This document shows, one piece after another, positions 1 to 50,918 of a DNA stretch of 50,918 nt. Every line of letters starts with the position of its first letter. Positions within the stretch are counted from its first letter, which is position 1. The translations under genes were made by a program, and so were the position numbers. The stretch lies in sequence record NC_029020.1; one strand, given 5' to 3'. The notes below the pieces were generated by a model, which worked only from the letters and a program-made list of their open reading frames with translations, searched no databases and had not been told where the DNA came from.

Positions 1-9
1 ACGAAACGT

Positions 10-39
10 AAAGCTTATTAATCCCTTAAACAGATGTTT
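10..39 (+). promoter_or_regulatory. BRE/TATA promoter of the putative major capsid gene, followed by a 12-bp palindrome-like site
   Basis: AAAGCTTATTAA at 10-21, AAACAGATGTTT at 28-39, ATG at 53. Confidence 0.6.
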
Positions 40-52
40 CTGACGAAGCAAA

Positions 53-420
53 ATGGTGTTCTCAGTTCAGCTCAGCGGAAACGGCCTAAAGGCAAAGATT
101 CGTNCCNANGTTCANNAACGGCATAANGTTCGGGACANCCGACTTCGACNTTCCNACGATAGCGATAGCCTTGCTGGTCGTCGGTGTAGTGGTNGGNCTC
201 TCTACCCTCATTCTGTCAATATTCGCAGGAGCTACNGCAAATGCNNTTCCCANCCACACAACCAGGAACGCTANCNTACAANNTNACNCACCCGCTTGTG
301 CAGGGAACNTCGNNGTTCTACGGNTTCTACCCNACNCTGTACGTACTGCTAGGCGTTGCAGGAATAGTGCTGATCGCNGNCGGTATGATTTCTATAATAN
401 TGNAGAAGTTCAAGACTTAA
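53..420 (+). CDS. Putative major capsid protein, hydrophobic helical-hairpin (SSV VP1 / SMV1 MCP-like); two apparent frameshifts
   Basis: Joining three frames gives a basic N-terminus (MVFSVQLSGNGLKAKIR), helix 1 (DFDxPTIAIALLVVGVVxxLSTLILSIFAG) and helix 2 (FYGFYPTLYVLLGVAGIVLIAxGMISII..KFKT*). TAA at 418-420; 368 nt = 122 codons + 2 extra bases; many Ns. Confidence 0.6.
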
Positions 421-532
421 ACGTNAAGCCACTTAAAACTNCAAGNCNNAGCAAAGNCAACACGTTATTTTTCGCANANCNGTTTTCTCTTCCTTTTAAG
501 TACTTTCCTGTTAAGATATTAACGACATCGGA

Positions 533-1374
533 ATGGCACTGAAGCCNCCGCCAAATGTTACCTTGGTAACGAACACCGTAGTTCCTCCACAGACGCAAAT
601 CCAACCACTTTCAGCTTTTTCGCTGTTCCATATACTGTTATCCCCGCCGTATGTCTACATTTTCATCACTCTAGCAGTAATGGTAGCTGTATTCATCGCA
701 CTACTACTATCCTTCCAAAGGTCTTACATAAAAGACCCGATAAGAAATGGTCTGGTAAGGCAAATCCGTCGCTCTAAGAAAAGCGACGTTGTAGTAGTCA
801 ACATCGACATCGCCACCAGGTCTGCCCAGTTATATATCGGTGAAAAACTTATCGCCGTCACTGTACACAGTCCACGACCCAGTGACAGGAGAGGAACTGA
901 TAGTTCCGGTGACCTCCGAGTCCATGGTGGGCATGATTCAGTACGGCAACATTCACAGGCCCCTGCTCATCACGGTAAGGAAGAACAACACGATGCCGTT
1001 CGCGATAAGGCTGGAAACGTTAGAGACGTCCATACCCGTGTCCGAATACGACACGGCGGAGCCAGAACTGCTGGCACAGCTGGCGAAGGTCAAGAAAATG
1101 ATCACGTGGTTCCATAACGCTGTCTCCTACAACGAAGCTCGCTATAGCCGTTGACCCAAAGCTGTTGCTCAGCCGTAGGTTGGCCCAAGAGCTAGAAATC
1201 CTGGGCACGATTCCGACGACGGTCAAGGAGATGAACGTGAACCTAGTGAAACTGTTGAAGTTGCAGAACGAGGCAAGGCGTACACAGGCAATGAGCAAGA
1301 TAATGCTGTACTTCGTGATAGGCACAGTTGTAATGATGCTACTAGTAGTGCTGTTCGGCCTCCATATAGTTTAA
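533..1374 (+). CDS. Membrane protein with N- and C-terminal TM helices (~280 aa), split by two apparent frameshifts
   Basis: ORFs 533..1117, 840..1154 and 1165..1374 join at an A5 run (~845) and at ~1144 (NEAR/IAVDPKLLLSRRL). Confidence 0.6.
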
Positions 1375-1466
1375 CTTAAACCGAATTTTTTCTATTCTCA
1401 CGACCTCCCGTAGTTGAGTAGGCTTTTTATAGTCGCAAGTAAACGTATGGTTAAGGGTGATAAGAA

Positions 1467-2999
1467 ATGAGTAACAACGACAGTGTATTACCACCCGAGT
1501 TTACGCCTAACGAAGAAGTCAAGAGTCCCGAGTTGGAGAAATTCCTCAGTAACGATAAGTTACCGCTCGAAGTCGTCGCAAAAGCGGTTGTAGGCACGTA
1601 CGGCCCTTACCCTGCGGTGCTTCTACCAGAAGGAGACTATTCGCAGTACCTCACAGGTAACGAACGCGTAATCAACCTCGGGAGAAACGTTTTGATAGTT
1701 TTCGGCAACCCTCAGACTCAGCAACAACCCCAGCAGGCCCCTGCACCTCAAGCCCAAGAACGGCAGAACAAGGTAGAACAGAATGAAAAAGAAACTTTCG
1801 AAAACGATTTAGAAAAAGCACTCAACATAGAACTTTCGCCGTACATTCCCGACTGGCTGAAATTCTACTTGGTTAAATACGGCGTAACGGAAGGGAAATC
1901 CCCAAGTCCACAAGAGCGTAAAGAGATCGCCGAAAAGATCTGGAACGAGTTGCAGAAGAACTGGAACAAGATCCTGGAATTATTAGAAGTTAAAAACGCC
2001 AGCATTCTCCCCACCACCGTCCTCGCGTTAGTCAAAAAATTCCCGTCCGAATACAAGGGTTCAAAAAAGAAAACGACCAGTAATGCTGAAGAAGTAAAAG
2101 AAGAAACTGTAAGAAGTGTTTTGTCTAACATATTCGAAAGAATCAGAAGCAAATACTTCACTCCGCTGGAGAACTCATACGCTCCAGACGAGATTTTCCA
2201 CTTAAGAATCTTCAGGCCAATGTCTTTAGACGAGTTCAAAAAATTCATGGAAGAGATGGGCGAGGTCACGCAACTGTACAGGGACGCGTACCTGATCTTC
2301 TCTTTCGTGAATATGTTCAAGGTCAGAAGTTCCGTGCAAGTGAAAGGTGCTGACATCAAGGAAGCCAGCCCCGATAAGCTCAAGTACATCCAAGACCTTA
2401 TCGACGCTTACAAGCGTCTGAAGTCTGCAGACCTCGGCCCTCGCATAATCGTAGACGCTAACAACACGTTACTGGTCGGGTCGCTTAAGGGACTGTCGCC
2501 GAACGATACCTATCCCGTACTGAGGATAAACGAATTAGACCTCAGCAAGGCCAGCGAAGAGGAACTGAAGAGGTTGAAATCTCTTCTAGATTTTACAAAG
2601 AACGCTTTTGACGACCAGTACGGGGCATTGATCGTTAAGGCCACCATGAATCCATCGGTTCTCAACATGGAGTCCTTTAAAACTATAGTAAGATTGCTGG
2701 GGATATGCTCTGAAGGGGACGAGGCCTGTCTGTACAAGGCTAGNCAAGNACTGTCAGCGTTCCCTGAGACGCTCAAGGACACGTTCATAGATAATTTCNC
2801 GGAGGAGATAAAGAGTAATCCATTATATAGAATAAAATACCTTAACCAGTTCGCGACGCTATTCGCACTTGTTAATTATTACAGCTATATCTCAGAGTTA
2901 GAGAAACAAGAACTGATTAACAGCAGTATTGCGAAGATAAGGGAGGAGGAAGAGAAGAAGGCTAGAAAGGCCCTTGAGATGTTTAAGCGAGGAATCTAA
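1467..2999 (+). CDS. Hypothetical helical/coiled-coil protein, 510 aa (probable virion or morphogenesis protein)
   Basis: Long ORF, TATA box TTTATA at 1426-1431, lies in the structural cluster. Confidence 0.75.
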   Translation: MSNNDSVLPPEFTPNEEVKSPELEKFLSNDKLPLEVVAKAVVGTYGPYPAVLLPEGDYSQYLTGNERVINLGRNVLIVFGNPQTQQQPQQAPAPQAQERQNKVEQNEKETFENDLEKALNIELSPYIPDWLKFYLVKYGVTEGKSPSPQERKEIAEKIWNELQKNWNKILELLEVKNASILPTTVLALVKKFPSEYKGSKKKTTSNAEEVKEETVRSVLSNIFERIRSKYFTPLENSYAPDEIFHLRIFRPMSLDEFKKFMEEMGEVTQLYRDAYLIFSFVNMFKVRSSVQVKGADIKEASPDKLKYIQDLIDAYKRLKSADLGPRIIVDANNTLLVGSLKGLSPNDTYPVLRINELDLSKASEEELKRLKSLLDFTKNAFDDQYGALIVKATMNPSVLNMESFKTIVRLLGICSEGDEACLYKAXQXLSAFPETLKDTFIDNFXEEIKSNPLYRIKYLNQFATLFALVNYYSYISELEKQELINSSIAKIREEEEKKARKALEMFKRGI

Positions 3000-3060
3000 T
3001 GTGTTTGAACGAATGACGAGTCGTTAAGATTTTTAACCGTTGCTTGAACATATGTTTTAG

Positions 3061-3438
3061 GTGGAAGATATGAATTGGTCGAATTGGGTCAGGTCTGAGT
3101 TTGAAGACTTACATCCCGAGAAATACGCCAGAGATGCTCTGCATACCCTCCTATTGTTCGAGAAGGGCGAGATAGACTACCCAGAGGTGACGCTGAAGCT
3201 AGCGGGAGACGAGGCCTGGTCGAACGCCTTTCCCCCTTTAAAGAAAGCGATACATGATTTAGTCCTCTTGATAAAGCGAGTGGTAAAAGAGAACGGAGTG
3301 CCAGACGGTACGCCAGTGCCAGATTACGTCAGGAAGCAAATACTCAAGGAAGCCAAGAAACGCGGGATTCTGCAAACGTTAGAAGAGTGGGCGAACGGCT
3401 ACGAGGAGGCCCAGCTCCTGAACGAAATGGCTGGGTGA
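3061..3438 (+). CDS. ATV p131/p145-like four-helix-bundle virion protein, paralog 1
   Basis: FEKGEIDYPEVTLKLAGDEA closely matches the remembered ATV p131 segment FENGQLGYPEVTLKLAGEEA. Confidence 0.75.
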   Translation: MEDMNWSNWVRSEFEDLHPEKYARDALHTLLLFEKGEIDYPEVTLKLAGDEAWSNAFPPLKKAIHDLVLLIKRVVKENGVPDGTPVPDYVRKQILKEAKKRGILQTLEEWANGYEEAQLLNEMAG

Positions 3439-3506
3439 ATTAACGTGGGTTTTTTTCTGACCTAGCGACGGCAATACGTGCATCTATTTCTTTCATAGTC
3501 ATCGCT

Positions 3507-3764
3507 ATGTCCGTAATAGTATTCATCATAGTTTTCGGCCTCCTAGTGTATTTCTTCGGCATCTTCAACTCGGCACAGGCCCAGGTGAACCAGGTCGTTC
3601 ACCCAACAAATAATATTTCACACGAAGTCACCGCGGATATGCACAACGCTTACACGGGTTTCGCCCCGTACGTGAACTACTGGATGTACGCAATGGGAGC
3701 AGGGATTGTGACAGCCCTCATTTTCATTATAGCGACATCGATAAGGGAGGAGGAGGGCGAGTAG
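3507..3764 (+). CDS. Small two-TM hairpin protein, possible minor capsid paralog
   Basis: Two hydrophobic helices; GFAP...GAGIV resembles GFYP...VAGIV in the 53..420 product. Confidence 0.6.
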   Translation: MSVIVFIIVFGLLVYFFGIFNSAQAQVNQVVHPTNNISHEVTADMHNAYTGFAPYVNYWMYAMGAGIVTALIFIIATSIREEEGE

Positions 3765-3765
3765 G

Positions 3766-4095
3766 GTGCAACTGAAGCCATCAATAAACACTGCGGTGAT
3801 ATTTTTCGCGTTGGCCGTAATGCTGGTAGTCGTAGCTTACCCGTTCTTTAACCTCATAGCGAAACAGGCCATCATCATATCCAATTCCTCGATAATATAC
3901 ACTAACACGACGAAAGAGTCAATTCAAGTAGGTAATACTACATTTACAGTGAACGAACCACAGTATTATTCCCAGCAGTACAATATTCTACTAATTTTGT
4001 ACAGCGTCCTCGCATATCCGTTTTTCGACATTATGGTATTCGCGATGCTCGTCGGTTTAGCGTTCATCTACTGGTTCTTGCGGGAAAAAGATTGA
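3766..4095 (+). CDS. Small two-TM membrane protein with N-glycosylation sequons
   Basis: 109 aa; two hydrophobic segments around an N/S/T-rich loop (NSS, NTT); operonic spacing. Confidence 0.7.
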   Translation: MQLKPSINTAVIFFALAVMLVVVAYPFFNLIAKQAIIISNSSIIYTNTTKESIQVGNTTFTVNEPQYYSQQYNILLILYSVLAYPFFDIMVFAMLVGLAFIYWFLREKD

Positions 4096-4132
4096 AGAAA
4101 CGAAATTATGTTTTTTAAAGGCTTTTCCGTAG

Positions 4133-7100
4133 GTGTATTCGATGAGTGCTAATCCCATCGTTCAGATTAACCAGTTGCTCTCCGAGGGGAATTATCAACA
4201 GGCTCTGCAAATAGCCCAGCAATACGGCTTAGCTCAGACCGCTCAACAAATTCAGGCGTTAATTTACGTACAGCAGTCAATTAATGAAGCCGAAAACGGT
4301 AACCTCGGCCAAGCGTTAACCGATTTACAAAATGCACAGAAGCTAGACCCGAACCTTAACTTACAGCCCTATTTCGCTTACATCAACGTAATACAGCTCT
4401 TCGATTCCGCAAATCAGGCGTTACAGAATGGCGACTACAATACCGCTTTAAACGACCTTCAGCAGGCTCTGCAAATAGCCCAGCAGTACCCGAATGTAAT
4501 TAACGTAACAGAAATCCAACAACAGATACAGGTAGTACAGGCACTGCAACAAATAGATCAGTACATCAATAACGCCAATAAGGAACTAGAANAAGCGAAC
4601 TTTACAGAAGCTTATCAGTACCTTNANCAAGCCCTACAGTTGGCTCAGCAGTACAACCTAAGCGATAAGAAGTTTGAGGATTTAGTAAGAGCCGTTTCCT
4701 ACTTAGCCGAGATTCCTCCGTTCCCGAAAGCTCCGCAGGGAGAAATAACATTACAGAAGTTACAACAGTACTTGCAAGCATTAGAGTCGTACTTCGCCAC
4801 CGCGTCGCAGTACGGGACGGAGGCATCACGTTACTACAGCGGTTTTTCGTCTCTCGCGAACGGATATCAACGGTCTGAACAGGTCGCTTCTCAGCTTCTG
4901 GGCGTAGTCAATCTGCTGGTAAAAGCACAGAATATTGTAGAAAAGAACGAGAATTCGACGTCCGCAGTTCAAAATGCAATAAACCTCATTCAGCAGGCAC
5001 AGAACCAACTGCAGAACATCAACGCTGATGGCACGCCGTTAGCGGGTCTGGCGAGCTCGTTAACCGATGTCGCCCAGGAAATGTACGCTAAGTACACCGC
5101 TCTCCTGCAGGTGCTTGAGGATATAAATGAAGGGCAACAAGAAGCAGAAAATGGAAACTATTCTGAGGCTGTTCAATATCTTCAACAAGCACAGCAAATA
5201 GCCCAGCAGAACGGTTTTAACATAGATTTAACATCTTATATTCAAGGTTTTTCCATTTTAGAGGGTTTACAGCCCTTACCTCAGCCTCCTTCGACACAAA
5301 ATTTCCTGTCTCTTTCTCAGTATTTCAACCAGGTGTACCAAGTCCTCCAGGAGAACTACCAGGTTTTGGAGAAGGCTTCTAATTACCTACAGATAAATCT
5401 GCAGGCAGTTCAGGGCGATATACAAGACGCGAAGAACATATCGGAAGCCNTNNNGNTGTTAGCNGANGCNCAGCAACTNCTTAATCCACCGCAAAACAAC
5501 ACACCGCAAACCAACACCATCAGCGAAATCCTGGCGAACAAGGACAAGATCCTGAGCGATATCTCGCAGGCTCTGCAGTTGTTGAGCGAGAGCCAGAGTT
5601 ACGATATGCAGAGCACAGCAAAACAGCTGTTTGAGATCGCACAGAACTACCAGACCCAGGTACAGACCTACCTGGAAGGACTGGAGAAGACCCAGCAAGC
5701 ATTAGATGCCCTGAGCACCGTAAACCAACGNTCGTAACNTCAAGCAACCGCAAGCCAAGTTACCCTCAGCGTACTTCTTGGATTTACAGAACAACTATAC
5801 AGAAGCTCTCAACGCATTAAAGAACGCGATCTCTCTCGCCATGCAGGCTAACTCGCTTTTCGAGCAGATAAACGCCACACCACCGTTCGATATGAATCAA
5901 CTTCAAAAGGAGGAGGTTGCGTTAGAGCAATCTATTCAGTTATTCGGGACTACTGCAAGTGCGTACTCGGCTATTGAAAATGTATTAAACGTTCAAAACA
6001 ACTTAAACACTCCATCGGATTACGCGAAATATTACAAGGACGTAGCCTCTACAATACAGAAGGGGATACAGGAGATAAACTCGCTCAACATTACCGACGA
6101 CGGCGTTAACCAGGTAAGACAGCAGATAATTCAACAACTACAGCAAATGGCGACCGATTATCTGGCCCTATCTCATGCCTTCAGCATTATAGCGTCTGCG
6201 TCTACTTGGGCAACCGTTAAAACAGTGAGATATGGAAACAGGATTGTACCGGGAGAATCAACGGGTGGGAATTCGTTACAGGCCTTGGCTCAGGCTTTCC
6301 AGGAAGCGTCGCAGTACCTCTCTCAGTACCCTGACCTTCAAAAAATCTCACAGCAGTTCGCGAACTTGAGCCAGTTCTACAGTCTAGTAGCACAAGCCGA
6401 CGACCTTCTTCAGCAGGCGAAGGCTTCCTCCTCTATNAGTNNTNANATNTCNCTGATGNAACAGGCGAAGGGNTANCTNCAGCAAGCCCTTCAGTACGTT
6501 TCGTCAAATTCACAGGTATACCAGCAAATCCAGAGCGAGATATCGAATATCGACCAAGCAGTCAGCGTACTGCAGAACGCCCAATCCATAGCTCAGCAGA
6601 TAAAAAGTGCTATAAATAACGGTGATTATCCCTCCGCTTTACAGTATTATAATGAATTGTTACAGACTACACAAGGCATCAATATAAATAATGTGATAAA
6701 CGNCGTAGCGAGCAACAACTATTTCCAGGCAATTCAGGACGTCAATAACAACCAATCGCTTCAGCCCCAGCAGAAGCAGTTCCTGAACAGCCTCATAGCC
6801 ACCATAGGCATCAACAAGTATTACCTTCCTCTAATGCAGTCCTCACTTCAGCAGGCTCAGTCTCAGGCGTCTTCCTTACAAATATACAATATTTTCAACT
6901 TCGCTCAACAAATGCAACCAGTAGCTAATGATATACAGAACGCACTTCAATATGCCCAAGATGCTGAGAACTTAGCACAATATGTTTCTCCTCAGGTGCA
7001 ACAGAATTTAGCACGCCTCGTGTCAAAGATTCAAGAGAAGTACAACGCAATCGAGGAACAAATTCAGAAGGCAGAAAGCAACTGGCTCCTTAACGGGTTT

Positions 7101-10100
7101 GAAGGTCTCGCCAACTTCATCAACACGGCAATAAACGACCTAATGAACGACATTAACAACTTCATTTATTCGCACTTAGGTCAGAACGTTTTCACTGAAG
7201 TCCTAGCGGGGATCGTCGACGGTGCCATACTCGTACTGATCTCACTCATTCCTATCTTTGGGAAGGTCTTTGACTATTTGTCGTTTATATCCTTTATCGG
7301 TAGTACGGTATTTGATCTGCTAGCTGGCCCAGCGTCGTTCAACGAGACCGTTAACTCGTTCAAGGAGATGTTGACGAGCCCAACGTCATTAGCAATGATA
7401 GGGACGCTTTTGGTCGGCGGGATTGCTACGGGATTGATAAAACCGAGCAACATAGAAAGCGTTGGCCTAGCCAAGACTGTGGACAGTGTTAAATCGGCTC
7501 TGTCGAAGATTGAGGATTCAATAAAGGACAGGGTCGACATAACAACGATAAGCGATAAGGTCATCGGTACTATCAAGAGCGATGTAGCTAAGTCTTCAGA
7601 CTTCTCGAAAGTTAACCATTTGGTGAAAGAGATAGACCCCGAGAAGCTGGACACTAACGCACTGAAAAATAAGGGTTTAGGCAACACGATAGTGAAGATC
7701 GAAGGCGATGCATACAAATTCATTCAAATTGATACATCCAATTCAAAGATCACAATAGAGACTTACTACGTGTTCAAAAACGTGAGACTGAAAGTGGTTA
7801 AGGGAGTCGACAAGGTTGAAGTAAGGCTTAGAAAAGATTTCACTGGTAAGATAAAAGTAGGCGTCAAGCCAAAGCTTACTGATCAATTAATTGCGACGCT
7901 TAAAAACGGAATTGAAGGTAAAATGCTCCACGTCATAGTAAATATCAAGAATACTGTAAAGAATTTACTTTCCTCAAACAAGTTACCCGAGGCTCTAGAG
8001 ACCATCAAGCTTAACCTGGCGTCGATTGTCGCTAGACAGCTGTTTAAAGACCTCCAAAAGGCGAACGGCAATGCGGTGAAGATATCCCCGTACGAGAAAA
8101 TAGCCTATATCGACGGTAAGTTCTGGGACTTTGTATACAACGAGAACGGCACTCTCAAGGAGANGAATAAGATAAATGACCTAGAGGCGTTAGCTAAGCT
8201 GACGGAGTTCGCGGAGAAGGAGGTAGGCAACTTCGTTACAATGAACAAAAACTTGATAGAACAGTTGCTGGAGAGTAATAAAAACCTGAAGAGCATTGAG
8301 TATTATTTGACAAATAAGCTTACGGGCAACGTCGTAAGGAATGAGTATGTGGAGCTTGAAGACCTGTTAGGAAAGAAGCTGAAGTTCACGTCTGAGACCG
8401 AGATAAACACCGGCGAAATAAAAACGACCAAGACAATTAAAGGAAATTTCCCGCGTGAATTATTACAAAGCATTACTCAACAAGAGAAAAGTATTCTGAC
8501 GCCACAAGAAGTNGCNGACNTACTCAGTTACGATAACAGGNTCTCACGGATATTCAGGCCACTAATTGACGAGCATCCCGAGGTCAAGGAGTTACTAGAG
8601 AAATTAGCGTCGAAAGGGAAACTGACCAACGATATCAATCAGCTGGAAGAAATAGCCAGCAAAATAAAGTCGTTTTACAAGGCTCTGGACAGCGAAGTGG
8701 AAGACATAATGAAAGTCATAAATGATAATCTTAGCAATAAACCACAACTCAACAAGCTGTTCTACGGCGTAGATCTCTCGAAGGTCGTTAATAAGATTGC
8801 TGATAAGATTGCGGAAAAGCAAATACTGAACGACCCCGATGCTGTACTGAACGGCGAAAGCGGAGTACCTAAAATCTCTCTATCGGACGTCCTAAAACAC
8901 TTTAGCATGTCGAACAAGGCTAAGGTTGTCTTAAACTACCTGGAGGCAGATTCCAAGGTATATAACGAGGTAATGGGGAAGCTGAAGAATTTCTCTCCCG
9001 AGGCCAGGGATTATATTCTGGCAGAGGTATTCGACCATCAGTTCGTCGTAGCGATTACTGATGCTATAAAGGAGAATAAGGATATATCGATAACTCCCGA
9101 AGGGCTTGAAAACGTAGTCCAAGATATAGACGATGTTATAGAAACTATCAAAATTGAAGGCCCTCAAGGGTCGCAGGTACCTGTCTCAACGAGCTCAACA
9201 AGCACCACCTCTAGCGGTACCGCTTCGACAAGTTCTACGGAGGGTGCGGTTTCCAGCACCGCTTCGAATGCCAGTTCGAACGGCACCGCTACAGTCCTAC
9301 AGCCTCCAGCACAGCAGTCAGTACAGCAAGGGGCTCAAGCACCGATATCGCAGATCGCAACGCTCAAAAACGCGTTGCCAGCAACGTTCCCGAAATTCAA
9401 CGAACTGCCGTCGGGTGCGAAATTCTTATTCATGGATATTGTCGAAAGACTGTTAGAAGAAAAGGGAGAACTATCACCGGAAGAACTACAGGAGGCGTTA
9501 GAGGACGCAAAGGCGAAGTACCAAGCACAGTTTCAGGCGATACTTGACAGCCTAAAGAAGATGGTCAACGACGTGAAAGCCGAAGCGACGTCTAGTAGTG
9601 AAGAGGAAGCCGTACTGAACAGCCTAGATAAGGGCATAGGCGAGCTGGAGAAGAAAGTAGGGTTCGATCTGCGGAGGCTCTCGTACTTCCTGTCCATCGC
9701 GAGCTTCGTAGCGGACAGGTACAACGTAGCTACGGCGATCGAACTCTTAGACCAGCTGAACTCGCTCACCCCGCAACAGCTACAGAACGTGATTGTCCTT
9801 ACCCAGCCACAGATAGATACGTTAACCAAAATCTCTCCGCTCCTTAAGGAGCTGATCGTAAAGCTTAACAAGGGAGTGAAGACGAAGGACGTGCTGGATA
9901 TAGCAACGGTAATTAAGGAAGCCCTGGAGAAGATGGGAATTAACCTGGACGTCGAGCAGTTAATTAGGGTGATCAACGCGTTACAGACCCTGACTCAGCA
10001 GTTCAATTTNNAAATCAGTGATATAGCGACCCTGATAGCTGTAAGCGACCTCAACGGTCTACTGGCCATTCCCGTTCCTATANTATCCAACCTCAAGTCG

Positions 10101-10377
10101 CTGACTCACGCCCCAGCTCGGANNCAGCACGATAAACGAAAATGTCCTTTCGGTCGGTACCGAAGAAATTACAGAAACGACGCTGTCATTAGGAACTATC
10201 CCGCTACAAGGAGCGACATTAGAACAGTTACAGCAATTGTTGCAACCGCCACTGGTTACACCGCCTAACGCTACGGTTGAAGGAAATCAAGGAGGAGGAG
10301 GCATCAATATACCTCCGTCGTATTCGACTCCGCAGTTCGCGTCGTATAGTTCGAAGCAACAGTACCTGATAATCTAA
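4133..10377 (+). CDS. Giant (~2080 aa) Q-rich TPR-like helical-repeat protein with central TM segments (ATV p1940-like); two apparent frameshifts
   Basis: ORFs 4133..5737 and 5778..10268 join at ~5735. After ~10122 the reading continues in another frame (STINENVL...YSSKQQYLII*) to TAA 10375-10377. Repeats of the type xGNYQQALQIAQQY; hydrophobic stretch at ~7190-7440. Confidence 0.75.
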
Positions 10378-10571
10378 GGTCGGTTCGAAGTAACGTAAAT
10401 TTTTTCCCTCAATTCGAACTTTTGCTTATTATATCCCCCTCGAACCTTTCCCTTGTTATTTTTTTGTTACCTTGGTTTCACGGGTGCGAAATTAAAACCA
10501 CAGCGAAAACCCGATACAATCCAAAATGGCCGTGAAGGATTTTTTGCCAGATCACATATCTTAAGACGGAT

Positions 10572-13500
10572 ATGAAGAGGAAAGTACTGGTTGGTTTCCT
10601 GTTCCTCTTATTCCTAATTGCGACAGTACAGGCAATCATAACTACTAATTCGCAAACACCACCTTCAGCTTCAGCATATGTTGGGAGCATTAGTGTACCT
10701 TCAAACCCGTTCATCCTGAATACGACGTTACCAGCGATAAACCAGCTTGGCTCAAACATACGTTTCTTCGAGTACCCTAACCTGACGGGACAGCTATACG
10801 CCTATGAACAGCAACTACCGCAAACGATATCCACTGTGAACAGTGTTGAGTCCACAGGATGGCATGTGTTTCCTTATTGGGAAGATGGCGAATTGGTGAT
10901 AAATAGCACTGGTAGTACTGGCCAATATATAGCCTGGAGATATTCGCCGATATCAAATTCCATCAACATTACTATCCACGTGACGTCGTTCCCAGTATAT
11001 AATTTTAATCCTGGTATTGATATATTCTCAGCAAATCCGTCTACGGCTTATGATTGGCATGGTGGTAATTATTATTGGCTGGCAATACAGTGGTCTGGTG
11101 CTTATCAGTATATCACCCCTTGGGGTGGCTTGTCTCCAGTTACTGGTTCATCTTCTATACCTAACTTGATGGGTAAAGTGTTTACGGAAACCGTAATCCT
11201 CACGGAGAACAGTGCTGGTAACATAACGATATCGCAGATCTACGTTAACGGGACGCTCTACAGCACCCCTAATATCGATATACCCTTCCCGTGGAACCAA
11301 ATTTATTGGATAGGGATAAGAGGCGACGCTGACAACGTCTTCTACGTTTCGTACTTCGGCGTCTCCCCAGCACCTTATGGCGGTGTTGAACAGTTCGTGA
11401 ACAACGTAGAGACTAAGTATAACATGTTTTCTGACTGGCAAAACGGTCAGTTACTAGTAAACACCTATCCCGTAGTCGTTACGGTGAATAATTCGCAACC
11501 GATCGCTACTCCAGCACCCTTCGACCAATTCTTAAACATATCAGAGTCACAAGTAGCCTCAGCCTTTGGTTCTAGTCTCACGTCTCAACCTAATCTCGCG
11601 TCTCAACTATGGCAACAGGCGGTGTCAGACCATTTCCTCAATTTGTTATTTACACAAAACGGGCAACCACTCTACGCTTGGATACAAAATTACACTTCTT
11701 CATGGGTGGCGGTGTGGGTAAAACTGCCTAATGGTATACCTGCGTCGTCTACAGCGAGTATATACATCTACTTCACGAACACTATCCAATACCCTTACAC
11801 TGGTATAAACCCACTGCTAACTCCTTCTTACGGTCAGTATGATAACGGTCAAAACGTGTTCCTCTTTTACAATAATTTCGCCTCTTCGTCTTCATTAACT
11901 AACTTTAAGGTGATAAATGGGACTAACCCATCTCTAGCAACAGTTACATTCAATGACGGTTTTAATTTAACAGCACAAGCCACAAGCACAGTGAACTGGT
12001 ATGTCCTTAATTCGACTGTGTCATTTAGCGAGCCAGTGATGGCATACGCTGACATTAACGTATACTTGTTCGGTTCCACGTCAAATCCTTACGATTTAAG
12101 GACAGCTTACCCGATGCTCACAGACAACTTATCGGCACTTAATTATGAAACTAACTTGTATGTAGGGCTTGAGAACCAATGGTCTGACAGCGTTGCCATA
12201 TCAATAAGTGTAAATGGTGAAGCTGGTTATTGGGCGTTCTTCGCGACAAACGACAGCGGTAACGCTTACCAATATACGACAAGTATCCAGGGCTCTGTAA
12301 GCGAGCTTTGGGGAGTAGGTTACGGTTATTCCACATCAGTAGGCTATTTTTATGAACACTTACTAAGCACTACATATACAATAAATGGTGCACCGAGGGC
12401 TAACCACCCTATGAGCCTTGTCTTAGGTTTTGATGGAACGCCTTCTGCTAAATTCTCAATAAAGACTTTTTACGTATTTGTTGCACCTCTTCCGCCTAAT
12501 AACGTAATGCCGTCTATAACAAGTGTATCAAATAGTGGTGGTGTTGGTGGTCAATATATTGCTTGGAAATATTCACCAATATCAAATACCATCAACGTCA
12601 CCATTCACGTAACATCGTTCCCATCAGCAAAGGGTAATTCTAGTATTGCCGTCTACTCACCTAACGTAGGAGACCAATCATCTGATGGTAGCAGTGGTTT
12701 CTACGCGTTATTTGTTGACTTCTACGGTGACTCGATATATTTTCACTCTCCAACATCTGGTTGGGTACAGCTCTACTCTTCTTTGCCTCAACCTAACCCC
12801 AACTATCCGTTCACTTTCAGTGTCATCTTGACGGAGAACTCCGCGGGTAACGTCACAGTACAGAGCATATACATTAACGGCACAGCCTACTCCGTTAACT
12901 TTAATACTCCATTCCCGTGGAGCCAGATAGGCTATGTTGGAATAAGAGCCGATACTGGTAACATCTTCTACGTCTCCTACTTCGGCGTCACACAGCTGTT
13001 AGACGCATACTCTCTTGTCACCAACCCTGCCACTAACACGCCTTACACTGGCACGGTTTACGTAGCGGTCTTCCCCTACCCCATCAGCTACGACGTTTAC
13101 GTATCACCAGCACCGATTGTAAACTCTCAGTCCCCTCTCCCGATGTTCTCACCTTCATTTACTTCAACGACAACGCTCTACCCCGTGATTTCGACTAACG
13201 TGAACTACGGCGTCATAAATATATGGACTACTTCTGGATCCGTTACGGCGAGTAGCGGTACAGTTAACATCATCCCTTCNATAGGTGCGTGGACTTCCGT
13301 CTCNCTCTCTACGAATACCGTCCCGAACTTCCTCGTGAACGGTACAGTAAAGAGCGGTAGTGTAAGCGGTAANACAATTACACTAAGCGGGTTAACTGGT
13401 ACTTCAACTGTAGTATTNCCNGACAACTTCATACCTTCTTCAACGGCTGGAGTNACGACCTANAACGCTACNTTTAACGAGATAAAGACTACNGCTTCTT

Positions 13501-15263
13501 CCCTAACTTTCACAGTCAACACACANATGTTTGAAAGCGGTGTACCAGTGATAGGNGCAACTCTCGGTGAGAACTGGTATTACTACGGCTTCTACTCTAC
13601 TGCGGGTAGTTACAACNTACCGTTATTCCTAACTACGTTAGCTGTAGGNAACCAGATTTATGCGAATATTCCAATGGTTGAAAGTATACTTTGGCATCCT
13701 TTTCCATACTGGCAAAACGGTGAACTGGTGATAAATGCTACTGATGCATCTTTTCAGTACATAGCGTGGAGATATTCGCCAATATCAAACGTCATCAACG
13801 TCACTATCCACGTAACATCGTTCCCAGTGCATAATGGTGTCTATTACCCTGGTATTGAAATCCTCATGCCTAATGCGAGAGAAATTGGTGGCGATAATGG
13901 TAATTATCTGTTATTAGTTAACATCTACCATGGTTCGATATATTTCAATACTCCAACATCTGGTTTCACACAGCTTTACTCTTCTCTGCCTCAGCCCAAC
14001 CCCAACTACCCGTTCACCTTCAGCGTCATCTTGACGGAGAACAGTGCTGGTAACGTCACGGTACAAAGCGTATACATTAACGGCACGGCGTACTCTGTAA
14101 ATGTAAACACTCCTTTCCCGTGGTCACAGATAGGTTATGTAGGGTTAAGAGGCGATTTTAGCTTATTCTACGTCTCCTATTTCGGCGTCAACTCAATTCC
14201 ATTAGTCTCTTCCTCAGGCGTCACATCCTTTAACTTCTATTCGCCGTTCTCTCTCTCCTACACTATCACAAACACTTCGATCACAGTCCAAAACACACAG
14301 CTGGTTGATGGAGAAAACTACCTCATAATCCCAGGCACTAACGGCATCATAGGTGCGTCTTTCGCGTTTTACAACGTAACGGATAACGTCCCAGTCCTCG
14401 CGGTGTCCTCTTCTCCTGTGTCCGTAACGTACAACGCACCGTCACGGGCTTTCACGGTGGTTTCCCCGTCTCAGTCGTTCGTAGTTTCGCCATTCGGAAC
14501 ACCAGAACAGAACTATCAGTCACTCACTGGTGGCGTTGTGGTTCTCCCTCAATCCGAAGAAGTGAGTTTCTACGCTAACTATCAACCCAACCTGGTGTCG
14601 TCTTCAACCGCACCTCCGCCACCGCCACCTCCCACCACAACGACCACACCTACTACCACCACTACCATCAACCCCAACCAGGTTACAGTCGTAATCAACG
14701 GCAGTGTCTATCTAACGGCACCCTGGCTGGTTCACTATTCGATTCCTTCTGTAAACGGCAGTGTTACGGCGTACCTGGTTTACAACTATTCAACGAACAA
14801 GCCCGAGCTGGTGCTTTCGTCTCCTACGAACGTTAACGCGAACGTTACATTTACGGCGTCCAACGGCACGGTACTCTTATCCGAAAGCGTCGTGTCCCCG
14901 ACCACCGTAACGCTACCAGTGACTACTGGAAACGTCACGGTGAAGACCGCGAACTCCACTATTACGCTACCCCTCACTTACCAGCGGTTCAACGTCGTTT
15001 CCCTGACCAACGCGATTATGAATTCGCCCATCATGGGAGCGGTCGCGGTTCTCGTGCTGTTCTTCGTGTCGTTCTACATCGGCTTCGTGTTCAGGACGAT
15101 ACCTAACAGCATGGCACTAGGGGCTGTAGTTTACATCACCGCAGTGGCACCCTTCCTCCTCGCCATAGGCTTCCCGATGTCCATAGTGATGATGACCGTC
15201 ATGCTAGCGGTCGTTGCACTGATATACTCCGTCTGGGCATTAAGGGTAACGAACGTGAAGTAG
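10572..15263 (+). CDS. Large secreted, membrane-anchored beta-rich protein (1563 aa) with three lectin-like repeats and a DUF2341-like module; probable adhesin/receptor-binding protein
   Basis: Signal peptide; three repeats (W..FPYW.NGEL...QYIAWRYSPIS...TENSAGN...FYVSYFGV); DUF2341-like AWIQNY..VWVKLP..IYIYF..YDNGQNVF; P/T linker; C-terminal TM helices; many NxS/T. Confidence 0.8.
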   Translation: MKRKVLVGFLFLLFLIATVQAIITTNSQTPPSASAYVGSISVPSNPFILNTTLPAINQLGSNIRFFEYPNLTGQLYAYEQQLPQTISTVNSVESTGWHVFPYWEDGELVINSTGSTGQYIAWRYSPISNSINITIHVTSFPVYNFNPGIDIFSANPSTAYDWHGGNYYWLAIQWSGAYQYITPWGGLSPVTGSSSIPNLMGKVFTETVILTENSAGNITISQIYVNGTLYSTPNIDIPFPWNQIYWIGIRGDADNVFYVSYFGVSPAPYGGVEQFVNNVETKYNMFSDWQNGQLLVNTYPVVVTVNNSQPIATPAPFDQFLNISESQVASAFGSSLTSQPNLASQLWQQAVSDHFLNLLFTQNGQPLYAWIQNYTSSWVAVWVKLPNGIPASSTASIYIYFTNTIQYPYTGINPLLTPSYGQYDNGQNVFLFYNNFASSSSLTNFKVINGTNPSLATVTFNDGFNLTAQATSTVNWYVLNSTVSFSEPVMAYADINVYLFGSTSNPYDLRTAYPMLTDNLSALNYETNLYVGLENQWSDSVAISISVNGEAGYWAFFATNDSGNAYQYTTSIQGSVSELWGVGYGYSTSVGYFYEHLLSTTYTINGAPRANHPMSLVLGFDGTPSAKFSIKTFYVFVAPLPPNNVMPSITSVSNSGGVGGQYIAWKYSPISNTINVTIHVTSFPSAKGNSSIAVYSPNVGDQSSDGSSGFYALFVDFYGDSIYFHSPTSGWVQLYSSLPQPNPNYPFTFSVILTENSAGNVTVQSIYINGTAYSVNFNTPFPWSQIGYVGIRADTGNIFYVSYFGVTQLLDAYSLVTNPATNTPYTGTVYVAVFPYPISYDVYVSPAPIVNSQSPLPMFSPSFTSTTTLYPVISTNVNYGVINIWTTSGSVTASSGTVNIIPXIGAWTSVXLSTNTVPNFLVNGTVKSGSVSGXTITLSGLTGTSTVVXXDNFIPSSTAGXTTXNAXFNEIKTXASSLTFTVNTXMFESGVPVIXATLGENWYYYGFYSTAGSYNXPLFLTTLAVXNQIYANIPMVESILWHPFPYWQNGELVINATDASFQYIAWRYSPISNVINVTIHVTSFPVHNGVYYPGIEILMPNAREIGGDNGNYLLLVNIYHGSIYFNTPTSGFTQLYSSLPQPNPNYPFTFSVILTENSAGNVTVQSVYINGTAYSVNVNTPFPWSQIGYVGLRGDFSLFYVSYFGVNSIPLVSSSGVTSFNFYSPFSLSYTITNTSITVQNTQLVDGENYLIIPGTNGIIGASFAFYNVTDNVPVLAVSSSPVSVTYNAPSRAFTVVSPSQSFVVSPFGTPEQNYQSLTGGVVVLPQSEEVSFYANYQPNLVSSSTAPPPPPPPTTTTTPTTTTTINPNQVTVVINGSVYLTAPWLVHYSIPSVNGSVTAYLVYNYSTNKPELVLSSPTNVNANVTFTASNGTVLLSESVVSPTTVTLPVTTGNVTVKTANSTITLPLTYQRFNVVSLTNAIMNSPIMGAVAVLVLFFVSFYIGFVFRTIPNSMALGAVVYITAVAPFLLAIGFPMSIVMMTVMLAVVALIYSVWALRVTNVK

Positions 15264-15331
15264 TAGTGAAATTCGATGCAATGCATCCGAAAAGCTTTTT
15301 AATCACCGCTCAACCATATGTACGAGGCAAA

Positions 15332-15679
15332 ATGACGGATAAGTACTTCCCAAGGAAAGAAGACGTAGTAGGTGGTGCAAGGAATCTCCTCAAGGCTATC
15401 CTTGATGGCAAGATAAACAAATACCCCGAGATATCGCTGAAGATCGCTGGCATCGAGGCCAACGCTACTAGAGATGGCTATCCGCAGGTAAAAGAGATCC
15501 TTCACAGAGTAGTTGAGGCTATAAGGACTGCCGTTGAGCAGGCCAGCCTCAAGAGGAGGGGCATGGGCTTCCAGAACGTAGAGATCCCGCCCGAAGTTCA
15601 ACAGCAGTACATGCCCGTAGTCCAGGAAGCATATCAATTGTTATCTTCAATGGCGACAAACAAGATGGCTAACGTGTAA
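15332..15679 (+). CDS. ATV p131-like four-helix-bundle virion protein, paralog 2
   Basis: MTDKYFPRKEDVVGGARNLL...KYPEISLKIAGIEANA matches remembered ATV p131 MAKYEPKKGDYAGGA...YPEVTLKLAGEEANA; start moved to ATG 15332, in frame with track ORF 15266. Confidence 0.8.
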   Translation: MTDKYFPRKEDVVGGARNLLKAILDGKINKYPEISLKIAGIEANATRDGYPQVKEILHRVVEAIRTAVEQASLKRRGMGFQNVEIPPEVQQQYMPVVQEAYQLLSSMATNKMANV

Positions 15680-15736
15680 AACGATTTACTTATAAGCCAT
15701 CTTCCTTTTTTAATCCCTATTTTAAAGTTATACAAT

Positions 15737-16234
15737 GTGAAGCTTTCCCAGAAGCTTGCTTCTATTCTTTCTTACGCCGACCCTAATTCTATTTTGTATG
15801 GTTTCGCCGATCTGACCACATTCTTAGAGCAACAGGTCAGCGAGCTGGATGTAGCCGAGAACAACATAATCTTCAATGAGATGAAACGGATAGCCGAGAC
15901 CGTCCTGCAGAATTACATAAGATTGGGCTTAGACCTCGGGGACGCGAAGAACACCAGGGAATTGCTACTTAAAGTAAACGATATTATCAACTCTAATATC
16001 GACGACATTTTACAGTTAGAGCTTCGGCCTACCGCTTATGGTGTGGAACAGGAAATAAACATGCTGAAGGTATCTATATTGAAGGAGATCATAACACAGT
16101 TCGCCAACGTCTTCGGGCTGACGAAAGAACCAATAGCCGTACCCCTACTCTACTCTGGCGGGCAGAGAAACGAAGAAGAAATCAGAAAAATAAGGGAGTT
16201 ACTCGAAAAGGAAAAAATGACTTTTAGTTTCTGA
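15737..16234 (+). CDS. Hypothetical helical protein, 165 aa
   Basis: ORF track; protein-like composition. Confidence 0.65.
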   Translation: MKLSQKLASILSYADPNSILYGFADLTTFLEQQVSELDVAENNIIFNEMKRIAETVLQNYIRLGLDLGDAKNTRELLLKVNDIINSNIDDILQLELRPTAYGVEQEINMLKVSILKEIITQFANVFGLTKEPIAVPLLYSGGQRNEEEIRKIRELLEKEKMTFSF

Positions 16235-16237
16235 AAT

Positions 16238-17647
16238 TCAGATAAAGTTACTGTAGTTAACGCTGTTACTGTTACTGTTACTGTTTACCCTGCCTGGATA
16301 GGGTTGGCCTAAAACGGGGGGGAGGGCTGGTATGATCTCGGAGGTCTGTGTAAGCTCACTTAATTTCGATGCACTCTGGCTCTGGGGTGCTAAGCCGTTG
16401 CTGACGAGGGTATTGTACAGTTGGAGTAACTGCGATAATTGTTGCAGGTTTACTTCTTCCTGCTTATGATTGACGATATTGTAGTAGGCCTCCCTGATAT
16501 CGCTGAGCAAACGTTCAACTACGGTAGATAAGGGAGTTCCGTCGGGAAAACCATACAGCTGATAGAGTTGGACAACTGTATTGACTACTGGGATCATGTT
16601 TGAAGGTATTTCGGACAGCTCCGATAGGAGTGAGCTTACGTCGCCTGCCTGTATCTGAGCCAGCACTTGGCTTTGAGATAGTGTAGGAGGAGAGATTATT
16701 GAAGTTTGAGATGTAGTAGAGGAGGTCGATGTTGATGTGGTAATAGTGGTCGTTGAAGATGTTGACGTTTGAGTATTATACGACGAAGATGAAGTACCGC
16801 TCTGCGAGTTTGTAGTTAGCGATGACAATGGGGAGGGTGACGAGCTACTACCGCTTTGAGAGCTGGCATTAGATGAGGAAGAACTCTGTGGTGTACTGGA
16901 GGATGAGTTACTACCCTGCGAGGATGACGAGCTACTACCGCTTTGAGAGCTGGCATTTTGCATGATACTAACTGCGTTATTGAGGAATTGTGTATAATTG
17001 GAAGCAATAGAGGAAGCTTCTGGTGTACTGTAACTTGGCAATTGTAAACTTTCTAATTCTCCGAGTGTTAAGGTCTGATTTGTTAGAGAATTATATATTT
17101 CGTTCAAATTATTATATACCTGCTGAAGGGCGGAAACACCTTCGAAGCTCAAATTGGCAGTGTTTTCAAATTGCTCCGCGTTTTGCAACATGTTATTAAT
17201 TTGTTGAAGGAGTGATGAAACTTCAGATAAGTAAGACTGAGATAACGATTGTCCAGATGCGTACTCAGAAATTAAGGTAATTAAATCCTGGTATATTTCG
17301 GTAAGGTCATTGTTCATATTTTGTAGGATGTTGTTGTATAAATATGATTTTAGTATGTCCTCTGGCGTAGCAAATTCGAAATTTAAATTTCCCTTTTCAA
17401 TGATTAGCGTTACCGTTGGGACTCCAGGAGGAAAGCCACTTATGCCAGATTGAGGTATATTAGCATCGGGTGCATATACTTGGACGCCATCGTTGTAAGA
17501 CGTTATCAAATACGAAATGTCAACGTAATGATATGGTGAGATTACAAATGACACTGTCTGATCAGTGGTGTCACCAGTTACTGTGACGCCGACGGGACTT
17601 GGATACAAACTAAGCAGATATAAGTTCGGCTTTTGTGACTGCGACAA
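16238..17647 (-). CDS. S/T/Q-rich low-complexity protein, 469 aa (start uncertain, possibly ATG 17660 with a frameshift)
   Basis: Long ORF with a Ser/Thr tract; TATA and ATG just upstream are out of frame. Confidence 0.7.
   Translation of the reverse strand: MSQSQKPNLYLLSLYPSPVGVTVTGDTTDQTVSFVISPYHYVDISYLITSYNDGVQVYAPDANIPQSGISGFPPGVPTVTLIIEKGNLNFEFATPEDILKSYLYNNILQNMNNDLTEIYQDLITLISEYASGQSLSQSYLSEVSSLLQQINNMLQNAEQFENTANLSFEGVSALQQVYNNLNEIYNSLTNQTLTLGELESLQLPSYSTPEASSIASNYTQFLNNAVSIMQNASSQSGSSSSSSQGSNSSSSTPQSSSSSNASSQSGSSSSPSPLSSLTTNSQSGTSSSSYNTQTSTSSTTTITTSTSTSSTTSQTSIISPPTLSQSQVLAQIQAGDVSSLLSELSEIPSNMIPVVNTVVQLYQLYGFPDGTPLSTVVERLLSDIREAYYNIVNHKQEEVNLQQLSQLLQLYNTLVSNGLAPQSQSASKLSELTQTSEIIPALPPVLGQPYPGRVNSNSNSNSVNYSNFI
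16838..16957. repeat. 33-bp exact direct repeat inside the Ser-rich coding tract
   Basis: TGACGAGCTACTACCGCTTTGAGAGCTGGCATT at 16838-16870 and 16925-16957 (encodes NASSQSGSSSS). Confidence 0.9.
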
Positions 17648-17709
17648 CCTCTTCGCCCATTAACACATCTGTTTGAGGCGAATATATGCTTTTTCGTTCC
17701 CTTCAACCG

Positions 17710-19978
17710 CTAGATGTTCAGCCTTTTGAATATGAAGCCCAGTATTATCGCTCCGATGCTGAAGGGAAGTACTATGTAGTCGCTGAATAGCAGTCCTATT
17801 GAGAGCGTGGCGAAGCTGAGGAACAGCGTCGAAGACCAGAGCTGAGAAGAATAGCGGTAAGACGCTACAGCAATCGCCAAAAAGCCGTAGTACGTTATGA
17901 TTCCTATTAGTTCGTTGTTCTGCAAATGTATATTACTCATAAACGAAGACCCAGTACTGCCGTTATACTTTGTGGTAGTAGCGTTAGTAACGTTCACCGA
18001 TGCGATCTGGACAGGTTTAACTGGTAAAGGTGAAGTTGATATTGTTATCGTCCTAGTGGGTTCCGATACTGCGACGACTATTTGTAAATTCGTCGGCAGG
18101 TTCGTCGGATAATCATTGCTCGATATGACGAGCTGAGATTCTATATTGCCGTACTGCACAACGAGGTTATAGCCGGCGAAGCCTATCAGCGTCAGAGACG
18201 ACGACGAATTCGCCAGCTTGGTCTGGTAGACCGCATTGTTGTTGTTGACTATTGCCTCTCCTGGAGCCGTAGTAAGGCTGAGCACGGAGGACTGCAACGG
18301 AGTGGGTAAACCAACTGCAACCGATATGATACCCGTAACTTCATAGTAAAGACCAGAAGAAAGCGTTATGCCGATGCTCGATAAGGAAATAGGTACTGTA
18401 CCGTTGTAATTAACATAAGGAACTATACCAGTAGACGCAACAGCGTTAGGCATGGGCGTTATAAACGTGTAGAAAGACCCGGGATAGTAGTAGAACCCTA
18501 TTAAATAGAACTCATTGCCTATATCCGCGTAACCAACCCCTATATCGGCTGGGAACTTCGGGCTACTTACAAGCTTCGTGACGGCTGATTGAGAGTTGTA
18601 CACGTATACGCCTGAAGTATTTATTATCAGTCCAGCCTTGTGCACGAAGTCCGTAAACCCTACGAGCATGTTGTAACTGACTTGCGTATTTGTTAGCGAC
18701 GGCTGGATCGTTATCCCTACCACTCCCTGCCCGTAAACTTTCAGGTCAACCAAATTCACACCTCCTATAGTATTCACCGTATTCCCGCTCGCGGTAACGG
18801 TATACGTGGTTCCGTTAGCGTACTTCACCGAAATCGTACTGCCCACCGGAATATCGTCGAAGTAAAGGTAGTTGGAAGACGAGTTGTAAGGCATAATATA
18901 CATGTATATGTGGTTCAGGTCGAGCTTAAGGTCGCTGGCTTGGGCCGGCAGAGAATACCATTTGCTATTATTATACACCATGATGTCAGAACCGTCGAGC
19001 AACGTCGGGTTGAAGAAGTACACCGGGTTTTCCAACAGAACGGAGTTAGTACCGTATGTCGCACCTTGAGCAACCGCGAAGGTACCGTTGAACGTAACGG
19101 ATTGCGGGACTAGAATTTGAGGTGCTAAATATTTAACAGTGGGGTACTGCAGAGACACGGCAGACCTGAATACCAAACCGTAAATTGCTGATTGTGGTAG
19201 AGTTGCCTGACCAACTTCTTCATTCGGATAGCCAGCGATTTGGGCGTTGTATGTGAATTGTGAATTCGAAATCGTGAACTGCGAGCTTTTCACGTAGTCG
19301 TCTGAGGAGTATAACCCACGTCGTAGACCCGAAGGGGAACGCCGTATAAGAAGGAATCGTCTGCTGGCCGGAATACGAGAAAAGGCTTATCGAGACTACG
19401 CTACCCGNAGGAACCTGGCCNGTATATATCAGTTCGGGTGGCGTTATGACTGCCGAAGACTGGAAGTTATAGAGTATAACCGCGGAAGTGTAACGCAACG
19501 CAGACGTCGTGAATGTCACAAGGCTGTTCTGCCCGTTTAGTACTAACGTTCCGCCCAGTAGCGAAACGCCTGAGACGTTGAAGATAGACGTGTTGAGGTA
19601 GTAAAATTGAGTGTAGAAGCTGAAGACTCCGGTGGTTACGGCACTAGCCTGGGTATTCCCGCCGTAAACGAAATAGTAAATCTGCGATGAAGGAGCCGGT
19701 TCGTACCACACCAGCAACGGAGGCACCGTCGAGAACAAATACGAGTATTCGTAGTACCCCAAGGCGTTCGCCACATAGTAATTCTGCCCGTACACTACGG
19801 TTTGTTCCGGGAGCGGGGCGATGTAGATTAACCCCTGTGAAACGTTGGCGTTTACGTTGACCGATATAGGTACTTCTTCCTGAATAAAACTGGCTTTCGA
19901 AGTTAACATAAAGAATGGTAATGTAAAGAAGAACAAGTATAGCAAAATCAGAAGTACGGTTTTTTTGCTGACCCTCAT
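17710..19978 (-). CDS. Beta-rich secreted protein with signal peptide and C-terminal TM anchors (~755 aa); one apparent frameshift at ~19320
   Basis: 19220..19978 supplies the signal peptide; 17710..19293 continues (..GLYSSDDYVKSSQF..) to the TM helices; many NxS/T. Confidence 0.7.
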
Positions 19979-20002
19979 TAATGGAACTTATGCTTTGCGG
20001 GT

Positions 20003-20467
20003 TTAATAGTTTTCCAAGATACCAGGTAATTCAGTATATTGATGATATTGAGGAATATTGGCGACCTGAACAGTTTGATAACTGATTATTTTTGGCAAGA
20101 CCTGAGCCAGTTGTAAGTACACTTGTAACGATTTCACTATTTCTGGCTCGATGTTGTACATGGACGTCAGGGAATTTAACACTTCTGGTTTGATTTGTTC
20201 TGCAATTTCATACGCCTTTGTCACGAGTGCCACAGGGTTGTATTCGATCTGCTTAACCAATTTTGGTATTTTGTGGTACTGAGCACCGAAATAATTCGCT
20301 ATTTTTTCGGGCGATACAGGGTTAAACGGCTTATTGAGGTACTGCANNGAGATTTGATTGAGATTGTAGTACTGAGAAAGCTGGTTAACCACGTTTACTA
20401 AATTCAGTACTTTAGTTATTGCCTCGGCATATTCTTCAAATGACGGTTTCCTCCTGCGGTCGCCCAT
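20003..20467 (-). CDS. Hypothetical protein, 154 aa
   Basis: ORF track; TATA-like TTTAAAA upstream. Confidence 0.65.
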   Translation of the reverse strand: MGDRRRKPSFEEYAEAITKVLNLVNVVNQLSQYYNLNQIXXQYLNKPFNPVSPEKIANYFGAQYHKIPKLVKQIEYNPVALVTKAYEIAEQIKPEVLNSLTSMYNIEPEIVKSLQVYLQLAQVLPKIISYQTVQVANIPQYHQYTELPGILENY

Positions 20468-20543
20468 TAAATATTGCTCTCAAAGAGGTGTTTTAAAGTT
20501 TTAGCTTACTCCTTCCTCTAGTAGGCAACCAAGTCTGCTCATT

Positions 20544-22058
20544 TCAGATCGTCACAGCGATCATTTTCTCCAGCACGTCCATAGCTTTTCTGAAGTCCAT
20601 TTCTTTATACAGCTCGTTCAGGGTTTTTTGCCTGTCCAGCTTCAGACCGTAGAACGTATCGACCGTGTATATTATCTTCCTCAGAACGTCTACGTCGGTC
20701 GCGGGCAACTGGGTTATATCGACCCTGGGCAGGAGCTTCAGCGTCTGTACCTGCAACAATGAGCTGTCGAAGCTCGTTATCACCACGAAGCTGACGTTGT
20801 CCTCCTCAAGAAGACGTTCTATCAATAATTGTTTGCTGATGTTGATCGTGCCGTGCAGGTGAATTATGCCAACCGGTTTGTTCTCCTGCTTGAGCAACGT
20901 GATGACGTCGTCGCTCCCGTATCTCAGCGAGGTCGACTCCTGCAAATCGATGAGGTAAACCGGTCTGCCCTCCTTCGTAAGGAAATAGCTCGCCATTATA
21001 GCGGTCATGGTGTAAAGGGCTCCCTCGCAGAGAATCTTCACGTTCTTGTTTCTGATATCGTAACGCCTAAGCTGGGGCAGGTTCGTTATGTCCAGGATGT
21101 TTTCCTTGTCCTGCAACTCGAACGGGACGAGCCTCCTCGGGAAGTTGCTTTTTGCCCTCAGGAAGGAGACAGTCCCGGTCTGCATTATAGTCCTGAACTC
21201 TGCTACGGAGATGCCGGTAGCAGATGCATAAAACGACAGCCTCTGGACATCGTATTCCTTATCCTCAATTCTGAAAGTCCTCTGTGGAGTCGTCCTCCTG
21301 GCTATGTACTCATAGACGGTTTGCGAATACGGAAGGAAGTAAATTTTCCACGGGAACCTCCTGAGCATCGCGTCGTCCATATCGTTTATAGAAGCGTTAG
21401 TGGTTAACACAAGAATAGAGGGATAGTTTGAGTCCATGAACTCCTGGAGCTTTTCCAGCAATATGTTCTTCATGTTGTCCTCCACTAACTTNTCNGCCTC
21501 TCCACCTCCGCCACCCCTTTTTAATAAGAACCTCTCTCCCTCGTCGAAGACTATGATGGAGGGCTTGCTGGAAAACAANTGTTTNTTGATGAAGTCGTTC
21601 AGAAGCTGGTAGGGCTCGCCTACGTANTTCGTCATGAAATCGGTGGGTTGCTTGACGATTACCTTAATCCCTAGAATCCTCGGNAGCAGTTTNGTGGCGA
21701 TGTANGANTTNCCGGTGCCTGGGACNCCGTACANCANNATTCCTCCGTGCAGTGTCCCTTCNCTGAGGTAGGTCGCTATTAGCTCCTTCANCTTGTTCCA
21801 GACCTCTATCGGCAGAACCAAGAAGTCGTCTCCCAAATCTACTACTATGTAATCGTCGTCCTTCACCTCCTCGCCGTTCTCCCTCTTGAACTTCAGACGG
21901 CTTATCTTCGGCAGAGGTTGATCGACGTGAATGAACTGCGTGTACTGAGACGAGAAAATACAGCCTGGCGGGTATGCAAACCGTATGTTTGATATGTCTG
22001 CGTAGACGACGTCGCCGTCGCGGGGCTTGAACGAGCTGGCGACGACCTCGCATATCAT
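20544..22058 (-). CDS. Classical-clade AAA+ ATPase (ATV p529-like)
   Basis: Walker A region Y.VPGT... (partly N), Walker B PSIIVFDEGE, second region of homology LVLTTNASINDMDDAMLRRF. Confidence 0.85.
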   Translation of the reverse strand: MICEVVASSFKPRDGDVVYADISNIRFAYPPGCIFSSQYTQFIHVDQPLPKISRLKFKRENGEEVKDDDYIVVDLGDDFLVLPIEVWNKXKELIATYLXEGTLHGGXXXYXVPGTXXXYIAXKLXPRILGIKVIVKQPTDFMTXYVGEPYQLLNDFIXKXLFSSKPSIIVFDEGERFLLKRGGGGGEXXKLVEDNMKNILLEKLQEFMDSNYPSILVLTTNASINDMDDAMLRRFPWKIYFLPYSQTVYEYIARRTTPQRTFRIEDKEYDVQRLSFYASATGISVAEFRTIMQTGTVSFLRAKSNFPRRLVPFELQDKENILDITNLPQLRRYDIRNKNVKILCEGALYTMTAIMASYFLTKEGRPVYLIDLQESTSLRYGSDDVITLLKQENKPVGIIHLHGTINISKQLLIERLLEEDNVSFVVITSFDSSLLQVQTLKLLPRVDITQLPATDVDVLRKIIYTVDTFYGLKLDRQKTLNELYKEMDFRKAMDVLEKMIAVTI

Positions 22059-22499
22059 AAGTCCTCACCGCTTAATTTGCTCAAAATGAGATCCTTGGTC
22101 TGCTTCCTCGCTCCTCCTTGTTGCTTCATCTTCTGTAGCAGTTCGTTCGGGTTGGTCACCCTTTTTACGTGGAACTGCCTGTTCGCTAAAATTATCAGGT
22201 AGCAGTCCCTGACTTTCGCATAGTTGATGCACGTGAGCACTTTCGTCCCCTCTATTTTTCAGCGTCTCTATCGATTCTATTTCGTCCAGCGGGACNAACG
22301 GGTCGATTATCGACAAACTCTTCTGTAGCCCGCAGTTCTTCACAATGCAATTAAGGATTATCAGCCTAGTCTGTTTGGGCAGATCGTCTCGCAATAGTAA
22401 TTTCAGCAGGGTCTCCGGCTCTCCCTCCTCGTCCTTTTCCCCTAAGGCTTCGGATATCAGTGAAACAACGTCTGNAGGCGTGAGGTCGGCCGGCATCAT
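22055..22499 (-). CDS. Hypothetical protein; probable frameshift joining 22065..22499 and 22055..22240
   Basis: Overlapping ORFs; the second frame gives a more protein-like C-terminus and abuts the ATPase start. Confidence 0.5.
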
Positions 22500-22861
22500 T
22501 TACCACCCTTAATGCAGATAGGGAACTCGGGGTCGAGGTTTATGTTGTCTATTTTCAGCATTTCCTTTACTTTTTCTCTGGCCTTCCTGATCATGCGGTA
22601 CAGCGTAATGTTACTGTTCGTGCAGACGCCTAACGCTATGTAGAAGTCCAACGCGGACGCCAGNAGTGCGTCTNNGAGGTCTCCGACTTGGTCTGGCGTC
22701 ACTTTAAGGCTTACCCTGTTCTCCTCGTCCCTGAACGTTATCGTCGACGTGTTGATGACCTCGTAATACTTCTTCGGCAATTTTATCGAAAAACAGTCTA
22801 CGAAATACTCCGCTATCGGCCCTGGCAGATATACTCTCGTGTCCAGCACATAAAACCTCAT
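22496..22861 (-). CDS. Hypothetical protein, 121 aa
   Basis: ORF track; 4-nt overlap with the next gene. Confidence 0.65.
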   Translation of the reverse strand: MRFYVLDTRVYLPGPIAEYFVDCFSIKLPKKYYEVINTSTITFRDEENRVSLKVTPDQVGDLXDAXLASALDFYIALGVCTNSNITLYRMIRKAREKVKEMLKIDNINLDPEFPICIKGGK

Positions 22862-22966
22862 AATTGTTAACTTGTAGGTAATAACCTTAAAAACCGAGTT
22901 AGCTCACCGTGAAGGACGATCGTTCGGTCAGGCAAAACCCTTTTAAACGTTATGTGACACATATGG

Positions 22967-23755
22967 TTGAGTGAGATAAGTATGAATCCGTTTGAATTCG
23001 ATCATGTCGAGTGGTTGATGGAGAGGGAAGCAGAGGAATTAGGCCTGAATAGAGAAACGCGTTTAGGAATGATAGCATACAGGACAGCCGAGGATGTATT
23101 TGATAAAGTGAAGGATTATTGTGAAGATAAAAATAATAAGGAATATAATGGCGAATGGGTTAGGTGTGTAGCCGATCATAATCCAGACAAGTTTGATAAG
23201 TTTGTAAACAAATACCTTAATGGGGAAGAACTCGAACAGCTAAAAAGAGTGATTGAGGAGAATCCAGACGTGTATAAAAGTCTAGATGAGTTCTGGAACG
23301 AAGTAAAAATACTTTATAATGTATTTTGGGATGAATGGATGGCCTCAACTCTCGCCGAAATGTTAAGCTATCACTTGGAGTTTCCTATAAGTGAAATATG
23401 GAAAAATCCTGATCTTAGTGCATCTTGTAAAATTAAACGCCTGAAAGGTTACGCCACCATATTAGAAAATTTCCGAAAAGCCATTTCGCGTGCGTTAAAA
23501 GAGGAGAAACCATTAAGCAAAAATGAGTTATATCACTGGTTCACGGATCTAGATGAAATTGGCATAAAAACAGACCAACAATATAACAATATTCTAAGTT
23601 ATTGGCTTGACTTTTATGACATGTTACCTGATGATGGCAAATTGGAAACATTAGAAAGATTACATCATGAGATAATTGATACATTATTTCCTGAAATAAG
23701 TAAAATAAGTAGACATATAGAAAAAGAATCAAATCTTTTAACAAACCAAACCTAA
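22967..23755 (+). CDS. Acidic, AT-rich hypothetical protein (likely start ATG 22982), opposite in orientation to its neighbours
   Basis: 262-aa ORF; promoter GTCAGGCAAAA..TTTTAAA at 22927-22947. Confidence 0.7.
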   Translation: MSEISMNPFEFDHVEWLMEREAEELGLNRETRLGMIAYRTAEDVFDKVKDYCEDKNNKEYNGEWVRCVADHNPDKFDKFVNKYLNGEELEQLKRVIEENPDVYKSLDEFWNEVKILYNVFWDEWMASTLAEMLSYHLEFPISEIWKNPDLSASCKIKRLKGYATILENFRKAISRALKEEKPLSKNELYHWFTDLDEIGIKTDQQYNNILSYWLDFYDMLPDDGKLETLERLHHEIIDTLFPEISKISRHIEKESNLLTNQT

Positions 23756-23782
23756 ACTTTTTTCGTTTTAAAGCTAAAAGAT

Positions 23783-25654
23783 CTAAACCTTCGAATACAC
23801 GACGGAGAACAATTCGCTCGCATCATAATCATTGAATTTGTAATATTCGTCGCAGATCTCCTCTATTATGTCCTGCATATTATCAGGCACTCCTCCCTTG
23901 TAAACGTGCAGGCACGTAACTACTAAGCCGTTGCTCTTCGCGAAGTTCTTGAAGTCCTCGAGTGTGTGCTTATCATAGCCCGTCTCGAAGTCTGACATTA
24001 TGAAGACCTGTTTTACGTCCTTCAACCCCGGGTAGTTGTTGTAATAGTCCATGAAGTCTCTTAGTGCGACCATCATGTCCGTCCCTCCTCCGGGTTTGAC
24101 CTGAGCCAGTTCGAGGACGTTGTTGACGTCTATCGGCTCGGTCGTCGAGTAGTCGAAGTACTGTACGAACACCTTCCTGTTGTTCTTTTCGGCTTCCATA
24201 GCGGAAGCCAGGGCTACGGCGGAAACGTTCTCGAACGCCGTGTACCCGTTAGGCATCTCGTCGTCCATAGACTCGCTTTTATCAATGATGAAATAGAAGT
24301 CGCCAACGCCCTCACTCTCCACCGCCCTCTGCAGAAGGGCTCTGTTAGTGTAGCGTTCCAGGAAGATCTCGTCAGGCAGTATTAGCTGGCTCTTGAACAG
24401 ATGCTTGAGGTTGTTACCGGTCGTAATTCCCTTCATCACGCCTCCCTGGTCTTTAACGCCTCTGGTTTCAGCGTACTGCAGGTCGACCCGGTTAGCCAGA
24501 GCCAAAATCCTGTTAGCCCTATCTAATAATTCCAAAACTCTAGGATTGACGTCCTTCAGAATCCCTCCTCCTGAGCCTTTCCCGATGGTCAACGCTGACA
24601 TTGCCTTCTGAAGGCTGTCCTCCAGCAGATCTAAGACCATAAGCTCGTCGTCGATGTTCCTCTCGAGGTCTTCGAAGACGTCTTCTACTCCCTGTCCTCC
24701 TCCTGCACCCCTTTGCTCTCCACCTTCTGACCCCTGCCCTCGCTCNCTNTTTTGACCNTGGCTACCTNCNNNTTCACNCTNNTNCTCTCNTCCTTCTCCA
24801 CCNTCTGACCCCTGCCCTTCGCCTTCNCCGCTTTGTTCTCCGCTTNGGCTNNCCTCANTTNCGCTTTCNCCTNCNGANNCCTCTNCTTCTNCTNCNTCCT
24901 GCCCTNCNCTTTCGCCTTCGCCTGCGTTTNCGCTTCCTCCCTCGCCCTGCTGTTCTCCTCCGGTTTCCTGCCCTTCTTCCCCTTCTCCCAGCTCTCCTTC
25001 TCCTTCACTCTCTTCCCCGCTCTGTTCTTCTTCTCCTAATCCCTGTCCTTGTCCCTCCTCTCCTTCTCCTTCTTCCTCGCCACCTTCTTCCCAACCCTGC
25101 TGTTCTTCACCTAGTGATTCGGCTCCTTCTTCCTCTTCCTCACTCTGGCTCTCTTCACTTTCACCTTCCTCTCCTTGACCTCGCTCTTCTCCCTCTTGTT
25201 CCTCCCCTTCCTGCTCGTTACTCTCTCGGCTTTCTTCCCCTAGCTCTTGTTCTTGCTGTCTTTCATTTCTACTTTGCCTGGATTTTTTCTCCTGTAACTC
25301 CTGTTGCAACATCTGTTTAATTGTGTTGAACGATAGACCCTGCAGGTTCTTCCGCTCTATCAGACGCTGAATGTTGTCCAGCTTCTCGTTTATGTGCTCG
25401 AGTTCATCCAGGTCGAAGTTTTTCAGAAAATTATAAACGAAATAAGCGAGCACTGCTGGGAACTGCAAAAGAAGTTTATTTTGCTCTGAAGCTATCTTTA
25501 CAAGTCTGTGTACTGTATCCCATAAACTTTTCCCGATTCTGGGTGAAACTGAATAAGACTTAAAGTCGAAATACTTTAACAAAGTTTCAAAAACGGCATT
25601 TGTTAGTCCTATCAGTCCTTGCTCCTCATCTTTATTGTTGAAGAAGCTTTGCAT
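23783..25654 (-). CDS. vWA-domain co-chaperone with a long E/G/Q acidic linker (ATV p892-like)
   Basis: MIDAS motif FIIDKSESM, PGGGTD, FIMSDF; adjacent to the MoxR ATPase. Confidence 0.9.
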   Translation of the reverse strand: MQSFFNNKDEEQGLIGLTNAVFETLLKYFDFKSYSVSPRIGKSLWDTVHRLVKIASEQNKLLLQFPAVLAYFVYNFLKNFDLDELEHINEKLDNIQRLIERKNLQGLSFNTIKQMLQQELQEKKSRQSRNERQQEQELGEESRESNEQEGEEQEGEERGQGEEGESEESQSEEEEEGAESLGEEQQGWEEGGEEEGEGEEGQGQGLGEEEQSGEESEGEGELGEGEEGQETGGEQQGEGGSXNAGEGEXXGQXXXEXEXXXXESXXEXSXSGEQSXEGEGQGSXGGEGXEXXXEXXGSXGQXXERGQGSEGGEQRGAGGGQGVEDVFEDLERNIDDELMVLDLLEDSLQKAMSALTIGKGSGGGILKDVNPRVLELLDRANRILALANRVDLQYAETRGVKDQGGVMKGITTGNNLKHLFKSQLILPDEIFLERYTNRALLQRAVESEGVGDFYFIIDKSESMDDEMPNGYTAFENVSAVALASAMEAEKNNRKVFVQYFDYSTTEPIDVNNVLELAQVKPGGGTDMMVALRDFMDYYNNYPGLKDVKQVFIMSDFETGYDKHTLEDFKNFAKSNGLVVTCLHVYKGGVPDNMQDIIEEICDEYYKFNDYDASELFSVVYSKV

Positions 25655-25667
25655 CTAGACTCCCCAT

Positions 25668-27428
25668 CTAGACTTCCTTCGCCATTTGCGAAAGTGCAAC
25701 CTTAACTTCTTGCAACTTGGCTATGAAATCCTCTATTTCTTCTCTTATTGCATCAATATTATCATCAAGTTTTTCAAGCATTTCTTCTTTCTTCCTTTCG
25801 CCTCCCACTCCAAGTGGCAGTGCCTCCGAAAACTGCGGGAAGAATTCTGATATTCCTTCGGCGAGCTTGTTGAGCTCGCTCTCTCCTTTTGCTGACTCGT
25901 TGAACTCCTTTTCGATTTCGGCTTTTATCGACTCATAGACTTTGTTGAGCTCTGACATCATGTCATTTTCTATACGATCCACATCTATTTTGCTCGCGAT
26001 GGTAGTCCCAAAATATTGGAGCAGTCTCCGTGTTACAGTCCATACTTTAGTATTGAGGGCATGCTTAGTCTTGACAAAGTTCAGAGTATCTATAGCCTTC
26101 ATAAGAAGGTCGAGTTTCTGCGGTGTGTTGCTGTTTTCATTGGATACTGCTAGGAATTCCGAAACGAGGCCACTCTTAAGCTTTGCCAGCACTGGCGAAT
26201 TTGCTGGAAATGCCTGGGTAATAACGTCCGAAGCATATGTGGAAGCGTCGTTCAATAATTTATTTAGGTATTCGTTTGAGAAGATTTCGTCTGATATTTT
26301 TGTAATACTCTCAGAGATGTCATTAGCACTAACAGTAGTGTTCTTAGGCACATTCGTCTCGAAATACGACTTGATAATCGACGAAATTATAGGAGATATT
26401 ATATTCTTCAGCTCNGGAGTGAACGGAATTGTGAGGTAGAACGCTAATGCAGTATGCACCGGTGTAATTGTTGAATTGCCGAACATTTCGCGTAAGGCGT
26501 TAGCGACCTGCATTATGCTCTTGAACTTCCTCTCGCTTATCGTCAAGTATCCTCCCATCGATTTGAAGTAGGATTTCACGACTCCNGAATCACTGAATGT
26601 CCTCGGGTTCCGCAGAGCCTGTGCTATTGCACCTAAGATCAGGTTTGCCTGCCTGACAGCTTCGAGCACGATATCCTGCGTTATATATTTGGTATAGTCC
26701 GAGACGATCCTATCCTGAATCCTCTTGACCTCGTCGTAGCTCGTCACTATCGGGATTGAGGTGGGCTTATTCGCCGTAAGGACTTTATAATACCTCTCCG
26801 CAGTCGCTTTGAGATTTTGCAGGTCTTCCAAATCTGGCGAGAGTACTGTCGCGAATATCTTGAACCTGTCCAAGAATGCTCTGTCAGCCTGCGTGTTCAC
26901 CCTGACCTCGTTTGAAGCGGAATAGAATGCGATCCACGGTAATGAGATTTCCTTACTCCCGTTCCTGAACTTCTTCTCGTTTATTGCCCTGAATAATGAC
27001 TCGGCTAGGACTTTATTGCTCTTGAAAATCTCGTCAATGAAAATTAGCTTAGCTGAAGGCAGAAAGCCATCGGTAATATATTCCAGTACTCCTTCTTCCC
27101 TCAGTTTCTTCAAGTTTGCGTTACCGAATATGTCCTCTGGGGTCATCGCCTCGTGGGCGAGGACTATGAATAATTCTTCCGGCTTGATCCCGGCGATCAT
27201 TCTCGAAAGGAGCTCGATGGTATACGTTTTCGCGGTTCCAGGGTCTCCGATGAGGAGCGTAGGGAAGCCAGTCAGTAGACCCGTTATCACTGCCGTCTTA
27301 ACGTCCTCGTTCCCAACCACGTACTTATCCAGNTCNTCNTTCAAACGNCGTGCAATAGTAGAAANGTNNGCAGNAAACGNCGAAACTTCGCTNTTCTGCC
27401 CTTGTTGTTCTTGTACTTGTATTTGCAT
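25668..27428 (-). CDS. MoxR/RavA-type AAA+ ATPase (ATV p618-like)
   Basis: YVVGNEDV, Walker A LLIGDPGTAKT, Walker B LIFIDEIFK, FYSASNE, AFLDRF. Confidence 0.92.
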   Translation of the reverse strand: MQIQVQEQQGQXSEVSXFXXXXSTIAXRLXXXLDKYVVGNEDVKTAVITGLLTGFPTLLIGDPGTAKTYTIELLSRMIAGIKPEELFIVLAHEAMTPEDIFGNANLKKLREEGVLEYITDGFLPSAKLIFIDEIFKSNKVLAESLFRAINEKKFRNGSKEISLPWIAFYSASNEVRVNTQADRAFLDRFKIFATVLSPDLEDLQNLKATAERYYKVLTANKPTSIPIVTSYDEVKRIQDRIVSDYTKYITQDIVLEAVRQANLILGAIAQALRNPRTFSDXGVVKSYFKSMGGYLTISERKFKSIMQVANALREMFGNSTITPVHTALAFYLTIPFTXELKNIISPIISSIIKSYFETNVPKNTTVSANDISESITKISDEIFSNEYLNKLLNDASTYASDVITQAFPANSPVLAKLKSGLVSEFLAVSNENSNTPQKLDLLMKAIDTLNFVKTKHALNTKVWTVTRRLLQYFGTTIASKIDVDRIENDMMSELNKVYESIKAEIEKEFNESAKGESELNKLAEGISEFFPQFSEALPLGVGGERKKEEMLEKLDDNIDAIREEIEDFIAKLQEVKVALSQMAKEV

Positions 27429-27533
27429 AAGAACCTCTGGCANNNGAGGNTNAAAAAGCTTAAAAGTTTCCGTTATACAGCTGTTTTAGAACCAAAACCC
27501 GCTTTAAAAGGNTTCTTGTACAAGAAAGTAATT

Positions 27534-28187
27534 GTGAGCCTNAATAACAACAACAAAAAACAACAACAACAGCAGGAACCCGTCTATGAAATATCTGGAG
27601 TTACCTCAACACCACCGCCGTCAACACCACTCTTTACTCCCATTCAACAACAGCCACAGCAACCCCAGTTATCGCCACTAGGACGGAGGAATATCGTAAA
27701 AGTCGATCCTAACTTAGTAAGNCANGCCATCAGGGAAAAAGCNAGNATACCGACCANGCAAATGACGCAGAGAGAAGCNCTTGANGTAANGGCTAAGCAA
27801 GAATTAGTGAATAACTACGTACTGATTNTAACNAAAGACCTNAAGAGCGGGACTCTGCAGTTCGCCGGNACCCCGTATGATGTAGATGAATATTTCCAAA
27901 TTTTGTTGTCGATTTTAGCGGATAGGTTCTCGAGTCTGGCTTCCGATGAGGTGTACAGAAAGTTAACGGAAATTCGCAGTTTGATAGCGAGCGACGCGAA
28001 TTATGACGACATAATAGCTAAGCTCAATGAGGCACACGACCTCGTGATAGCACTTCTGCTGGCGTTCGAGAGAGGTATATCGGAAATTGCGGGAGTAAGT
28101 AAGGCGAAATTAAGAGTGGAAATTCTTGCTCCATTAGAAACGGCACAGACGCTAGGTATTACACCCATAAGCACAGATAGGTTATAG
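27534..28187 (+). CDS. Hypothetical protein with a Q/P-rich N-terminus (start GTG 27534 inferred)
   Basis: Part of track ORF 27402..28187; start chosen downstream of TATA-like TTTAAAA. Confidence 0.6.
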   Translation: MSXNNNNKKQQQQQEPVYEISGVTSTPPPSTPLFTPIQQQPQQPQLSPLGRRNIVKVDPNLVXXAIREKXXIPTXQMTQREXLXVXAKQELVNNYVLIXXKDXKSGTLQFAXTPYDVDEYFQILLSILADRFSSLASDEVYRKLTEIRSLIASDANYDDIIAKLNEAHDLVIALLLAFERGISEIAGVSKAKLRVEILAPLETAQTLGITPISTDRL

Positions 28188-28190
28188 AAG

Positions 28191-29246
28191 GTGCCAGTTA
28201 TGAAAGTAAAAGATGACATTTCCTGGTTTTTTGCGGGTCTGGGCTTAACCAGCATAGGGATGGCGTTTTTAGGAGACGGAAAACCGTATTTGTTGCCTNC
28301 CGCGTTCCTCATCGTCGCTCTAGGCATNCTNTCCATATTCGTAAGGCANAGANNTCTCGTNGTTACGGCTTTCGCTATCGCGACGGTTACAGCCGTAGTG
28401 AANATTATGACGGGGTTGCCCGTCCTTACTGATGAAGAAGCGATAATACTGTACGCGTCACAACTGTTCCTCCAGGGGAAGAACCCCTACCTCTACTCCA
28501 TGGCTGAGGCGTTTTCGATATATCATGTCCCGTTTAATGCTGTGACCGGCACAACCTCAAACTCGTTTATGCCGTCCGTCTACATTTACCCGCCGTTATC
28601 ATTCGTCAGCGTCGCGGTATTTCACAACCCCGAAACGGTGGACGTAATATCAGCCGTTATAGCCTTCACTTACTCCTTCCTCAAAAAACGCGAGAACCTT
28701 TTCCTCGGGTCTTTTTTCCTGTGGCCGGCACTTTCTTACGATTTCGCGACGGGACAGGAGCTGAACCTCGTCGCTTACTCCCTCGCGTTTATCGCGATAT
28801 TCAACGAGAGGTTCAGGTACTTATTCTTAGGAATATCCGCAGACGTAAAGCAGTTCGCCGTGCTGATAGCTATCCTCCTGGTTAAATTCGAGAGGCAGAA
28901 GCTCAGGAAGATAGCGGAGTTCGTGATACCGCTATTGGTCTCTTCGATTCCCTTCATTTCGAAGCAGTACTTCGCGTCCGTCATAACCATCACACAACCA
29001 GTCGCTCAACAAGGAGTCTCATTTTCTCTTCTTACCGCGTTCGGCTTACCTATCCCTTCATTCGTGTATACCGTGCTCCAGGTGGCTCTTTTGGCNTTAA
29101 TCCTAATATTNAATAATAAGAAGGAGCTGGCTTGGGGTCTCCCCGCATTAACGTGGATATTCTCTTATAGAGATCTGGGGTATTTTGCGTTTTATTTCGC
29201 NTTGCAATACGTAGTNTGGATGGCTGAGAAAGATGGAAAAGTTTGA
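28191..29246 (+). CDS. Polytopic GT-C-fold glycosyltransferase (GT87/DUF2029-like; GtrC analogue)
   Basis: Many TM helices; acidic loop motif LTDEEA..., GKNPY, YIYPPL. Confidence 0.7.
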   Translation: MPVMKVKDDISWFFAGLGLTSIGMAFLGDGKPYLLPXAFLIVALGXXSIFVRXRXLXVTAFAIATVTAVVXIMTGLPVLTDEEAIILYASQLFLQGKNPYLYSMAEAFSIYHVPFNAVTGTTSNSFMPSVYIYPPLSFVSVAVFHNPETVDVISAVIAFTYSFLKKRENLFLGSFFLWPALSYDFATGQELNLVAYSLAFIAIFNERFRYLFLGISADVKQFAVLIAILLVKFERQKLRKIAEFVIPLLVSSIPFISKQYFASVITITQPVAQQGVSFSLLTAFGLPIPSFVYTVLQVALLXLILIXNNKKELAWGLPALTWIFSYRDLGYFAFYFXLQYVXWMAEKDGKV

Positions 29247-29892
29247 ACTCGTTCTGACGCTGGCGGTTGTAATACCTTCTCTTTTCACGTTCTCCATTTT
29301 CTTCTATCATCCCCAGCTACACGCGAAGGTGTTGGGCTTTTATGATGTAGGGGAAATAAACAGGTACAACGTGGTAACGATCTGCTTGCAGAACCCTACC
29401 AACAAAACGTATGCATTGGTGCCAGTGATTGACAGCCATCGCTGGTACCCGAAAGTAATAGTCCTGAAACCTCACGAGAACATTATAGTCAACGTTACGG
29501 CACCAGACCCTACTATCGCTATTTCACAAAATTCTCCGTACNNGATTACTTTCTATTTGTACAACACGAAAACGGCCGTCTTGTCCGTAAGCGGGTTCGC
29601 CCCTGCAGGTACGATATATCCAATCATAAATCCTAACTTTACCGTGGTATACAACTCGTCGTACGGGATATCGGAGTACGGCTGGCAGATACTATACAGC
29701 GGGAATGTGACAGTACAGAAGGGGAAAATCACGGTAAGCGGGACTGCACTGATAGAGCAGACGTTATACTATCCGATAAACGGGAGCGTAACAGTGGTTC
29801 ATGACGGTGGGGAAGTAGAATGGTGGATATACGATAATACTCTGGTTATATACGCCCAAAACACCACGATATACTCCGTGGAGTACGTGTAG
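29233..29892 (+). CDS. Membrane-anchored beta-rich extracellular protein coupled to the GT-C gene
   Basis: N-terminal TM helix, NxT/S sequons, overlaps the upstream stop. Confidence 0.65.
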   Translation: MEKFELVLTLAVVIPSLFTFSIFFYHPQLHAKVLGFYDVGEINRYNVVTICLQNPTNKTYALVPVIDSHRWYPKVIVLKPHENIIVNVTAPDPTIAISQNSPYXITFYLYNTKTAVLSVSGFAPAGTIYPIINPNFTVVYNSSYGISEYGWQILYSGNVTVQKGKITVSGTALIEQTLYYPINGSVTVVHDGGEVEWWIYDNTLVIYAQNTTIYSVEYV

Positions 29893-29939
29893 CGAAGGTT
29901 TTTTAACATCTCCGCTATTCTTGCAATAGCTGACCTGTT

Positions 29940-30194
29940 GTGGAGGTACCTGTCGTTATATCTTATTCTAAGATCGAGGAGCTTTGTGAGTATGATGAAC
30001 ATGAAGGGATCGTATGCGATGACTTCAAAGGGTACATTGACGTCGATGTTGAGGAGGTAAAATTAAGCCAAGATGATTTAGAAAAAATTATGGACAAGTA
30101 CTTAGACGAAATTTCAGATATTTTGAAAATGGATAAACGCCTTTGGGAGAAACTGCAAANACNGNTGGACAAAANTNTAAATCTATATATCTAA
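29940..30194 (+). CDS. Small acidic hypothetical protein, 84 aa
   Basis: ORF track; D/E-rich. Confidence 0.55.
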   Translation: MEVPVVISYSKIEELCEYDEHEGIVCDDFKGYIDVDVEEVKLSQDDLEKIMDKYLDEISDILKMDKRLWEKLQXXXDKXXNLYI

Positions 30195-30207
30195 CAGAAT
30201 AATTGTT

Positions 30208-30882
30208 TTAACGCGGAATATTTATATTCATCCTAATGAATTGTAGGGCTTTTAATAGTTGCGTTTTCTTTTCGGTAACACATTTTCTGTAATATTCAGC
30301 GGTACATTTTTTCTCAATAGTATTCTCGTCGATGCCCAACTCGTTCACAAGTGCCTGGTATAACGACGTCCCCTTGATGCTACTGATCATAGTAGCCGTC
30401 CGGATTTGTATTTCCTTTAGCGTGCTCAGAACGGTGAGTACGTCGAACTCGTTGGGGTTGACTATTTTCGTCAGCACATCTATGAGGTACGAACTTTCGG
30501 CCACGAGTGCTTCCTCGTTGACGTAGAACAACGGTTTCTTGTTCGTGACGTCCAGAATTTTCGTCACCAGTGACTTAACGTCCTCGCCAGACGCATTCAT
30601 CACGATGAACATGATGTCGCACCCGATTTTCAGGATCTGCATCAGCTCGTCTTCGGACACCGCGTTTTCGTACCTTTTCAGGACTAATTCCTTCCACAGA
30701 TCCTCTATTTCGGTGTTGCTGTAATAGGTAAGAACCACAGTGGTCAACCTTTGTATACCTAAATTAGGGTGTGATATGCTGGTGCGATCCATACAGACCT
30801 CGCTGTAGACGATGAACTGGAACTGCTCTGGAGTGGGTACGTCGTTTTCTTTTCTCGTTCGTGGCATTATCAACCACCTCAT
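30208..30882 (-). CDS. Hypothetical helical protein, 224 aa
   Basis: ORF track; part of an overlapping minus-strand operon. Confidence 0.65.
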   Translation of the reverse strand: MRWLIMPRTRKENDVPTPEQFQFIVYSEVCMDRTSISHPNLGIQRLTTVVLTYYSNTEIEDLWKELVLKRYENAVSEDELMQILKIGCDIMFIVMNASGEDVKSLVTKILDVTNKKPLFYVNEEALVAESSYLIDVLTKIVNPNEFDVLTVLSTLKEIQIRTATMISSIKGTSLYQALVNELGIDENTIEKKCTAEYYRKCVTEKKTQLLKALQFIRMNINIPR

Positions 30883-31409
30883 TCTATATTGTACCAGTCA
30901 TCATTGCATGTAATACTATTTACATCATCTAAAACGGTTCTGTTACCTAAACATACCGCGACACGCTTACGGTCGGGCCGTTTCGCCTTCACCACAATGT
31001 ATTTATCGTAGTTGAACGTGAGACGCTTGAACCCTCCTATTTCGAACTCCAAAGCGTTCAATATGTACTCTCCGTCCTTATACTGTGCCTTTCGGTACGA
31101 GAAAACAAAATATTCAGAAGCCGACACCGAGCTCACCAATGCGAACTTCTTCAGGTCGATTTGTTTCTTTAGATAAACTATGTAGTTAATACCCTTTATC
31201 ATTACGTCCGTGATGAAGTAAATACCGGGATATGTTATCCTGTGCATCGACCTGTCAGGCGTTCCCATATCGAGATATAGGACATATTCGTTTTCGCTTT
31301 CGACCATTTTGTCTATTTTATTCTTGAACACGTTACGCAGGTAGTTGAATAGTACCACGTTTTTGCCTACGAGTGATTCCAAATACGAAAGGGACATCAG
31401 AATCCCCAC
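30879..31409 (-). CDS. Hypothetical protein, 176 aa
   Basis: ORF track; operonic overlap. Confidence 0.65.
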   Translation of the reverse strand: MGILMSLSYLESLVGKNVVLFNYLRNVFKNKIDKMVESENEYVLYLDMGTPDRSMHRITYPGIYFITDVMIKGINYIVYLKKQIDLKKFALVSSVSASEYFVFSYRKAQYKDGEYILNALEFEIGGFKRLTFNYDKYIVVKAKRPDRKRVAVCLGNRTVLDDVNSITCNDDWYNIE

Positions 31410-32023
31410 AGACCGAGGGATATTCGTTTGTTTATTGAAGCCAAGTAGTCCTTCCTCGTGACGCTTGTGAAGACGAAGTAATTGTTGAATGTAACTCCGA
31501 CGGCACCGAACGTATCGAACTCCTTCAAATAATTTGTAGGATCGTTGTCTTCGAACTTGTTTATGACGAAATAATTCGTCTCGCTATTATTAGCGTTGTT
31601 ATACCGCTCTAAGGTAAGCCATATCCACCTCGGGAATAGGAAGAACTTCCTTTTGGCATTAGCATTCGCTTTCAGGAAAACCTCTCTAACTACTTTAGCC
31701 CTCTTTCTTGCGAACTCTTGCGGAGAAATGTAAACCATCGCGAAATAAACTATCCTATTACTTGGATTGCCCTGGTTTATCTGCGTCGTCATCTTATAAT
31801 ACTGTTTTAGGAAGTCGGCGGGCAGATCCATCGCCACTTCGACGCCACTTGTTTCGGAATACATTATAGCGACATGCACCCCGTTTTTTTCTATTACCTT
31901 CGTTTTTTTATCGAGTTTCACCGTGACCGGAGGCAGAAACAGTAAGGCATCGTAAATCCTATAACCGTAACTGGCTTGCGACTCATTTTTATCAACTTTT
32001 TTCTTAAACAGTTTCAGGAACAT
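31397..32023 (-). CDS. Hypothetical basic protein, 208 aa
   Basis: ORF track; operonic overlap. Confidence 0.65.
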   Translation of the reverse strand: MFLKLFKKKVDKNESQASYGYRIYDALLFLPPVTVKLDKKTKVIEKNGVHVAIMYSETSGVEVAMDLPADFLKQYYKMTTQINQGNPSNRIVYFAMVYISPQEFARKRAKVVREVFLKANANAKRKFFLFPRWIWLTLERYNNANNSETNYFVINKFEDNDPTNYLKEFDTFGAVGVTFNNYFVFTSVTRKDYLASINKRISLGLWGF

Positions 32024-32037
32024 TTAATCCACCACCC

Positions 32038-32451
32038 TTAAGGAATGTAATACCCTTCGTCTTTACTACTGCCGAAGGAAATGTGTAGAACGTCGATCGC
32101 TAGTGCATATACAAAGTACGCTACGGCCAACGCGAGGACTGCTATACTGACGTATACCAGCACGGCACCGTCGGCACTGTAGGGCGTGATCCTGTATGTC
32201 ACATTGTACGGTGAAGTATACACCGGGTTGTACGTTATGTAAGGGGCGAGATATAGCGAAATTAGGGTAAAGCCTACTGAAAACGTCAGGAACGGGAGGG
32301 CAAGCCTCAGGTGGGTTAAACTACTGTTCCTCAGCATGAAAAGCTCGATTATCGTCATTATAAGAAAACCACCCGCCAGGTCGATAAGGTAGATCTGGGT
32401 GTAGGAAAATGGAGGTAGTGCATTTATCACGGTAGTGTTCACGTTCGCCAT
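32038..32451 (-). CDS. Small polytopic membrane protein, 137 aa
   Basis: Three hydrophobic helices. Confidence 0.7.
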   Translation of the reverse strand: MANVNTTVINALPPFSYTQIYLIDLAGGFLIMTIIELFMLRNSSLTHLRLALPFLTFSVGFTLISLYLAPYITYNPVYTSPYNVTYRITPYSADGAVLVYVSIAVLALAVAYFVYALAIDVLHISFGSSKDEGYYIP

Positions 32452-32457
32452 ATCTCC

Positions 32458-32745
32458 TTAGACCTCCTCGCCGTCCTCGCACAGCTCCTTTTCGTTCACG
32501 ATTTCTTCAATCGTAGTACCATTTCTGATTTTGTTCGTGATCTCTCTCATGGCGACGAGCAAAGCTATAATCGAATATTCTGGTTTCTTCACTTCTTCGA
32601 TCGTTCCGTCGTCCTTTTCTATCCAGTATCCTTTCTGTATAAGGTATTCAGAGGACAACATCTCTGGGAAGTCATCGTCGTATTTGCTTATTATTTGGGT
32701 CAGATTCTCATATGCTTTCATAAGAGTTCTGCAGTCTGGTCTCAC
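32458..32745 (-). CDS. Hypothetical acidic protein, 95 aa
   Basis: ORF track; GTG start. Confidence 0.55.
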   Translation of the reverse strand: MRPDCRTLMKAYENLTQIISKYDDDFPEMLSSEYLIQKGYWIEKDDGTIEEVKKPEYSIIALLVAMREITNKIRNGTTIEEIVNEKELCEDGEEV

Positions 32746-32831
32746 GTCTTTAATCTTCCGCGAGAAGGCTTAAAAATAAGCGAGAAGTGCCCGCTTCTTA
32801 ATCAGCTGTTTAAGGGCAGGGCAGTTTATTT

Positions 32832-32904
32832 CTAACTCGCCAGCTTACGCTGGATCTCGACTGCATCCTTCAGTTGGGTGTATTGTATTATCCTATCCAA
32901 CTTC
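32832..32904. repeat. 73-bp exact copy of the integrase 3' end (direct repeat, copy 1)
   Basis: CTAACTCGCC...CCTATCCAACTTC, identical to 34362-34434. Confidence 0.97.
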
Positions 32905-32959
32905 AGGTTTTAGGATCCTGCTCTTTTGCATAACTGGTTAGGCAAAAATTAATTTTCCT

Positions 32960-33268
32960 TCAGCCCAAAACGGTTATGTCGACTTTTATAGGGAATACCA
33001 TATAAAAGCCGAAAAAGTCGTAGAAAAATATCCAGAACAGTTCACCATTCATGATAATACTGCCTAACATAATCATGTCTCCTTCGGCCCAGTAATCTGG
33101 GACGATCCCGTTTATCGAGTCCCTATCAACTTTTATATGGAAATATTTCAAGATTTCCAATAGAATGTTAGGGTCTTTAGATTTGATATAAGTACTCAGG
33201 ATTTCTTTCAACTTTTCATCCGTTACCCTATTTATTATTTTCATGGCTTCTTCCGTGTTTCTGTCCAT
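32960..33268 (-). CDS. Hypothetical protein, 102 aa (cargo between the 73-bp repeats)
   Basis: ORF track. Confidence 0.6.
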   Translation of the reverse strand: MDRNTEEAMKIINRVTDEKLKEILSTYIKSKDPNILLEILKYFHIKVDRDSINGIVPDYWAEGDMIMLGSIIMNGELFWIFFYDFFGFYMVFPIKVDITVLG

Positions 33269-33326
33269 TTATGTCCACCAGTTCTTGATATGAATAACAT
33301 CTTTTTTATATCTTTCGTTTCGGTAT

Positions 33327-33806
33327 TTGGCACCCATTTCATTTAAATTTATTAGTGTTTCGATATATCGGTTGGTAATGAGGGACTTAACCGACGAAGA
33401 AATACTGAAAATCATGTGCTCGATTGTACCGATATACATTGAGGGTCAACGGCACACCGTTATTATGTACCTAACTGGGTGGTTATATAAGGCAGGAATA
33501 AGCTACAGGTCTGCTAAAAAACTCGTTAAATTAATATGTGAGACGTTTAATGACGGAGAATGCGATGACAGGATATATACATTAGATAGGACTTACGGGT
33601 ATAGGGGGACTCAACCGCAGAAATATAAACTAAAAACCAAAAGCGGGATATACGAACTCCTCGTCGAGGCGTTAAAAGATGAAGAAAAAGCAAAAAGAAT
33701 AATAAGGAAATTGGAGAATATACTCAGTTATAGACCGAAAAGCGTAACGTTATTTGATGTTTTCCCGAAAAAACAGAGTGAGGTGAACATGAATGAGAAT
33801 ATCTGA
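33327..33806 (+). CDS. Stand-alone primase-accessory helical domain (PriCT-1 / pRN1 helix-bundle-like); likely start ATG 33378
   Basis: EGQRHTVIMYLTGWLYKAGIS...DDRIYTLDRTY fits the remembered G.R....L.G.L.K.G...R...L..TY pattern; no AEP catalytic domain. Confidence 0.55.
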   Translation: MAPISFKFISVSIYRLVMRDLTDEEILKIMCSIVPIYIEGQRHTVIMYLTGWLYKAGISYRSAKKLVKLICETFNDGECDDRIYTLDRTYGYRGTQPQKYKLKTKSGIYELLVEALKDEEKAKRIIRKLENILSYRPKSVTLFDVFPKKQSEVNMNENI

Positions 33807-34320
33807 TTTCTTTTCCGAGTACCGTGATAAGCACCCGCTTTATCACTATGTCGTTTCGTCATGGATAAGGTCGAACCCAGGGACGTTTATAGATATAATG
33901 AAAAGGTATAAGGATTGGATATGGTTGAAAGGGAAGCCAGTATTCGTCCAGATGGAATGGCGTCACCCTAATACATTAATGTTCTACGACGTTTATATGA
34001 AAGTTTGGGCACCATACAGGAATATTCCCAATAAATTCAGATACTACCACGTTTTTATAGAAATAAAAACTGGTAAATATAATGATAACTGGGTAACTCA
34101 ATTGAGAAAGCAATATCATAACAGGAAGAGTAGTAAGCTTGGGACTAGATTTGACGATTACCCTCAACTCTTGTTTATAGCTAAGAAATCAGAAATCTCT
34201 AAATTAAAACAAGAACTAGGTAGTTATCCTACTGGTTTCCTTTTATTTTTCGAATTGGATTATATAAAACCCTATATTCAGCGTGACTTGAAATCGCTCT
34301 TATACAAAAAGCTAAGCTAG
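33793..34320 (+). CDS. PD-(D/E)xK restriction-endonuclease-like nuclease
   Basis: FYDVY...VFIEIKTG followed by helix WVTQLRKQY. Confidence 0.6.
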   Translation: MRISDFFSEYRDKHPLYHYVVSSWIRSNPGTFIDIMKRYKDWIWLKGKPVFVQMEWRHPNTLMFYDVYMKVWAPYRNIPNKFRYYHVFIEIKTGKYNDNWVTQLRKQYHNRKSSKLGTRFDDYPQLLFIAKKSEISKLKQELGSYPTGFLLFFELDYIKPYIQRDLKSLLYKKLS

Positions 34321-34361
34321 CTTGACACAAATAACCACCTAGCCTCTTACATAATTTAAGC

Positions 34362-34434
34362 CTAACTCGCCAGCTTACGCTGGATCTCGACTGCATCCTT
34401 CAGTTGGGTGTATTGTATTATCCTATCCAACTTC
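34362..34434. repeat. 73-bp direct repeat, copy 2 (last 73 nt of int, including the catalytic Tyr codon and the stop)
   Basis: Identical to 32832-32904. Confidence 0.97.
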
Positions 34435-35093
34435 TTGTGGCCAGTTACCTTTGCAATGATCGCAGGGTCTGTACCACTCTTTGAGAGAAAGCTGATTAGT
34501 GCATATCGTAGTGAGTGGGTAGTACATTTCAAGTATTTTTTAGCGAACATCCTTATCCTAGCTTTTAAATCGTAGTCGGAAATCGTTAATACGAATCTGT
34601 ACGATTGTTTATTTCTTATGATACTCGGGATGATGAAGAACTTCATATTGCCTTTTTTCTCTGCCTGGAGCTGGAACTCCCTCTGCCCCGACTCCACGAA
34701 CGTCTTGAAAGCCCTGATTGCTTCGCCTATTCTTGAACCGTTAACCAGCTGTATGAGGAGGATCGCGACGTAAGCCTCGTAGGGCATCAGGTTTAGGTCG
34801 TATAACTGTTTGTAGGCTTCCGTGAGAACTTTCTTGGCCTCGAGGAAATCGACTGAATCATCCCAGGTGTGTTCTATCCTCCTCTTTCCCACTGGCTTTA
34901 AAACTTTCTTGAGTATCTCGCTTTCTTCCCTCTTTCTTTCCTTTTCTTCCTTCGGCTTCAGCCCTAGCTTTACGGCAATCATATCAATAATGTCAGTCCA
35001 GTTCTTCTCCCTGGCTTCCTGTAAATACTCTAAAAGTTTAGGGGAGTTATCGGGAAGATTCAAGATAATTTGTTTAAGCTCCTCTTTATCCAT
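34362..35093 (-). CDS. int: Tyrosine recombinase / integrase
   Basis: Catalytic residues: GSRIGEA (R), HSLR (H-x-x-R), TGH (H), IIQYT (Y). Confidence 0.93.
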   Translation of the reverse strand: MDKEELKQIILNLPDNSPKLLEYLQEAREKNWTDIIDMIAVKLGLKPKEEKERKREESEILKKVLKPVGKRRIEHTWDDSVDFLEAKKVLTEAYKQLYDLNLMPYEAYVAILLIQLVNGSRIGEAIRAFKTFVESGQREFQLQAEKKGNMKFFIIPSIIRNKQSYRFVLTISDYDLKARIRMFAKKYLKCTTHSLRYALISFLSKSGTDPAIIAKVTGHKKLDRIIQYTQLKDAVEIQRKLAS

Positions 35094-35212
35094 TTCTCTT
35101 CAACCTCCAAAATTGAATTTTGCTCCTATCAGATTGCCTTATCTCTCCTGGGGTTGACATTTCTCTTTTTCCCGTTATATCCTCAGAAAGAGAAATATAA
35201 AAACTTCACGGC

Positions 35213-35238
35213 GTTTCTCTTAGACCCGTAAGAGAAAC
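35213..35238. terminator. Perfect 10-bp stem-loop downstream of 35248..35541
   Basis: GTTTCTCTTA-GACCCG-TAAGAGAAAC. Confidence 0.5.
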
Positions 35239-35247
35239 AAAATTAGG

Positions 35248-35541
35248 TCAATTGGCTTTTCTACTTCCCATTGCTTTCTCTGCAAATTTTTCGGCTATAT
35301 TCACAATCAACATAACAAGAACCATTAGAAAGGAATCTATAATCAATTGAACCTCTAGGAAAATGCCGACTGAATTTAATCGAATTGAATTAGATATTAC
35401 TTTAGTGTAGATGTTGTTTATATATATCAAATTGACGATTTCTATTATAAAAATTAATACAGCCGAACCCCGCATGATAAGGAGGTTTCTCTTACTTCTT
35501 TTATCTTCTTGATCCGAAAGAGGATTAGGGGATTGAGACAT
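35248..35541 (-). CDS. Small two-TM membrane protein under the conserved promoter cassette
   Basis: 97 aa, two hydrophobic helices. Confidence 0.65.
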   Translation of the reverse strand: MSQSPNPLSDQEDKRSKRNLLIMRGSAVLIFIIEIVNLIYINNIYTKVISNSIRLNSVGIFLEVQLIIDSFLMVLVMLIVNIAEKFAEKAMGSRKAN

Positions 35542-35569
35542 TTTACTCGAGATATCTCTTTGATGAACT

Positions 35570-35622
35570 GATATTTAAGCTTTCTGCCTGACTGGTAAGG
35601 TAGAAAAAAGGCTATTGGCTTT
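35570..35622 (-). promoter_or_regulatory. Conserved promoter cassette A (palindromic operator plus BRE/TATA)
   Basis: Minus strand ...CCTTACCAGTCAGGCAGAAAGCTTAAATATC; 53 bp identical to 36897-36949. Confidence 0.85.
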
Positions 35623-35631
35623 TACCATCAC

Positions 35632-36423
35632 TTAGAATGTTAATGTGCTACACAATGGGCATTTGTAAGTCCTCCCGAAACGTTTCAAGTATTCCTCAGG
35701 ATCCTTTTGAATATCTCGGAAGTATATCCTTTGGTGGTTGTAAAATAACCCCGACCCTCCTTTCCTCAGCTTAGCCTCAGCCTCTACGAACTTTTGGAAG
35801 AACTCTGGGTTCTTTAACGCTAGCACTGCAAAATCTGCTGGTGTCTTGTAAGCAGAGCACCAACAATCGTAAGCTTTTCCGTAAATGTCATAAAGTGGGT
35901 TCTTCTTCAGACCGTTAACCTTTATGTACTCCTCTACATCTTTTTCTGAAAATTCGAAAATAGGAGCATACGTATAAACTTGGAATTTGGGGTGTAAATA
36001 AAATTTCACGGCACGGCTTTTCATCCAACTCTCGTCCTTTCTTACTCCCGTGATAAGGACTATTTCCTCTTTATCCTTGCCCTTCAAGAAGTCTTGTAGA
36101 GGCTCTAGTTTGAGGTAATGTTTACACCACCTCTTTGTCAGTGTAGGGAAACCTATCTTGTTCACCAACTCAAAATAGTTGTATTTGGGCCCTATAATGG
36201 TAAGCTCAATGCCCAACTCTTTAGTCACTTCTTTTACGTAATCCAATAACCCTGGTGTTGCGATACCCGTGTTAATGAATAATGCCTTTGTCTTTTCAGG
36301 ATAAATGGAGTGCGTCAAGTGTAGTGTCACCAATGAGTCTTTGCCACCGCTGAACATGACATAGATTTCTTTAAACCCGAGTAGGATCTTCTTAGCCTCT
36401 TCCTTAACTGCTAGCAGATCCAT
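35632..36423 (-). CDS. PAPS reductase / DndC-like adenine-nucleotide alpha-hydrolase family protein
   Basis: PP-loop FSGGKDS, WCKHYLKLEP, ITGVRKDES, YDCWC, C-terminal CPLC. Confidence 0.88.
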   Translation of the reverse strand: MDLLAVKEEAKKILLGFKEIYVMFSGGKDSLVTLHLTHSIYPEKTKALFINTGIATPGLLDYVKEVTKELGIELTIIGPKYNYFELVNKIGFPTLTKRWCKHYLKLEPLQDFLKGKDKEEIVLITGVRKDESWMKSRAVKFYLHPKFQVYTYAPIFEFSEKDVEEYIKVNGLKKNPLYDIYGKAYDCWCSAYKTPADFAVLALKNPEFFQKFVEAEAKLRKGGSGLFYNHQRIYFRDIQKDPEEYLKRFGRTYKCPLCSTLTF

Positions 36424-36865
36424 GACCTCCCCCTCCCCTTCCCCAATGGAGCGGATGCATCGGGTTGGTTGCGATTGATATACTATCGAGATATATCATG
36501 ATATCGTCGTACTGAGTCATATGGTACTTCAGATATATCACAATATTTTTGTAAAAGTGCCAATATTCTTCATAGATCTTCAACGCAATATATTTTCTAG
36601 ATCTCGCTATTAGCCTTTCTGCTCCATCAAAATAGAAGAATCCTAAATCATCTTCCAGTAGTTGCAAAAACTTCCTAAACTCGTCCTCAGAAAGAGGCAT
36701 ATATCTGTCGAAATCGAAATAGGTATAGATCCTTCCGTCCTCTATCTCTGGGCCCCTTATTTCGAATTTTATGCCTCTTGCCTTCAAAAATTCCTTAATG
36801 GATTCGGTTACATTTTCCCAATCATCCCTTATTTCCTTAGGGATTTCGATCTGAATTTCCGCCAT
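36404..36865 (-). CDS. Acidic small protein, candidate AcrID1-family anti-CRISPR (paralog 1)
   Basis: FDFDRYMPLSEDEFRKF and EYWHFYKNIVIYLKY..DDIMIYL resemble remembered AcrID1 FFDPEVEISKQEFEDL / EWWEFENQYLEFELDY..DEKIFV; paralogous to 38626..39015. Confidence 0.55.
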   Translation of the reverse strand: MAEIQIEIPKEIRDDWENVTESIKEFLKARGIKFEIRGPEIEDGRIYTYFDFDRYMPLSEDEFRKFLQLLEDDLGFFYFDGAERLIARSRKYIALKIYEEYWHFYKNIVIYLKYHMTQYDDIMIYLDSISIATNPMHPLHWGRGGGGHGSASS

Positions 36866-36877
36866 TTGATCCCGCGA

Positions 36878-36949
36878 GATATCTTCTGCCGAAATAGATA
36901 TTTAAGCTTTCTGCCTGACTGGTAAGGTAGAAAAAAGGCTATTGGCTTT
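36878..36949 (-). promoter_or_regulatory. Conserved promoter cassette B
   Basis: GATATCTTCTGCCGAAATAGATATTTAAGCTTTCTGCCTGACTGGTAAGGTAGAAAAAAG; nearly identical to C, and its 53-bp right part is identical to A. Confidence 0.85.
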
Positions 36950-37349
36950 GGGTTTCTCCTTCATCATCGACAAACAGCTGGTTGTTAAGACCCATCCCAT
37001 CGCCTTCCTTCGGCCTGAACACGATCTGCATATTTTCGGGAACTAAGTACGGGTCGAGATCTACGACGGGCTTGGCCAGCTCGCTTGGGATTGATATGTA
37101 ATACTGCGTAAAGACCTTTCCGTTCTTTTTTTCTCGTTTAATCAACCATCTTAATCGGATTCTTAGACCTTTTTTGGCATATCTTCGGTTGGGTTTGAAT
37201 TCTATTATATTATTTTTAATATTGAAATACGGCACATAATTGATTAGGAACACCGCTGACCTGCTGGTGACGTTTATGTATCTTAACATATACTCTTTCC
37301 CATTTTTCCTGTTTATCTTTACCCTCCACCTCAGCTTGACTTCGACCAT
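36939..37349 (-). CDS. Basic protein with two tandem AbrB/SpoVT-like swapped-hairpin repeats; candidate regulator
   Basis: VKLRWRVKINRKNGKEYMLRYINV / IRLRWLIKREKKNGKVFTQYYISIP. Confidence 0.55.
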   Translation of the reverse strand: MVEVKLRWRVKINRKNGKEYMLRYINVTSRSAVFLINYVPYFNIKNNIIEFKPNRRYAKKGLRIRLRWLIKREKKNGKVFTQYYISIPSELAKPVVDLDPYLVPENMQIVFRPKEGDGMGLNNQLFVDDEGETQSQ

Positions 37350-37380
37350 GCTTTCCTATTATTGTATTGATATGAAACCC

Positions 37381-37410
37381 TATAAATATACCTTACCTGT
37401 CAGGCAGAAA
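37381..37410 (-). promoter_or_regulatory. Promoter cassette E with the operator inverted relative to A/B/C
   Basis: Minus strand TTTCTGCCTGACAGGTAAGG directly followed by TATATTTATA, 31 nt upstream of ATG 37349. Confidence 0.75.
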
Positions 37411-37522
37411 GAAGGGGAAAGAAAAAATATTGAACTGACGTAACAGTTTGATTGCAGAGGGGTTAACACCCAACAAACAAAGTGCCACGTCAAAAAGCGT
37501 GGCGAGGTAAAAATCGTAAACT

Positions 37523-38041
37523 TTACCGCACCGGATTTAGGCAGATAGGATATTCATATTCCTTTTCGTACTCCTCGTAAGCCTCGTCTTCGTTTCCAGG
37601 GTTTTTCATCTCCTCTATTAACTTATTGATGAAATCCCTGCTGAAAGTGTTTATGACAAGCAGAGCCCTTCGTTCATTACAAATTACGTTCCCGTTCTCT
37701 ATCTTTTCAATCCTATCGCAGAAGTCGAATATCATGTATTCACTTGATAACGATGCCAATTTCTCTCTAGGAATTTTCAGATCTATAGGAAAATATGAAC
37801 CGTCGTTGTCTATCACCAGGCTACAAAACACGACACATTTGTTACCTTTCCTGTCCTTGTATAAGTGCAGAGACGCAAGGATTAGAGGAAATGCCGAATG
37901 AGGGATATCCCCGAAATATACCACTACTGGCTTGTTTTCCGAATTTAACGCGAAAATGGCGACCCTCTTTCCGAGATTATTTACGACAATCTTTAACTCG
38001 TTGGGGTCGACACCTCCTAATTTTATCCCTACTTCCGCCAT
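37523..38041 (-). CDS. Hypothetical protein, 172 aa, under cassette C; candidate anti-defence gene
   Basis: ORF track; acidic C-terminus; begins MAE like the cassette B gene. Confidence 0.7.
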   Translation of the reverse strand: MAEVGIKLGGVDPNELKIVVNNLGKRVAIFALNSENKPVVVYFGDIPHSAFPLILASLHLYKDRKGNKCVVFCSLVIDNDGSYFPIDLKIPREKLASLSSEYMIFDFCDRIEKIENGNVICNERRALLVINTFSRDFINKLIEEMKNPGNEDEAYEEYEKEYEYPICLNPVR

Positions 38042-38055
38042 TTATGTCCCCGCAA

Positions 38056-38114
38056 GATATCTTCTGCCGAAATAGATATTTAAACTTTCTGCCTGACTAG
38101 TAAGGTAGAAAAAG
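38056..38114 (-). promoter_or_regulatory. Conserved promoter cassette C
   Basis: GATATCTTCTGCCGAAATAGATATTTAAACTTTCTGCCTGACTAGTAAGGTAGAAAAAG. Confidence 0.85.
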
Positions 38115-38186
38115 CCTTAGACCCTAACGGCCCTTAGGCGGGCATCTCTTATTTATAAACCGAATCGGGACAAGTAGATAATTGTA

Positions 38187-38492
38187 ATGGGAATCTTAGA
38201 AGAAGTCCAAAACGCCTTGGCGTACTATCAAAAAACAGCAGTTAGCGAAAAAGATTCCCTGTACCTCCACAACATCTACTCGCAGTTGTACTACATTTTA
38301 ACCGTAGAAAACAGACCGCTTGGTGCCGATGAGTTCGACAGCCTGTTGAAAGCCTTAGGGGTAAACGACACAACGCTACTGGTGCAGGAATACCAGTCCT
38401 TAACCGATGAACAGAAGAAGCAGATCCTCATGCAGATCCTGCAAATGATAGAAAGCGTGATGAGGAATATACATACAATGGTAAACTACTAA
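38187..38492 (+). CDS. Hypothetical helical protein, 101 aa
   Basis: ORF track; TATA TTTATAAA at ~38152. Confidence 0.65.
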   Translation: MGILEEVQNALAYYQKTAVSEKDSLYLHNIYSQLYYILTVENRPLGADEFDSLLKALGVNDTTLLVQEYQSLTDEQKKQILMQILQMIESVMRNIHTMVNY

Positions 38493-38625
38493 TTCCCTCC
38501 TTAAGAATTAAGAATTTTTTCGTTTTCCCTTCTAGTCTTGCGTCTGCTCCCCGCCGGGCTTCCCCGATATACAGCTGTTTAAAGCTTAAATTATAAAGGC
38601 CGGCAAGATGTTACCTCGATAGCAA

Positions 38626-39015
38626 ATGAACGGAAACGAGATAGTAGAAGAAATTTTAGAATTCCTAAATAAAAAAGGTGCTAAGTTCGATATAGATCAG
38701 TTCGAAACCGAAAACAAAACGCTCAAACTTGAAGTAGAATTCCCGAAACCTATAATTCTAACTGAAACGGAATACGATATGCTGTATGATCTTCTGAAGA
38801 GCTTAGGGTTCTATCCTGTAAACGGGGCCGAAAACAAGATAAACGAATATGTAGGGTATAAAAATTATACAGGAATAGAAGAATTCGAAAACGATGCAGG
38901 AGACAAAATATGGTTAGAATACAACAAGGTTTCGGTGGGAGGAGAGACTACTTATTTTGTTAAAAATGTAGAAGTCGAGCTCAATACGGAAGAATTCATG
39001 AACCTGCTTTTCTAA
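38626..39015 (+). CDS. Acidic small protein, candidate AcrID1-family anti-CRISPR (paralog 2)
   Basis: IVEEILEFLNKKGAKFDI..LTETEY..LL..LGF...GAENKI aligns with 36404..36865; contains EEFEN; promoter AAAGCTTAAATT at 38581. Confidence 0.55.
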   Translation: MNGNEIVEEILEFLNKKGAKFDIDQFETENKTLKLEVEFPKPIILTETEYDMLYDLLKSLGFYPVNGAENKINEYVGYKNYTGIEEFENDAGDKIWLEYNKVSVGGETTYFVKNVEVELNTEEFMNLLF

Positions 39016-39272
39016 ACCCTGAAAGCATCATTTTATTTTTTATCTTTAATAAGAAAGCCAGTTTTTCAGCTATAGAGTTCTTGAAAAGTCGCGGTTCAGT
39101 CTGCTAAACATACGGTTGAGGCGAAATCATGGCAAGCCTAACGAGGTTACGGTAAGTTACGCGTCTTAGAACGTCTGGGAATCAACCCCTTAGTCGAAAT
39201 AGAAAAAAGAATAATATATTTAAAAAGAAAAAATTGGCTTCAAAAAGAGAATACGAGACGGCACGTGCTTTT

Positions 39273-40196
39273 CTACGTGATTATTTTGATGCTGAAAATG
39301 CGTGAAGATGGATTAAATAATAAAATTCGTAACCTTTCATGCTTCAGCTTTTTGACGAATCTCTGATTGTTGACCTTGTAATCAACAACGAAGCGTTTGA
39401 GCCCGGTTATGTAATCCGGCAACGTTTTATATAACTTGACCGCCTCCTCCCTTTTACCGTCCTTCAGAAGTAACAGTACAACGGCTACCTTGACCAATAT
39501 CGGGTTGTACAGCTTTAGCAATTTATCAAGGAGATTAACATACCCGTATTTGCTCAGGAGCTCGTACGTATACTGCCTTAGCTTTCGCATTTTCGTCTTT
39601 AGTAAACCCTGCATTTCTTCCTTCGTTAAGCCGAGCTTCTCTTTCAGGACGTAACTTAATTCGAACATGGCATCGGATAGTTTCTGTTTTATTGTGTCCT
39701 CATCATCAGTTGAGAAATTACCGATTAGCTGAATGATGCGGTCTGGCTCGACGTCGCAATACTGAATAGCAAAAGCACCCAATATGTAGAGCTTGTTTGG
39801 AATTTTCCTGCGGAGCATCTTTTGTGCTATTCGCCTGAAGAGGGCTTTCTGTGCAGAGTCCGAAATTAACAAAGAAACCCTATATGCAAAGGAATAATAT
39901 TTCAGTCTCGTGTCGTATTCTACAGGGATCGTGCTGATTCCACCGTACGGTAAAAATGTATTTGCGGGACGATAATGGGTATAAATTTTATATACTATGT
40001 TGAACCTGCTTGACGAATCGTCTATTCCTTCTAAATTGCTGGCGAAGTACTTCTCGTAGTCGTAGCCGATTACTTCTCCGTTGTCCGCACAGACGAGATA
40101 TATGCCGTGAGTCACGATTTGTTTACACTGAACACTTTCAGACTGGTCAAAAAACATTTGGCCGAAAGTTTGAGTTTGAACGACTGCTTCTGTCAT
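39273..40196 (-). CDS. Hypothetical protein, 307 aa
   Basis: Long ORF. Confidence 0.7.
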   Translation of the reverse strand: MTEAVVQTQTFGQMFFDQSESVQCKQIVTHGIYLVCADNGEVIGYDYEKYFASNLEGIDDSSSRFNIVYKIYTHYRPANTFLPYGGISTIPVEYDTRLKYYSFAYRVSLLISDSAQKALFRRIAQKMLRRKIPNKLYILGAFAIQYCDVEPDRIIQLIGNFSTDDEDTIKQKLSDAMFELSYVLKEKLGLTKEEMQGLLKTKMRKLRQYTYELLSKYGYVNLLDKLLKLYNPILVKVAVVLLLLKDGKREEAVKLYKTLPDYITGLKRFVVDYKVNNQRFVKKLKHERLRILLFNPSSRIFSIKIIT

Positions 40197-40330
40197 ACCG
40201 AGTCAATTATGGCCGGGGACTGTTTAAAAAGTAATACTGTAGTGAAATGCATAATACCGTAGAATGGGTCTAATCAGAAAAAATTGAATTTGTTGTTAAA
40301 TTATAAATTACAAACTCGTCAGCGTAATTA

Positions 40331-40552
40331 TCACTTTTCTGCTTTCAACAATATCTCGTAAGGGCTTGGAACGTTGTAAATTAAAGATTTAAGATTTTCT
40401 AGTATTTTCGATATTCCATCATATACGCTGTCATACTTAGGATTNTCTTCGCTGAGATAAAAGTAATCTTTTTCTAAATCCTTAAAATACCTTAAAATCT
40501 CTTCCAAAGACCTTTTGTACTGTTCATAATGTTTGTCTGCATTGTCCAGCAA
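40331..40552 (-). CDS. Small helical hypothetical protein (probably the 3' part of a gene starting ~40668, disrupted by Ns or a frameshift)
   Basis: ORF track; upstream promoter at ~40700 and ATG at ~40668. Confidence 0.45.
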   Translation of the reverse strand: MLDNADKHYEQYKRSLEEILRYFKDLEKDYFYLSEXNPKYDSVYDGISKILENLKSLIYNVPSPYEILLKAEK

Positions 40553-40745
40553 TGTAAGTAACTTAAGTTAGCTCTTTCTCCTTTAATAATGTAAGAACGC
40601 TCTTACCTTCAGTGGTCGAATTTTGNTTANNGTTTTCTGTACTTTGTTCGTCCCAGAACTCCTGAGCCATACTTATCCCATGCTGATTCTCTCAAACGGC
40701 TGTATAAAAGCTTTATGTCGGAAAGCATATAATGGATCGGTGTTT

Positions 40746-41003
40746 TCATTCCTCTGGGATTATTTCCTTGATGTAAGCCTTATGGATGTATGTGGTTCTA
40801 TTTGACATGTCTACAAATTCTATGAAGTATTTTTGATTGTCGTTTATCTTACCCTCTATCGTGGAACCGTCGTGAAAAACTATTCTGCATGCCTTCCCTA
40901 CCCACTTCTTCCCGAAATCGCCGAACTCCTTAACGCCGTTTTTCTGCTCCTGCTTCATNTTCATNTTTTGCTTCAAGCTTTTCACCCCGATGCCCGAATT
41001 CAA
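40746..41003 (-). CDS. Sm/Lsm/Hfq-like fold protein
   Basis: WVGKACRIVFHDGSTIEGKINDNQKYFIEF...TTYIHKAYIKEIIP matches the Sm1 (V.I.L.NG..L.G.I) and Hfq Sm2 (MVYKHAISTVVP) patterns. Confidence 0.65.
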   Translation of the reverse strand: MNSGIGVKSLKQXMXMKQEQKNGVKEFGDFGKKWVGKACRIVFHDGSTIEGKINDNQKYFIEFVDMSNRTTYIHKAYIKEIIPEE

Positions 41004-41170
41004 ATTTAGCNGATTAGGTTTTTAAAGNANGNNGNCTGGTGCTTTCCTATNTGCCTCAAACGGCTGTTTGAGCCTGCCTCAGGCTATAAGCCCGTAATCC
41101 GTATGATTCTGACGGGCGAAAATATTAAAAACCGGGATGTGCTAAAATATACGAAAAGGAGGCCAGAAAA

Positions 41171-41737
41171 ATGCAGGCTAAACCAAGTTACATAGACCCG
41201 ACCTCAATAAATAAGCTTTTCGGTCAAGCTCCTTTCAGGTCTGAAAAGGTCGCCAAGATATTTGAGNTNCTNAGCCTGGGCAGACCGATGTTAGCGAGGG
41301 ATCTGGCAGAGGCAATTAACGTCCCTTCGAAGCAGATCCTGCCGAGGCTGAAGAGGTACATCCAGAGGGGATGGGTCGCCGTCCAGAAGGTAAACAACAT
41401 CAACATCTATTCCCTCACCGAGACGGCCAGGAANATATTGAAGCTACAGGGCAGTTTCGANAAGGTAAGGGAGAAGGCCGAGAAGGTCTTAGGGAGGAAG
41501 CTGGAAAGCGACGAGCTGGAGATCCTGAAGTTCTTCTATAAGGAGCAGAGGTACATAGAGAACTCTCCGAATGAGACGATTGCAGAGCAGGTGTGGCACT
41601 CCGTCGGGATGAAGATCCCCTTGTCAAGGGTACAGGAAATACTAACCGAGTTCACGCTGAGAGGGATCCTGTTCGCCTTCAGGCTGAAGAACGGGCAGAT
41701 CTTGAAGGTGAGGCTGAACAGNAACCTCCTTCTCTAG
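41171..41737 (+). CDS. Tandem winged-helix DNA-binding protein
   Basis: ARDLAEAINVPSKQILPRLKRYIQRGWV...YSLT plus a second wHTH-like half (LSRVQEILTEFTLRGIL). Confidence 0.75.
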   Translation: MQAKPSYIDPTSINKLFGQAPFRSEKVAKIFEXXSLGRPMLARDLAEAINVPSKQILPRLKRYIQRGWVAVQKVNNINIYSLTETARXILKLQGSFXKVREKAEKVLGRKLESDELEILKFFYKEQRYIENSPNETIAEQVWHSVGMKIPLSRVQEILTEFTLRGILFAFRLKNGQILKVRLNXNLLL

Positions 41738-42158
41738 CTAAAGAAGGGCTAATGGACGCCTAATTCTATACACCATTTTTCTCAATTTAGTAATAAAAAT
41801 TCTAAGCAACGTACCTTCCCGCCGTAAATTGTAAAAGCCTGCTTTACGGCGAAAGTAATTATTTGTATAAAGCCCGCGNTCTANCGGCGTAAATNCAAAA
41901 TNCNCTAAAAGGAGATATATTATAATTACTACTACCCCGCTTTTNGCGACCGCTANGCGTGCNGGCCGGCGTTCTTTTGGTGCCGTTGGTTTTACGCGTT
42001 TTTACGGAGACTAGCTTACACTGTTGTTAGACTAATTGAGTTTTTNCTTTTACAGCNGGAGAAATTATTTGGTAGGGTAATGCGTAGTGTGAGCGGGCTT
42101 TACTACCTGCTTATACTAATTGCCTGTATGCTCGCTATATTCCGGTCAGACCTCACAA

Positions 42159-42240
42159 CTCTCCAGTAGTAGTTATTGCAAGCGGTTTGCCGGATTGACT
42201 GGAGATCGTCAAACCGTCTGGCCCTCAAACAGCCGTTTAA
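42159..42240 (+). repeat. ori-like element 1 upstream of Rep
   Basis: 21-bp CTCTCCAGTAGTAGTTATTGC, hairpin CGGTTTG..CAAACCG, then TCAAACAGCCGT; homologous to 43378-43457. Confidence 0.85.
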
Positions 42241-42289
42241 CTGATCTAAAACACATTAACGTTATTAAACCCTAAAACCGACATAGATT

Positions 42290-43159
42290 ATGGTAGGGGA
42301 TCATATTATGACACGGACACGTTTCACTGACGAAAGAATGGCCAAAGAATCTCTCCTTAAGAGTAAAATGGCACTTGAAAACGCCTTCAAACGTTATAAA
42401 GATGCCATCATGGTTACCCTGACGGTGTCACATATATTCCCACTAGTAATTCCTTTAGAAGTTAATGGCCAGAGTATTAGCTATATTCCCCTTCAGGACT
42501 CAATAGTTTCAAATCTGAAGAATTACCTATTGGNCTGGNNNAGNNAAATGTGGAAAGACCGCAAAATTGAGACATTCACAGCTTACGAATATCACGAGGA
42601 TTACAATTTATACCTTCACACCATAATTTTTGGTATTCCTTGTCTCATCGATTGGTCTAAAAAATTCGGTAAGAAAAAGGAAGACGCATTAACCTATTAC
42701 GCCCGGAAGTACAATATCCCCTTACCTCCTGACGCCGAAAAGACCCTAATTTCCAAATCCGTTCTCACCGTGTTATCAGACAAATGGCTCATGAAAATTT
42801 TGGCAAAATTTGACTCAGTACTCAACACTAATCTATTAATGGGTTACATAAACTACAAGATGAAATATAATTTACAAGGGCCAACGATTGAGATATATAA
42901 GATTAAGGACGGTCAGTGGGATGGCACGCCTCCTAGCGACGCCGTTATTCAATATTCAGGTGATGTTAAATATAAAAAAGTTTTATCGCCAGAAGAATAT
43001 GTTACCAAAAATATACTCAGAATCTATAGCATGTTAAGAGGAGGAGGTGGAAGAATAGACGAAGAAGACCAAGCAAAAACCATTGGCTATTGGTTATTCG
43101 GAAAACGATTTAATTCCTATTCCCTCTCTTTGTTGTCACAGGAAAAAGGCACCACTTAA
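42290..43159 (+). CDS. HUH-superfamily rolling-circle replication initiator (Rep), possibly degenerate
   Basis: Motif 1 MVTLTV, motif 2 YEYHEDYNLYLHTIIFG (first His appears as Tyr), motif 3 EEYVTK, C-terminal YWLFGKRFNSYS. Confidence 0.7.
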   Translation: MVGDHIMTRTRFTDERMAKESLLKSKMALENAFKRYKDAIMVTLTVSHIFPLVIPLEVNGQSISYIPLQDSIVSNLKNYLLXWXXXMWKDRKIETFTAYEYHEDYNLYLHTIIFGIPCLIDWSKKFGKKKEDALTYYARKYNIPLPPDAEKTLISKSVLTVLSDKWLMKILAKFDSVLNTNLLMGYINYKMKYNLQGPTIEIYKIKDGQWDGTPPSDAVIQYSGDVKYKKVLSPEEYVTKNILRIYSMLRGGGGRIDEEDQAKTIGYWLFGKRFNSYSLSLLSQEKGTT

Positions 43160-43377
43160 ACTTTCGTAATATTTTTGAACTAACATTTGACTAATTAAAT
43201 TCAGGAAACTTATAAATTTTCCACGATATATTTATGGAAGAACAACATTTGTCATTCGGTGTTTACTTTTACTTGTAGGGAAATTTTTGCGGAAGGATAT
43301 GCGGAGGGGAAACAAAAGGGGATAAGGCTTTGCTATTTGTTTGTATACCTGTTACCTATAGCACGATATTCTCCACT

Positions 43378-43457
43378 CTCTCCAGTAGTAGTTATTGCGG
43401 GTAGTTGGTCGGCCTGACAGGGGATTGGGTTAACCACACGTCAAACAGCCGTATAAC
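43378..43457 (+). repeat. ori-like element 2 downstream of Rep, same orientation as element 1
   Basis: Identical 21-bp CTCTCCAGTAGTAGTTATTGC, similar core (CGG..TGAC.GG.GAT), then TCAAACAGCCGT. Confidence 0.85.
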
Positions 43458-43613
43458 GGTTGGATATTGACTTCCTTCCAGCTCTGAAGGGCGGTGTAGT
43501 TAACTCGAGCTGAACCGCGTTATTGTGTTGGACGCATGCTCCCTCAAACAGCCGTTTGAGGACAGCACAATGGTTGGCGGACAGTCCCAACCTCAAAAAA
43601 CGAAATCCTCTTT

Positions 43614-44165
43614 TCACATTTCAGACCACATCCCAGTCGCCATTAGAATGTAGATTACGCTCATTGCCTCCCCGAACGACGCCAAGACGCCGACAATTAA
43701 TGCCAAGTCATTCGCGAACAGTTGTAGCGGAGGAGCGAGGAACGGTAATGATACTCTCTGCGTCATAGGCAATAGGATCACGTAGACATACAGTGCAATG
43801 CTTTCAAAGCTGTTGAAAATGAACTGAAGCACTAAGTAAATGAAGATTATCTGGAGTGTGCCCATTGTCTGCTGTGACAGGTTCAGGACATAATTCCTTA
43901 CAAACAACGCACCGATGGTAGTGATCCCTCCTAACATTGCTCCAGCTATTACGCCGTTACTACCGAACAGCTTTCCTAAAAGAGACTCCAAATATAACGG
44001 TAGGTTTAACGACATCAAATACGATATATAATGTGCAACTTGGGTATCCGTCGAATACGCATTTAAGTTAACGATGGTTCCCAGTATATAGACGAAAATA
44101 GACGAATACATTATACCCTCATTAATCCTGTAAAAGACAGTGGCGAGCGACCCAATGAGACCCAT
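43614..44165 (-). CDS. Polytopic membrane protein, 183 aa
   Basis: Four to five hydrophobic helices. Confidence 0.7.
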   Translation of the reverse strand: MGLIGSLATVFYRINEGIMYSSIFVYILGTIVNLNAYSTDTQVAHYISYLMSLNLPLYLESLLGKLFGSNGVIAGAMLGGITTIGALFVRNYVLNLSQQTMGTLQIIFIYLVLQFIFNSFESIALYVYVILLPMTQRVSLPFLAPPLQLFANDLALIVGVLASFGEAMSVIYILMATGMWSEM

Positions 44166-44187
44166 AAAAAAGACTTTGAACCTTGGA

Positions 44188-44382
44188 TTAAAAAACCTGG
44201 CTTTCGGACGACTTGAGACGGAGTGGGTTCCCAGGGGTTTTTGTCAGACAGTTTCCATTAAGATAAGACTCGATGGCTTCCCTGACTACATCGCTCCTCG
44301 ACATCCAATTGTTCATGGCGAACAGATCGAGTTCTTTCAATAAATGTTCGGGGAGCTTGACCGTTACGACCTTCATTTTCAT
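44188..44382 (-). CDS. CopG-like ribbon-helix-helix regulator
   Basis: KVVTVKLPEHLLKELD...SRSDVVREAIESYL. Confidence 0.88.
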   Translation of the reverse strand: MKMKVVTVKLPEHLLKELDLFAMNNWMSRSDVVREAIESYLNGNCLTKTPGNPLRLKSSESQVF

Positions 44383-44696
44383 TTGTGATCACCTGTTGGC
44401 TCTTTTTCGACTACCGAATAGATGCGGAATAAATTGGCTCCAATTTTTTGATTTAAAAACGATAGCGTCTCCAAGACCTTTTTTGCTTGCCAATTGTTTT
44501 TCAGAGCTATATCTGATCTAAGAGATCGCACCATGGATGACAATCTGCTGACGTCCTCCTCCAGCTCCCTGAAGATCTCCTGGATCTCCAACTCATTCAT
44601 TCCTCCTCGCCCCTCCCCTCCGATCGTTTCAGAAAAAAGGGCGGTGACTTTTTCATTTCCCTTGGGGAAGTTACCCACAGTAACCATTTTCCTCAA
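44379..44696 (-). CDS. SSV1 D63-like helical-hairpin protein (core probably starts at ATG 44600)
   Basis: EIFRELEEDVSRLSSMVRSLRSD...QKIGANLFRI versus remembered D63 [23 protein letters not shown]...QKIEAELYQL. Confidence 0.65.
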   Translation of the reverse strand: MRKMVTVGNFPKGNEKVTALFSETIGGEGRGGMNELEIQEIFRELEEDVSRLSSMVRSLRSDIALKNNWQAKKVLETLSFLNQKIGANLFRIYSVVEKEPTGDHK

Positions 44697-44714
44697 TGAA
44701 TTTTACGGTCGGTA

Positions 44715-44762
44715 TAGATATTTAAAGCTTCTGCCTGCCTAGTAAGGCAGAAAACTTAAATA
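44715..44762. promoter_or_regulatory. Symmetric divergent promoter cassette D
   Basis: TATTTAA-AGC-TTCTGCCT-GCCTAGTA-AGGCAGAA-AAC-TTAAATA, a two-fold symmetric operator with a TATA box on each side. Confidence 0.85.
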
Positions 44763-44775
44763 CCAGCTTGCTCAA

Positions 44776-45360
44776 ATGATTACTTGGTCAAAAATGTCCC
44801 AGGCCCAACACCCCAAAGACGAGGAGATTTATGAAGTGCTGAAGAAAGAAGGGTTGGAGGATCTTTACGATCTCATAATGAAATACAAAGATGTGGCGGA
44901 ACCACTTTTGAAGGAAATATTATCAAACAAGGACGAAGTAAAGAACATGATCGATACTTTGAAGAAAGAAGGGTTGGAAGATTTTTTAAAGGATGTAATC
45001 ATGGCTTATAACCCCAGAGCCATATTCGAACGGATTATTAAAACAAAACACGCATTAAAGAGGATTATAGACAAGTATGAGCAGGGCAACAATAAGGTAG
45101 CTTTTGATAAAGCCAATAATAAGAATACGATCGTCGCTATCAAATTCAGAACTCCAGAAGAAATGGAGGAATTCAATCGATTAGCCATTGAAATGGATGA
45201 CCTTAGAAATGGAAAAGAGCCCGAAGCCTTGGAAATGACATACGAAGAATTCGCTCAAAGGTTCAAACCGAGAATGATATGGTATAAAAGAATAGGGAGC
45301 GAGAAAGAGGGTACTTATTCTNCTTTGATGGGAGGTTACAGATTTGACGAAGAATTATAA
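44776..45360 (+). CDS. Hypothetical acidic helical protein with an internal 40-aa-spaced repeat
   Basis: LKKEGLED occurs twice; identical 19-bp DNA at 44840 and 44960. Confidence 0.7.
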   Translation: MITWSKMSQAQHPKDEEIYEVLKKEGLEDLYDLIMKYKDVAEPLLKEILSNKDEVKNMIDTLKKEGLEDFLKDVIMAYNPRAIFERIIKTKHALKRIIDKYEQGNNKVAFDKANNKNTIVAIKFRTPEEMEEFNRLAIEMDDLRNGKEPEALEMTYEEFAQRFKPRMIWYKRIGSEKEGTYSXLMGGYRFDEEL

Positions 45361-45758
45361 GGTCGTAATTTTACNTATACCATTTATTNATGACNNGGAT
45401 GTATTAATCGCTTCAAAGCTGTACGAAAAACGTCTACTCCCCTTTCGTTCAGTGATNATGAAGATCTCCTGCCAAGAGGATTGATCATATTCATTCCCAG
45501 NTAGAAAAACTATTTTTCTTTATCTTAGTCCATTTCGCCCNGAGACGNGCNCTTACTTCTTCTGCTGAGACTGCGTGGGCNTGCGTGGGACTCCCTGCTT
45601 CTGCCTCCTTCTTCCGTGGCCTATTTCGTGGACTCCCAAGAATCAGTCTTAACTAAAAGGAAAGGGTAAATTAAAAACGCCTCCGTCCCTTCATTGGTAG
45701 GGGATGAGGTCTACTATTTTTATTGATGTAATTCTAAGTCCAATGTGGGAGATCGTAA

Positions 45759-45899
45759 ATGAGAGACAAGGAGAGGTGGGAGGAAGAAATAAAATACATG
45801 AAAGTACATAAGTACACAATGATAGCCCTTGTAATTCTGCTAGATGCAGTAATAAGAATAAAAACGATTCTTAGAAAAATACTCGTAAAACTAAGCTGA
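45759..45899 (+). CDS. Possible 46-aa small protein with one hydrophobic helix (below the ORF-track cutoff)
   Basis: MRDKERWEEEIKYMKVHKYTMIALVILLDAVIRIKTILRKILVKLS*, read by eye. Confidence 0.35.
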   Translation: MRDKERWEEEIKYMKVHKYTMIALVILLDAVIRIKTILRKILVKLS

Positions 45900-46233
45900 T
45901 TTCCTCCAACGGACGCGGTTTCTAGTGATGAATAATGAAAGTGAATAAACACACAATATCAGCCCTCGAAGTTTTGTTTTCTGTAATAACGGGAATAAAC
46001 TCCAAGCAGATGATAGTAACCGATAACAATCAAGAAAGTAGAGATGGTATGAGCCCCGAGGAAAGGAGTGNNATCATAATAGGGCTTATTATAGCCCTTA
46101 TTGCTTGTGCTATAGTTTGTTACCTNCNTATTACNAANCAAATCGTCTGTGCACCAAACACAATTTGAATCGGTTCTACGCTTAAATGATTTCCGACCGA
46201 AATCTATATTAGTNNNAGTTAGAGGCTAATCTT

Positions 46234-46512
46234 ATGAAAGTAGTGACGAAAAAAGAATCACCAACAAAGTTCCTGTTCAACGCGATGACCAGNGACGAAT
46301 ATGAAAAAGCTAAGAGGTTCCATGAGTTTCTCAAAAACATCTCTAAAGGNNCGCACGGTTACCTAACGATCGAATGGGANGATCTCATNGATATGNCATC
46401 NGGCTTCTTGAAGACCACGCCATATGATGCATATCGGATTCTGATGAAGATGAAGGANTACGGCTGGATCAAGGAAATCGACAGGCATTTTATTATCGTT
46501 AACACCGATTGA
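46234..46512 (+). CDS. Small protein with a wHTH-like C-terminus
   Basis: TPYDAYRILMKMK.YGWIKEI. Confidence 0.55.
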   Translation: MKVVTKKESPTKFLFNAMTXDEYEKAKRFHEFLKNISKXXHGYLTIEWXDLXDMXXGFLKTTPYDAYRILMKMKXYGWIKEIDRHFIIVNTD

Positions 46513-46515
46513 AAC

Positions 46516-46981
46516 TCACTCTTTAAGCCCAGGCAAGATTTTACTTCTAACTATTGAATATCTACCGTATTCCGGGTACTTCTTGTAGACGTAGTTCAGG
46601 ATCTCCGTCCTGCTCTTCCTAACCCATTCTCTGAAGAACGCCTCGATCTCCTTATCCTCTTCACTTGGCGTAAACTCACTCGTTAAGACGTAATGCCACT
46701 TGTACGTCTATTACTTCTCCGCTCAGCGGATCCCTTACTTCCTCCTCTTCCTCGATATCGACCTCTCCTATTTCAATCAGTTTATCGATAAAGTTTTGTA
46801 GTTTTGAGGAGTAAGGGCCGAAGAACCAGGGTTTAAATTCTAGTCCTAAATCAATTCCTTTCTCCTTCTCAAGTAAAAAGAAAATCTTCTGAAGCTTAGT
46901 CGCAGTTACCTCCGTGCTCTCCTCTTTAGCGGTGTAAAGCAATAACTTAATTAAGCGATAAATTCTGTCCTCAATTATCAT
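46516..46981 (-). CDS. Panacea/SocA (DUF4065)-like antitoxin-family protein (~154 aa); one apparent frameshift at ~46712
   Basis: TKLQKIFFLL, FKPWFFGPYS; the shifted frame continues TYKWHYVLT...EILNYVYKKYPEY...KE* to TGA at 46518-46516. Confidence 0.65.
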
Positions 46982-47043
46982 GGCCGATTACCCTTAATTA
47001 ATACTAATGCTGTTAAAATGTGGAGAAAAAAGTATTAACTGAA

Positions 47044-47442
47044 TTAAATTGGAGGTGGGGCTTGCTGGGGAGCCTGGTTGGTAGTTTCTTGGACTTGTAC
47101 TGGCTGGGCCTCCTTCTTGGCTTTCCTTTCCTTCCTCCCGTCTTCGGGAAGGTACTCTCTGATCAGTTTCGCTACATCATCAAGCTCTGACTTCTTCTGC
47201 ATCCAGACCTTGAGGAGTTCTAGCAACTGCTTTCCCTTTTCGGTTATATAGTATAGACCATCCTTGCTCTCTACGAGGCCCAATTTCATGAGTTCTTTGA
47301 GATAGTTGTCCGTTAGATCGTATGAGAGATTGGCCCTGTACATCACCCAGGTCTTCCTTGACCCGTTCTGGCATTGATCCAAAACGTTTTGTATTATTTC
47401 ATACTTGCTTCTTTTTTTCCTTCTGAGTTTAACCTGGCTCAC
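47044..47442 (-). CDS. Archaeal winged-helix transcription factor (HTH_45-like)
   Basis: RSKYEII..VL...KTWVMYRANLSY....YLKELMKLGLV...YYITEKG. Confidence 0.88.
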   Translation of the reverse strand: MSQVKLRRKKRSKYEIIQNVLDQCQNGSRKTWVMYRANLSYDLTDNYLKELMKLGLVESKDGLYYITEKGKQLLELLKVWMQKKSELDDVAKLIREYLPEDGRKERKAKKEAQPVQVQETTNQAPQQAPPPI

Positions 47443-47590
47443 GAATACAGTTGAAATCTATCTGTTATTTAAATTTTAGCTGGCACTGAGGGAGACAAAA
47501 TGCGTTCTTTCAGACGTTTAGTAATTCTCAGATCTCAGGGTTAAAGTTCGAGATTTCGCCTTGGAAGGTTAGGAAGCTTTTAAGCCATAA

Positions 47591-48049
47591 ATGAAAGTTA
47601 TAATCGTGGGTTTACGGATTTTAAAGTTCATGGTAGTGGGAGGCTTGGGGACTTTAGTCAATGAAGGAGTTTTCGTACTTGCAGTACGCGAAATGCCTAT
47701 TTTCTTCTCCTTGGGCCTCGCGATAGAGCTTTCCATATTGTTTAATTTTGTACTGAATGACGTCTGGACTTTTAGGGATAGAAGGGCTGGAAGCTTCGTT
47801 AGACGATTGTTGAAATTCCATTTGTCTTCCTTTAGTGGCGGAGTTGTTCAGTATATTGTGGTTATCGCATTACTAATCATGTTCCTCGGTTTGCCCAGCA
47901 TTTCCGAAATCATTTCCTTAATATTCTTCTCTCACCTCGAGGCCCAATCGATGTTCCTCGCTGTTATCAATTTCATAGGGATCCTTTCGGGCTTCATTAT
48001 AAGGTACTTGACTAGCCTAAGATATGTATGGGTGCTACGTAATGGCTAA
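47591..48049 (+). CDS. gtrA: GtrA-family lipid-linked sugar flippase-like membrane protein
   Basis: LKFMVVGGLGTLVNEG...SILFNFVLNDVWTFRD...KFHLSS. Confidence 0.85.
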   Translation: MKVIIVGLRILKFMVVGGLGTLVNEGVFVLAVREMPIFFSLGLAIELSILFNFVLNDVWTFRDRRAGSFVRRLLKFHLSSFSGGVVQYIVVIALLIMFLGLPSISEIISLIFFSHLEAQSMFLAVINFIGILSGFIIRYLTSLRYVWVLRNG

Positions 48050-48736
48050 GATATCTATCGTAATCCAACCTATAACGAAAGGGACAACGCAGNCCTGCTA
48101 ATTGAGCAGATAGCTAAGTTACTTCCCATGTCTCACATAATTGTAGTAGACGATAATAGTCCAGACGGCACTGCAGAAGCTCTGAGGATCTTGAANATTC
48201 CTAATCTGACCGTTTTCGTAAGGAATGAAAGGGGCTTAGGATCTGCCATAAGATTCGGGATAAAAAAGGCATTAGATGCAGGGAGCGAATTCATCGTAAC
48301 GATGGACGCTGACCTGAGCCACGATCCGGCTTACTTACCTCAGATGACTAAAACAGCTGTTGAAGGCAAATACGATTTAGTCGTGGGCTCGAGGTATATT
48401 AAAGGCGGTGGGATAGAAAACTGGCCGTTAAGCAGGAGAATCATAAGCAGAGGTGCAAATCTCTTATTTAGGTTACTTTCTAATTCCCCTCTGCACGACA
48501 ACACGTCGAACTACAGGGTTTACTCACGCAGGGCAGGAGAGCTGGCGTTAGATTGCGAAACGGCCAACGGCTATGAGTTCCAGATCTGCTCGGTTTTCAA
48601 AATCCTCAAATCCGGCCTAAGAGTGACGGAATACCCTATAATTTTCAAAGACAGAAGGTTCGGAAAAAGCAAGCTCGGAATTTCCGAAATATTGAAATGG
48701 TTCTCCTACGTTGTTAAGCTCTCACTCTCTTCTTAA
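48042..48736 (+). CDS. GT2 polyprenol-phosphate glycosyltransferase (DPM1/GtrB-like); frameshift near the start
   Basis: ISIVI/PTYNERDN, IVVDDNSPDGT, MDADLSHDP, VVGSRY, SNYRVY, EYPIIFKDR..GKSK. Confidence 0.9.
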
Positions 48737-49304
48737 TTTCATGAACTATCCGTCCGTCAATTTAAGGCAAACTGCTAAATTTATACTTGTGCCGAGAGGG
48801 TACAGGAAAAAAATCAGGAGAATCAAAGCACGTTATTATGAAGTGAATATATACTCATTCCCTTGGGACTGCTTCAAGGTCAGGGAGATAGGAGATGACG
48901 TTTACGAATTATATCAGGCGGACTGTAACGACCCGGAAGCCAGAAGGAGATCCAGGACTACGGTGACTATAAACGTGAAAAAGAAGGGGATATACAACGT
49001 TCTACTCTTTCCAGAAAAGATGATCATCAAATTATGGAAAGAATATCACAATTACAACGTGTCTAGGCAGATTTTTCTCCCCAAGAATGTGCAGGACTTA
49101 CAATTTGATGACGACAACCTCATTTTGAAATATATGTACCCTCAGGGGCGGAAAGTGGGTACAGCGAGAATCAAGTTACCTAAGCCGATTTTATATGAGA
49201 GAAGCCGAGTAGACCACTACAGCATAATTAAATTATGGAAGCCCGAAGATTATCAGCTTTTGAAGGAAGAAGTCCTGAAAAAGGTGGAGGTCGATGCGAA
49301 TTAA
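48711..49304 (+). CDS. Hypothetical basic beta-rich protein
   Basis: ORF track; IKLWK occurs twice; start uncertain. Confidence 0.6.
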   Translation: MLSSHSLLNFMNYPSVNLRQTAKFILVPRGYRKKIRRIKARYYEVNIYSFPWDCFKVREIGDDVYELYQADCNDPEARRRSRTTVTINVKKKGIYNVLLFPEKMIIKLWKEYHNYNVSRQIFLPKNVQDLQFDDDNLILKYMYPQGRKVGTARIKLPKPILYERSRVDHYSIIKLWKPEDYQLLKEEVLKKVEVDAN

Positions 49305-50218
49305 TGATTACATAAAGATAAACGTAACGAACCCAGAAGAAGAGCCATTGCTAAAAGTCGATTATAATACATTACTACCGATGTTCGACGAATATTACAC
49401 ACGTGTGTATGAGGGTGATGTACTATTCATCGATTTCCCGTACATGGAGAAGCAGTACATAGAGCTGTCCAGAAAGTATTATATGGAAGGTATTGCGGAT
49501 TTAACGATTCTTACTATGAGCACGATATATCAAATAGCGATAGACAGGAAAGAGCACAAATTCATAAAAATAAGACCAGTCCCTATAGACACCGGGCAGA
49601 CGATAATNGTAAGCGGNGAGGCCAGAGGAGGTAAGTCATCACTGGCCTTATGGCTCGCTTACGCGTTGTACGGCGATTGGGANGTCGCNATTGCNCACAT
49701 CGTTATCGACCCATTACAGCTCGACGACCTANTTGATGCGATGAAAACGTACGGGATANNCAAAATTCCCATGATAATTATCGACGATGCNGGTATAGGC
49801 TTNGGNAAGCAAGGTAGGGAAAATAGACAGNTTAAGGCTTGAGAAAATACACAAATACGCNCAGACGTGGGCGATAAAGTTCAGCAACGTATTGATGACC
49901 ATACCGTCTGAAACNAGNCTATCTGGAGTGCTCANGAAGGCAATGCCGTCGTCGTATGCCATTACAATAAAACCATTAACGATGATGACGTCCGAGGCAC
50001 ACGCGTACAAGAACGTNGTTNACCTTGCAGGGAAATTATTGAAANTAAAGCACCCGCTCAGAGATTACAACAGTGTTAACGTAGGGCTTATGCTAAAAAA
50101 CGAAATGAAAAGGGATTANGCNCACGTAGTTTATACACCGAGGCTTTTACCTGATGAAGCTTACGCGAAATACAAACAACTTAGGGAAGACTATCTATAT
50201 GTCATCGCGAAAATGTGA
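49294..50218 (+). CDS. SSV B251-like P-loop ATPase; frameshift at ~49835
   Basis: Walker A VS.EARGGKS, Walker B IPMIIIDD.GIG; continues into 49892..50218. Confidence 0.65.
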
Positions 50219-50281
50219 AANTTTTAACNTATNANGCNGTTTCTACCATTTTAAAAAGACTTTAGTAAGCAAGAGAATATT

Positions 50282-50614
50282 ATGACAAAAAGNGTCCTTT
50301 CGTTCAGACTGGAAAAGAAAGCAATCGAACTCATTGAGTCTAAAAANANGAATAGGTCTTCGGTGATCAGGGAAGCCATAAACTACGCCGTCAACGGAGG
50401 TATATCGGAAGAAGATATACTGAAAGTAGCCTTCTCCCTTCCGCCGGACGAGAGGAAGACGGTGAGCGTTAAGGTCGACATAGGGACNTTGGTGAAGCTG
50501 AAAAGGATCGCGGAAGAGTACGGCCTGCAGGTGAGCGAACTAGTAAGAATAGCGATATGGAAACTCCTCCTGGAGGAAAGAGCGGTTAGTTCAGGGAAAC
50601 CGCGTAATTTTTAA
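50282..50614 (+). CDS. Tandem ribbon-helix-helix protein
   Basis: VLSFRL...NRSSVIREAI and TVSVKVD...QVSELVRIAI. Confidence 0.85.
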   Translation: MTKXVLSFRLEKKAIELIESKXXNRSSVIREAINYAVNGGISEEDILKVAFSLPPDERKTVSVKVDIGXLVKLKRIAEEYGLQVSELVRIAIWKLLLEERAVSSGKPRNF

Positions 50615-50653
50615 AAAACACAACTGAAACATACGTAAGTGGTACCGTAAACT

Positions 50654-50675
50654 ACNCCGTCCTCACGGACGGGGT
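50654..50675. repeat. GC-rich 9-bp hairpin resembling an IS200/IS605 subterminal palindrome
   Basis: AC(N)CCGTCC-TCAC-GGACGGGGT. Confidence 0.45.
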
Positions 50676-50690
50676 CTCTGGTGAAAAAAG

Positions 50691-50909
50691 ATGAACCCCT
50701 TCGTAGTATTCTTCGTCGCGGTATTCCTGCTGATCCCGTTTTTACTGCTTACCATAGCTCTGGCTAACAACCTGACTGGAATCTTTTACGCGATAGACGG
50801 GAGCTCATTCGCACCAGTAGCAAACATAGTGAATTACATGTTGTGGGCGTTCGTGATCTTAGCGATAGCTCTGGTCGCAGTCTTAATAATCTACCGGAAA
50901 TACACCTAA
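50691..50909 (+). CDS. SSV VP1/VP3-like hydrophobic hairpin protein (candidate minor capsid protein)
   Basis: Two TM helices; LANNLTG and C-terminal LIIYRKYT resemble remembered VP1/VP3 QVNNLTSG and VAYKIYKD; lies directly upstream of the MCP gene if the genome is circular. Confidence 0.55.
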   Translation: MNPFVVFFVAVFLLIPFLLLTIALANNLTGIFYAIDGSSFAPVANIVNYMLWAFVILAIALVAVLIIYRKYT

Positions 50910-50918
50910 CGAGAACCG

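What the first reader, a model, noticed from the sequence alone, without database searches (positions are those of the whole stretch)
28191..48736. Split gtrABC-like glycosylation system in an archaeal virus
GtrA-like (47591) and GT2/DPM1-like (48042) genes overlap as a pair, and a GT-C membrane transferase lies at 28191. In bacterial temperate phages these three activities (load sugar on a lipid carrier, flip it, transfer it) perform surface seroconversion and superinfection exclusion. Here they could modify host S-layer or pilus glycans, or the sequon-rich virion proteins (inference).
Basis: partly seen in the sequence, partly recalled or inferred. Interest (0 to 1): 0.7.

Follow-up and report, generated by a model that had tools for sequence, protein, structure and literature searches.

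The report
Archaeal virus lipid-linked sugar transfer genes
This hot-spring archaeal virus (Sulfolobus monocaudavirus SMV2) carries a membrane sugar-transferase of the GT-C type, shared with its sequenced relatives, plus two genes captured from its host that make (and perhaps flip) the lipid-linked sugar such an enzyme needs. It works like the phage gtrABC system but is built from different parts.

Summary
The window is the complete 50,918-bp genome of Sulfolobus monocaudavirus SMV2 (KP238129/NC_029020).

- **Gene pair 47591-48736.** ORF 47591-48049 is a PF04138 (GtrA/DPMS-TM) protein that the public record mis-annotates. The GT2 gene starts at ATG 48042 and overlaps it by 8 nt, but the record has a one-base frame break near 48060-48070. 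An SMV2-like contig carries the same pair intact.
- **A split synthase.** Both proteins match one solved chain, P. furiosus dolichyl-phosphate mannose synthase: catalytic domain and TM domain respectively. So the pair is a split, order-swapped Dol-P-hexose synthase.
- **Host origin.** Each gene is 70-82% identical to an unlinked chromosomal Sulfolobales gene, so both were captured from hosts. Virus YNP2 assembled an equivalent pair independently.
- **ORF 28191-29246 is GT-C.** The AlphaFold model's only real PDB matches are PimE, ALG3, ALG6, AftB and PIGU. A virus-only profile scores GT87-annotated proteins at 76-104 bits, and Asp81 is invariant. It is present in every sequenced relative (SMV1-4, YNP1/2, ATV).
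- **What is not shown.** The functional link between the loci, the acceptor and any seroconversion or exclusion role are inferred. This is not a gtrABC cassette.

Verdict: a new variant of a known kind, of moderate interest.

The parts
47591..48049 (+). Free-standing GtrA/DPMS-type four-helix TM protein (152 aa). Candidate membrane partner and/or Dol-P-hexose flippase.
   Evidence: PF04138 at E=4.8e-20. Aligns to residues 255-373 (the TM domain) of P. furiosus DPMS chain 5mlz_A, E=1.5e-17. Keeps the type-III polar-pocket and gate residues N24, N52, F135 and R138 (alignment read against the motifs in PMC12992685). 71% identical to a chromosomal Acidianus hospitalis gene.
48042..48736 (+). DPM1-like GT2 polyprenyl-phosphate hexose (probably mannose) synthase with no TM segment. 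In this record its frame is broken by one base within about 48060-48070.
   Evidence: PF00535 at E=1e-25 on piece 48050-48733. 5mlz_A residues 30-246, E=1.2e-28. 82% identical to a 231-aa Saccharolobus MAG 'polyprenol monophosphomannose synthase' and 69% to S. islandicus. phrog_841 GtrB-like, profile positions 9-225 of 309 only. An intact copy exists in L096.
48060..48070 (+). Site of the single-base frame break in the GT2 gene.
   Evidence: Reading of the sequence, alignment with L096 and the N-termini of intact homologues.
28191..29246 (+). GT-C-fold, GT87-related membrane glycosyltransferase (351 aa) with invariant Asp81. Present in every sequenced relative searched.
   Evidence: AF2 pLDDT 86.4, pTM 0.89. 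Foldseek PDB top six are all GT-C-fold proteins: PimE, PIGU, ALG3, ALG6, PimE, AftB, TMq 0.36-0.48, then noise. phmmer hits to cellular relatives at E 5e-9 to 1e-5, which have borderline Pfam GT87/ALG3/PIG-M hits. A virus-only HMM scores GT87-annotated proteins at 76-104 bits against at most 7 bits for 880 decoys. Homologues in SMV1-4, YNP1/2 and ATV ORF545.
29233..29892 (+). Single-pass, predicted all-beta protein overlapping the GT-C stop by 14 nt. Highest N-X-S/T density in the genome. Candidate partner or acceptor.
   Evidence: One N-terminal TM helix. 7 sequons in 219 aa, z=3.5 against shuffles. The same two-gene arrangement occurs in YNP2. The AF2 model was poor, pLDDT 47.
27417..28187 (+). 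Upstream co-oriented ORF of unknown function, 3 nt from the GT-C start. Probably the same transcription unit.
   Evidence: Coordinates. No Pfam hit. phrog_20158, unknown function.
25668..27428 (-). MoxR-type AAA+ ATPase, divergent neighbour of the GT-C block. The same neighbourhood is conserved in ATV (ORF618/ORF545). In YNP2 a gene annotated FtsH-like sits in that position.
   Evidence: PF20030 at 1.2e-29 and PF07728 at 1.9e-18. ATV and YNP2 maps.
47044..47442 (-). Winged-helix regulator transcribed divergently from the GtrA-like/GT2 pair (context only).
   Evidence: PF14947 at E=2.9e-25.
17710..19978 (-). Two pieces (gp16 + gp15) of a secreted, sequon-bearing, C-terminally anchored protein. 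In SMV1-like genomes the GtrA-like gene lies directly upstream of its 757-aa homologue. Candidate acceptor.
   Evidence: blastp to the SMV1 757-aa protein: 73% and 81% identity, collinear. SMV1 map. 13 sequons over the two pieces.

Best explanation
SMV2 encodes the parts of a dolichyl-phosphate-hexose-dependent glycosylation route that acts on the outer face of the membrane. The parts sit at two loci of different origin.

**Locus A (27417-29892).** This block is present in every sequenced relative searched (SMV1-4, YNP1/2, ATV). Its central gene (28191-29246) is a GT-C-fold enzyme related to GT87/PimE, ALG3 and ALG6. Enzymes of this kind take a single sugar from a polyprenyl-phosphate sugar and add it to an acceptor on the extracytoplasmic side. 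Here the invariant Asp81, at the start of the first extracytoplasmic helix, would act as the catalytic base.

**Locus B (47591-48736).** This is an accessory cassette made of two host genes that are unlinked in Sulfolobales chromosomes. In the virus they have become an overlapping pair.
- A TM-less DPM1-like GT2 makes Dol-P-hexose (most likely Dol-P-mannose) on the cytoplasmic face.
- A free-standing copy of the type-III DPMS TM domain anchors the GT2 and/or moves the product to the outer leaflet.

Locus B would raise or secure the donor supply for the viral GT-C during infection.

**Shown:** gene identities, folds, motifs, origins and distributions.

**Inferred:** the sugar identity, flipping, that locus B feeds locus A, and the acceptor. 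I favour virus-encoded membrane or virion glycoproteins, or N-glycans already attached to them. The adjacent sequon-dense ORF 29233 is one candidate. The host S-layer is the alternative.
For: - **One enzyme in two genes.** GT2 and the TM protein map collinearly onto one solved DPMS chain, 5mlz_A, at residues 30-246 and 255-373.
- **Flipping pocket retained.** The TM protein keeps the pocket and gate residues that PMC12992685 ties to a flipped Dol-P-Man.
- **Host origin.** The GT2 is 82% (Saccharolobus MAG), 69% (S. islandicus) and 64% (Acidianus) identical to host enzymes. The TM protein is 71% identical to an Acidianus chromosomal gene. In both cases the host context is housekeeping genes, with the partner gene absent within 6 kb.
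- **Pairing is maintained or recurrent.** The same overlapping pair, intact, is in the SMV2-like contig L096. YNP2 carries an equivalent pair in the opposite order. Its GT2 is different (37-40% identity, true type-III, 179.6 bits to 5mlz), so that pair was assembled independently.
- **GT-C evidence.**. Asp81 and G96-x-N98-P99-Y100 are invariant across viral and cellular relatives. PimE's catalytic Asp sits at the tip of the first juxtamembrane helix (PMC12041525).
- **Distribution.** The GT-C gene is in all sequenced relatives and overlaps a sequon-dense membrane protein gene.
- **Donor exists in hosts.** Hexose-charged Dol-P is reported in S. acidocaldarius and S. solfataricus (PMC11407970).
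- **Nothing else glyco-related.** No other glycosyltransferase family is detectable among the annotated proteins scanned.
Against: - The pair lies about 18.3 kb from the GT-C gene, with no operon link. Relatives such as SMV3, SMV4, YNP1 and ATV have the GT-C without any viral GT2 or GtrA-like gene. The GT-C therefore does not need locus B.
- In this record the GT2 frame is broken, so the cassette may be dead in this particular genome.
- Foldseek E-values for the GT-C are weak (0.08-1.1) and TM-scores stay below 0.5. The protein itself passes no curated family threshold.
- PIGU, a non-transferase with the same fold, is among the hits, so catalysis is not proven.
- The GT2 differs from type-III DPMS at donor and phosphate-binding positions (DADLSHDP, Lys178 replaced by Gln). 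No NCBIfam equivalog threshold is reached, so the sugar is unknown.
- No glycan data exist for this virus.
Confidence: 0.55

Rival explanations
1. The three genes act like phage gtrABC to alter host surface glycans (S-layer, pili). Infected or lysogenic cells then stop adsorbing the same or related viruses: seroconversion and superinfection exclusion.
For: - The same three biochemical roles are present.
- SMV2 has a tyrosine-integrase gene, so carrier or lysogenic states are possible.
- SMV1 is said to bind abundant surface receptors (PMC13437554).
- Reduced surface glycosylation lowers infection of S. solfataricus (PMC11407970).
Against: - There is no gtrABC-type cassette and no placement next to the integrase.
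- The GT-C is present in all relatives and lies in the MoxR/structural neighbourhood, co-oriented with a viral membrane protein. It does not look like a variable moron.
- The GT2 and TM protein are near-copies of host genes. They would make the same donor as the host.
- No similarity to phage GtrC-type proteins was found in BFVD.
- No functional data exist.
Confidence: 0.22
2. The two loci are functionally unrelated. The GtrA-like/GT2 pair is a generic auxiliary metabolic cassette that sustains the host's own Dol-P-hexose pool for host-run N-glycosylation of virion proteins. The GT-C-fold protein is a morphogenesis or membrane protein that uses host donors, or is non-catalytic like PIGU.
For: - Different phyletic patterns and a separation of about 18.3 kb.
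- In SMV1-like genomes the GtrA-like gene occurs alone, beside a sequon-bearing surface protein, with no viral GT2.
- PIGU is among the fold hits (PMC12041525).
Against: - Asp81 and the G-x-N-P-Y loop are invariant across viral and GT87-annotated cellular relatives, which argues for retained catalysis.
- GT87-type enzymes use exactly the product that the cassette is predicted to make.
Confidence: 0.2
3. ORF 28191 is a transporter or secretion component, as existing records say: 'putative transporter' in SMV1 and 'SecF' in YNP2.
For: Only the depositor annotations.
Against: There is no Pfam, NCBIfam or PDB sequence support for any transporter. Every structural match above noise is a GT-C-fold protein, and transporters score TM 0.1-0.2. 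The profile links it to GT87-annotated proteins.
Confidence: 0.03

Closest known systems
Bacteriophage gtrABC O-antigen glucosylation cassettes (Shigella SfX/SfV, Salmonella P22-like)
   Same: The logic is the same. A GT2 loads a sugar on a polyprenyl phosphate, a small PF04138 four-helix protein is the proposed flippase, and a polytopic membrane transferase adds the sugar outside. All are virus-encoded. The GT2 hits phrog_841 'GtrB-like'.
   Different: - Not one operon.
- The GT2 lacks GtrB's C-terminal TM part (profile positions 226-309 unmatched; no TM helix).
- The TM protein falls in an archaeal-virus phrog, not a phage GtrA one.
- The GT-C is GT87-related and present in all sequenced relatives, not a serotype-specific moron.
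- The lipid carrier would be dolichol, and the host is an archaeon with an S-layer rather than LPS.
Pyrococcus furiosus type-III dolichyl-phosphate mannose synthase (PDB 5MLZ/9EP0)
   Same: Both SMV2 proteins align to this one chain, catalytic domain and TM domain. The TM-domain polar pocket and gate (Asn248, Asn277, Phe338, Arg341) are conserved. Arg117, Arg131 and Ser135 are conserved.
   Different: It is two genes in swapped order, not one polypeptide. The sequence is DADLSHDP instead of DADxQHPP, and Lys178 is replaced by Gln. The SMV2 catalytic protein is the Sulfolobales DPM1-like type. YNP2, by contrast, carries a true type-III enzyme split in native order.
Mycobacterial Ppm1 / PimE (GT87) polyprenyl-phosphomannose pathway
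   Same: A PPM synthase is paired with a PPM-dependent GT-C. PimE is the best structural match of ORF 28191, and GT87-annotated proteins are its clearest sequence relatives. The catalytic Asp sits at the tip of the first juxtamembrane helix.
   Different: PimE's acceptor is a phosphatidylinositol mannoside, which Sulfolobales are not known to make (my own knowledge). Sequence identity is only 13-16%. ORF 28191 is shorter: 351 aa against 383 aligned-target residues.
Haloferax volcanii AglD / AglR / AglS
   Same: This is the only described archaeal case where a sugar is loaded on its own Dol-P (AglD), moved outside (AglR) and added to an already protein-bound N-glycan (AglS) (PMC3871713; PMC11407970). 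That is the mechanism proposed here.
   Different: It is cellular, not viral. AglR is a different (Wzx/Rft1-like) protein class (my own knowledge). Homology of ORF 28191 to AglS was not tested.
Eukaryotic DPM1-DPM2/3 with ALG3/ALG6/PIG-M
   Same: A TM-less catalytic DPM1 depends on separate small membrane subunits. Lumenal GT-C enzymes use Dol-P-Man or Dol-P-Glc. ALG3 and ALG6 are among the fold matches, and ALG3/PIG-M appear as borderline Pfam hits of relatives.
   Different: The small partner here is a DPMS-TM/GtrA-type protein, not DPM2 or DPM3. No assembly on a Dol-PP-oligosaccharide is implied.

Membership tests
Pfam PF04138 GtrA/DPMS transmembrane domain family | Profile match above the curated threshold over the whole domain | tested here: met
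   72.3 bits against a cut-off of 26.1, profile positions 1-117 of 117.
Pfam PF04138 GtrA/DPMS transmembrane domain family | Small protein of about four TM helices | tested here: met
   152 aa. Hydropathy peaks group into four helices and align to TMH1-4 of 5mlz_A.
Type-III DPMS (definition in PMC12992685) | Single polypeptide: GT2 catalytic domain followed by the TM domain | tested here: not met
   Two ORFs with the TM gene first and an 8-nt overlap.
Type-III DPMS (definition in PMC12992685) | Motif 89-DADxQHPP-96 | tested here: not met
   SMV2 and all Sulfolobales orthologues examined have DADLSHDP or DADFSHDP. YNP2 has DADLQHPP.
Type-III DPMS (definition in PMC12992685) | Dol-P phosphate ligands Arg117 (SRY), Arg131, Ser135, Lys178 | tested here: inconclusive
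   SRY, Arg and Ser are conserved. The Lys178 position reads Gln (GYEFQI) in the alignment.
Type-III DPMS (definition in PMC12992685) | TM-domain polar pocket Asn248 and Asn277 and gate Phe338 | tested here: met
   They correspond to N24, N52 and F135 (plus R138 for Arg341) in the alignment. All are invariant in SMV2, SMV1 and YNP2.
Bacteriophage GtrB (bactoprenol glucosyltransferase) | GT2 catalytic domain of the polyprenyl-phosphate glycosyltransferase type | tested here: met
   phrog_841 at E=2.5e-50. PDB hits to ArnC and Synechocystis GtrB (sll0501). The nearest NCBIfam models are all polyprenyl-P transferases, though below their cut-offs.
Bacteriophage GtrB (bactoprenol glucosyltransferase) | C-terminal transmembrane helices in the same polypeptide | tested here: not met
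   The protein ends at profile position 225 of 309 and has no hydrophobic segment at the C-terminus.
gtrABC cassette | Three adjacent co-transcribed genes gtrA-gtrB-gtr(type) | tested here: not met
   Only the GtrA-like and GT2 genes are adjacent. The GT-C gene is about 18.3 kb away.
gtrABC cassette | Changes host surface antigen and blocks superinfection | not testable with these tools
   Needs glycan analysis and adsorption assays.
GT-C fold glycosyltransferases (GT-C_A; GT87-related) | Conserved multi-helix TM core with juxtamembrane helices in the first outer loop | tested here: met
   AF2 pLDDT 86.4, pTM 0.89. The six best PDB matches all have the GT-C fold: five GT-C glycosyltransferase entries (PimE twice, ALG3, ALG6, AftB) plus PIGU. 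TMq is 0.36-0.48 and probability 0.41-1.00. The next hits have TMq of 0.19 or less. E-values are weak (0.08-1.1).
GT-C fold glycosyltransferases (GT-C_A; GT87-related) | Invariant acidic residue at the start of the first extracytoplasmic helix (catalytic base) | tested here: met
   D81 is invariant in 29 sequences and is the first residue of model helix 81-94. The outside location is inferred from the positive-inside rule. PimE D58 is the precedent.
GT-C fold glycosyltransferases (GT-C_A; GT87-related) | Sequence-profile membership of CAZy/Pfam GT87 (PF09594) | tested here: inconclusive
   The viral protein itself has no Pfam hit. Relatives score 24.9 bits against a cut-off of 25. A virus-only HMM scores four PF09594-annotated proteins at 76-104 bits, against at most 7 bits for decoys. 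This shows homology to the family but not membership under the curated threshold.
GT-C fold glycosyltransferases (GT-C_A; GT87-related) | Transfers sugar from a polyprenyl-phosphate donor | not testable with these tools
   Needs an enzyme assay.

The most novel reading that the evidence does not exclude
The GT-C enzyme and Dol-P-hexose are carried into the lipid-containing virion. GT-C enzymes need no nucleotide donor, so glycosylation of virion proteins could then continue outside the cell. That would contribute to the energy-independent extracellular tail growth and stabilisation that marks this virus group. The free-standing DPMS-type TM protein would be a trans-acting Dol-P-mannose flippase.
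Probability: 0.07. Interest if true: 0.85.

Novelty: new variant of a known kind. Interest (0 to 1): 0.55.

Why it matters
- **A GT-C in every sequenced relative.** Public records label ORF 28191's homologues as a membrane protein, a transporter or SecF, and three literature searches found no paper on glycosylation genes in these viruses or GT-C enzymes in archaeal viruses. If confirmed, SMV1-4, YNP1/2 and ATV all carry their own outer-face glycosyltransferase. That bears on virion stability in hot acid, on receptor recognition and possibly on their unusual morphogenesis.
- **Evidence that synthase and TM domain work together.** Two viruses independently placed a Dol-P-hexose synthase next to a free-standing DPMS-type TM domain, while the host keeps the two genes apart. 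This is natural genetic evidence that the TM domain works with the synthase in trans.
- **A testable flippase candidate.** A 2026 crystallographic study proposed that this domain flips Dol-P-mannose. The identity of that flippase is a long-standing open question. The stand-alone gene, in genetically tractable Sulfolobales and in their viruses, offers a separable component to test.

Tried and rejected
- **Sequence search of ORF 28191.** The protein alone and two family profiles found nothing meaningful among PDB sequences. The only hits were chance matches to a dehydrogenase at E about 1. Pfam and NCBIfam on the protein itself gave nothing.
- **Word-index homologue search.** It found only close SMV-type relatives, none with Pfam domains. 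The full HMMER scan was needed.
- **Is ORF 29233 a detached C-terminal domain of the GT-C?** ATV ORF545 has the GT-C plus an extra TM helix and a sequon-rich tail. blastp and hhalign show no homology between that tail and ORF 29233 (probability 0.3). It remains only an architectural analogy.
- **AF2 of ORF 29233.** With 4 close sequences it gave pLDDT 47. That is too poor for a fold search, so none was run.
- **Is the large TM protein next to GtrA in SMV1 a second GT-C?** No. It has a signal peptide, a long ectodomain and a C-terminal anchor.
- **Tree of GtrA-like proteins.** It is unresolved: 7 of 10 inner branches are open. How many times the gene was captured is not settled.
- **Programmed frameshift at the GT2 break.** Considered, but there is no slippery heptamer and an intact relative exists. 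The record also has 295 N and other broken genes (gp15/gp16, the DnaA-like gene). An assembly error or a strain-specific lesion is more likely, and I cannot tell which.
- **Viral-contig scan with the ORF 28191 alignment.** It failed because no conserved stretch was usable.
- **Uldahl 2016 SMV1 paper.** Not held in the library, so virion glycosylation of SMV1 could not be checked.

Full report
**What the window is.** The 50,918 bases are the complete circular genome of Sulfolobus monocaudavirus SMV2 (KP238129.1 / NC_029020.1). It was assembled from a Yellowstone metagenome and classified in Bicaudaviridae. The sequence contains 295 N and several genes that are broken relative to their homologues. 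Its quality matters for what follows.

**The GtrA-like / GT2 pair (47591-48736).**
- ORF 47591-48049 encodes a 152-aa protein with four hydrophobic helices. It matches Pfam PF04138 (GtrA/DPMS TM domain) end to end at E=4.8e-20.
- Both public records miss it. They annotate a 55-aa antisense ORF and a C-terminal fragment instead.
That frame stops after 19 codons.
- The GT2 domain (PF00535, E=1e-25) is in the next frame, from 48050 to 48736.
- Intact homologues are 231 aa, and their N-terminus runs straight across the break.
- An 80%-identical, collinear SMV2-like metagenomic contig (L096) has the same overlapping pair with an intact 237-aa GT2. It is one base longer at this spot.

So the pair is real and is maintained in this viral lineage. 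The SMV2 record has a one-base frame break within about 48060-48070. This may be an assembly error or a real lesion.

**What the pair is.** Against solved structures, both proteins hit the same chain, the P. furiosus dolichyl-phosphate mannose synthase 5mlz_A. The GT2 aligns to residues 30-246, the catalytic domain and interface helices (E=1.2e-28). The 'GtrA' aligns to residues 255-373, the TM domain (E=1.5e-17). The pair is therefore a split DPMS with the gene order swapped.

A 2026 paper (PMC12992685) defines type-III DPMS by motifs and reports a flipped Dol-P-Man bound in the TM domain. Read through the alignments:
- The SMV2 TM protein keeps the polar-pocket Asn248 and Asn277, the gate Phe338 and Arg341, as N24, N52, F135 and R138. 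That paper says these features are absent from classical GtrA proteins.
- The SMV2 GT2 keeps Arg117, Arg131 and Ser135.
- It has DADLSHDP instead of DADxQHPP, and Gln at the Lys178 position.

So the GT2 is not type-III. PHROGs place it in the GtrB-like family, but it covers only profile positions 9-225 of 309. It lacks GtrB's membrane part.

**Origin.**
- The GT2 is 82% identical to a 231-aa chromosomal 'polyprenol monophosphomannose synthase' of a Saccharolobus MAG. It is 69% identical to that of S. islandicus and about 64% to Acidianus.
- In the host, that gene sits among housekeeping genes with no GtrA-like gene within 6 kb.
- The TM protein is 71% identical to a stand-alone chromosomal gene of an Acidianus hospitalis MAG and 51% to one of a Saccharolobus MAG. 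In A. hospitalis that gene lies between an aminotransferase gene and tRNA-synthetase-related genes, and the ORF layout in Saccharolobus is near-identical. Neither locus has a GT2 match nearby.

The virus therefore joined two unlinked host genes into an overlapping pair.

Sulfolobales virus YNP2 has the equivalent pair in the opposite order. Its GT2 is only 37-40% identical to SMV2's. It is a true type-III catalytic domain (179.6 bits to 5mlz, DADLQHPP, the Lys retained). A stop and a frame change separate it from its TM domain. Two independent juxtapositions argue that the two proteins work together.

SMV1-like genomes carry the TM gene alone. There it lies directly upstream of a 757-aa secreted, sequon-bearing, membrane-anchored protein.

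**The GT-C candidate (28191-29246).** The 351-aa multi-pass protein has no hit of its own in Pfam, NCBIfam or PDB sequences. Three independent lines nevertheless place it in the GT-C superfamily, nearest GT87.

1. *Sequence.*
   - A full HMMER scan of 1.8 billion representatives found cellular relatives at E 5e-9 to 1e-5 over nearly the full length.
   - Several of those have borderline Pfam hits to GT87 (24.9 bits against a cut-off of 25), ALG3 (23.4 against 23.6) and PIG-M. One is named 'glycosyltransferase 87 family' by NCBI.
   - An HMM built only from the viral family (SMV2, SMV1, YNP2, ATV and close metagenomic members) scores four PF09594-annotated proteins at 76-104 bits. The best of 880 shuffled decoys scores 7 bits.
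2. *Structure.* The AlphaFold2 model is confident (pLDDT 86.4, pTM 0.89). Its six best PDB matches are PimE, PIGU, ALG3, ALG6, PimE again and AftB (TMq 0.36-0.48). Everything below has TMq of 0.19 or less. The PimE paper itself lists ALG6 and PIGU as PimE's structural relatives. The E-values are weak (0.08-1.1), so this line alone would not suffice.
3. *Motif.* Asp81, Gly96, Asn98, Pro99 and Tyr100 are invariant across 29 viral and cellular sequences. Asp81 opens the first helix after the N-terminal TM segment(s). That is where PimE, ALG6, ArnT and PglB have their catalytic Asp. By the positive-inside rule this loop faces outward; this is an inference.

The existing labels ('putative transporter', 'SecF') have no support.

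**Context and distribution.**
- The GT-C gene has homologues in SMV1, SMV3, SMV4, YNP1, YNP2 and ATV (ORF545).
- In SMV2 and ATV it lies divergently next to the MoxR-type ATPase gene; in YNP2 a gene annotated FtsH-like sits in that position.
- It is followed by an overlapping gene (29233-29892) for a single-pass, all-beta protein. That protein has the highest sequon density in the genome: 7 in 219 aa, z=3.5.
- The big structural proteins have many sequons, but no more than their composition predicts (z about 1).
- No other glycosyltransferase family is detectable among the annotated proteins scanned.
- No phage GtrC-type protein appears among viral structure matches.
- The GT-C has no close Sulfolobales homologue in the searches run. 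Unlike the cassette, it is not a recent host capture.

**How it most likely works.**
1. The TM-less GT2 makes Dol-P-hexose on the cytoplasmic face. The sugar is probably mannose, judging by family and by the host orthologues' naming, but this is not proven.
2. The free-standing DPMS-type TM protein tethers the GT2 and/or flips the product.
3. The GT87-related GT-C transfers the sugar to an acceptor outside.

Hexose-charged Dol-P exists in Sulfolobus hosts (PMC11407970). The only described archaeal precedent for adding a Dol-P-borne sugar to a protein-bound N-glycan is Haloferax AglD/AglR/AglS.

The GT-C occurs in many relatives that lack the cassette. I therefore read the cassette as an accessory donor-supply module for an enzyme those relatives all carry.

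The acceptor is unknown. I lean towards viral membrane or virion glycoproteins, because of the gene neighbourhood.

**Verdict.** It works like gtrABC, but it is not a gtrABC member. The GT2 annotation is already public. New relative to the records and the searchable literature are:
- the GT-C assignment of this membrane protein shared by all sequenced relatives;
- recognition of the un-annotated TM gene as a free-standing type-III DPMS TM domain;
- the finding that the pair was assembled from host genes, independently in two viruses.

I rate it a new variant of a known kind, interest about 0.55.

Noticed in passing
window 47591-48049: Both public records (GenBank and RefSeq) miss the 152-aa PF04138 ORF. 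They annotate a 55-aa antisense ORF (47654-47821) and a C-terminal fragment (47879-48049) instead.
   Followed up: yes
window 17710-19978 (- strand): gp16 and gp15 are two pieces of one 757-aa SMV1 protein: signal peptide, long sequon-bearing ectodomain, C-terminal anchor. They are separated by a frame change. In SMV1-like genomes the GtrA-like gene lies directly upstream of this protein.
   Followed up: partly
window 49294-50218: The DnaA-like replication gene is split into two ORFs and is full of N-derived X residues. The related contig L096 has a single 310-aa ORF there. This is further evidence that frame breaks in this record may be assembly artefacts.
   Followed up: partly
L006 10001-10441 (IMG/VR contig 3300005861_000260): This viral GtrA-like protein looks mosaic. 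Its N-terminal half is almost identical to the Acidianus hospitalis chromosomal copy and its C-terminal half is SMV1-like. That suggests recombination between viral and host copies.
   Followed up: no
L095 3653-5290 (ATV ORF545): The ATV homologue of the GT-C carries an extra C-terminal TM helix and a sequon-rich beta-type tail in the same polypeptide. It resembles a fusion of SMV2 ORF 28191 with an ORF 29233-like module, but no sequence homology of the tail could be shown.
   Followed up: yes
L004 3274-4423 (YNP2 20811-21960): YNP2 carries a genuine type-III DPMS (DADLQHPP, 179.6 bits to 5MLZ) split into catalytic and TM genes by a stop, a 13-nt spacer and a frame change. It is a natural split of an enzyme described as monomeric.
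   Followed up: partly
window 47044-47442 (- strand): A winged-helix (PF14947) regulator gene is transcribed divergently from the cassette. Window 47400-47566, which covers its 5' end and the start of the shared 148-nt intergenic region, matches YNP2 DNA at 71% identity.
   Followed up: no
window 35632-36423 (- strand); L097 5547-6008: SMV2 encodes a PAPS-reductase-domain protein that GenBank annotates as a PUA fusion. In the host chromosome the GT2 orthologue overlaps a PUA-domain gene. This is probably coincidence and was not examined.
   Followed up: no
window 4142-5737: A 531-aa protein in the structural-gene region has weak TPR repeat hits. Long cellular relatives of the GT-C also carry C-terminal TPR repeats. 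No link was established.
   Followed up: no

What the first reader, a model, noticed from the sequence alone, without database searches (positions are those of the whole stretch)
32832..34434. Integrase 3' end duplicated exactly, bracketing a 1.46-kb cargo: an att site inside the int tail?
The last 73 nt of int, beginning exactly at the stop codon and including the catalytic Tyr codon, recur with no mismatch 1530 bp away. Recombination between the copies would excise a 1530-bp circle carrying a PD-(D/E)xK nuclease, a primase-accessory domain and a 102-aa gene while leaving int intact. The repeat contains inverted repeats (CCAGC-TTAC-GCTGG, and AGTTGG...CCAACT). SSV-type integrases are known to use an att site within their own gene, but there it splits the gene. 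A self-restoring 3'-terminal site that captures cargo would be an integron-like acquisition mechanism (inference). A degenerate early operator (32924-32948) lies 20 bp from copy 1.
Basis: partly seen in the sequence, partly recalled or inferred. Interest (0 to 1): 0.85.

Follow-up and report, generated by a model that had tools for sequence, protein, structure and literature searches.

The report
Leftover integrase end beside inserted genes
In this archaeal virus genome a 73-base copy of the integrase gene's end sits 1.5 kb from the real one, and it is most likely a scar from recombination between virus variants at a spot where genes are often swapped, not a special capture site used by the integrase.

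Summary
The window is the complete metagenome-assembled genome of Sulfolobus monocaudavirus SMV2. The exact 73-nt direct repeat (32832-32904 = 34362-34434) is real. It begins at the int stop codon and includes the catalytic Tyr228 codon.

A Yellowstone scaffold that matches SMV2 almost base for base across the locus (L007) has the exact empty site: int, one 73-nt copy, then gp32. Relatives carry different inserts between int and gp32.

The att-site / integron-like reading is not supported:
- Of 102 related loci, only three other lineages have an integrase-tail relic. Those relics are about 77, 40 and 19 nt long and come from a different int allele.
- Most filled loci have no relic.
- The tail shows no synonymous-site constraint, and its hairpins are not conserved.
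- L007 also precisely lacks a second SMV2 cassette (PAPS reductase + gp39), which is flanked by unrelated promoter repeats.
- No integrated copies of this integrase family were found in 185,579 representative genomes.

The cargo is a low-GC patchwork:
- a nuclease-like gene that sits next to int in relatives;
- a lone domain of a plasmid-type primase-polymerase;
- an ORFan;
- an orphan promoter.

Best reading: a recombination scar whose two copies allow deletion by homology. The perfect identity of the copies could be a consensus artefact.

The parts
34362..35093 (-). int: intact tyrosine recombinase gene of the STSV/SMV family (243 aa)
   Evidence: ORF. Pfam PF00589 at 1.2e-6. Annotated as integrase in NC_029020.1. 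Catalytic residues are invariant in 41 homologues. Family name from PMC8371274.
34362..34434 (-). Repeat copy 2: the genuine 3' end of int (codons K221-S243, the last base of the K220 codon, and the TAG stop), including the Tyr228 codon
32832..32904 (-). Repeat copy 1: a 73-nt int-tail relic with no int body upstream. It lies directly next to the native downstream neighbour (the gp32 promoter), exactly as the real int end does in the empty allele L007.
   Evidence: An in-frame TAA lies just upstream, so it is not part of a longer ORF (read).
32905..34361 (.). The 1457-bp insert ('cargo'). GC is 36.0% against 43.6% for the genome. It is absent from L007.
33793..34320 (+). gp35: 175-aa protein with a D...ExK motif, a possible PD-(D/E)xK nuclease. 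It is convergent with int. Homologues sit next to the int 3' end in several other lineages and also in unrelated mobile elements.
33378..33806 (+). gp34: 142-aa stand-alone copy of the domain that follows the Prim-Pol domain in ~850-1000-aa plasmid or viral replicases. Either a gene fragment or a domesticated domain.
32960..33268 (-). gp33: 102-aa ORFan
   Evidence: only itself among 5.8 billion proteins
32905..32959 (-). Orphan early-promoter/operator-like element with no gene to drive. The operator-like motif is at 32924-32948, next to an AT-rich TATA-like stretch. The novel junction with copy 1 is at 32904|32905.
   Evidence: Read. Motif family and PMC11065993. Similar orphan elements precede the relics in L062 and L083.
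32746..32831 (-). Native gp32 promoter region, with a conserved block CTTAAACAGCTG...CTTATTTTTAAGCC. All gp32-side breakpoints in relatives fall within ~30 nt upstream of this block.
32458..32745 (-). gp32: the conserved neighbour that bounds the variable region
35548..36949 (-). Second repeat-flanked cassette, 1327 bp: gp38 (PAPS reductase) plus gp39, between two copies of an early-promoter repeat (35548-35622 and 36875-36949). It is also precisely absent from L007.

Best explanation
Copy 1 is a recombination scar. It is a 73-bp relic of an integrase 3' end, left at the int/gp32 junction when a ~1.46-kb foreign or variant segment was joined in.

The int/gp32 junction is a recombination hot spot in this virus group. 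Two co-circulating genomes recombined there. One crossover was homologous, in or near int or gp32. The other join was illegitimate and fell 73 bp inside an int gene. The product kept one complete int together with its native neighbour gp35, and stranded the other genome's int tail next to gp32.

Once formed, the two identical 73-bp copies are substrates for homology-driven deletion (RadA-type recombination or replication slippage). That deletion gives exactly the empty allele seen in L007. The integrase's own chemistry is not needed at any step.

Shown:
- the repeat;
- the empty allele;
- the variable content of the site in relatives;
- diverged relics in other lineages;
- the mosaic int alleles;
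- the patchwork cargo.

Inferred:
- the order of events (insertion into an L007-like genome, or deletion from an SMV2-like one);
- the illegitimate join;
- the enzymes involved.
For: (1) L007 matches SMV2 almost base for base over the aligned gp40-to-gp32 stretch. At the junction it has int, a single 73-nt copy, then gp32.

(2) The int-to-gp32 interval varies among close relatives. It is empty in L007, L019, L020 and L025. It holds ~1 kb in L014 and ~2 kb in L015, L018 and L023. A methylase follows int in L008. All gp32-side breakpoints lie within ~30 nt of the conserved gp32 promoter.

(3) The int-to-gp35 side of the insert is collinear with L009, L039 and L021 from inside int through gp35. 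The first ~46 nt after the stop are shared with L018. So that junction is a native adjacency, and the only novel junction is 32904|32905.

(4) The same layout (full int, insert, short int-tail relic, native neighbour) recurs in other loci:
- L062: ~77-nt relic;
- L047, L049 and L059: ~40-nt relic, now the in-frame end of a 170-aa ORF;
- L083: ~19-nt relic.
These relics are only ~80-90% identical to any tail, so they came from another allele.

(5) Int alleles are mosaic. All 12 SMV2/L007 differences lie at int nt 166-485. Tails also swap between otherwise ~95% identical int bodies.

(6) A second cassette, flanked by promoter repeats unrelated to int, shows the same presence/absence between SMV2 and L007.

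(7) The cargo looks like debris: low GC, a lone replicase domain, an ORFan and an orphan promoter.
Against: - The two copies are 100% identical, whereas relics in other lineages are diverged. A donor from another lineage should have brought a different tail. This needs a very recent event between near-identical variants, gene conversion, or consensus homogenisation in the metagenome assembly.
- The relic boundaries in SMV2 (-73) and L062 (-73 to -77) nearly coincide although the inserts are unrelated. A purely random illegitimate join does not predict that.
- No donor genome carrying gp33/gp34 was found, so the join could not be reconstructed.
- No reads were available, so the filled form rests on one published consensus.
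Confidence: 0.6

Rival explanations
1. Int-catalysed site-specific capture. A core site in the last ~73 bp of int acts as an attachment site. Circular DNA carrying the same sequence is integrated and excised by Int, and the int reading frame is restored each time.
For: - The exact repeat is bounded by the stop codon, and the exact empty site exists.
- Different cargo sits behind the same int end in relatives.
- Relic boundaries in SMV2 and L062 lie within 0-4 nt of each other (-73 and -73 to -77) in unrelated inserts.
- Divergence between alternative tail types begins at about the same place (~-75).
- ATV, a bicaudavirus with a homologous Int, is reported to integrate (PMC8371274).
Against: - Most filled loci have no second tail. 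Where a relic exists, its length differs (~77, ~40, ~19 nt) and its sequence differs from the resident tail.
- There is no synonymous-site constraint in codons 217-243.
- The hairpins are not conserved.
- The int-to-gp35 junction is a native collinear adjacency in other lineages.
- A cassette with unrelated repeats behaves the same way.
- No provirus or int fragment turned up in 185,579 genomes, so no att site is known for this family.
- The clustering of boundaries near -75 is also expected from homologous exchange in the highly conserved AKITGH-coding block just upstream.
Confidence: 0.12
2. Assembly or consensus artefact. SMV2 is a consensus of a mixed population. Either the insert belongs to a different co-occurring variant and was threaded in through the shared 73-mer, or the structure is real but the perfect identity of the copies results from consensus calling dominated by the abundant empty variant.
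For: - The record is metagenome-assembled with 295 N.
- The only independent assembly of this strain's locus (L007) lacks both repeat-flanked cassettes.
- No other contig carries the exact proteins or the 32904|32905 junction.
- Relics in other lineages are diverged, unlike here.
Against: - The junction of cargo to a truncated tail must exist in some read for any assembler to place it, so a tail relic next to this cargo is probably physical.
- The same architecture is seen in three contigs from three samples (L047, L049, L059) and in L062, so such structures do occur in nature.
- There are no ambiguous bases between 30.2 and 40 kb.
Confidence: 0.15
3. Nuclease-driven spread. gp35 is a free-standing homing-type endonuclease that cuts int-bearing genomes near position -73. 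Repair from a gp35-carrying genome copies the gene in. When the far side lacks homology, end joining leaves the cut end (the tail from -73) as a relic.
For: - gp35 has a D...ExK motif.
- Its homologues lie beside the int 3' end in several lineages, in both orientations, and also occur in unrelated elements.
- Presence/absence differs between near-identical genomes.
- There is a patch of divergence inside int that resembles a co-conversion tract.
- Relic boundaries nearly coincide in two lineages.
Against: - Nuclease activity is not shown; fold matches are weak.
- The L062 and L047 inserts contain no gp35 homologue.
- SMV2 retains the presumed target intact in both its int and the relic, so it would have no immunity to its own nuclease.
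Confidence: 0.05

Closest known systems
Repeat-flanked insertion/deletion variants formed by recombination between short sequence motifs in Sulfolobales conjugative plasmids and viruses
   Same: Variants of one element differ by blocks of genes bounded by short direct repeats, and a single copy is left after loss. [quoted passage not shown] Cassette 2 here, with its promoter repeats, is a plain example.
   Different: At the int site the repeat is not a dispersed regulatory motif. It is the coding end of a gene, so a separate event was needed to create the second copy.
SSV-type archaeal integrases (attP inside the int gene, gene split on integration)
   Same: Both are tyrosine recombinases of archaeal spindle-shaped viruses. 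The idea of a recombination site inside the enzyme's own gene comes from this family (PMC8371274, PMC4390879).
   Different: SMV2 Int belongs to a separate STSV/SMV family. No att site is known for it. No split int or provirus was found. Here int stays whole, and the repeat flanks viral DNA, not a host tRNA.
Integrative elements that carry the 3' end of their target gene (classically tRNA genes) and so restore it on insertion
   Same: The geometry matches: an intact gene, then the inserted DNA, then a displaced copy of the gene's 3' end.
   Different: In those elements the inserted DNA encodes its own integrase, and the repeat length is fixed by the crossover site (established knowledge). Here the insert has no integrase, relic lengths vary (~19-77 nt), and relics differ in sequence from the resident end.
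Integrons (IntI, attI, attC cassettes)
   Same: A tyrosine recombinase gene sits next to a site where gene content varies.
   Different: There are no attC-like folded sites at cassette ends, no array and no common promoter arrangement. The variable site lies 3' of int, not 5'. The repeat is int coding sequence. Most filled relatives lack any repeat.
Free-standing homing endonuclease genes of T-even phages (Seg/Mob; recalled from memory, not tested)
   Same: A nuclease-like gene lies between conserved genes, is present or absent among close relatives, and has mosaic flanks.
   Different: No demonstrated nuclease activity, no target-site immunity polymorphism, and other relic-bearing inserts lack the gene.

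Membership tests
Tyrosine recombinase (Phage_integrase, PF00589) | Catalytic residues R, K, H-x-x-R, H/W and the Tyr nucleophile, in canonical order and spacing | tested here: met
   R121, K146, H193, R196, H219 and Y228 are invariant in 41 homologues. Pfam hit at 28.8 bits against a cut-off of 27.1.
SSV-type integrase system | attP lies inside the int ORF and matches a host (tRNA) sequence | tested here: not met
   No tRNA or tRNA-like element in the genome. The tail coding pattern has no match in 185,579 genomes.
SSV-type integrase system | Integrated copies with int split into N and C parts at the element's ends | tested here: not met
   No N-terminal relatives and no C-terminal tail matches in representative genomes. 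Absence from one genome per species is not proof.
Integron | Cassettes each ending in an attC site with conserved folded structure, inserted at attI next to intI | tested here: not met
   Hairpins in the repeat are kept in only 10 and 11 of 78 alleles with no covariation. There is one insert, not an array. Other filled loci lack repeats.
Integron | Recombination of the sites by the adjacent integrase | not testable with these tools
   Needs biochemistry or genetics.
Homology-flanked indel (recombination between direct repeats) | Identical direct repeats bound the segment, and an otherwise identical genome has one repeat copy and no segment | tested here: met
   for the int-tail repeat. for the promoter repeat of cassette 2.
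Recombination scar / partial gene relic | The extra copy is a truncated gene end without function of its own, variable in length and sequence among lineages, next to a native neighbour | tested here: met
   Relics of 73, ~77, ~40 and ~19 nt, the last three diverged, always directly before the native downstream promoter.
PD-(D/E)xK nuclease (gp35) | Conserved D...(D/E)xK motif on an alpha-beta-beta-beta-alpha-beta core | tested here: inconclusive
   Motif D66, E90, K92 is invariant in 15 homologues. The model has pLDDT 77 with a three-strand core. The best fold hits are restriction endonucleases, but E >= 0.07. No Pfam hit.
Free-standing homing endonuclease | The carrier genome is protected by a changed target site | tested here: not met
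   The SMV2 int tail and relic are identical to L007 from at least -200 to about +270.

The most novel reading that the evidence does not exclude
A defined break or strand-exchange point lies about 73-77 bp before the end of int in STSV/SMV-type integrase genes. It would be made by Int itself acting on a site within its own gene, or by the neighbouring gp35-type nuclease. Foreign DNA would be joined there repeatedly while a complete int is kept. Bicaudaviruses would then have a dedicated gene-acquisition site anchored in the integrase gene.

The supporting hints:
- relic boundaries nearly coincide in two unrelated inserts (SMV2 at -73, L062 at -73 to -77);
- alternative tail types begin to diverge at ~-75.
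Probability: 0.12. Interest if true: 0.7.

Novelty: new member of a known kind. Interest (0 to 1): 0.33.

Why it matters
As it stands, this is a tidy example of how large archaeal spindle viruses reshuffle genes. The 3' flank of int is a recombination hot spot. Gene blocks come and go between near-identical variants, and short relics of the integrase end record past joins.

That helps in reading metagenome-assembled archaeal virus genomes. It also flags the SMV2 reference as one of at least two co-existing forms.

It would matter more if the breakpoints proved to be site-specific. This integrase family currently has no known attachment site or demonstrated activity, and such a result would give it a function.

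Tried and rejected
- Exact-protein look-ups of SMV2 int and gp35 found only the NCBI record.
- gp33 has no homologue anywhere.
- The 32904|32905 junction occurs only in SMV2 in IMG/VR.
- The single-protein scan of IMG/VR found only SMV2 itself.
- The genome scan with the int alignment, and the scan with a degenerate tail pattern, both found nothing. No provirus or attB could therefore be examined.
- tRNA and Rfam scans of the genome were empty.
- The first self-tail search used an 11-nt word and missed the diverged relics. They appeared only with more sensitive settings and a panel of tails.
- The fold search of the gp35 model gave no significant match.
- gp35 has no match in the plasmid collection.
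- I could not find the paper that described the SMV2 assembly in the library (one search failed on syntax). How the consensus was built is therefore unknown.
- I considered that copy 1 might be the 3' end of a longer ORF. It is not: an in-frame TAA lies just upstream.
- I considered that the GCCAGCGAGCTA after the int stop in L019, L020 and L025 is a mini-relic. It is better read as the second arm of an inverted repeat.
Full report
**What the window is.** The 50,918-nt window is identical to the complete genome of Sulfolobus monocaudavirus SMV2 (KP238129.1 / NC_029020.1). SMV2 is a circular genome of the Bicaudaviridae, from the USA. It is an archaeal virus assembled from metagenome data. The sequence carries 295 isolated N, none between 30.2 and 40 kb.

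**The observation.** The repeat is exactly as described. Window 32832-32904 equals 34362-34434, 73 nt with no mismatch, 1530 nt apart, and identity stops abruptly at both ends.
- Copy 2 is the end of int (34362..35093, minus strand, 243 aa).
- On the coding strand the repeat starts at the last base of codon K220 and runs through the TAG stop.
- It includes the codon of Y228. Y228 is invariant in 41 homologues, as are R121, K146, H193, R196 and H219. It has the spacing expected for the tyrosine nucleophile.
- Pfam places the protein just above the Phage_integrase threshold.
- A review of archaeal tyrosine recombinases lists STSV/SMV integrases as a separate, uncharacterised family (PMC8371274).

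**The empty site exists.** The closest int homologue in the protein database is 98% identical. It lies on a 4.8-kb Celera scaffold from a Yellowstone metagenome (L007).
- Aligned to SMV2, L007 is almost base-for-base identical from gp40 to gp32.
- It has int, one copy of the 73-mer, and then directly the 86 nt that follow copy 1 in SMV2 and gp32.
- This is what recombination between the two copies would produce.
- It shows that filled and empty forms exist among near-identical genomes, provided the SMV2 consensus is right.

**A second cassette behaves the same way.** L007 also lacks a 1327-bp block holding gp38 (PAPS reductase) and gp39.
- In SMV2 this block is bounded by a 75-nt direct repeat whose last 52 nt are identical (35548-35622 and 36875-36949).
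- L007 has a single copy.
- The repeat is a copy of the early-gene promoter/operator motif described for SMV2 (PMC11065993). It has nothing in common with the int tail.
- Repeat-bounded gain or loss of gene blocks is therefore a general property of this genome, not something tied to int.

**The int 3' flank is a hot spot.** I retrieved 80 metagenome loci and further IMG/VR loci with int homologues. Among close relatives the interval between the int stop and the conserved gp32 promoter varies:
- empty in L007, L019, L020 and L025;
- ~1 kb in L014;
- ~2 kb in L015, L018 and L023;
- a DNA methylase follows int in L008.

In SMV1 the interval holds a 65-aa gene, and in SMV4 about 4.5 kb of other genes. 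All gp32-side breakpoints lie within about 30 nt upstream of the block CTTAAACAGCTG...CTTATTTTTAAGCC. More distant int alleles are followed by a different conserved neighbour, a small gp40-like gene.

**The repeat is not the rule.**
- Each locus's own int tail, searched against that locus, found no second copy.
- A more sensitive search with a panel of all tails against 102 loci found relics only in SMV2, L062 and the L047/L049/L059 group.
- By eye, L083 has a ~19-nt remnant.
- In L062, a ~365-nt insert is followed by a ~77-nt tail encoding KLSRIVQYTQSKDAVEILRKFST*. This differs from the resident tail (...KDTKYITRYTQIKDALEIQRKLAS*). It lies directly before the native gp40-like gene.
- In L047, L049 and L059, three contigs from three samples, a 664-nt insert carries a promoter and a 170-aa ORF. 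The last 12 codons and stop of that ORF are a ~40-nt int-tail relic.
- L083 shares its insert ends with L062 but keeps only ~19 nt of tail.

The layout 'full int, insert, short int-tail relic, native neighbour' thus recurs. But the relic lengths differ and the sequences come from another allele. Most filled loci (L014, L015, L018, L023, L008) have no relic at all. In IMG/VR only SMV2 has two tails.

**No sign of a cis-acting site in the tail.**
- Across 78 distinct int coding sequences, normalised synonymous-codon entropy in codons 217-243 is 0.77-0.82. That is among the highest in the gene.
- The two hairpins are retained in only 10 and 11 of 78 alleles, without compensatory changes.
- The modest folding z-score of the SMV2 73-mer (-2.5) is therefore probably incidental.
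- No tRNA-like sequence is present.
- Neither N-terminal int motifs nor the C-terminal tail pattern occur in 185,579 representative genomes. Nothing is known here about where, or whether, this family integrates.

**The cargo is a patchwork.** Its GC content is 36.0% against 43.6% for the genome.
- gp35 has homologues (54-82% identity) beside the int 3' end in several lineages: convergent at +10 in L009, L021, L039 and L075; in the same direction in L010; about 1 kb away in L018 and L023. Homologues also occur in unrelated elements (L012, L013).
- SMV2 is collinear with L009 and L039 from inside int through gp35. It shares the first ~46 nt after the stop with L018. The copy 2/gp35 junction is therefore an ordinary inherited adjacency.
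- gp35 has an invariant D66...E90-x-K92 motif. Fold matches are weak, and several of the better ones are nucleases.
- gp34 matches residues ~200-400 of Prim-Pol replicases of 850-1000 aa. These include the replicase of a 4967-bp Saccharolobus plasmid. gp34 is a lone internal domain.
- gp33 has no homologue at all.
- Between gp33 and copy 1 lies an early-promoter-like element with no gene to drive. Similar orphan elements precede the relics in L062 and L083.
- The only junction with no counterpart elsewhere is 32904|32905.

**Int genes are mosaic.**
- All 12 differences between SMV2 and L007 int lie at nt 166-485, 11 of them in 321-485.
- Pairs of alleles with ~95% identical bodies can have tails only ~64% identical, and the reverse also occurs.
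- The switch between the two tail types begins right after the conserved AKITGH-coding block, about 75 nt from the end.

This fits frequent homologous exchange, with int as one anchor of the variable region.

**Best explanation (confidence ~0.6).** Copy 1 is a recombination scar. Two co-circulating genomes recombined at this hot spot, with one homologous crossover and one illegitimate join 73 bp inside an int gene. One intact int with its native neighbour gp35 was kept, and the other genome's int tail was stranded beside gp32. The two identical copies then allow homology-driven loss of the insert, which gives the L007 form. I cannot tell which of SMV2 and L007 is the derived form.

**Weak points.**
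- The perfect identity of the copies needs a very recent event, gene conversion, or consensus homogenisation.
- The SMV2 and L062 relics start at nearly the same place. With three independent events and an unknown upper limit on relic length, I estimate this has a chance probability somewhere between about 0.04 and 0.3. That is suggestive, not significant.

**Rival explanations.**
- Int-catalysed capture at a tail att site (~0.12). It is favoured only by the geometry and the near-coincident boundaries, and is contradicted by the points above.
- An assembly or consensus artefact (~0.15). This cannot be excluded without reads. A tail relic next to this cargo must exist in some read, however, and analogous structures recur in independent contigs.
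- Homing-type spread driven by gp35 (~0.05). SMV2 keeps the presumed target intact, and the other relic-bearing inserts lack the gene.

**Verdict.** It is a new example of a known kind of feature, a recombination scar with a repeat-flanked indel in an archaeal virus variable region. A small residual chance remains that the break point in int is site-specific.

Noticed in passing
window 35548-36949: A second repeat-flanked cassette, 1327 bp, holds gp38 (PAPS reductase) and gp39 between two copies of the early-promoter repeat. It is precisely absent from the near-identical scaffold L007. In L030 a PAPS reductase + gp39-like pair sits instead in the int 3' flank, so this pair moves as a unit.
   Followed up: partly
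window 34609-34928 (int nt 166-485): All 12 nucleotide differences between SMV2 and L007 int fall in this stretch, 11 of them in nt 321-485. The last 244 nt of the coding sequence are identical. This looks like a gene-conversion patch inside int.
   Followed up: partly
int codons 220-227 across L014-L108: Two alternative forms of the segment just before the catalytic Tyr (KKLDRIIQ-Y versus KDTKYITR-Y or QDYRYIVR-Y) are exchanged between otherwise ~95% identical int genes. The divergence starts right after the GH219 codons.
   Followed up: partly
L059:1672-2184 (also L047, L049): A 170-aa ORF behind an early-type promoter ends in frame in a 40-nt integrase-tail relic (...KDAVEILRNLST*). A new gene has borrowed the old int stop.
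   Followed up: partly
L062:2522-2596: The 77-nt tail relic forms a 24-codon mini-ORF (MKLSRIVQYTQSKDAVEILRKFST) downstream of an orphan promoter. It includes the Tyr codon. Whether it is expressed is unknown.
   Followed up: no
int codon R239 (window 34377-34379): This Arg is encoded by CGT in nearly all of 78 alleles (entropy 0.30 for a six-fold degenerate residue), although neighbouring synonymous sites vary freely. This points to a single-codon nucleotide constraint (CGTAA) of unknown cause.
   Followed up: no
L027, L031, L033, L034 downstream of int: gp40-like genes, and in L027, L031 and L034 also gp41 homologues, lie convergent to int just after its stop. In SMV2 they lie upstream on the same strand. 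The int gene seems to be inverted relative to its neighbours in some genomes.
   Followed up: no
L002 11207-11948 (SMV4): The SMV4 int is split into 84-aa and 142-aa ORFs in the deposited record, in a region with ambiguous bases. It is either broken or a sequencing problem.
   Followed up: no
L091:127-174 versus 1122-1169+30: A perfect 48-nt inverted copy of the int end plus downstream sequence lies on the other side of int in a 1243-nt contig. It is probably a palindromic assembly artefact.
   Followed up: no
int codons ~43-60 and ~175: These are the stretches of int with the lowest synonymous diversity (0.42-0.53). If this family has a site inside its own gene, as SSV-type integrases do, this would be a better place to look than the tail.
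   Followed up: no
L013 (Thermofilum MAG contig JAEMPR010000014.1) and L012: gp35 homologues (66-68% identical) occur in elements with quite different gene content (SSV1 D-63-like, TFIIB-like, STIV B116-like neighbours). The gene moves between unrelated archaeal mobile elements.
   Followed up: no

What the first reader, a model, noticed from the sequence alone, without database searches (positions are those of the whole stretch)
35570..44762. Family of palindromic operator-promoter cassettes marking an early/anti-defence regulon
The operator TTTCTGCCT-N8-AGG(C/T)AGAAA abuts a strong BRE/TATA (GAAAGCTTAAATA on the minus strand). It occurs at 35581 (A), 36908 (B), 38086 (C), inverted at 37391 (E), and as a symmetric divergent promoter at 44729 (D), with a degenerate copy at 32924. 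Even the N8 spacer is conserved. B and C share sequence through the leader into the first codons (ATGGCGGAA). Shared early promoters are known to flag anti-defence genes in Sulfolobales viruses, and the layout recalls the mobile promoter cassettes of T4-like phages. The downstream genes (35541, 36865, 37349, 38041, 44696, 44776) are therefore prime candidates.
Basis: partly seen in the sequence, partly recalled or inferred. Interest (0 to 1): 0.8.

Follow-up and report, generated by a model that had tools for sequence, protein, structure and literature searches.

The report
Shared palindromic promoter cassettes in SMV2
Six promoters of the archaeal virus SMV2 share a 26-bp palindrome placed directly against a strong TATA box; this regulon was already published in 2024, but comparison with relatives suggests its regulator and its cargo differ from what was proposed.

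Summary
The window is the complete genome of Sulfolobus monocaudavirus SMV2. A near-perfect 26-bp palindrome abuts a consensus BRE/TATA at 35581, 36908, 38086 and 44728 (bidirectional). A variant at 37385 overlaps the TATA box, and a divergent copy lies at 32923. Chance expectation is 0.13 matches.

The finding is not new. Bhoobalan-Chitty et al. 2024 (PMC11065993) describe this SMV2 motif, list gp37, gp39, gp41, gp51 and gp52 as predicted anti-defence genes, and propose gp37 as the repressor.

What I add:
- The cassette family also occurs in SMV1, SMV3, SMV4, YNP1, about 30 metagenomic contigs and, in variant form, YNP2.
- gp37 is an orphan with two membrane-like hydrophobic segments and is absent from every other cassette-bearing genome.
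- gp50, co-transcribed from cassette D, is a homologue of the cell-cycle regulator aCcr1. That family binds a different box, which I find in 14 of 17 RHH promoters against 1 of 40 others.
- In relatives the cassette also drives a homologue of an ATV virion protein. The regulon is therefore not purely anti-defence.
- The small basic gp40 family has the same distribution as the cassette. Its gene sits next to operators in SMV2 and in an unrelated element. It is the best regulator candidate, but this is inferred, not shown.

The parts
35548..35622 (-). Cassette A. T6 tract (35607-35612), 26-bp palindrome (35581-35606), BRE/TATA (35572-35578), AGATATCT element (35550-35557). Promoter of gp37.
   Evidence: (family D3)
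35248..35541 (-). gp37, 97 aa. Orphan protein with two hydrophobic segments, probably a small membrane protein. Published candidate repressor.
   Evidence: no homologues; one long helix, no alignment; Kyte-Doolittle 19-residue maxima 2.1 and 2.4, against -0.33 for the GCN4 zipper
36875..36949 (-). Cassette B. Palindrome 36908-36933, TATA 36899-36905, AGATATCT 36877-36884. Promoter of the gp39-gp38 operon.
35632..36865 (-). gp39 (36404-36865; paralogue of gp43, phrog_24726) and the overlapping gp38 (35632-36423; PAPS-reductase domain, DndC/SspD/BrxP-like).
   Evidence: The genes overlap by 20 nt.
37376..37411 (-). Cassette E. Palindrome in flipped orientation (37385-37410), with its proximal arm replaced by the TATA box TATATTTATA (37376-37387). 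Promoter of gp40. Not in the published list.
   Evidence: (I5, I6, I9)
36939..37349 (-). gp40, 136 aa. Tandem duplication of a basic beta-beta-alpha-beta-beta unit (family phrog_18276). Best candidate for the palindrome-binding regulator.
38053..38127 (-). Cassette C. Palindrome 38086-38111, TATA 38077-38084, AGATATCT 38055-38062. Promoter of gp41. It lies in the divergent intergenic region shared with gp42.
37523..38041 (-). gp41, 172 aa, unknown function. 45% homologue in SMV3, 47% in contigs L185 and L201.
44714..44765 (.). Cassette D. One palindrome (44728-44753) between two outward-facing TATA boxes (44718-44727 for the minus strand, 44755-44762 for the plus strand). Bidirectional promoter.
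   Evidence: (family D6)
44188..44687 (-). gp51 (SSV1 D-63-like, PF20940) and gp50 (ribbon-helix-helix, aCcr1 family). Their ends overlap by 4 nt, so they form one operon.
44794..45360 (+). gp52, 188 aa, unknown function, internal 120-nt repeat. No homologues in related genomes.
   Evidence: (family D12)
32923..32948 (.). Divergent copy CTTTTGCATAACTGGTTAGGCAAAAA, of the type found in virus YNP1. No gene downstream. It lies inside a 1.5-kb insert flanked by 80-nt repeats.
   Evidence: (family D9)

Best explanation
Each cassette is a compact transcription unit boundary made of four elements. In order they are: an oligo-T tract that can terminate the upstream gene; a 26-bp palindromic operator; a consensus BRE/TATA that the operator's proximal arm overlaps; and an AT-rich element near the start site.

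A dimeric, virus-encoded DNA-binding protein recognises the palindrome. Because the site covers the BRE, binding most likely blocks TFB/TBP and shuts these strong promoters off together. The regulon in SMV2 has five promoter regions and eight genes: gp37, gp39-gp38, gp40, gp41, gp51-gp50 and gp52.

The binder is most likely the small basic gp40 family, as a homodimer of the 52-72-aa form or as the fused tandem form found in SMV2. It is probably not gp37. gp50 is a viral aCcr1 homologue that acts through its own, different box.

Shown here: the sequence architecture, its conservation across viruses, and the co-distribution with gp40. Inferred: protein binding, repression, timing, and the identity of the binder.
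For: Architecture and non-randomness:
- The palindrome, TATA spacing and start-codon distance are consistent in every copy.
- The palindrome keeps a fixed 0-3 nt distance to the TATA box in 52 non-redundant sites from SMV1-4 and metagenomic contigs, whatever lies upstream.
- The inner half-sites CTAAC/GTTAG are equally conserved on both sides (1.3-1.9 bits). This argues for a symmetric protein site rather than only an extended BRE.
- In copies C and D the palindrome lies upstream of its own start site with no co-oriented gene before it, so there it cannot be an RNA element.

Against gp37 as binder:
- It has no homologue in 50,697 virus records, in 5.8 billion proteins, or in any fetched cassette-bearing locus.
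- It has two membrane-like hydrophobic segments.

Against gp50 as binder:
- The aCcr1 family binds AGTATTA.
- TAATAC lies between TATA and ATG in 14 of 17 RHH promoters, against 1 of 40 other palindromic promoters (Fisher p = 1e-9).
- In YNP1 the RHH gene has no cassette.

For gp40:
- Among annotated viruses, both the cassette (YNP2 variant) and the gp40 family occur only in SMV1, SMV1a, SMV2, SMV3, SMV4, YNP1 and YNP2.
- All 6 IMG/VR contigs selected by gp40-like carry 1-4 cassettes.
- 34 control loci of at least 6 kb, lacking a gp40-like gene, carry none.
- Contig L225 has a different backbone, with a pRN1-type primase and no integrase in 20 kb. There a perfect palindrome lies 77 nt upstream of the gp40-like gene, and a half-copy abuts that gene's own TATA box.
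- In SMV2 the gp40 promoter carries operator E.
- The family has a pI of about 10 and an invariant basic hairpin.
- The AlphaFold model has pLDDT 81 and pTM 0.72 and shows two repeated units.
- Genomes with the tandem form (SMV2, YNP2, L226) have asymmetric or variant operators. Genomes with the single-domain form have symmetric ones.
Against: - No binding, transcript or reporter data exist for any SMV2 promoter.
- The gp40 fold has no relative in the PDB (Foldseek E > 0.5) and no Pfam match, so DNA binding is not established.
- Most gp40-plus-cassette contigs are syntenic SMV relatives, so they are not independent. The truly independent lineages are few: SMV, YNP1, YNP2, L225 and L227.
- One gp40-bearing contig (L228) shows no cassette.
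- SMV1 has a gp40-like gene but only one cassette.
- In SMV1, SMV3 and SMV4 the gp40-like gene itself has no cassette.
- An operator just upstream of the BRE can also activate transcription in archaea.
- A host factor cannot be excluded. Only the exact SMV2-type palindrome was scanned against genomes, and it found nothing archaeal.
Confidence: 0.45

Rival explanations
1. Published model: gp37 is a leucine-zipper repressor that binds the inverted repeats and shuts off early anti-defence genes (an Aca-like loop, with gp37 itself under cassette A).
For: - PMC11065993 proposes this model.
- gp37 is under cassette A.
- A homologue is reported in MAG JAKMAB010000038.1, which also carries inverted repeats.
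- AlphaFold gives one long helix.
- A short basic stretch, KRSKR, precedes the helix.
Against: - gp37 is absent from SMV1, SMV3, SMV4, YNP1 and every other cassette-bearing contig.
- Its hydropathy is that of a two-pass membrane protein, with maxima of 2.1 and 2.4 against -0.33 for a true zipper.
- The basic N-terminal residues are not conserved in the MAG homologue (sequence seen).
- The single-helix model was made without an alignment and says little.
Confidence: 0.08
2. The ribbon-helix-helix protein gp50 (aCcr1 family) binds the palindrome and autoregulates. It would be an acr-aca-like operon, with the regulator as the last gene.
For: - An orthologous RHH gene follows a cassette in SMV1 (where it is the only copy), SMV2, SMV3, SMV4 and the motif-selected contig L210.
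- The RHH fold is confirmed.
- VTVK-type RHHs go with SMV2- or YNP2-type operators, and VTFK-type RHHs with CTAAC/GTTAG operators.
Against: - aCcr1 and its viral homologues bind the aCcr1-box AGTATTA, not this palindrome.
- That box sits specifically in the RHH promoters, which explains autoregulation without involving the palindrome.
- The DNA-reading strand RVVTFK is identical to that of the host aCcr1, whose ChIP motif is only the aCcr1-box.
- Only about 30% of RHH loci carry the cassette.
- The YNP1 RHH gene has no cassette.
Confidence: 0.12
3. A host transcription factor binds the palindrome. It would act either as an activator that makes these promoters fire immediately after entry, or as a host repressor that the virus exploits.
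For: - Immediate-early promoters can rely only on host proteins.
- The position just upstream of the BRE is typical of archaeal activators (general knowledge).
- The host Csa3b site (TTTTC-N8-GAAAA) lies immediately upstream of a very similar strong promoter (PMC11065993).
Against: - The spacing differs from the Csa3b site: TTTC-N18-GAAA here against N8 there.
- The exact palindrome was not found in any archaeal genome among 185,579 species.
- Operator variants follow virus lineages (SMV, SMV2, YNP1 and YNP2 types), which suggests a co-evolving viral partner.
Confidence: 0.2
4. The palindromes are recombination sites for the tyrosine integrase (9-bp inverted arms with an 8-bp spacer, as in lox or FRT). 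They would make an integron-like array of exchangeable gene cassettes next to the integrase gene.
For: - The arm-spacer-arm geometry fits such a site.
- Copies A, B, E and C lie directly beside the integrase gene and flank genes unique to SMV2.
- The same layout next to the integrase occurs in L003, L215-L221 and YNP1.
- The flanks are mosaic.
- An 80-nt repeat of the integrase 3' end lies beside copy 32923.
Against: - The invariant 0-3 nt coupling to a TATA box is unexplained by recombination.
- The A/B/C mosaic breakpoint lies after the TATA box, not in the spacer.
- L225 has the palindrome but no integrase within 20 kb.
- Copies D and several SMV3 copies lie about 10 kb or more from the integrase gene.
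Confidence: 0.1

Closest known systems
Early / anti-defence regulatory sequences of archaeal viruses (Bhoobalan-Chitty et al. 2024, Nat Commun 15:3699)
   Same: It is the same object. The paper shows the SMV2 consensus with inverted repeats overlapping the BRE. It lists gp37 (as regulator), gp39, gp41, gp51 and gp52, with gp50 and gp38 as low-probability members.
   Different: - gp40 and copy E are not listed.
- The paper assigns the regulator role to gp37, which my comparisons do not support.
- It treats each virus motif separately, whereas the SMV1-4, YNP1 and YNP2 motifs form one family.
- Its main text does not connect gp50 to aCcr1.
Aca-controlled acr operons of phages, and Aca8 of rudiviruses
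   Same: A strong early promoter carries an inverted repeat over its core elements. A small regulator encoded within the regulon provides negative feedback.
   Different: Aca proteins are HTH or RHH proteins with demonstrated binding. Here the best candidate (gp40 family) has an unclassified beta-rich fold, and nothing has been tested. No downstream gene is a known Acr.
Csa3b operators in the type I-A cas promoter of Sulfolobus (PMC5389559)
   Same: Palindromic repeats lie immediately upstream of a nearly identical strong BRE/TATA. Binding represses, and repression is relieved on infection.
   Different: The Csa3b site is TTTTC-N8-GAAAA (18 bp, two tandem copies). The viral site is a single 26-bp palindrome with the inner half-sites CTAAC/GTTAG.
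aCcr1 and the aCcr1-box (PMC9976878, PMC9976892)
   Same: gp50 and its SMV1, SMV3 and SMV4 orthologues belong to this RHH family. SMV3 gp63 was tested and blocks cell division. The aCcr1-box is present in the viral RHH promoters.
   Different: The aCcr1-box (AGTATTA, between TATA and the start codon) is a second, separate element. It is absent from the SMV2 cassettes, which carry AGATATCT at that position in A, B and C.
PeSL mobile promoter cassettes of T4-type phages
   Same: Repeated early-promoter-plus-palindrome units flank variable accessory genes. Their flanks are mosaic, which suggests recombination between copies.
   Different: In T4 the stem-loop is a terminator and recombination substrate. 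Here the palindrome is fixed to the TATA box and is not transcribed from its own promoter. This is an analogy only, recalled from memory and not tested.
RHH repressors of archaeal viruses and plasmids (SvtR of SIRV1, ORF56 of pRN1)
   Same: They are small virus-encoded repressors acting at promoter-proximal repeats. The gp50 family profile hits both in the PDB (E = 0.0014 and 0.008).
   Different: They are distant homologues with different operators.

Membership tests
Archaeal-virus ADG/early regulatory sequence (PMC11065993) | Strong consensus BRE/TATA promoter | tested here: met
   TTAAATA or TTTAAATA preceded by AGAAAG or AGAAAA, 30-35 nt before the start codon, in all six promoters. Other SMV2 promoters lack this consensus.
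Archaeal-virus ADG/early regulatory sequence (PMC11065993) | The same flanking regulatory sequence is shared by several genes of one genome | tested here: met
Archaeal-virus ADG/early regulatory sequence (PMC11065993) | Transcription immediately after infection | not testable with these tools
   There are no SMV2 transcript data. The SMV1a time course exists (PRJNA1170361), but the RHH ORF is not annotated there and no per-gene table is held.
Archaeal-virus ADG/early regulatory sequence (PMC11065993) | Downstream genes inhibit host defence | tested here: inconclusive
   No PADLOC, Pfam or PDB match to a known inhibitor was found. gp38 has a DndC/SspD-like domain. gp50 is a cell-cycle regulator homologue. 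Relatives drive a virion-protein homologue from the same cassette.
Autoregulated small-repressor operator (Aca-like loop), with gp40 as repressor | The regulator gene co-occurs with the operator across genomes | tested here: met
   The number of independent lineages is limited.
Autoregulated small-repressor operator (Aca-like loop), with gp40 as repressor | An operator sits at the regulator's own promoter | tested here: inconclusive
   Met in SMV2 (copy E) and in L225. Not met in SMV1, SMV3 and SMV4, where the gene follows the integrase gene without a cassette.
Autoregulated small-repressor operator (Aca-like loop), with gp40 as repressor | The protein has a recognised DNA-binding fold and binds the site | tested here: not met
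   No Pfam or PDB relative was found. Only indirect signs exist: pI about 10, a conserved basic hairpin, and a dimer or tandem architecture. Binding cannot be tested here.
aCcr1 family (for gp50) | Small RHH protein homologous to SiRe_0197 / SMV3 gp63 | tested here: met
   PF01402 at E = 2e-6. 46% identity to SMV3 gp63 over 39 aa and 51% to the SMV1 ORF. One alignment covers the family. YNP2 and SMV3 members are named in the papers.
aCcr1 family (for gp50) | An aCcr1-box in the target or own promoter | tested here: not met
   Present in 14 of 17 RHH promoters of relatives, but not in SMV2 cassette D or in the SMV2-like contigs L128-L131. The divergent SMV2 protein (VVTVKL strand) may have a changed specificity.
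Leucine-zipper repressor (for gp37) | Soluble amphipathic coiled coil with a conserved basic DNA-reading region | tested here: not met
   Hydropathy is in the membrane-protein range. The basic residues are not conserved in the only reported homologue.
Tyrosine-recombinase core site | Inverted arms around a 6-8-bp spacer, with junctions between cassettes falling in the spacer | tested here: inconclusive
   The geometry fits. The one mosaic breakpoint I could place lies after the TATA box.

The most novel reading that the evidence does not exclude
The gp40 family comprises about 100 protein clusters, found only on virus- or plasmid-sized contigs from hot springs, with no Pfam or PDB relative. 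It may be a new class of small beta-rich transcription regulators of Sulfolobales mobile elements. It would bind the 26-bp palindrome as a homodimer or as a fused pseudo-dimer, switch a strong-promoter accessory regulon, and replace the published gp37 assignment. Because the gene often sits beside the integrase gene, it might also double as a recombination directionality factor, in the manner of Cox or Apl.
Probability: 0.4. Interest if true: 0.55.

Novelty: already known. Interest (0 to 1): 0.35.

Why it matters
The cassettes themselves, and their use as a flag for anti-defence genes, are already published, so the finding adds little on its own.

Two points matter for anyone who follows up the published gene list:
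- The proposed regulator, gp37, is probably a membrane protein. If it is not the regulator, guilt-by-association searches seeded with it will mislead. The gp40 family is the better bait.
- The regulon mixes functions. It includes a cell-cycle hijacker (an aCcr1 homologue), a DNA-modification-type enzyme and, in relatives, a virion protein. Sharing the promoter is therefore not sufficient evidence for an anti-defence role.

The unannotated aCcr1 homologue in SMV1, sitting behind that virus's only cassette, also bears on the open question of how SMV1 enlarges its host cells.

Tried and rejected
- RHH gp50 as the palindrome binder. This was my working model. I dropped it to 12% after finding the aCcr1 papers and the separate aCcr1-box in the RHH promoters, and the cassette-less RHH gene in YNP1.
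- gp40 as an AbrB/SpoVT-like protein, guessed from the motif 'YYISIPSELA'. It is not supported: no Pfam hit, no PDB sequence hit, and Foldseek against the PDB gave E > 0.5. The viral structure library returned only members of its own family.
- The gp44 family as a diverged TFB. This was suggested by synteny with the true TFB genes of YNP2 and YNP1 and by a shared 'TGEVI' motif. An HMM search against the PDB found nothing, and hhalign gave a probability of 1.6%.
- Csa3b-site mimicry. The spacing does not fit.
- Exact-palindrome scan of 185,579 genomes. The SMV1-type consensus therefore could not be scanned against host genomes.
- gp37 and gp40 single-sequence searches of IMG/VR. Both found only SMV2 itself.
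- Timing from the SMV1a transcriptome paper. No per-gene table is held, and the RHH ORF is not annotated there.
- Plasmid collection. No cassette was found.
- Co-occurrence statistics on the RHH-centred loci. The 12-kb windows are too short to hold both genes.

Full report
**Identity of the window.** The 50,918-bp window is identical over the tested 12.5 kb to Sulfolobus monocaudavirus SMV2 (KP238129.1 / NC_029020.1). This is a circular genome of the same length, from Yellowstone, in the family Bicaudaviridae.

- The pattern TTTCTGCCT-N8-AGGYAGAAA occurs without mismatch at 35581, 36908 and 38086, with one mismatch at 44728, and with three mismatches on the minus strand at 37385. Shuffles give 0.13 matches.
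- An unbiased repeat search recovers the same units as a 75-nt family (35548, 36875, 38053) and a 41-nt family that includes 44714.
- Read in the direction of transcription, each palindrome is followed after 0-2 nt by TTAAATA or TTTAAATA, and after a further 30-35 nt by the start codon of gp37, gp39, gp40, gp41, gp51 or gp52.
- The 'spacer' is itself palindromic (ACTAGT), so the element is one 26-bp palindrome with two asymmetric positions.
- Copies A, B and C carry a T5-T6 tract just upstream and an AGATATCT palindrome near the expected start site. Three of the four genomic occurrences of that octamer are in these cassettes.
- Copy D has a TATA box on each side and serves the two divergent genes.
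- In copy E the TATA box replaces the proximal arm.
- Other SMV2 promoters do not have this consensus core.

**Prior art.** Bhoobalan-Chitty et al. 2024 (PMC11065993) used exactly this logic and analysed SMV2.
- They list gp39, gp41, gp51 and gp52 as predicted anti-defence genes and gp37 as the associated regulator. gp50 and gp38 are low-probability members.
- They propose that gp37 is a leucine zipper that binds the repeats.
- gp40 and copy E are not listed.

**The motif is a family, not an SMV2 peculiarity.** I built a position matrix from the copies, required a TATA box, and scanned related sequences.
- It finds 1 copy in SMV1, at least 7 in SMV3, 4 in SMV4 and 6 in IMG/VR contig L003.
- It finds 64 sites (52 non-redundant) in 30 loci overall.
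- The consensus is TTTCnnCCTAACnnGTTAGGCAGAAA, followed after 0-2 nt by TTTAAATA.
- The inner half-sites CTAAC/GTTAG are equally conserved on both sides. The proximal GCAGAAA, which doubles as the BRE, is nearly invariant.
- A blastn search with the cassette against 50,697 virus records hits only SMV1, SMV1a, SMV2, SMV3, SMV4 and YNP1. Nothing is found in PLSDB plasmids.
- YNP1 has five copies of the variant TTTTTGCCTAACnnGTTAGGCAAAAA. This is the same type as the 'degenerate' SMV2 copy at 32923.
- YNP2 and its relatives carry a further variant in front of an operon that is homologous, leader included, to SMV2 gp51-gp50.

**What the regulon encodes.**
- gp50 is a ribbon-helix-helix protein (PF01402; its family profile hits CopG, NikR, SvtR and pRN1 ORF56 in the PDB).
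- Orthologues follow a cassette in SMV1, SMV3 (gp63), SMV4 (gp58) and the motif-selected contig L210. In SMV1 this is an unannotated minus-strand ORF at 41757-41960, behind that virus's only cassette.
- This family is aCcr1, the archaeal cell-cycle regulator. [quoted passage not shown]
- The box core TAATAC lies at that position in 14 of 17 non-redundant RHH promoters, but in only 1 of 40 other palindromic promoters (Fisher p = 1.2e-9). The RHH genes therefore carry two separate control elements, and the palindrome is not the aCcr1 site.
- gp38, co-transcribed with gp39, has a PAPS-reductase domain closest to SspD, BrxP and DndC.
- gp39 is a paralogue of gp43.
- gp51 is D-63-like.
- In SMV3, SMV4, L003 and six further contigs, a cassette drives a homologue (52% identity) of an ATV virion protein.
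- None of gp37, gp39, gp40, gp41, gp51 or gp52 matches a defence or anti-defence model. 'Anti-defence regulon' is thus an untested label for a functionally mixed set.

**Who binds the palindrome?**
- gp37 is a poor candidate.
  - It has no homologue in the virus records, in 5.8 billion proteins, or in any cassette-bearing locus.
  - It has two hydrophobic segments with Kyte-Doolittle maxima of 2.1 and 2.4, against -0.33 for the GCN4 zipper.
  - AlphaFold's single long helix was made without an alignment and says little.
- gp50 is unlikely, for the reasons given above. In addition, the YNP1 RHH gene has no cassette, and only about 30% of RHH loci have one.
- Among proteins shared by SMV2 and YNP1, only the integrase, gp40, gp50, gp56 and a few structural or membrane proteins remain.
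- The gp40 family (phrog_18276) fits best.
  - Among annotated viruses it occurs in exactly the cassette-bearing ones: SMV1, SMV1a, SMV2, SMV3, SMV4 and YNP2, plus YNP1 gp70.
  - All six IMG/VR contigs retrieved with a gp40-like query carry 1-4 cassettes.
  - Thirty-four control loci of at least 6 kb, lacking a gp40-like gene, carry none.
  - Of four divergent gp40-bearing contigs, L225 is the most telling. It has a pRN1-type primase backbone and no integrase in 20 kb. It carries a perfect palindrome 77 nt upstream of the gp40-like gene and a half-copy against that gene's own TATA box. L227 has two YNP1-type copies, L226 has the YNP2-type copy, and L228 has none detected.
  - In SMV2 the gp40 promoter carries copy E.
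  - The family is strongly basic (pI 9.3-10.4) with an invariant LRW..K...K hairpin.
  - It comes as a 52-72-aa single unit or as a 118-128-aa tandem.
  - The tandem form of SMV2 is modelled with pLDDT 81 and pTM 0.72 as two repeated beta-beta-alpha-beta-beta units.
  - Genomes with the tandem form have asymmetric or variant operators, and those with the single form have symmetric ones. This would be expected of a fused pseudo-dimer, but it rests on few lineages.
- Caveats.
  - The fold has no relative in the PDB or Pfam.
  - Most supporting contigs are syntenic relatives.
  - The integrase has nearly the same distribution.
  - A host factor is not excluded.
  - I put about 45% on gp40.

**Mechanism.** The operator's proximal arm contains the BRE, so a bound dimer should exclude TFB. 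This is the same logic the published paper uses, and it resembles Csa3b at the host type I-A cas promoter, although the Csa3b site has a different geometry. Repression is therefore the more likely direction, perhaps 2:1 over activation. This is inference only.

**Cassette mobility.**
- A and B share the 19 nt upstream of the palindrome. B and C share the leader. The breakpoint lies just after the TATA box.
- gp37, gp38 and gp39 have no counterpart in SMV1, SMV3 or SMV4. gp41 has one only in SMV3.
- The gp40 gene has moved relative to the integrase gene.
- This pattern fits homologous recombination between cassettes. It is a weak analogy to the T4 promoter cassettes and does not by itself indicate site-specific exchange.

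**Verdict.** The interpretation repeats a published prediction that remains untested. My analysis refines it in three ways: the regulator is probably not gp37, the gp40 family is the best candidate, and the regulon is not purely anti-defence because it includes a viral aCcr1 homologue.

Noticed in passing
window 32825-32904 and 34355-34434: An 80-nt direct repeat (96% identical). The second copy is the 3' end of the integrase gene. The repeats bracket a 1.5-kb segment (gp33-gp35, absent from SMV1, SMV3 and SMV4) that also holds the YNP1-type palindrome at 32923. The YNP1 integrase is 75% identical to that of SMV2. This looks like an insertion, or a recombination scar with a YNP1-like element, at the end of the integrase gene.
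   Followed up: partly
L104 (SMV1, NC_023585.1) 41757-41960, minus strand: An unannotated 67-aa aCcr1-family RHH ORF lies opposite the annotated gp40, behind SMV1's only cassette and an aCcr1-box. PMC9976878 states that the SMV1 cell-division regulator is not yet identified. The 2024 supplement lists this ORF only as a putative regulator.
   Followed up: partly
L103 1170-2192 (YNP2 gp50); L213 35401-36405 (YNP1 gp65); L113/L140, L147, L226, L228: True TFB/TFIIB homologues (E = 2e-24 against TFIIB structures) are encoded just downstream of the RHH gene in YNP1- and YNP2-like elements. They are absent from SMV1-4.
   Followed up: partly
L003 around 2670, 3005 and 3350; L208, L209; L210 around 350, 5950 and 8500: A second palindrome, AAACAGCTGTTT, recurs 40-60 nt on the non-TATA side of many cassettes in related contigs. 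In SMV2, AACAGCTGTT occurs only inside genes (5622, 48352).
   Followed up: partly
window 35632-36423: The PAPS-reductase domain of gp38 is closest to SspD, BrxP and DndC, the enzymes of DNA phosphorothioation and BREX. A viral DNA-modification or anti-restriction role is possible. It is 85% identical at the DNA level to a gene of Acidianus tailed spindle virus.
   Followed up: no
window 44621-44687 compared with L103 417-480: The first ~22 residues and the leader of SMV2 gp51 match YNP2 gp53, whereas the rest is the D-63-like domain of YNP2 gp52. gp51 therefore looks like a deletion fusion of two genes.
   Followed up: no
window 10860-14190: Large internal direct repeats (periods of 1203 and 1629 nt, 74-85% identity) lie inside the 1563-aa gene gp11. 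Part of this repeated domain is also found in YNP1.
   Followed up: no
window, mainly 40300-46500: The deposited genome holds 295 N bases. Several ORFs in this stretch (gp45-gp48, gp52-gp55) therefore contain X residues, and their searches are weakened.
   Followed up: no
window 41171-41737 (gp47); L137, L148, L157, L169, L171, L184, L185, L197, L199: Homologues of gp47 (weak TrmB-type winged helix, E = 0.0013) lie divergently next to the cassette-plus-RHH unit in nine metagenomic contigs. They are absent from SMV1, SMV3 and SMV4.
   Followed up: partly

What the first reader, a model, noticed from the sequence alone, without database searches (positions are those of the whole stretch)
35570..36949. 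53-bp exact direct repeats delimit a 1327-bp PAPS-reductase plus Acr-like module
Copies A and B are identical over 53 bp. The identity extends past the promoter into CTATTGGCTTT, which in copy B is the stop and last codons of the 136-aa gene but in copy A is an orphan remnant. This is the footprint expected if the module entered, or can leave, by recombination between promoter cassettes. It is a second repeat-bounded cassette within 1.2 kb of the integrase-tail cassette.
Basis: partly seen in the sequence, partly recalled or inferred. Interest (0 to 1): 0.65.

Follow-up and report, generated by a model that had tools for sequence, protein, structure and literature searches.

The report
Promoter repeats bracket an optional gene-pair
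In the hot-spring archaeal virus SMV2, two identical copies of an already-described early-gene promoter cassette bracket a two-gene segment, and a near-identical virus variant from a Yellowstone metagenome lacks exactly that segment and keeps one cassette, so the segment is a real gain/loss unit made by recombination at these cassettes.

Summary
The window is the complete genome of Sulfolobus monocaudavirus SMV2. The 53-bp exact direct repeat (35570-35622 and 36897-36949, 1327 bp apart) is real. It is the second-longest exact repeat in the genome.

The repeat is a terminator T-tract, a palindromic operator and BRE/TATA. It belongs to a five-copy promoter family that Bhoobalan-Chitty et al. 2024 described as the SMV2 anti-defence/early regulatory sequence. 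Their list has gp37, gp39, gp41, gp51 and gp52, with gp38 as low-probability. So the cassette and regulon are known.

New here:
- Copy A carries an orphan 11-nt 3' end of gp40.
- Copy B is an exact chimera: 53 bp of copy A plus 29 bp of copy C, overlapping in the TATA box.
- A metagenome contig 97-99% identical to SMV2 (L018) reads gp40, one cassette, gp37. The 1327-bp unit is exactly absent.
- An independent contig (L020, 99.6%) confirms the filled form.
- The PAPS-reductase ORF alone sits in four different contexts in related viruses.

Insertion into the SMV2 lineage is favoured over deletion but not proven. This scan noted a similar junction-swapping pattern on another virus piece (s1-165015).

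The parts
35570..35622 (-). Copy A of the 53-bp exact repeat. On the gene strand it reads: 11-nt gp40 tail, T-tract, 24-bp operator, BRE/TATA. It drives gp37.
36897..36949 (-). Copy B of the 53-bp exact repeat, in its native context. Its first 11 nt on the gene strand are the last codons and stop codon of gp40. It drives gp39-gp38.
35612..35622 (-). Orphan copy of the gp40 3' end (AAAGCCAATAG on the gene strand), 9 bp after the gp38 stop codon and in no ORF. It is a recombination scar.
35623..36896 (-). The 1274-bp unique interior of the repeat unit: C-type 5' spacer, gp39, gp38 and 9 bp. It is absent from variant L018.
36404..36865 (-). gp39 (153 aa). Published predicted anti-defence gene ADG.63. 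It is a paralogue of gp43. Its model's best fold match is AcrID1, and that match is weak.
35632..36423 (-). gp38, a PAPS-reductase/PP-loop superfamily protein. It overlaps the gp39 end by 20 nt, so the two form an operon. The ORF alone is shared with ATSV, YNP2 and L015.
35248..35541 (-). gp37 (97 aa), driven by copy A. Published as a putative leucine-zipper repressor (ADa, ADG.62). It directly follows gp40 and a single cassette in L018.
36939..37349 (-). gp40 (136 aa). Its 3' end lies inside the repeat. It is conserved in L012 (76% aa), SMV1, SMV3 and SMV4 (50-55%) and YNP2 (33%).
36877..36905 (-). 29 bp of cassette B identical to cassette C (38055-38083). It overlaps the 53-bp A/B identity in the 9-bp TATA box (36897-36905), so B is an exact A/C chimera.
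38053..38127 (-). Cassette C, which drives gp41 (172 aa, 37523-38041).
37386..37411 (+). Copy D: the operator alone, in flipped orientation, directly upstream of a different TATA box for gp40.
44714..44790 (.). Copy E: a perfect 8-N8-8 palindrome between two divergent TATA boxes, serving gp51-gp50-gp49 and gp52.
34362..35093 (-). Integrase gp36. Its last 73 bp (34362-34434) are repeated exactly at 32832-32904, bounding a 1530-bp unit that is also exactly absent from L018.

Best explanation
The 53-bp repeat is two copies of a self-contained junction cassette of the virus SMV2. On the gene strand it reads: a T-tract that probably terminates the upstream gene, a 24-bp imperfect palindrome (8-bp arms, N8 spacer) abutting BRE, and a strong TATA box about 40 nt before the start codon. 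Five transcription units of SMV2 carry this cassette. It is the published early/anti-defence regulatory sequence, presumably bound by a virus-encoded dimeric repressor.

The gp39-gp38 operon between copies B and A is an optional segment. In the population there is an empty allele (gp40, cassette, gp37) and a filled allele (gp40, cassette B, gp39-gp38, cassette A, gp37).

The filled allele was most likely made in the SMV2 lineage by recombination between co-replicating variant genomes. One exchange fell inside the cassette at the TATA box, which made B a chimera of an A-type upstream half and a C-type 5' spacer. One illegitimate join linked the 3' flank of gp38 to a point 11 nt before the gp40 stop codon. 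This duplicated the cassette together with the gp40 tail.

The newcomer operon therefore gets a ready-made terminator, operator and promoter, and gp37 keeps its own. The two exact 53-bp repeats are now a substrate for precise loss by homologous recombination, which would regenerate the empty allele.

Shown: the repeats, the scar, the chimera, both alleles, and the variable cargo in relatives. Inferred: promoter, terminator and operator function; the direction of the event; continuing excision.
For: Repeat, scar and chimera:
- Exact repeat and orphan tail.
- Only four exact repeats of 25 bp or more in the genome, and B = A(53) + C(29) overlapping in the TATA box.
- Five copies, in either orientation relative to a TATA box, one of them bidirectional.

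The cassette family:
- The same operator-TATA architecture occurs in SMV1 (3 sites), SMV3 (6) and SMV4 (2), with 0 hits for the control pattern.
- The published description of the SMV2 motif and its gene list: PMC11065993.

The two alleles:
- Empty allele L018, with B-type left flank and A-type right flank.
- Filled allele in the independent contig L020, with both exact copies.

Relatives:
- More distant relative L012 has gp40, the same tail, operator, TATA and A-type spacer, then unrelated cargo. Homology stops right after ATGGCGG.
- The PAPS-reductase ORF is 84-85% nt identical to ATSV and YNP2, while the neighbouring integrase is only 69-75%. Homology ends at the start and stop codons, and the gene sits in four contexts.

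Polarity: the one variable operator base is T in L018, L012 and cassette C but C in both A and B.
Against:
- Polarity rests on a single base. Deletion in the L018 lineage plus later homogenisation of A and B is possible.
- L018 is a low-coverage Sanger scaffold with a 332-N gap elsewhere. The gap does not touch either junction.
- No transcript data exist for SMV2, so promoter, terminator and operator roles are predictions, both mine and the paper's.
- No donor variant (gp40, cassette B, gp39-gp38 without gp37) was found.
- Only about 13 of the 53 bp are likely free of functional constraint. Exactness therefore dates the event only loosely.
Confidence: 0.8

Rival explanations
1. Reverse polarity. 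The filled arrangement is ancestral for the SMV2/L018 clade, and L018 lost gp39-gp38 by homologous recombination (pop-out) between the two 53-bp repeats. The same would hold for the integrase-tail unit.
For: L018 is exactly the product expected from A x B recombination. Collapse of direct repeats is seen between SMV1 and its laboratory derivative SMV1a: one unit of a 276-bp tandem repeat is lost, and there are deletions among the gp10 internal repeats.
Against: The operator base is T in L018, L012 and cassette C but C in both SMV2 copies. Deletion therefore needs an extra mutation plus conversion. L012 and L018 both have the tail-operator-TATA-A-spacer unit contiguous after gp40, as expected of the ancestral state. 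Two independent precise deletions would be needed in one lineage.
Confidence: 0.25
2. Integron-like site-specific capture. The neighbouring tyrosine integrase, or another recombinase, uses the 24-bp palindrome as a core site and inserts or excises gene cassettes there.
For: The 8-N8-8 geometry resembles a tyrosine-recombinase core site. Two repeat-bounded units flank the integrase gene, and both are absent from L018.
Against: Neither junction lies in the palindrome's centre. The A/C switch in cassette B is in the TATA box, and the other junction is about 20 bp upstream, in the gp40 tail. The family-wide consensus is an 11-N2-11 near-perfect palindrome placed next to TATA in either orientation, typical of a dimeric regulator's operator. 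The second unit is bounded by a different sequence, the integrase tail.
Confidence: 0.04
3. No mobility. The identity is purifying selection and/or short-patch gene conversion among paralogous promoters, and the gene order is fixed.
For: About 40 of the 53 bp are plausibly functional. L012, which is 25% diverged in gp40, keeps about 49 of the 53 positions plus a 1-nt insertion.
Against: The orphan 11-nt coding tail has no function in copy A. Copies C and E differ at several positions. The empty allele exists.
Confidence: 0.04
4. Assembly artefact. The tandem arrangement in KP238129 arose when two co-existing variants were stitched together through a shared k-mer.
For: The genome comes from environmental or enrichment sequencing, and variants do co-exist.
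Against: Independent JGI contig L020 (99.6% identical, 2759 bp, no N) spans gp41, gp40, B, gp39, gp38, A and gp37, with both exact copies. The join of the gp38 3' flank to the gp40 tail needs a real molecule.
Confidence: 0.02

Closest known systems
Virus-specific early/anti-defence-gene (ADG) regulatory sequences of archaeal viruses (Bhoobalan-Chitty et al. 2024, Nat Commun, PMC11065993)
   Same: It is the same element. The paper reports an SMV2 consensus with a strong BRE/TATA and inverted repeats overlapping BRE. It lists gp37 (regulator candidate), gp39, gp41, gp51 and gp52 as ADGs, and gp38 and gp50 as low-probability ADGs.
   Different: In the sections and supplements I searched, the paper does not mention the exact A/B duplication, the gp40-tail scar, the A/C chimera, the flipped operator before gp40, or the empty and filled alleles.
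Aca-controlled anti-CRISPR operons of bacterial phages, including Aca-regulated PAPS reductases (NAR 2026, PMC13551039)
   Same: A palindromic operator at a strong early promoter, small fast-evolving genes, and a PAPS-reductase/DndC-like enzyme in the same regulated operon.
   Different: This is an archaeal BRE/TATA promoter. The regulator is unidentified (gp37, the gp50 RHH protein or gp40). No function has been tested.
Mosaic exchange at conserved boundary or regulatory sequences in tailed phages (the modular theory, e.g. lambdoid phages; from my own knowledge)
   Same: Short conserved intergenic sequences mark the breakpoints where alternative gene modules are exchanged between related viruses.
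   Different: Here one junction is homologous (inside the cassette) and the other illegitimate. This stacked two alternative cargos in tandem and duplicated the cassette.
Integron gene cassettes (attC/attI, IntI)
   Same: An array of promoter-dependent small cargo genes separated by imperfect palindromes, next to a tyrosine recombinase gene.
   Different: Each cassette here carries its own promoter. The junctions do not fall in the palindrome. No evidence links the integrase to the events.

Membership tests
SMV2 ADG/early regulatory-sequence family (PMC11065993) | A strong BRE/TATA core promoter at a suitable distance from the start codon | tested here: met
   A TTAAATA-type TATA box preceded by a purine-rich BRE lies 37-43 nt before the ATG in copies A, B, C, E and L012. 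Activity itself was not measured.
SMV2 ADG/early regulatory-sequence family (PMC11065993) | A shared flanking regulatory sequence (inverted repeats overlapping BRE) repeated in the same genome | tested here: met
   The 8-N8-8 palindrome occurs at 35582, 36909, 37386, 38087 and 44729. Shuffled and reversed controls give 0.
SMV2 ADG/early regulatory-sequence family (PMC11065993) | The downstream genes are those the paper lists | tested here: met
   Supplementary Data list gp37, gp39, gp41, gp51 and gp52, with gp38 and gp50 as low-probability. Coordinates agree.
PAPS reductase / PP-loop ATP-pyrophosphatase superfamily (PF01507), for gp38 | Pfam domain above the gathering score, and a PP-loop SGGKDS motif | tested here: met
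   PF01507 at 95.3 bits against a cut-off of 22.5. SGGKDS is seen in the translation.
CysH (assimilatory PAPS reductase) or DndC equivalogs, for gp38 | Score above the curated NCBIfam cut-off | tested here: not met
   CysH PRK02090 scores 68 against 154. DndC TIGR03183 scores 38.8 against 290. The best match is the archaeal PUA-PAPS-like hypothetical PRK08557, at 101 against 366. Only superfamily membership is supported.
AcrID1 anti-CRISPR family, for gp39 | Sequence or fold homology to SIRV AcrID1 | tested here: inconclusive
   No sequence match in the PDB. The model has pLDDT 82.7. The best VIA hit is 6exp, Z 7.8, rmsd 4.0 A, 85 of 96 residues, with 2h36 and 3df6 close behind. This Z is within the range the tool calls common.
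AcrID1 anti-CRISPR family, for gp39 | Inhibition of type I-D CRISPR-Cas (binding Cas10d) | not testable with these tools
   Needs an experiment.
Site-specific (integron-like) cassette system | Recombination junctions inside the recombinase core site (the centre of the palindrome) | tested here: not met
   The junctions lie in the TATA box and in the gp40 tail.
Transposable element / MITE | Terminal inverted repeats, target-site duplication of a few bp, a transposase or multiple dispersed copies | tested here: not met
   The interior has no transposase. The ends are 53-bp direct repeats of resident sequence. No further copy exists in the genome.

The most novel reading that the evidence does not exclude
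The terminator-operator-promoter cassettes of SMV-type viruses may be more than regulatory sites. They may work as a standing plug-and-play recombination scaffold. Anti-defence genes would be stacked, swapped and dropped at these cassettes at appreciable frequency during co-infection, with every newcomer put automatically under the early repressor circuit. That would be a homologous-recombination analogue of an integron for archaeal viruses.
Probability: 0.3. Interest if true: 0.6.

Novelty: new member of a known kind. Interest (0 to 1): 0.42.

Why it matters
The promoter family was already used to predict anti-defence genes in archaeal viruses. This case adds population-level evidence that the same cassettes mark the exact breakpoints of gene gain and loss. 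Two natural alleles differ by precisely one cassette-bounded operon, and a distant relative has different cargo behind the same cassette.

This gives a concrete, testable route by which archaeal viruses could reshuffle anti-defence genes without breaking regulation. It also suggests a practical way to find accessory cargo: look between duplicated cassettes. Finally, it flags gp39-gp38 (an AcrID1-like-fold protein plus a PP-loop enzyme) as a dispensable pair worth testing against Sulfolobales defence systems.

Tried and rejected
I did not try another route.
- The cassette core was not found in IMG/VR or in GTDB genomes. The single metagenome scan gave only L012.
- Protein-guided IMG/VR scans for gp40 and gp39 found nothing.
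- Word searches for gp39 and gp37 found only themselves. The published MAG homologues (39% and 47% identical) are evidently beyond that tool's reach.
- ATSV A186 is not a gp39 homologue, so gp39 and PAPS reductase do not form a conserved pair.
- The gp40 structure prediction failed (pLDDT 52.5 with two sequences), so I did not test whether gp40 is a DNA-binding regulator.
- Rfam gave no hit in 34000-39000.
- The first block-identity script mis-anchored copies C and E by one base. Only its A, B and L012 rows and its TATA-ATG distances are used.
It was redone by reference.
- The large representative-protein search, complex prediction and the atlas searches were not used, because the claim did not depend on them.

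Full report
**Identity of the window.** The window is the complete circular genome of Sulfolobus monocaudavirus SMV2 (KP238129 / NC_029020, 50,918 bp). It matches at 100% over the query and the record length is the same. Annotated genes in the region, all on the minus strand, are:
- gp36 integrase, 34362-35093
- gp37, 35248-35541, 97 aa
- gp38 PAPS-reductase family, 35632-36423
- gp39, 36404-36865, 153 aa
- gp40, 36939-37349, 136 aa
- gp41, 37523-38041, 172 aa

**The observation.** 35570-35622 and 36897-36949 are identical over exactly 53 bp, 1327 bp apart. Genome-wide there are only four exact direct repeats of 25 bp or more:
- 73 bp, the integrase 3' end (32832 and 34362)
- this 53 bp
- 33 bp inside gp14
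- 29 bp, 36877-36905 = 38055-38083

The 23-nt core has 4 hits with 3 or fewer mismatches, against 0 in 100 shuffles. On the gene strand the repeat begins with AAAGCCAATAG. In copy B this is the last codons and the stop codon of gp40. In copy A it lies 9 bp after the gp38 stop codon and in no ORF.

**What the repeat is.** On the gene strand it reads: gp40 tail (11 nt), CC plus a T6 tract, a 24-bp imperfect palindrome (TTCTRCCT-N8-AGGCAGAA), a purine-rich BRE, and a TTAAATA TATA box. The ATG lies 37-43 nt further on.

There are five copies:
- A drives gp37.
- B drives the overlapping gp39-gp38 pair.
- C (38053-38127) drives gp41.
- D (37386-37411) is the palindrome alone, flipped, directly upstream of a different TATA box for gp40.
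- E (44714-44790) is a perfect 8-N8-8 palindrome between two divergent TATA boxes, serving gp51-gp50-gp49 and gp52. gp50 is an RHH/CopG protein and gp51 is SSV1 D-63-like.

The same architecture is found in SMV1 (3 sites), SMV3 (6) and SMV4 (2), with zero hits for the reversed control. It consists of an 11-N2-11 palindrome, consensus TTCTGCCTAAC-NN-GTTAGGCAGAA, abutting a TATA box. It is not found in ATSV or YNP2. An orientation-independent palindrome at BRE/TATA is what a dimeric regulator's operator looks like. The T-tract is a plausible archaeal terminator for the upstream gene. That is inference from general knowledge of Sulfolobus transcription signals.

**Prior knowledge.** Bhoobalan-Chitty et al. 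2024 (PMC11065993) already describe this element. [quoted passage not shown] They propose gp37 as a leucine-zipper regulator. They list gp39, gp41, gp51 and gp52 as predicted anti-defence genes, and gp38 and gp50 as low-probability ones.

A 2026 NAR paper (PMC13551039) reports PAPS reductases in Aca-regulated operons of bacterial phages and discusses DndC/SspD-like roles. The cassette family, the regulon and the 'Acr-like' label are therefore known predictions. None has been tested experimentally for SMV2.

**The enclosed genes.**
- gp38 belongs to the PAPS-reductase/PP-loop superfamily: PF01507 at 95 bits, phrog_424, and an SGGKDS motif. It fails every curated equivalog cut-off, including CysH and DndC, and is closest to archaeal PUA-PAPS-like hypotheticals.
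- gp39 is a paralogue of gp43 (34% identity over 80 aa; both match phrog_24726).
- A model of gp39 (pLDDT 82.7) has SIRV3 AcrID1 as its best VIA-align match: 6exp, Z 7.8, rmsd 4.0 A, 85 of 96 residues. The related archaeal-virus proteins 2h36 and 3df6 follow. The Foldseek TM-scores are low, and the tool itself says Z below 8 is common. The AcrID1-like fold is suggestive only.

**Evidence of recombination inside SMV2.** Cassette B is an exact chimera. Its upstream 53 bp equal copy A. Its TATA box plus 5' spacer (29 bp) equal copy C. The two identities overlap in the 9-bp TATA box. B and C also share the first three codons, ATGGCGGAA.

**Comparative evidence.**
1. SMV1, SMV3 and SMV4 have entirely different genes between the integrase and the conserved 101-aa gene. 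Their gp40 homologues lie downstream of the integrase.
2. ATSV has A186, PAPS reductase, integrase, with no gp37 or cassette. YNP2 has a truncated PAPS-reductase gene near the integrase in the other orientation. IMG/VR contig L015 has the gene in a fourth context. The PAPS-reductase ORF is 84-85% nt identical to ATSV and YNP2, while the adjacent integrase is only 69-75%. Homology begins at the ATG and ends at the stop codon. This ORF moves on its own. gp39 is not its conserved partner.
3. Metagenome contig L012 (Ga0315298_1016145) encodes a gp40 homologue (76% aa) preceded by the flipped operator. It ends with the same AAAGCCAATAG, followed by T-tract, operator, TATA box, an A-type spacer and ATGGCGG. 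Three unrelated genes and a convergent integrase come next. Homology with SMV2 stops right after the start codon region. The unit of gp40 tail, operator, TATA and A-type spacer is therefore the ancestral contiguous unit behind gp40.

**The decisive comparison.** The exact gp37 protein occurs on JGI contig L018 (sample 2022920009, YNPsite01 Celera scaffold, 4815 bp). L018 is 97-99% identical to SMV2. Its gene order is gp43, a gap of 332 N, gp40, gp37, integrase, gp32, gp31, gp30.

At the junction L018 has one cassette. It matches the SMV2 repeat at 52 of 53 positions. Its left flank is that of copy B (2 mismatches in 200). Its right flank is that of copy A (0 in 300). The alternative flanks mismatch at 157 and 208 positions. 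The 1327-bp unit is thus exactly absent.

The 1530-bp unit bounded by the integrase tail is also exactly absent, leaving one tail copy. A second contig with the same neighbours exists. The N gap (1190-1521) touches neither junction.

Conversely, JGI contig L020 (3300005349, Ga0074235_10010, 2759 bp, no N) is collinear with SMV2 38029-35271 at 99.6% identity and holds both exact 53-bp copies. The filled arrangement is therefore not an artefact of the GenBank assembly.

**Polarity.** The only difference in L018's cassette is an operator base. It is T in L018, L012 and cassette C, and C in both SMV2 copies and both L020 copies. The most parsimonious order is T-to-C in a single-copy ancestor, followed by duplication with insertion. 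Deletion in L018 would need an extra mutation plus conversion. This rests on one base, so I put insertion or stacking in the SMV2 lineage at about 60-70% within the overall gain/loss reading.

**Mechanism (inferred).** The simplest model is one illegitimate crossover between two co-replicating variants that carry alternative cargo behind gp40. One variant has cassette B and gp39-gp38. The other is L018-like, with cassette A and gp37. The crossover joins the 3' flank of gp38 to a point 11 nt before the other genome's gp40 stop codon. This stacks both cargos and duplicates the cassette with the tail. The A/C chimerism of B records a separate homologous exchange inside the cassette.

Neither junction falls in the centre of the palindrome, which argues against a site-specific, integron-like mechanism. 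SMV1 against its laboratory derivative SMV1a shows that repeat-mediated deletions occur in this virus group. One unit of a 276-bp tandem repeat is lost, as are internal repeats of gp10. Precise loss between the 53-bp repeats is therefore plausible but unobserved.

**Verdict.** The cassette family is already published. The scar, the chimera and the empty and filled alleles are, as far as I could find, new. They are an instance of a known kind of process: mosaic recombination at conserved regulatory junctions. A similar junction-swapping pattern was noted by this scan on another virus piece (s1-165015); I did not check that note.

Noticed in passing
window 32832-34434; L018:3150-3330: The 1530-bp unit bounded by the exact 73-bp integrase-tail repeat (cargo gp33-gp35) is exactly absent from variant L018. 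L018 keeps one tail copy followed by the remnant's downstream flank. This site too has natural empty and filled alleles.
   Followed up: partly
window 35248-35541 (gp37): gp37 is published as a putative leucine-zipper repressor. It has two strongly hydrophobic 19-aa stretches, around residues 20-40 and 58-84, with Kyte-Doolittle means up to 2.4. It could equally be a small membrane protein. The operator family occurs in SMV1-4, but no gp37 homologue turned up in them (word search; the paper names only one MAG homologue). The RHH protein gp50 (called highly conserved in the paper, with an SMV3 counterpart listed) and gp40 (homologues in SMV1, 3 and 4) fit the phyletic pattern better.
   Followed up: partly
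window 37412-37522 (minus strand), also L012:300-370 and YNP2 locus L010:4449-4509: The gp41-gp40 intergenic region folds into a long hairpin (-25.7 kcal/mol, z -3.9) followed by a T-rich tract. About 60 nt of it are conserved next to the PAPS-reductase gene in YNP2 (82%), and a similar stretch lies upstream of gp40 in L012. There is no Rfam match. It may be a terminator or stability element, or a small RNA.
   Followed up: partly
window 36404-36445: The last ~13 residues of gp39 are glycine-rich. Residues 137-153 are modelled below pLDDT 50. The tail is encoded by the purine-rich stretch just upstream of and overlapping the gp38 start codon. It looks like read-through into the former upstream region of the PAPS-reductase gene, which would be another recombination joint.
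   Followed up: no
SMV3 locus L008:1197-2436: In SMV3 the gp40 homologue is followed by three consecutive small genes, each preceded by its own operator-TATA cassette. This is the same layout as in SMV2: gp40, then an array of cassette-driven genes.
   Followed up: partly
L013 (SMV1) versus L014 (SMV1a): Relative to SMV1, SMV1a lacks one unit of a 276-bp tandem repeat (gp01/gp02), the IS200/605 element, about 1.1 kb of gp10 internal repeats, and 138 bp at 38950-39087. It has a 55-bp insertion near 22800.
   Followed up: partly

What the first reader, a model, noticed from the sequence alone, without database searches (positions are those of the whole stretch)
36404..39015. Two divergent paralogs resembling anti-CRISPR AcrID1
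36404..36865 and 38626..39015 align with each other by eye: (V/I).E.I.EFL...G.KF.I, then L(S/T)E.E(F/Y)...LL..LGF...GAE..I. Their C-terminal ~95 aa follow the pattern I remember for rudiviral AcrID1, an acidic Cas10d-binding dimer. Both have an extra ~35-40-aa N-terminal segment and a strong promoter, but from different motif families. The extension could alter target range beyond type I-D (inference).
Basis: partly seen in the sequence, partly recalled or inferred. Interest (0 to 1): 0.8.

Follow-up and report, generated by a model that had tools for sequence, protein, structure and literature searches.

The report
Distant AcrID1-like paralogs in SMV2
Two small acidic proteins of the archaeal spindle virus SMV2 are old paralogs that look like distant, enlarged relatives of the anti-CRISPR protein AcrID1, which would extend that superfamily to a new virus group, although what they inhibit is untested.

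Summary
The window is the complete genome of Sulfolobus monocaudavirus SMV2. The two ORFs are annotated genes: gp39 (36404-36865, minus strand, 153 aa) and gp43 (38626-39015, plus strand, 129 aa). They are real paralogs (BLASTP E 3e-9, same PHROG, model-to-model TM 0.83/0.71).

With about 40 relatives from hot-spring metagenomes they form a family restricted to SMV/ATSV-like viruses.

No curated AcrID1 model (Pfam PF07118, NCBIfam NF033952) and no pairwise BLAST detects them. Two methods that reach further do point to AcrID1:
- Profile-profile comparison with 14 rudiviral AcrID1 paralogs gives 92-93% probability (P 3-6e-7) over almost all of AcrID1, well above shuffled controls.
- Foldseek ranks AcrID1-family structures first in the PDB for both AlphaFold models (6EXP for gp39, 2H36 for gp43), with modest scores. 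They also fill ranks 3-4 in BFVD, directly after the two SMV2 proteins.

The N-terminal helices align, and most of the extra length is two internal insertions.

gp39 carries SMV2's published anti-defence promoter motif and overlaps a PAPS-reductase-like gene. gp43 has only a core promoter.

My reading is distant AcrID1-superfamily members that probably bind a host defence protein. The target is unknown, and type I-D is unproven.

The parts
36404..36865 (-). SMV2 gp39 (YP_009219254), 153 aa, acidic alpha/beta protein of the gp39 clade. Listed as predicted anti-defence gene ADG.63 in PMC11065993.
   Evidence: ORF and annotation. AlphaFold2 model has pLDDT 82.6 and pTM 0.74, with order H-E-E-H-E-E-E-E and a disordered tail at 137-153. 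Its top PDB Foldseek hit is 6exp_B, AcrID1. ADG.63 listing.
38626..39015 (+). SMV2 gp43 (YP_009219258), 129 aa, pI 4.27, paralog of gp39 in the gp43 clade.
   Evidence: ORF, paralogy and PHROG. AlphaFold2 model has pLDDT 91.5 and pTM 0.82. hhalign to the AcrID1 family gives 92-93% probability. Its top PDB Foldseek hit is 2h36, SIFV ORF14, an AcrID1-family member.
36866..36944 (-). gp39 upstream regulatory region. It holds BRE/TATA AAAGCTTAAAT at 36900-36910, a 40-nt block at 36878-36917 shared with the gp41 promoter, and the inverted repeat ATATCT/AGATAT with an 11-nt spacer.
   Evidence: The motif is described for SMV2 anti-defence genes in PMC11065993.
38568..38625 (+). gp43 upstream region. 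It has the core BRE/TATA (AAAGCTTAAATTATAAA, 38581-38597) about 35-45 nt before the ATG, and lacks the flanking anti-defence motif and operator repeats.
   Evidence: gp43 is absent from the paper's anti-defence gene list.
35632..36423 (-). gp38, a PAPS-reductase-like protein. Its start overlaps the end of gp39 by 20 nt, so the two are probably co-transcribed from the gp39 promoter.
   Evidence: Pfam PF01507, E 5.5e-27. Coordinates. The same gene pair occurs in L006, L028 and L029.
38056..38095 (-). gp41 promoter block, a near-identical twin of the gp39 promoter. Context only: it shows gp39 belongs to a co-regulated gene set.
   Evidence: (one mismatch in 40 nt).

Best explanation
gp39 and gp43 are two anciently diverged paralogs of a small acidic alpha/beta protein family (phrog_24726; ADG.63 of Bhoobalan-Chitty et al. 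2024). The family is confined to SMV/ATSV-like spindle viruses of Sulfolobales and to hot-spring metagenomes.

The family is a distant, enlarged branch of the AcrID1/DUF1374 superfamily. It has the same helix-strand-helix-sheet order along the sequence, with two additions: an extra strand after helix 1, and a conserved LGF(Y)xxNGAEN insertion after helix 2.

By analogy with AcrID1, which is a dimer that sequesters Cas10d, these proteins most likely act without catalysis, by binding and blocking a host defence protein soon after infection. gp39 is driven by the SMV2 early/anti-defence regulatory motif and is co-transcribed with the PAPS-reductase-like gp38. gp43 has its own unregulated core promoter.

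Shown here: the paralogy, the extent of the family, the remote profile and fold similarity, the promoter architecture and the acidity. Inferred: the binding-inhibitor function. Unknown: the target. Type I-D Cas10d is only one candidate.
For: Paralogy:
- BLASTP, PHROG and model-to-model match.
- A tree places the two proteins in separate supported clades (97/93 and 98/95), so the duplication is old.

Family:
- 42 cluster representatives at E<=1e-3 among 1.84 billion proteins.
- 25 metagenome loci, including SMV-like contigs of 35-50 kb.
- Members in ATSV and SMV3.

AcrID1 link:
- hhalign of family against AcrID1 family gives probability 93.1% (P 3.2e-7) and 92.2% (P 6e-7), covering AcrID1 residues 2-96.
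- Controls: reversed alignment scores 10; 100 column shuffles reach at most 16.7; 100 block shuffles reach at most 28.5; the real score is 43.1.
- The signal lies in both halves of the protein, and each clade alone aligns in a consistent register.
- An HMM of the 14 AcrID1 paralogs directly hits three gp43-clade metagenome ORFs, E 3e-4 to 7e-3 in a set of 574 ORFs.
- Foldseek against the PDB: rank 1 for gp39 is 6exp_B, AcrID1 (E 4.8e-3, probability 0.99). Rank 1 for gp43 is 2h36, SIFV0014 (E 2e-3, probability 1.00). 2h36 is itself an AcrID1-family member.
- Foldseek against BFVD: after the two SMV2 proteins, rank 3 is a putative AcrID1 of SBFV3 and rank 4 is the 119-aa SIRV2 ORF119, a length-inferred member of my AcrID1 set. 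Ranks 5, 6 and 13 are small SIRV1/SIRV3 proteins whose family membership I did not check (E 1.7e-4 to 9e-3).

Anti-defence context:
- gp39 is listed as a predicted anti-defence gene on promoter grounds.
- The gp39 promoter block is shared with gp37, gp41, gp51 and gp52.
- Most family members elsewhere are single genes behind a strong BRE/TATA.
- Two copies per genome occur in SMV2 and in L030, and members sit at three different positions in SMV-like genomes. This resembles AcrID1 paralogs in rudiviruses.
- Both proteins are acidic like AcrID1.
- A SIRV2 fragment, gp45-47, that includes two AcrID1-family paralogs is needed to resist type I-A targeting (PMC11065993). The superfamily is therefore not tied to type I-D.
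Against: - No member of the family reaches Pfam PF07118 or NCBIfam NF033952 even at E<=10, while the positive controls do.
- Pairwise BLAST to AcrID1 is not significant.
- A family profile searched against PDB sequences lists 2h36 only at E 1.2.
- Foldseek E-values are marginal (2e-3 to 5e-3) and TM-scores low (0.31-0.36 by query, 0.41-0.44 by target). Unrelated alpha+beta folds such as SciW/EagT6, DcrB and hot-dog thioesterases have similar E-values.
- The family's best conserved motif, LGF..NGAEN, has no counterpart in AcrID1.
- The gp39 clade alone reaches only 66% probability, and only over the N-terminal half.
- No functional data exist, and gp43 lacks the anti-defence promoter motif.
Confidence: 0.6

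Rival explanations
1. The family shares only a common alpha+beta sheet architecture and acidic composition with AcrID1, by convergence or chance. It would then be an unrelated small viral accessory protein whose role cannot be inferred from AcrID1.
For: TM-scores stay below 0.5, and Foldseek E-values of 2e-3 to 5e-3 are matched by unrelated folds. The curated family HMMs and BLAST find nothing. One 8-column block shuffle reached 52.7% probability over 24 columns.
Against: Two methods (profile-profile comparison and 3Di structure search), two separate AlphaFold models and two structure libraries all pick the same small family from Sulfolobales viruses as the best hit other than the SMV2 proteins themselves. 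The real hhalign score of 43.1 over 87 columns is far above every control. The AcrID1 HMM gives direct weak hits to three family members.
Confidence: 0.2
2. gp39-clade proteins are functional partners of the viral PAPS-reductase-like enzyme (gp38), for example a substrate-recruiting or regulatory subunit of a nucleic-acid modification activity, and do not inhibit host proteins directly.
For: gp39 overlaps gp38 by 20 nt. The same gp39-like then PAPS-reductase order recurs in L006 (overlapping genes), L028 and L029, although the gp39-like proteins there are only 42-51% identical to gp39.
Against: The pair is missing in L019, which has a PAPS reductase 90% identical to gp38 but carries its family member between the gp46-like and gp47-like genes. 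It is also missing in L024, L025 and L030 and in all gp43-clade genes, and in ATSV the two genes lie about 8 kb apart. The contigs that keep the pair are close SMV relatives (PAPS reductase 74-75% identical), so inherited gene order could explain it.
Confidence: 0.12
3. The proteins are chaperone or adaptor-like binders of another viral protein, as the DUF1795 proteins EagT6 and SciW are, and do not target host defence.
For: Foldseek lists SciW, EagT6 and DcrB with probability 0.89-0.98 and TM 0.30-0.37 for the gp39 model.
Against: These hits are absent from the top 50 for the better gp43 model, apart from 3lyd. There is no sequence-profile support and no conserved partner gene.
Confidence: 0.05

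Closest known systems
AcrID1 (SIRV3 gp02 / SIRV2 gp03; Pfam DUF1374 PF07118, NCBIfam NF033952; PDB 6EXP, 6THH)
   Same: Both are small acidic alpha/beta proteins of Sulfolobales viruses. The secondary-structure elements align in the same order from the N-terminal helix onward. AcrID1 is the best PDB fold match for gp39. Both families occur as several diverged copies per genome in variable regions, as single genes behind strong early promoters.
   Different: The SMV2 proteins are 33-57 aa longer, mainly through two internal insertions, one of which carries the family's signature LGFxxNGAEN. They are not detected by the curated family HMMs. They come from spindle-shaped SMV/ATSV-like viruses, whereas AcrID1 comes from rod-shaped and filamentous viruses. 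Dimer formation, Cas10d binding and type I-D inhibition are untested.
SIFV ORF14 (SIFV0014, PDB 2H36) and AFV1 ORF99 (PDB 3DJW/3DF6)
   Same: 2H36 is the rank-1 PDB hit for the gp43 model (E 2e-3, probability 1.00, TM 0.36/0.41). ORF99 also appears (probability 0.93-0.98) for both models. 2H36 is linked to AcrID1 by sequence.
   Different: These are structural-genomics proteins with no known function, about 95-112 aa long, and they lack the two insertions.
ADG.63 of Bhoobalan-Chitty et al. 2024 (PMC11065993)
   Same: This is the same family. gp39 and a Thermofilum MAG protein are listed as predicted anti-defence genes because of their regulatory motif. The family table gives four homologs, two of them with the motif.
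   Different: ADG.63 is not mentioned in the paper's main text, and its supplement rows, as far as read, carry no link to AcrID1. The paper says most of its predicted genes have no detectable similarity to known Acrs. gp43 is not listed as a predicted anti-defence gene.

Membership tests
AcrID1 family (Pfam PF07118 DUF1374 / NCBIfam NF033952) | The protein matches the curated family HMM above its cut-off. | tested here: not met
   gp39, gp43 and all 43 family members give no PF07118 hit at E<=10 and no NF033952 hit at E<=10. The controls score 111-115 bits on NF033952 (SIRV3 gp02, SIRV2 gp45) and 48-103 bits on PF07118 (these two and SIRV2 ORF119b).
AcrID1 superfamily (remote homology) | Profile-profile similarity over most of the domain, and above controls. 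| tested here: met
   hhalign gives probability 92-93%, P 3-6e-7, over 87-91 columns covering AcrID1 residues 2-96. Shuffled controls reach a score of at most 28.5 against 43.1 for the real alignment. The gp43 clade alone gives 90%; the gp39 clade alone gives 66%, over the N-terminal half only.
AcrID1 superfamily (remote homology) | The fold matches solved AcrID1-family structures (6EXP, 2H36). | tested here: inconclusive
   These structures are the rank-1 PDB hits for both models and dominate the BFVD hits. However, E-values are 2e-3 to 5e-3 and TM only 0.31-0.36 by query and 0.41-0.44 by target. I had no coordinates to check topology element by element.
AcrID1 (functional anti-CRISPR) | The protein is a small acidic protein. 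| tested here: met
   gp43 has pI 4.27 and net charge -15. gp39 has pI 5.12 and net -8. The family median pI is 4.70, against 4.37 for AcrID1.
AcrID1 (functional anti-CRISPR) | The protein forms a homodimer that binds Cas10d and sequesters it in a 4:2 complex (PMC7689449). | not testable with these tools
   No multimer prediction or binding assay was available. The paper's text does not list the AcrID1 contact residues, so their conservation could not be scored.
AcrID1 (functional anti-CRISPR) | The protein inhibits type I-D CRISPR interference in vivo. | not testable with these tools
   This needs infection or plasmid interference assays in S. islandicus.
Archaeal viral anti-defence genes as defined in PMC11065993 | The gene is preceded by the virus-specific consensus regulatory sequence around a strong BRE/TATA promoter. 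| tested here: met
   This is met for gp39: its 40-nt block differs at one base from the gp41 promoter and is shared with gp37, gp51 and gp52, and gp39 is listed in the paper's Supplementary Data. It is not met for gp43, which has the core AAAGCTTAAAT only.

The most novel reading that the evidence does not exclude
The family is a previously unrecognised, structurally expanded branch of the AcrID1 superfamily in spindle-shaped viruses. Its members would inhibit something other than type I-D Cas10d, such as type I-A or III-B CRISPR or a non-CRISPR defence, through a new interface built by the conserved LGFxxNGAEN insertion. gp39 would additionally form an early anti-defence operon with a PAPS-reductase-like modification enzyme.
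Probability: 0.3. Interest if true: 0.65.

Novelty: new variant of a known kind. Interest (0 to 1): 0.5.

Why it matters
Only a handful of archaeal anti-CRISPRs are known. By curated family models and published counts, the AcrID1 family sits almost entirely in rod-shaped and filamentous viruses.

A supported remote link to a family in SMV/ATSV-like spindle viruses does three things:
- It gives a functional lead for an otherwise uncharacterised predicted anti-defence family (ADG.63).
- It suggests the AcrID1 fold is a widely reused scaffold for binding host defence proteins.
- It offers two diverged paralogs in one genome, with different regulation, as a natural test of how target range diversifies.

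The gain is a testable hypothesis. No function has been demonstrated.

Tried and rejected
- Word-indexed homolog searches were nearly empty: 5 proteins for gp43 and only itself for gp39. The exhaustive profile search was needed.
- phmmer of gp39 and gp43 against PDB sequences, and a family profile against PDB sequences, gave nothing significant. 2h36 appeared only at E 1.2.
- Pfam, NCBIfam and PHROG annotation gave no named function.
IMG/VR returned only SMV2 itself.
- The look-up of encoding contigs for P0013 and P0015 gave only contigs of about 1 kb.
Residues 36-129 align only to the later two-thirds of AcrID1, and residues 1-60 independently align to its N-terminal 40-odd residues, so the extension model was rejected.
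- The AcrIIIB2 paper was checked for an SMV link. AcrIIIB2 is SIRV3 gp40 and is unrelated.
- I looked for AcrID1 residues that contact Cas10d in order to score their conservation. The text does not list them.
Full report
**Identity of the window.** The window is 100% identical over the 7.5 kb queried (34500-42000) to KP238129/NC_029020 and has that record's length. That record is the complete circular 50,918-bp genome of Sulfolobus monocaudavirus SMV2, an archaeal spindle-shaped virus classified under Bicaudaviridae. The two ORFs in the finding are annotated hypothetical proteins. gp39 lies at 36404-36865 on the minus strand and is 153 aa. gp43 lies at 38626-39015 on the plus strand and is 129 aa. 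They are transcribed divergently and are separated by gp40, gp41 and gp42.

**Checking the observation.** The two proteins are paralogs.
- BLASTP gives 34% identity over 80 residues, E 3e-9.
- Both hit phrog_24726.
- The AlphaFold2 model of gp43 matches the BFVD model of gp39 with TM 0.83/0.71.

Both proteins are acidic: gp43 has pI 4.27 and net charge -15, gp39 has pI 5.12 and net -8, and AcrID1 has pI 4.37 and net -13.

**The family.** Word-indexed searches found almost nothing. A profile search of 1.84 billion cluster representatives found 42 proteins at E<=1e-3. One metagenome scan returned 25 loci. Several of these come from 35-50 kb contigs, and L019 (43.5 kb) shares many genes with SMV2. 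Members also occur in Acidianus tailed spindle virus and in SMV3, but were not detectable in SMV1 or SMV4.

A maximum-likelihood tree puts gp43 and gp39 in two separate, well-supported clades (97/93 and 98/95). The duplication is therefore old and did not arise recently within SMV2. Contig L030 also carries two copies. In SMV-like genomes, family members occupy three different positions:
- upstream of the PAPS-reductase-like gene;
- between the gp42-like and gp44-like genes;
- between the gp46-like and gp47-like genes.

This is the behaviour of a mobile accessory gene.

**Testing the AcrID1 idea by sequence.** I took the AcrID1 sequence from the tools (SIRV3 gp02). I then collected 12 paralogs from SIRV2 and SIRV3 by iterative HMM search and added two database relatives.

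The ordinary tests are negative:
- BLASTP of AcrID1 against gp39 or gp43 is not significant.
- Neither Pfam PF07118 (DUF1374) nor NCBIfam NF033952 (AcrID1_fam) hits gp39 or gp43 at E<=10, and none of the 43 family members hits PF07118. AcrID1 and its paralogs score 48-115 bits on these models as positive controls.
- A family profile searched against PDB sequences lists SIFV0014 only at E 1.2.

The proteins are therefore not members of the curated AcrID1 family.

**Profile-profile comparison.** hhalign of the 43-sequence family against the 14-sequence AcrID1 alignment gives 93.1% probability (P 3.2e-7, 87 columns). The built-in tool gives 92.2% (P 6e-7, 91 columns). The alignment runs from gp43 residue 2 to 123 and from AcrID1 residue 2 to 96.

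| Comparison | hhalign score |
|---|---|
| Real alignment | 43.1 |
| AcrID1 alignment reversed | 10 |
| 100 column shuffles | mean 9.9, max 16.7 |
| 100 eight-column block shuffles | mean 15.2, max 28.5 |

The signal lies in both halves of the protein: residues 1-60 give 83% and residues 36-129 give 90%. The gp43 clade alone gives 90%. The gp39 clade alone gives 66%, over the N-terminal half only, in the same register. An HMM of the AcrID1 paralogs also hits three gp43-clade metagenome ORFs directly, at E 3e-4 to 7e-3 in a set of 574 ORFs.

**Structure comparison.** The AlphaFold2 model of gp39 has pLDDT 82.6 and pTM 0.74. The model of gp43 has pLDDT 91.5 and pTM 0.82. Both show helix, two strands, helix, then a four-stranded meander.

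Foldseek against 350,542 PDB chains gives these top hits:

| Model | Rank-1 hit | E-value | Probability | TM (query/target) |
|---|---|---|---|---|
| gp39 | 6exp_B, SIRV3 AcrID1 | 4.8e-3 | 0.99 | 0.31/0.43 |
| gp43 | 2h36, SIFV ORF14 | 2e-3 | 1.00 | 0.36/0.41 |

2h36 is itself related to AcrID1 by sequence. 6EXP chains also appear for gp43 at probability 0.92-0.93.

Against BFVD, ranks 1 and 2 are gp43 itself and gp39. Rank 3 is a putative AcrID1 of Sulfolobales Beppu filamentous virus 3 (E 1.7e-4). Rank 4 is a 119-aa SIRV2 protein that, by length, is ORF119, a member of my AcrID1 set. Ranks 5, 6 and 13 are small SIRV1 and SIRV3 proteins whose AcrID1-family membership I did not check. Rank 7 is a protein of SSV6.

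The scores are modest, and unrelated alpha+beta folds have similar E-values. On its own this evidence is inconclusive. What carries weight is that two methods, two models and two libraries agree on one small family.

There is no 35-40 aa N-terminal extension. The N-terminal helix of gp43 aligns with the N-terminal helix of AcrID1. The extra length lies in two places:
- an insertion of about 13 residues after helix 1, which forms an additional strand;
- an insertion of about 12 residues after helix 2, which carries the family's best conserved motif, LGF(Y)xxNGAEN.

Only gp39 has a true N-terminal extension, about 13 residues relative to gp43, together with a disordered glycine-rich tail.

**Regulation and context.** Upstream of gp39 lies a 40-nt block containing the BRE/TATA core AAAGCTTAAAT. 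This block differs at one base from the gp41 promoter, and most of it is shared with the promoters of gp37, gp51 and gp52. It also contains the inverted repeat ATATCT/AGATAT.

This is the SMV2-specific anti-defence motif described by Bhoobalan-Chitty et al. 2024 (PMC11065993). That paper lists gp39 as predicted anti-defence gene ADG.63, and gp37 as an anti-defence-associated protein (ADa) that it reads as a leucine-zipper repressor. gp43 has the same core promoter but none of the flanking conserved sequence, and it is not on the paper's list.

Most family members in metagenomes are also single genes behind a strong BRE/TATA about 35-45 nt upstream of the start codon.

gp39 overlaps the start of the PAPS-reductase-like gp38 by 20 nt. 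The same gene pair recurs in L006, L028 and L029, but not in L019, L024, L025 or L030.

**Interpretation.** The best-supported reading is that the family is a distant, enlarged branch of the AcrID1/DUF1374 superfamily. By analogy with AcrID1, a dimer that sequesters the type I-D large subunit Cas10d (PMC7689449), gp39 and gp43 probably act as stoichiometric binders of a host defence protein. gp39 would be expressed early.

The target cannot be inferred. The family's signature insertion is absent from AcrID1. Within rudiviruses, AcrID1 paralogs are thought to have diversified, and a SIRV2 fragment (gp45-47) that includes two AcrID1-family paralogs is needed for resistance to type I-A (PMC11065993).

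I put about 0.8 on remote homology, about 0.5 on an anti-defence function and at most 0.2 on type I-D specifically.

The rivals are fold convergence (0.2), a partnership of the gp39 clade with the PAPS-reductase-like enzyme (0.12) and a chaperone-like role (0.05).

**Novelty.** gp39 had already been predicted as an anti-defence gene from its promoter. Its family was treated as separate from AcrID1, and I found no paper linking the two. The remote link to AcrID1 and the inclusion of gp43 appear to be new. They remain computational and of moderate strength. I rate this as a new variant of a known kind and of moderate interest.

Noticed in passing
window 35632-36865; L006 12-996; L028 178-1423; L029 3174-4419: A gp39-clade gene sits immediately upstream of, or overlaps, a PAPS-reductase-like gene (PF01507) in four contigs. 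In SMV2 and L028 an integrase follows on the opposite strand. This could be a conserved operon or simply inherited gene order among close SMV relatives.
   Followed up: partly
window 36878-36917 and 38056-38095 (minus strand): The gp39 and gp41 promoters are identical over 40 nt apart from one base. Both carry the inverted repeat ATATCT/AGATAT with an 11-nt spacer downstream of the TATA box. An imperfect palindrome, TTTCTGCCTGACTAGT/ACTAGTAAGGTAGAAA, lies upstream of the gp41 BRE, and a slightly weaker version reads by eye upstream of gp39.
   Followed up: partly
window 35248-35541 (minus strand, gp37): PMC11065993 reads gp37 as a leucine-zipper repressor of the anti-defence genes. Its sequence is strongly hydrophobic (for example AVLIFIIEIVNLIYI and FLMVLVMLIVNIA) and could equally contain membrane helices.
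   Followed up: no
L021 9932-10373: On a 50-kb metagenome contig the family member is split into two overlapping ORFs, 9932-10228 and 10209-10373. This is an apparent frameshift or sequencing error.
   Followed up: no
P0036 (246 aa, metagenome protein): In this relative the domain occupies residues 22-133 and is followed by about 110 extra C-terminal residues. It is the only fusion seen among the 42 representatives.
   Followed up: no
P0008: NCBI names this protein 'AcrID1 family anti-CRISPR protein, partial [Planomonospora alba]'. It is 73% identical to SIRV3 AcrID1 and lies on a 31,951-bp contig, about the size of a rudivirus genome. It is probably contamination of an actinobacterial assembly by a Sulfolobus rudivirus.
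   Followed up: no
L005 2069-2374 (SIRV3 gp03) and L004 32496-32807 (SIRV2 gp51): My iterative HMM search recruits these annotated 'hypothetical proteins' into the AcrID1 family (E 1e-26 to 1e-28). SIRV3 gp03 does not hit Pfam PF07118 at E<=0.01. The superfamily therefore already extends beyond the curated model within rudiviruses.
   Followed up: partly
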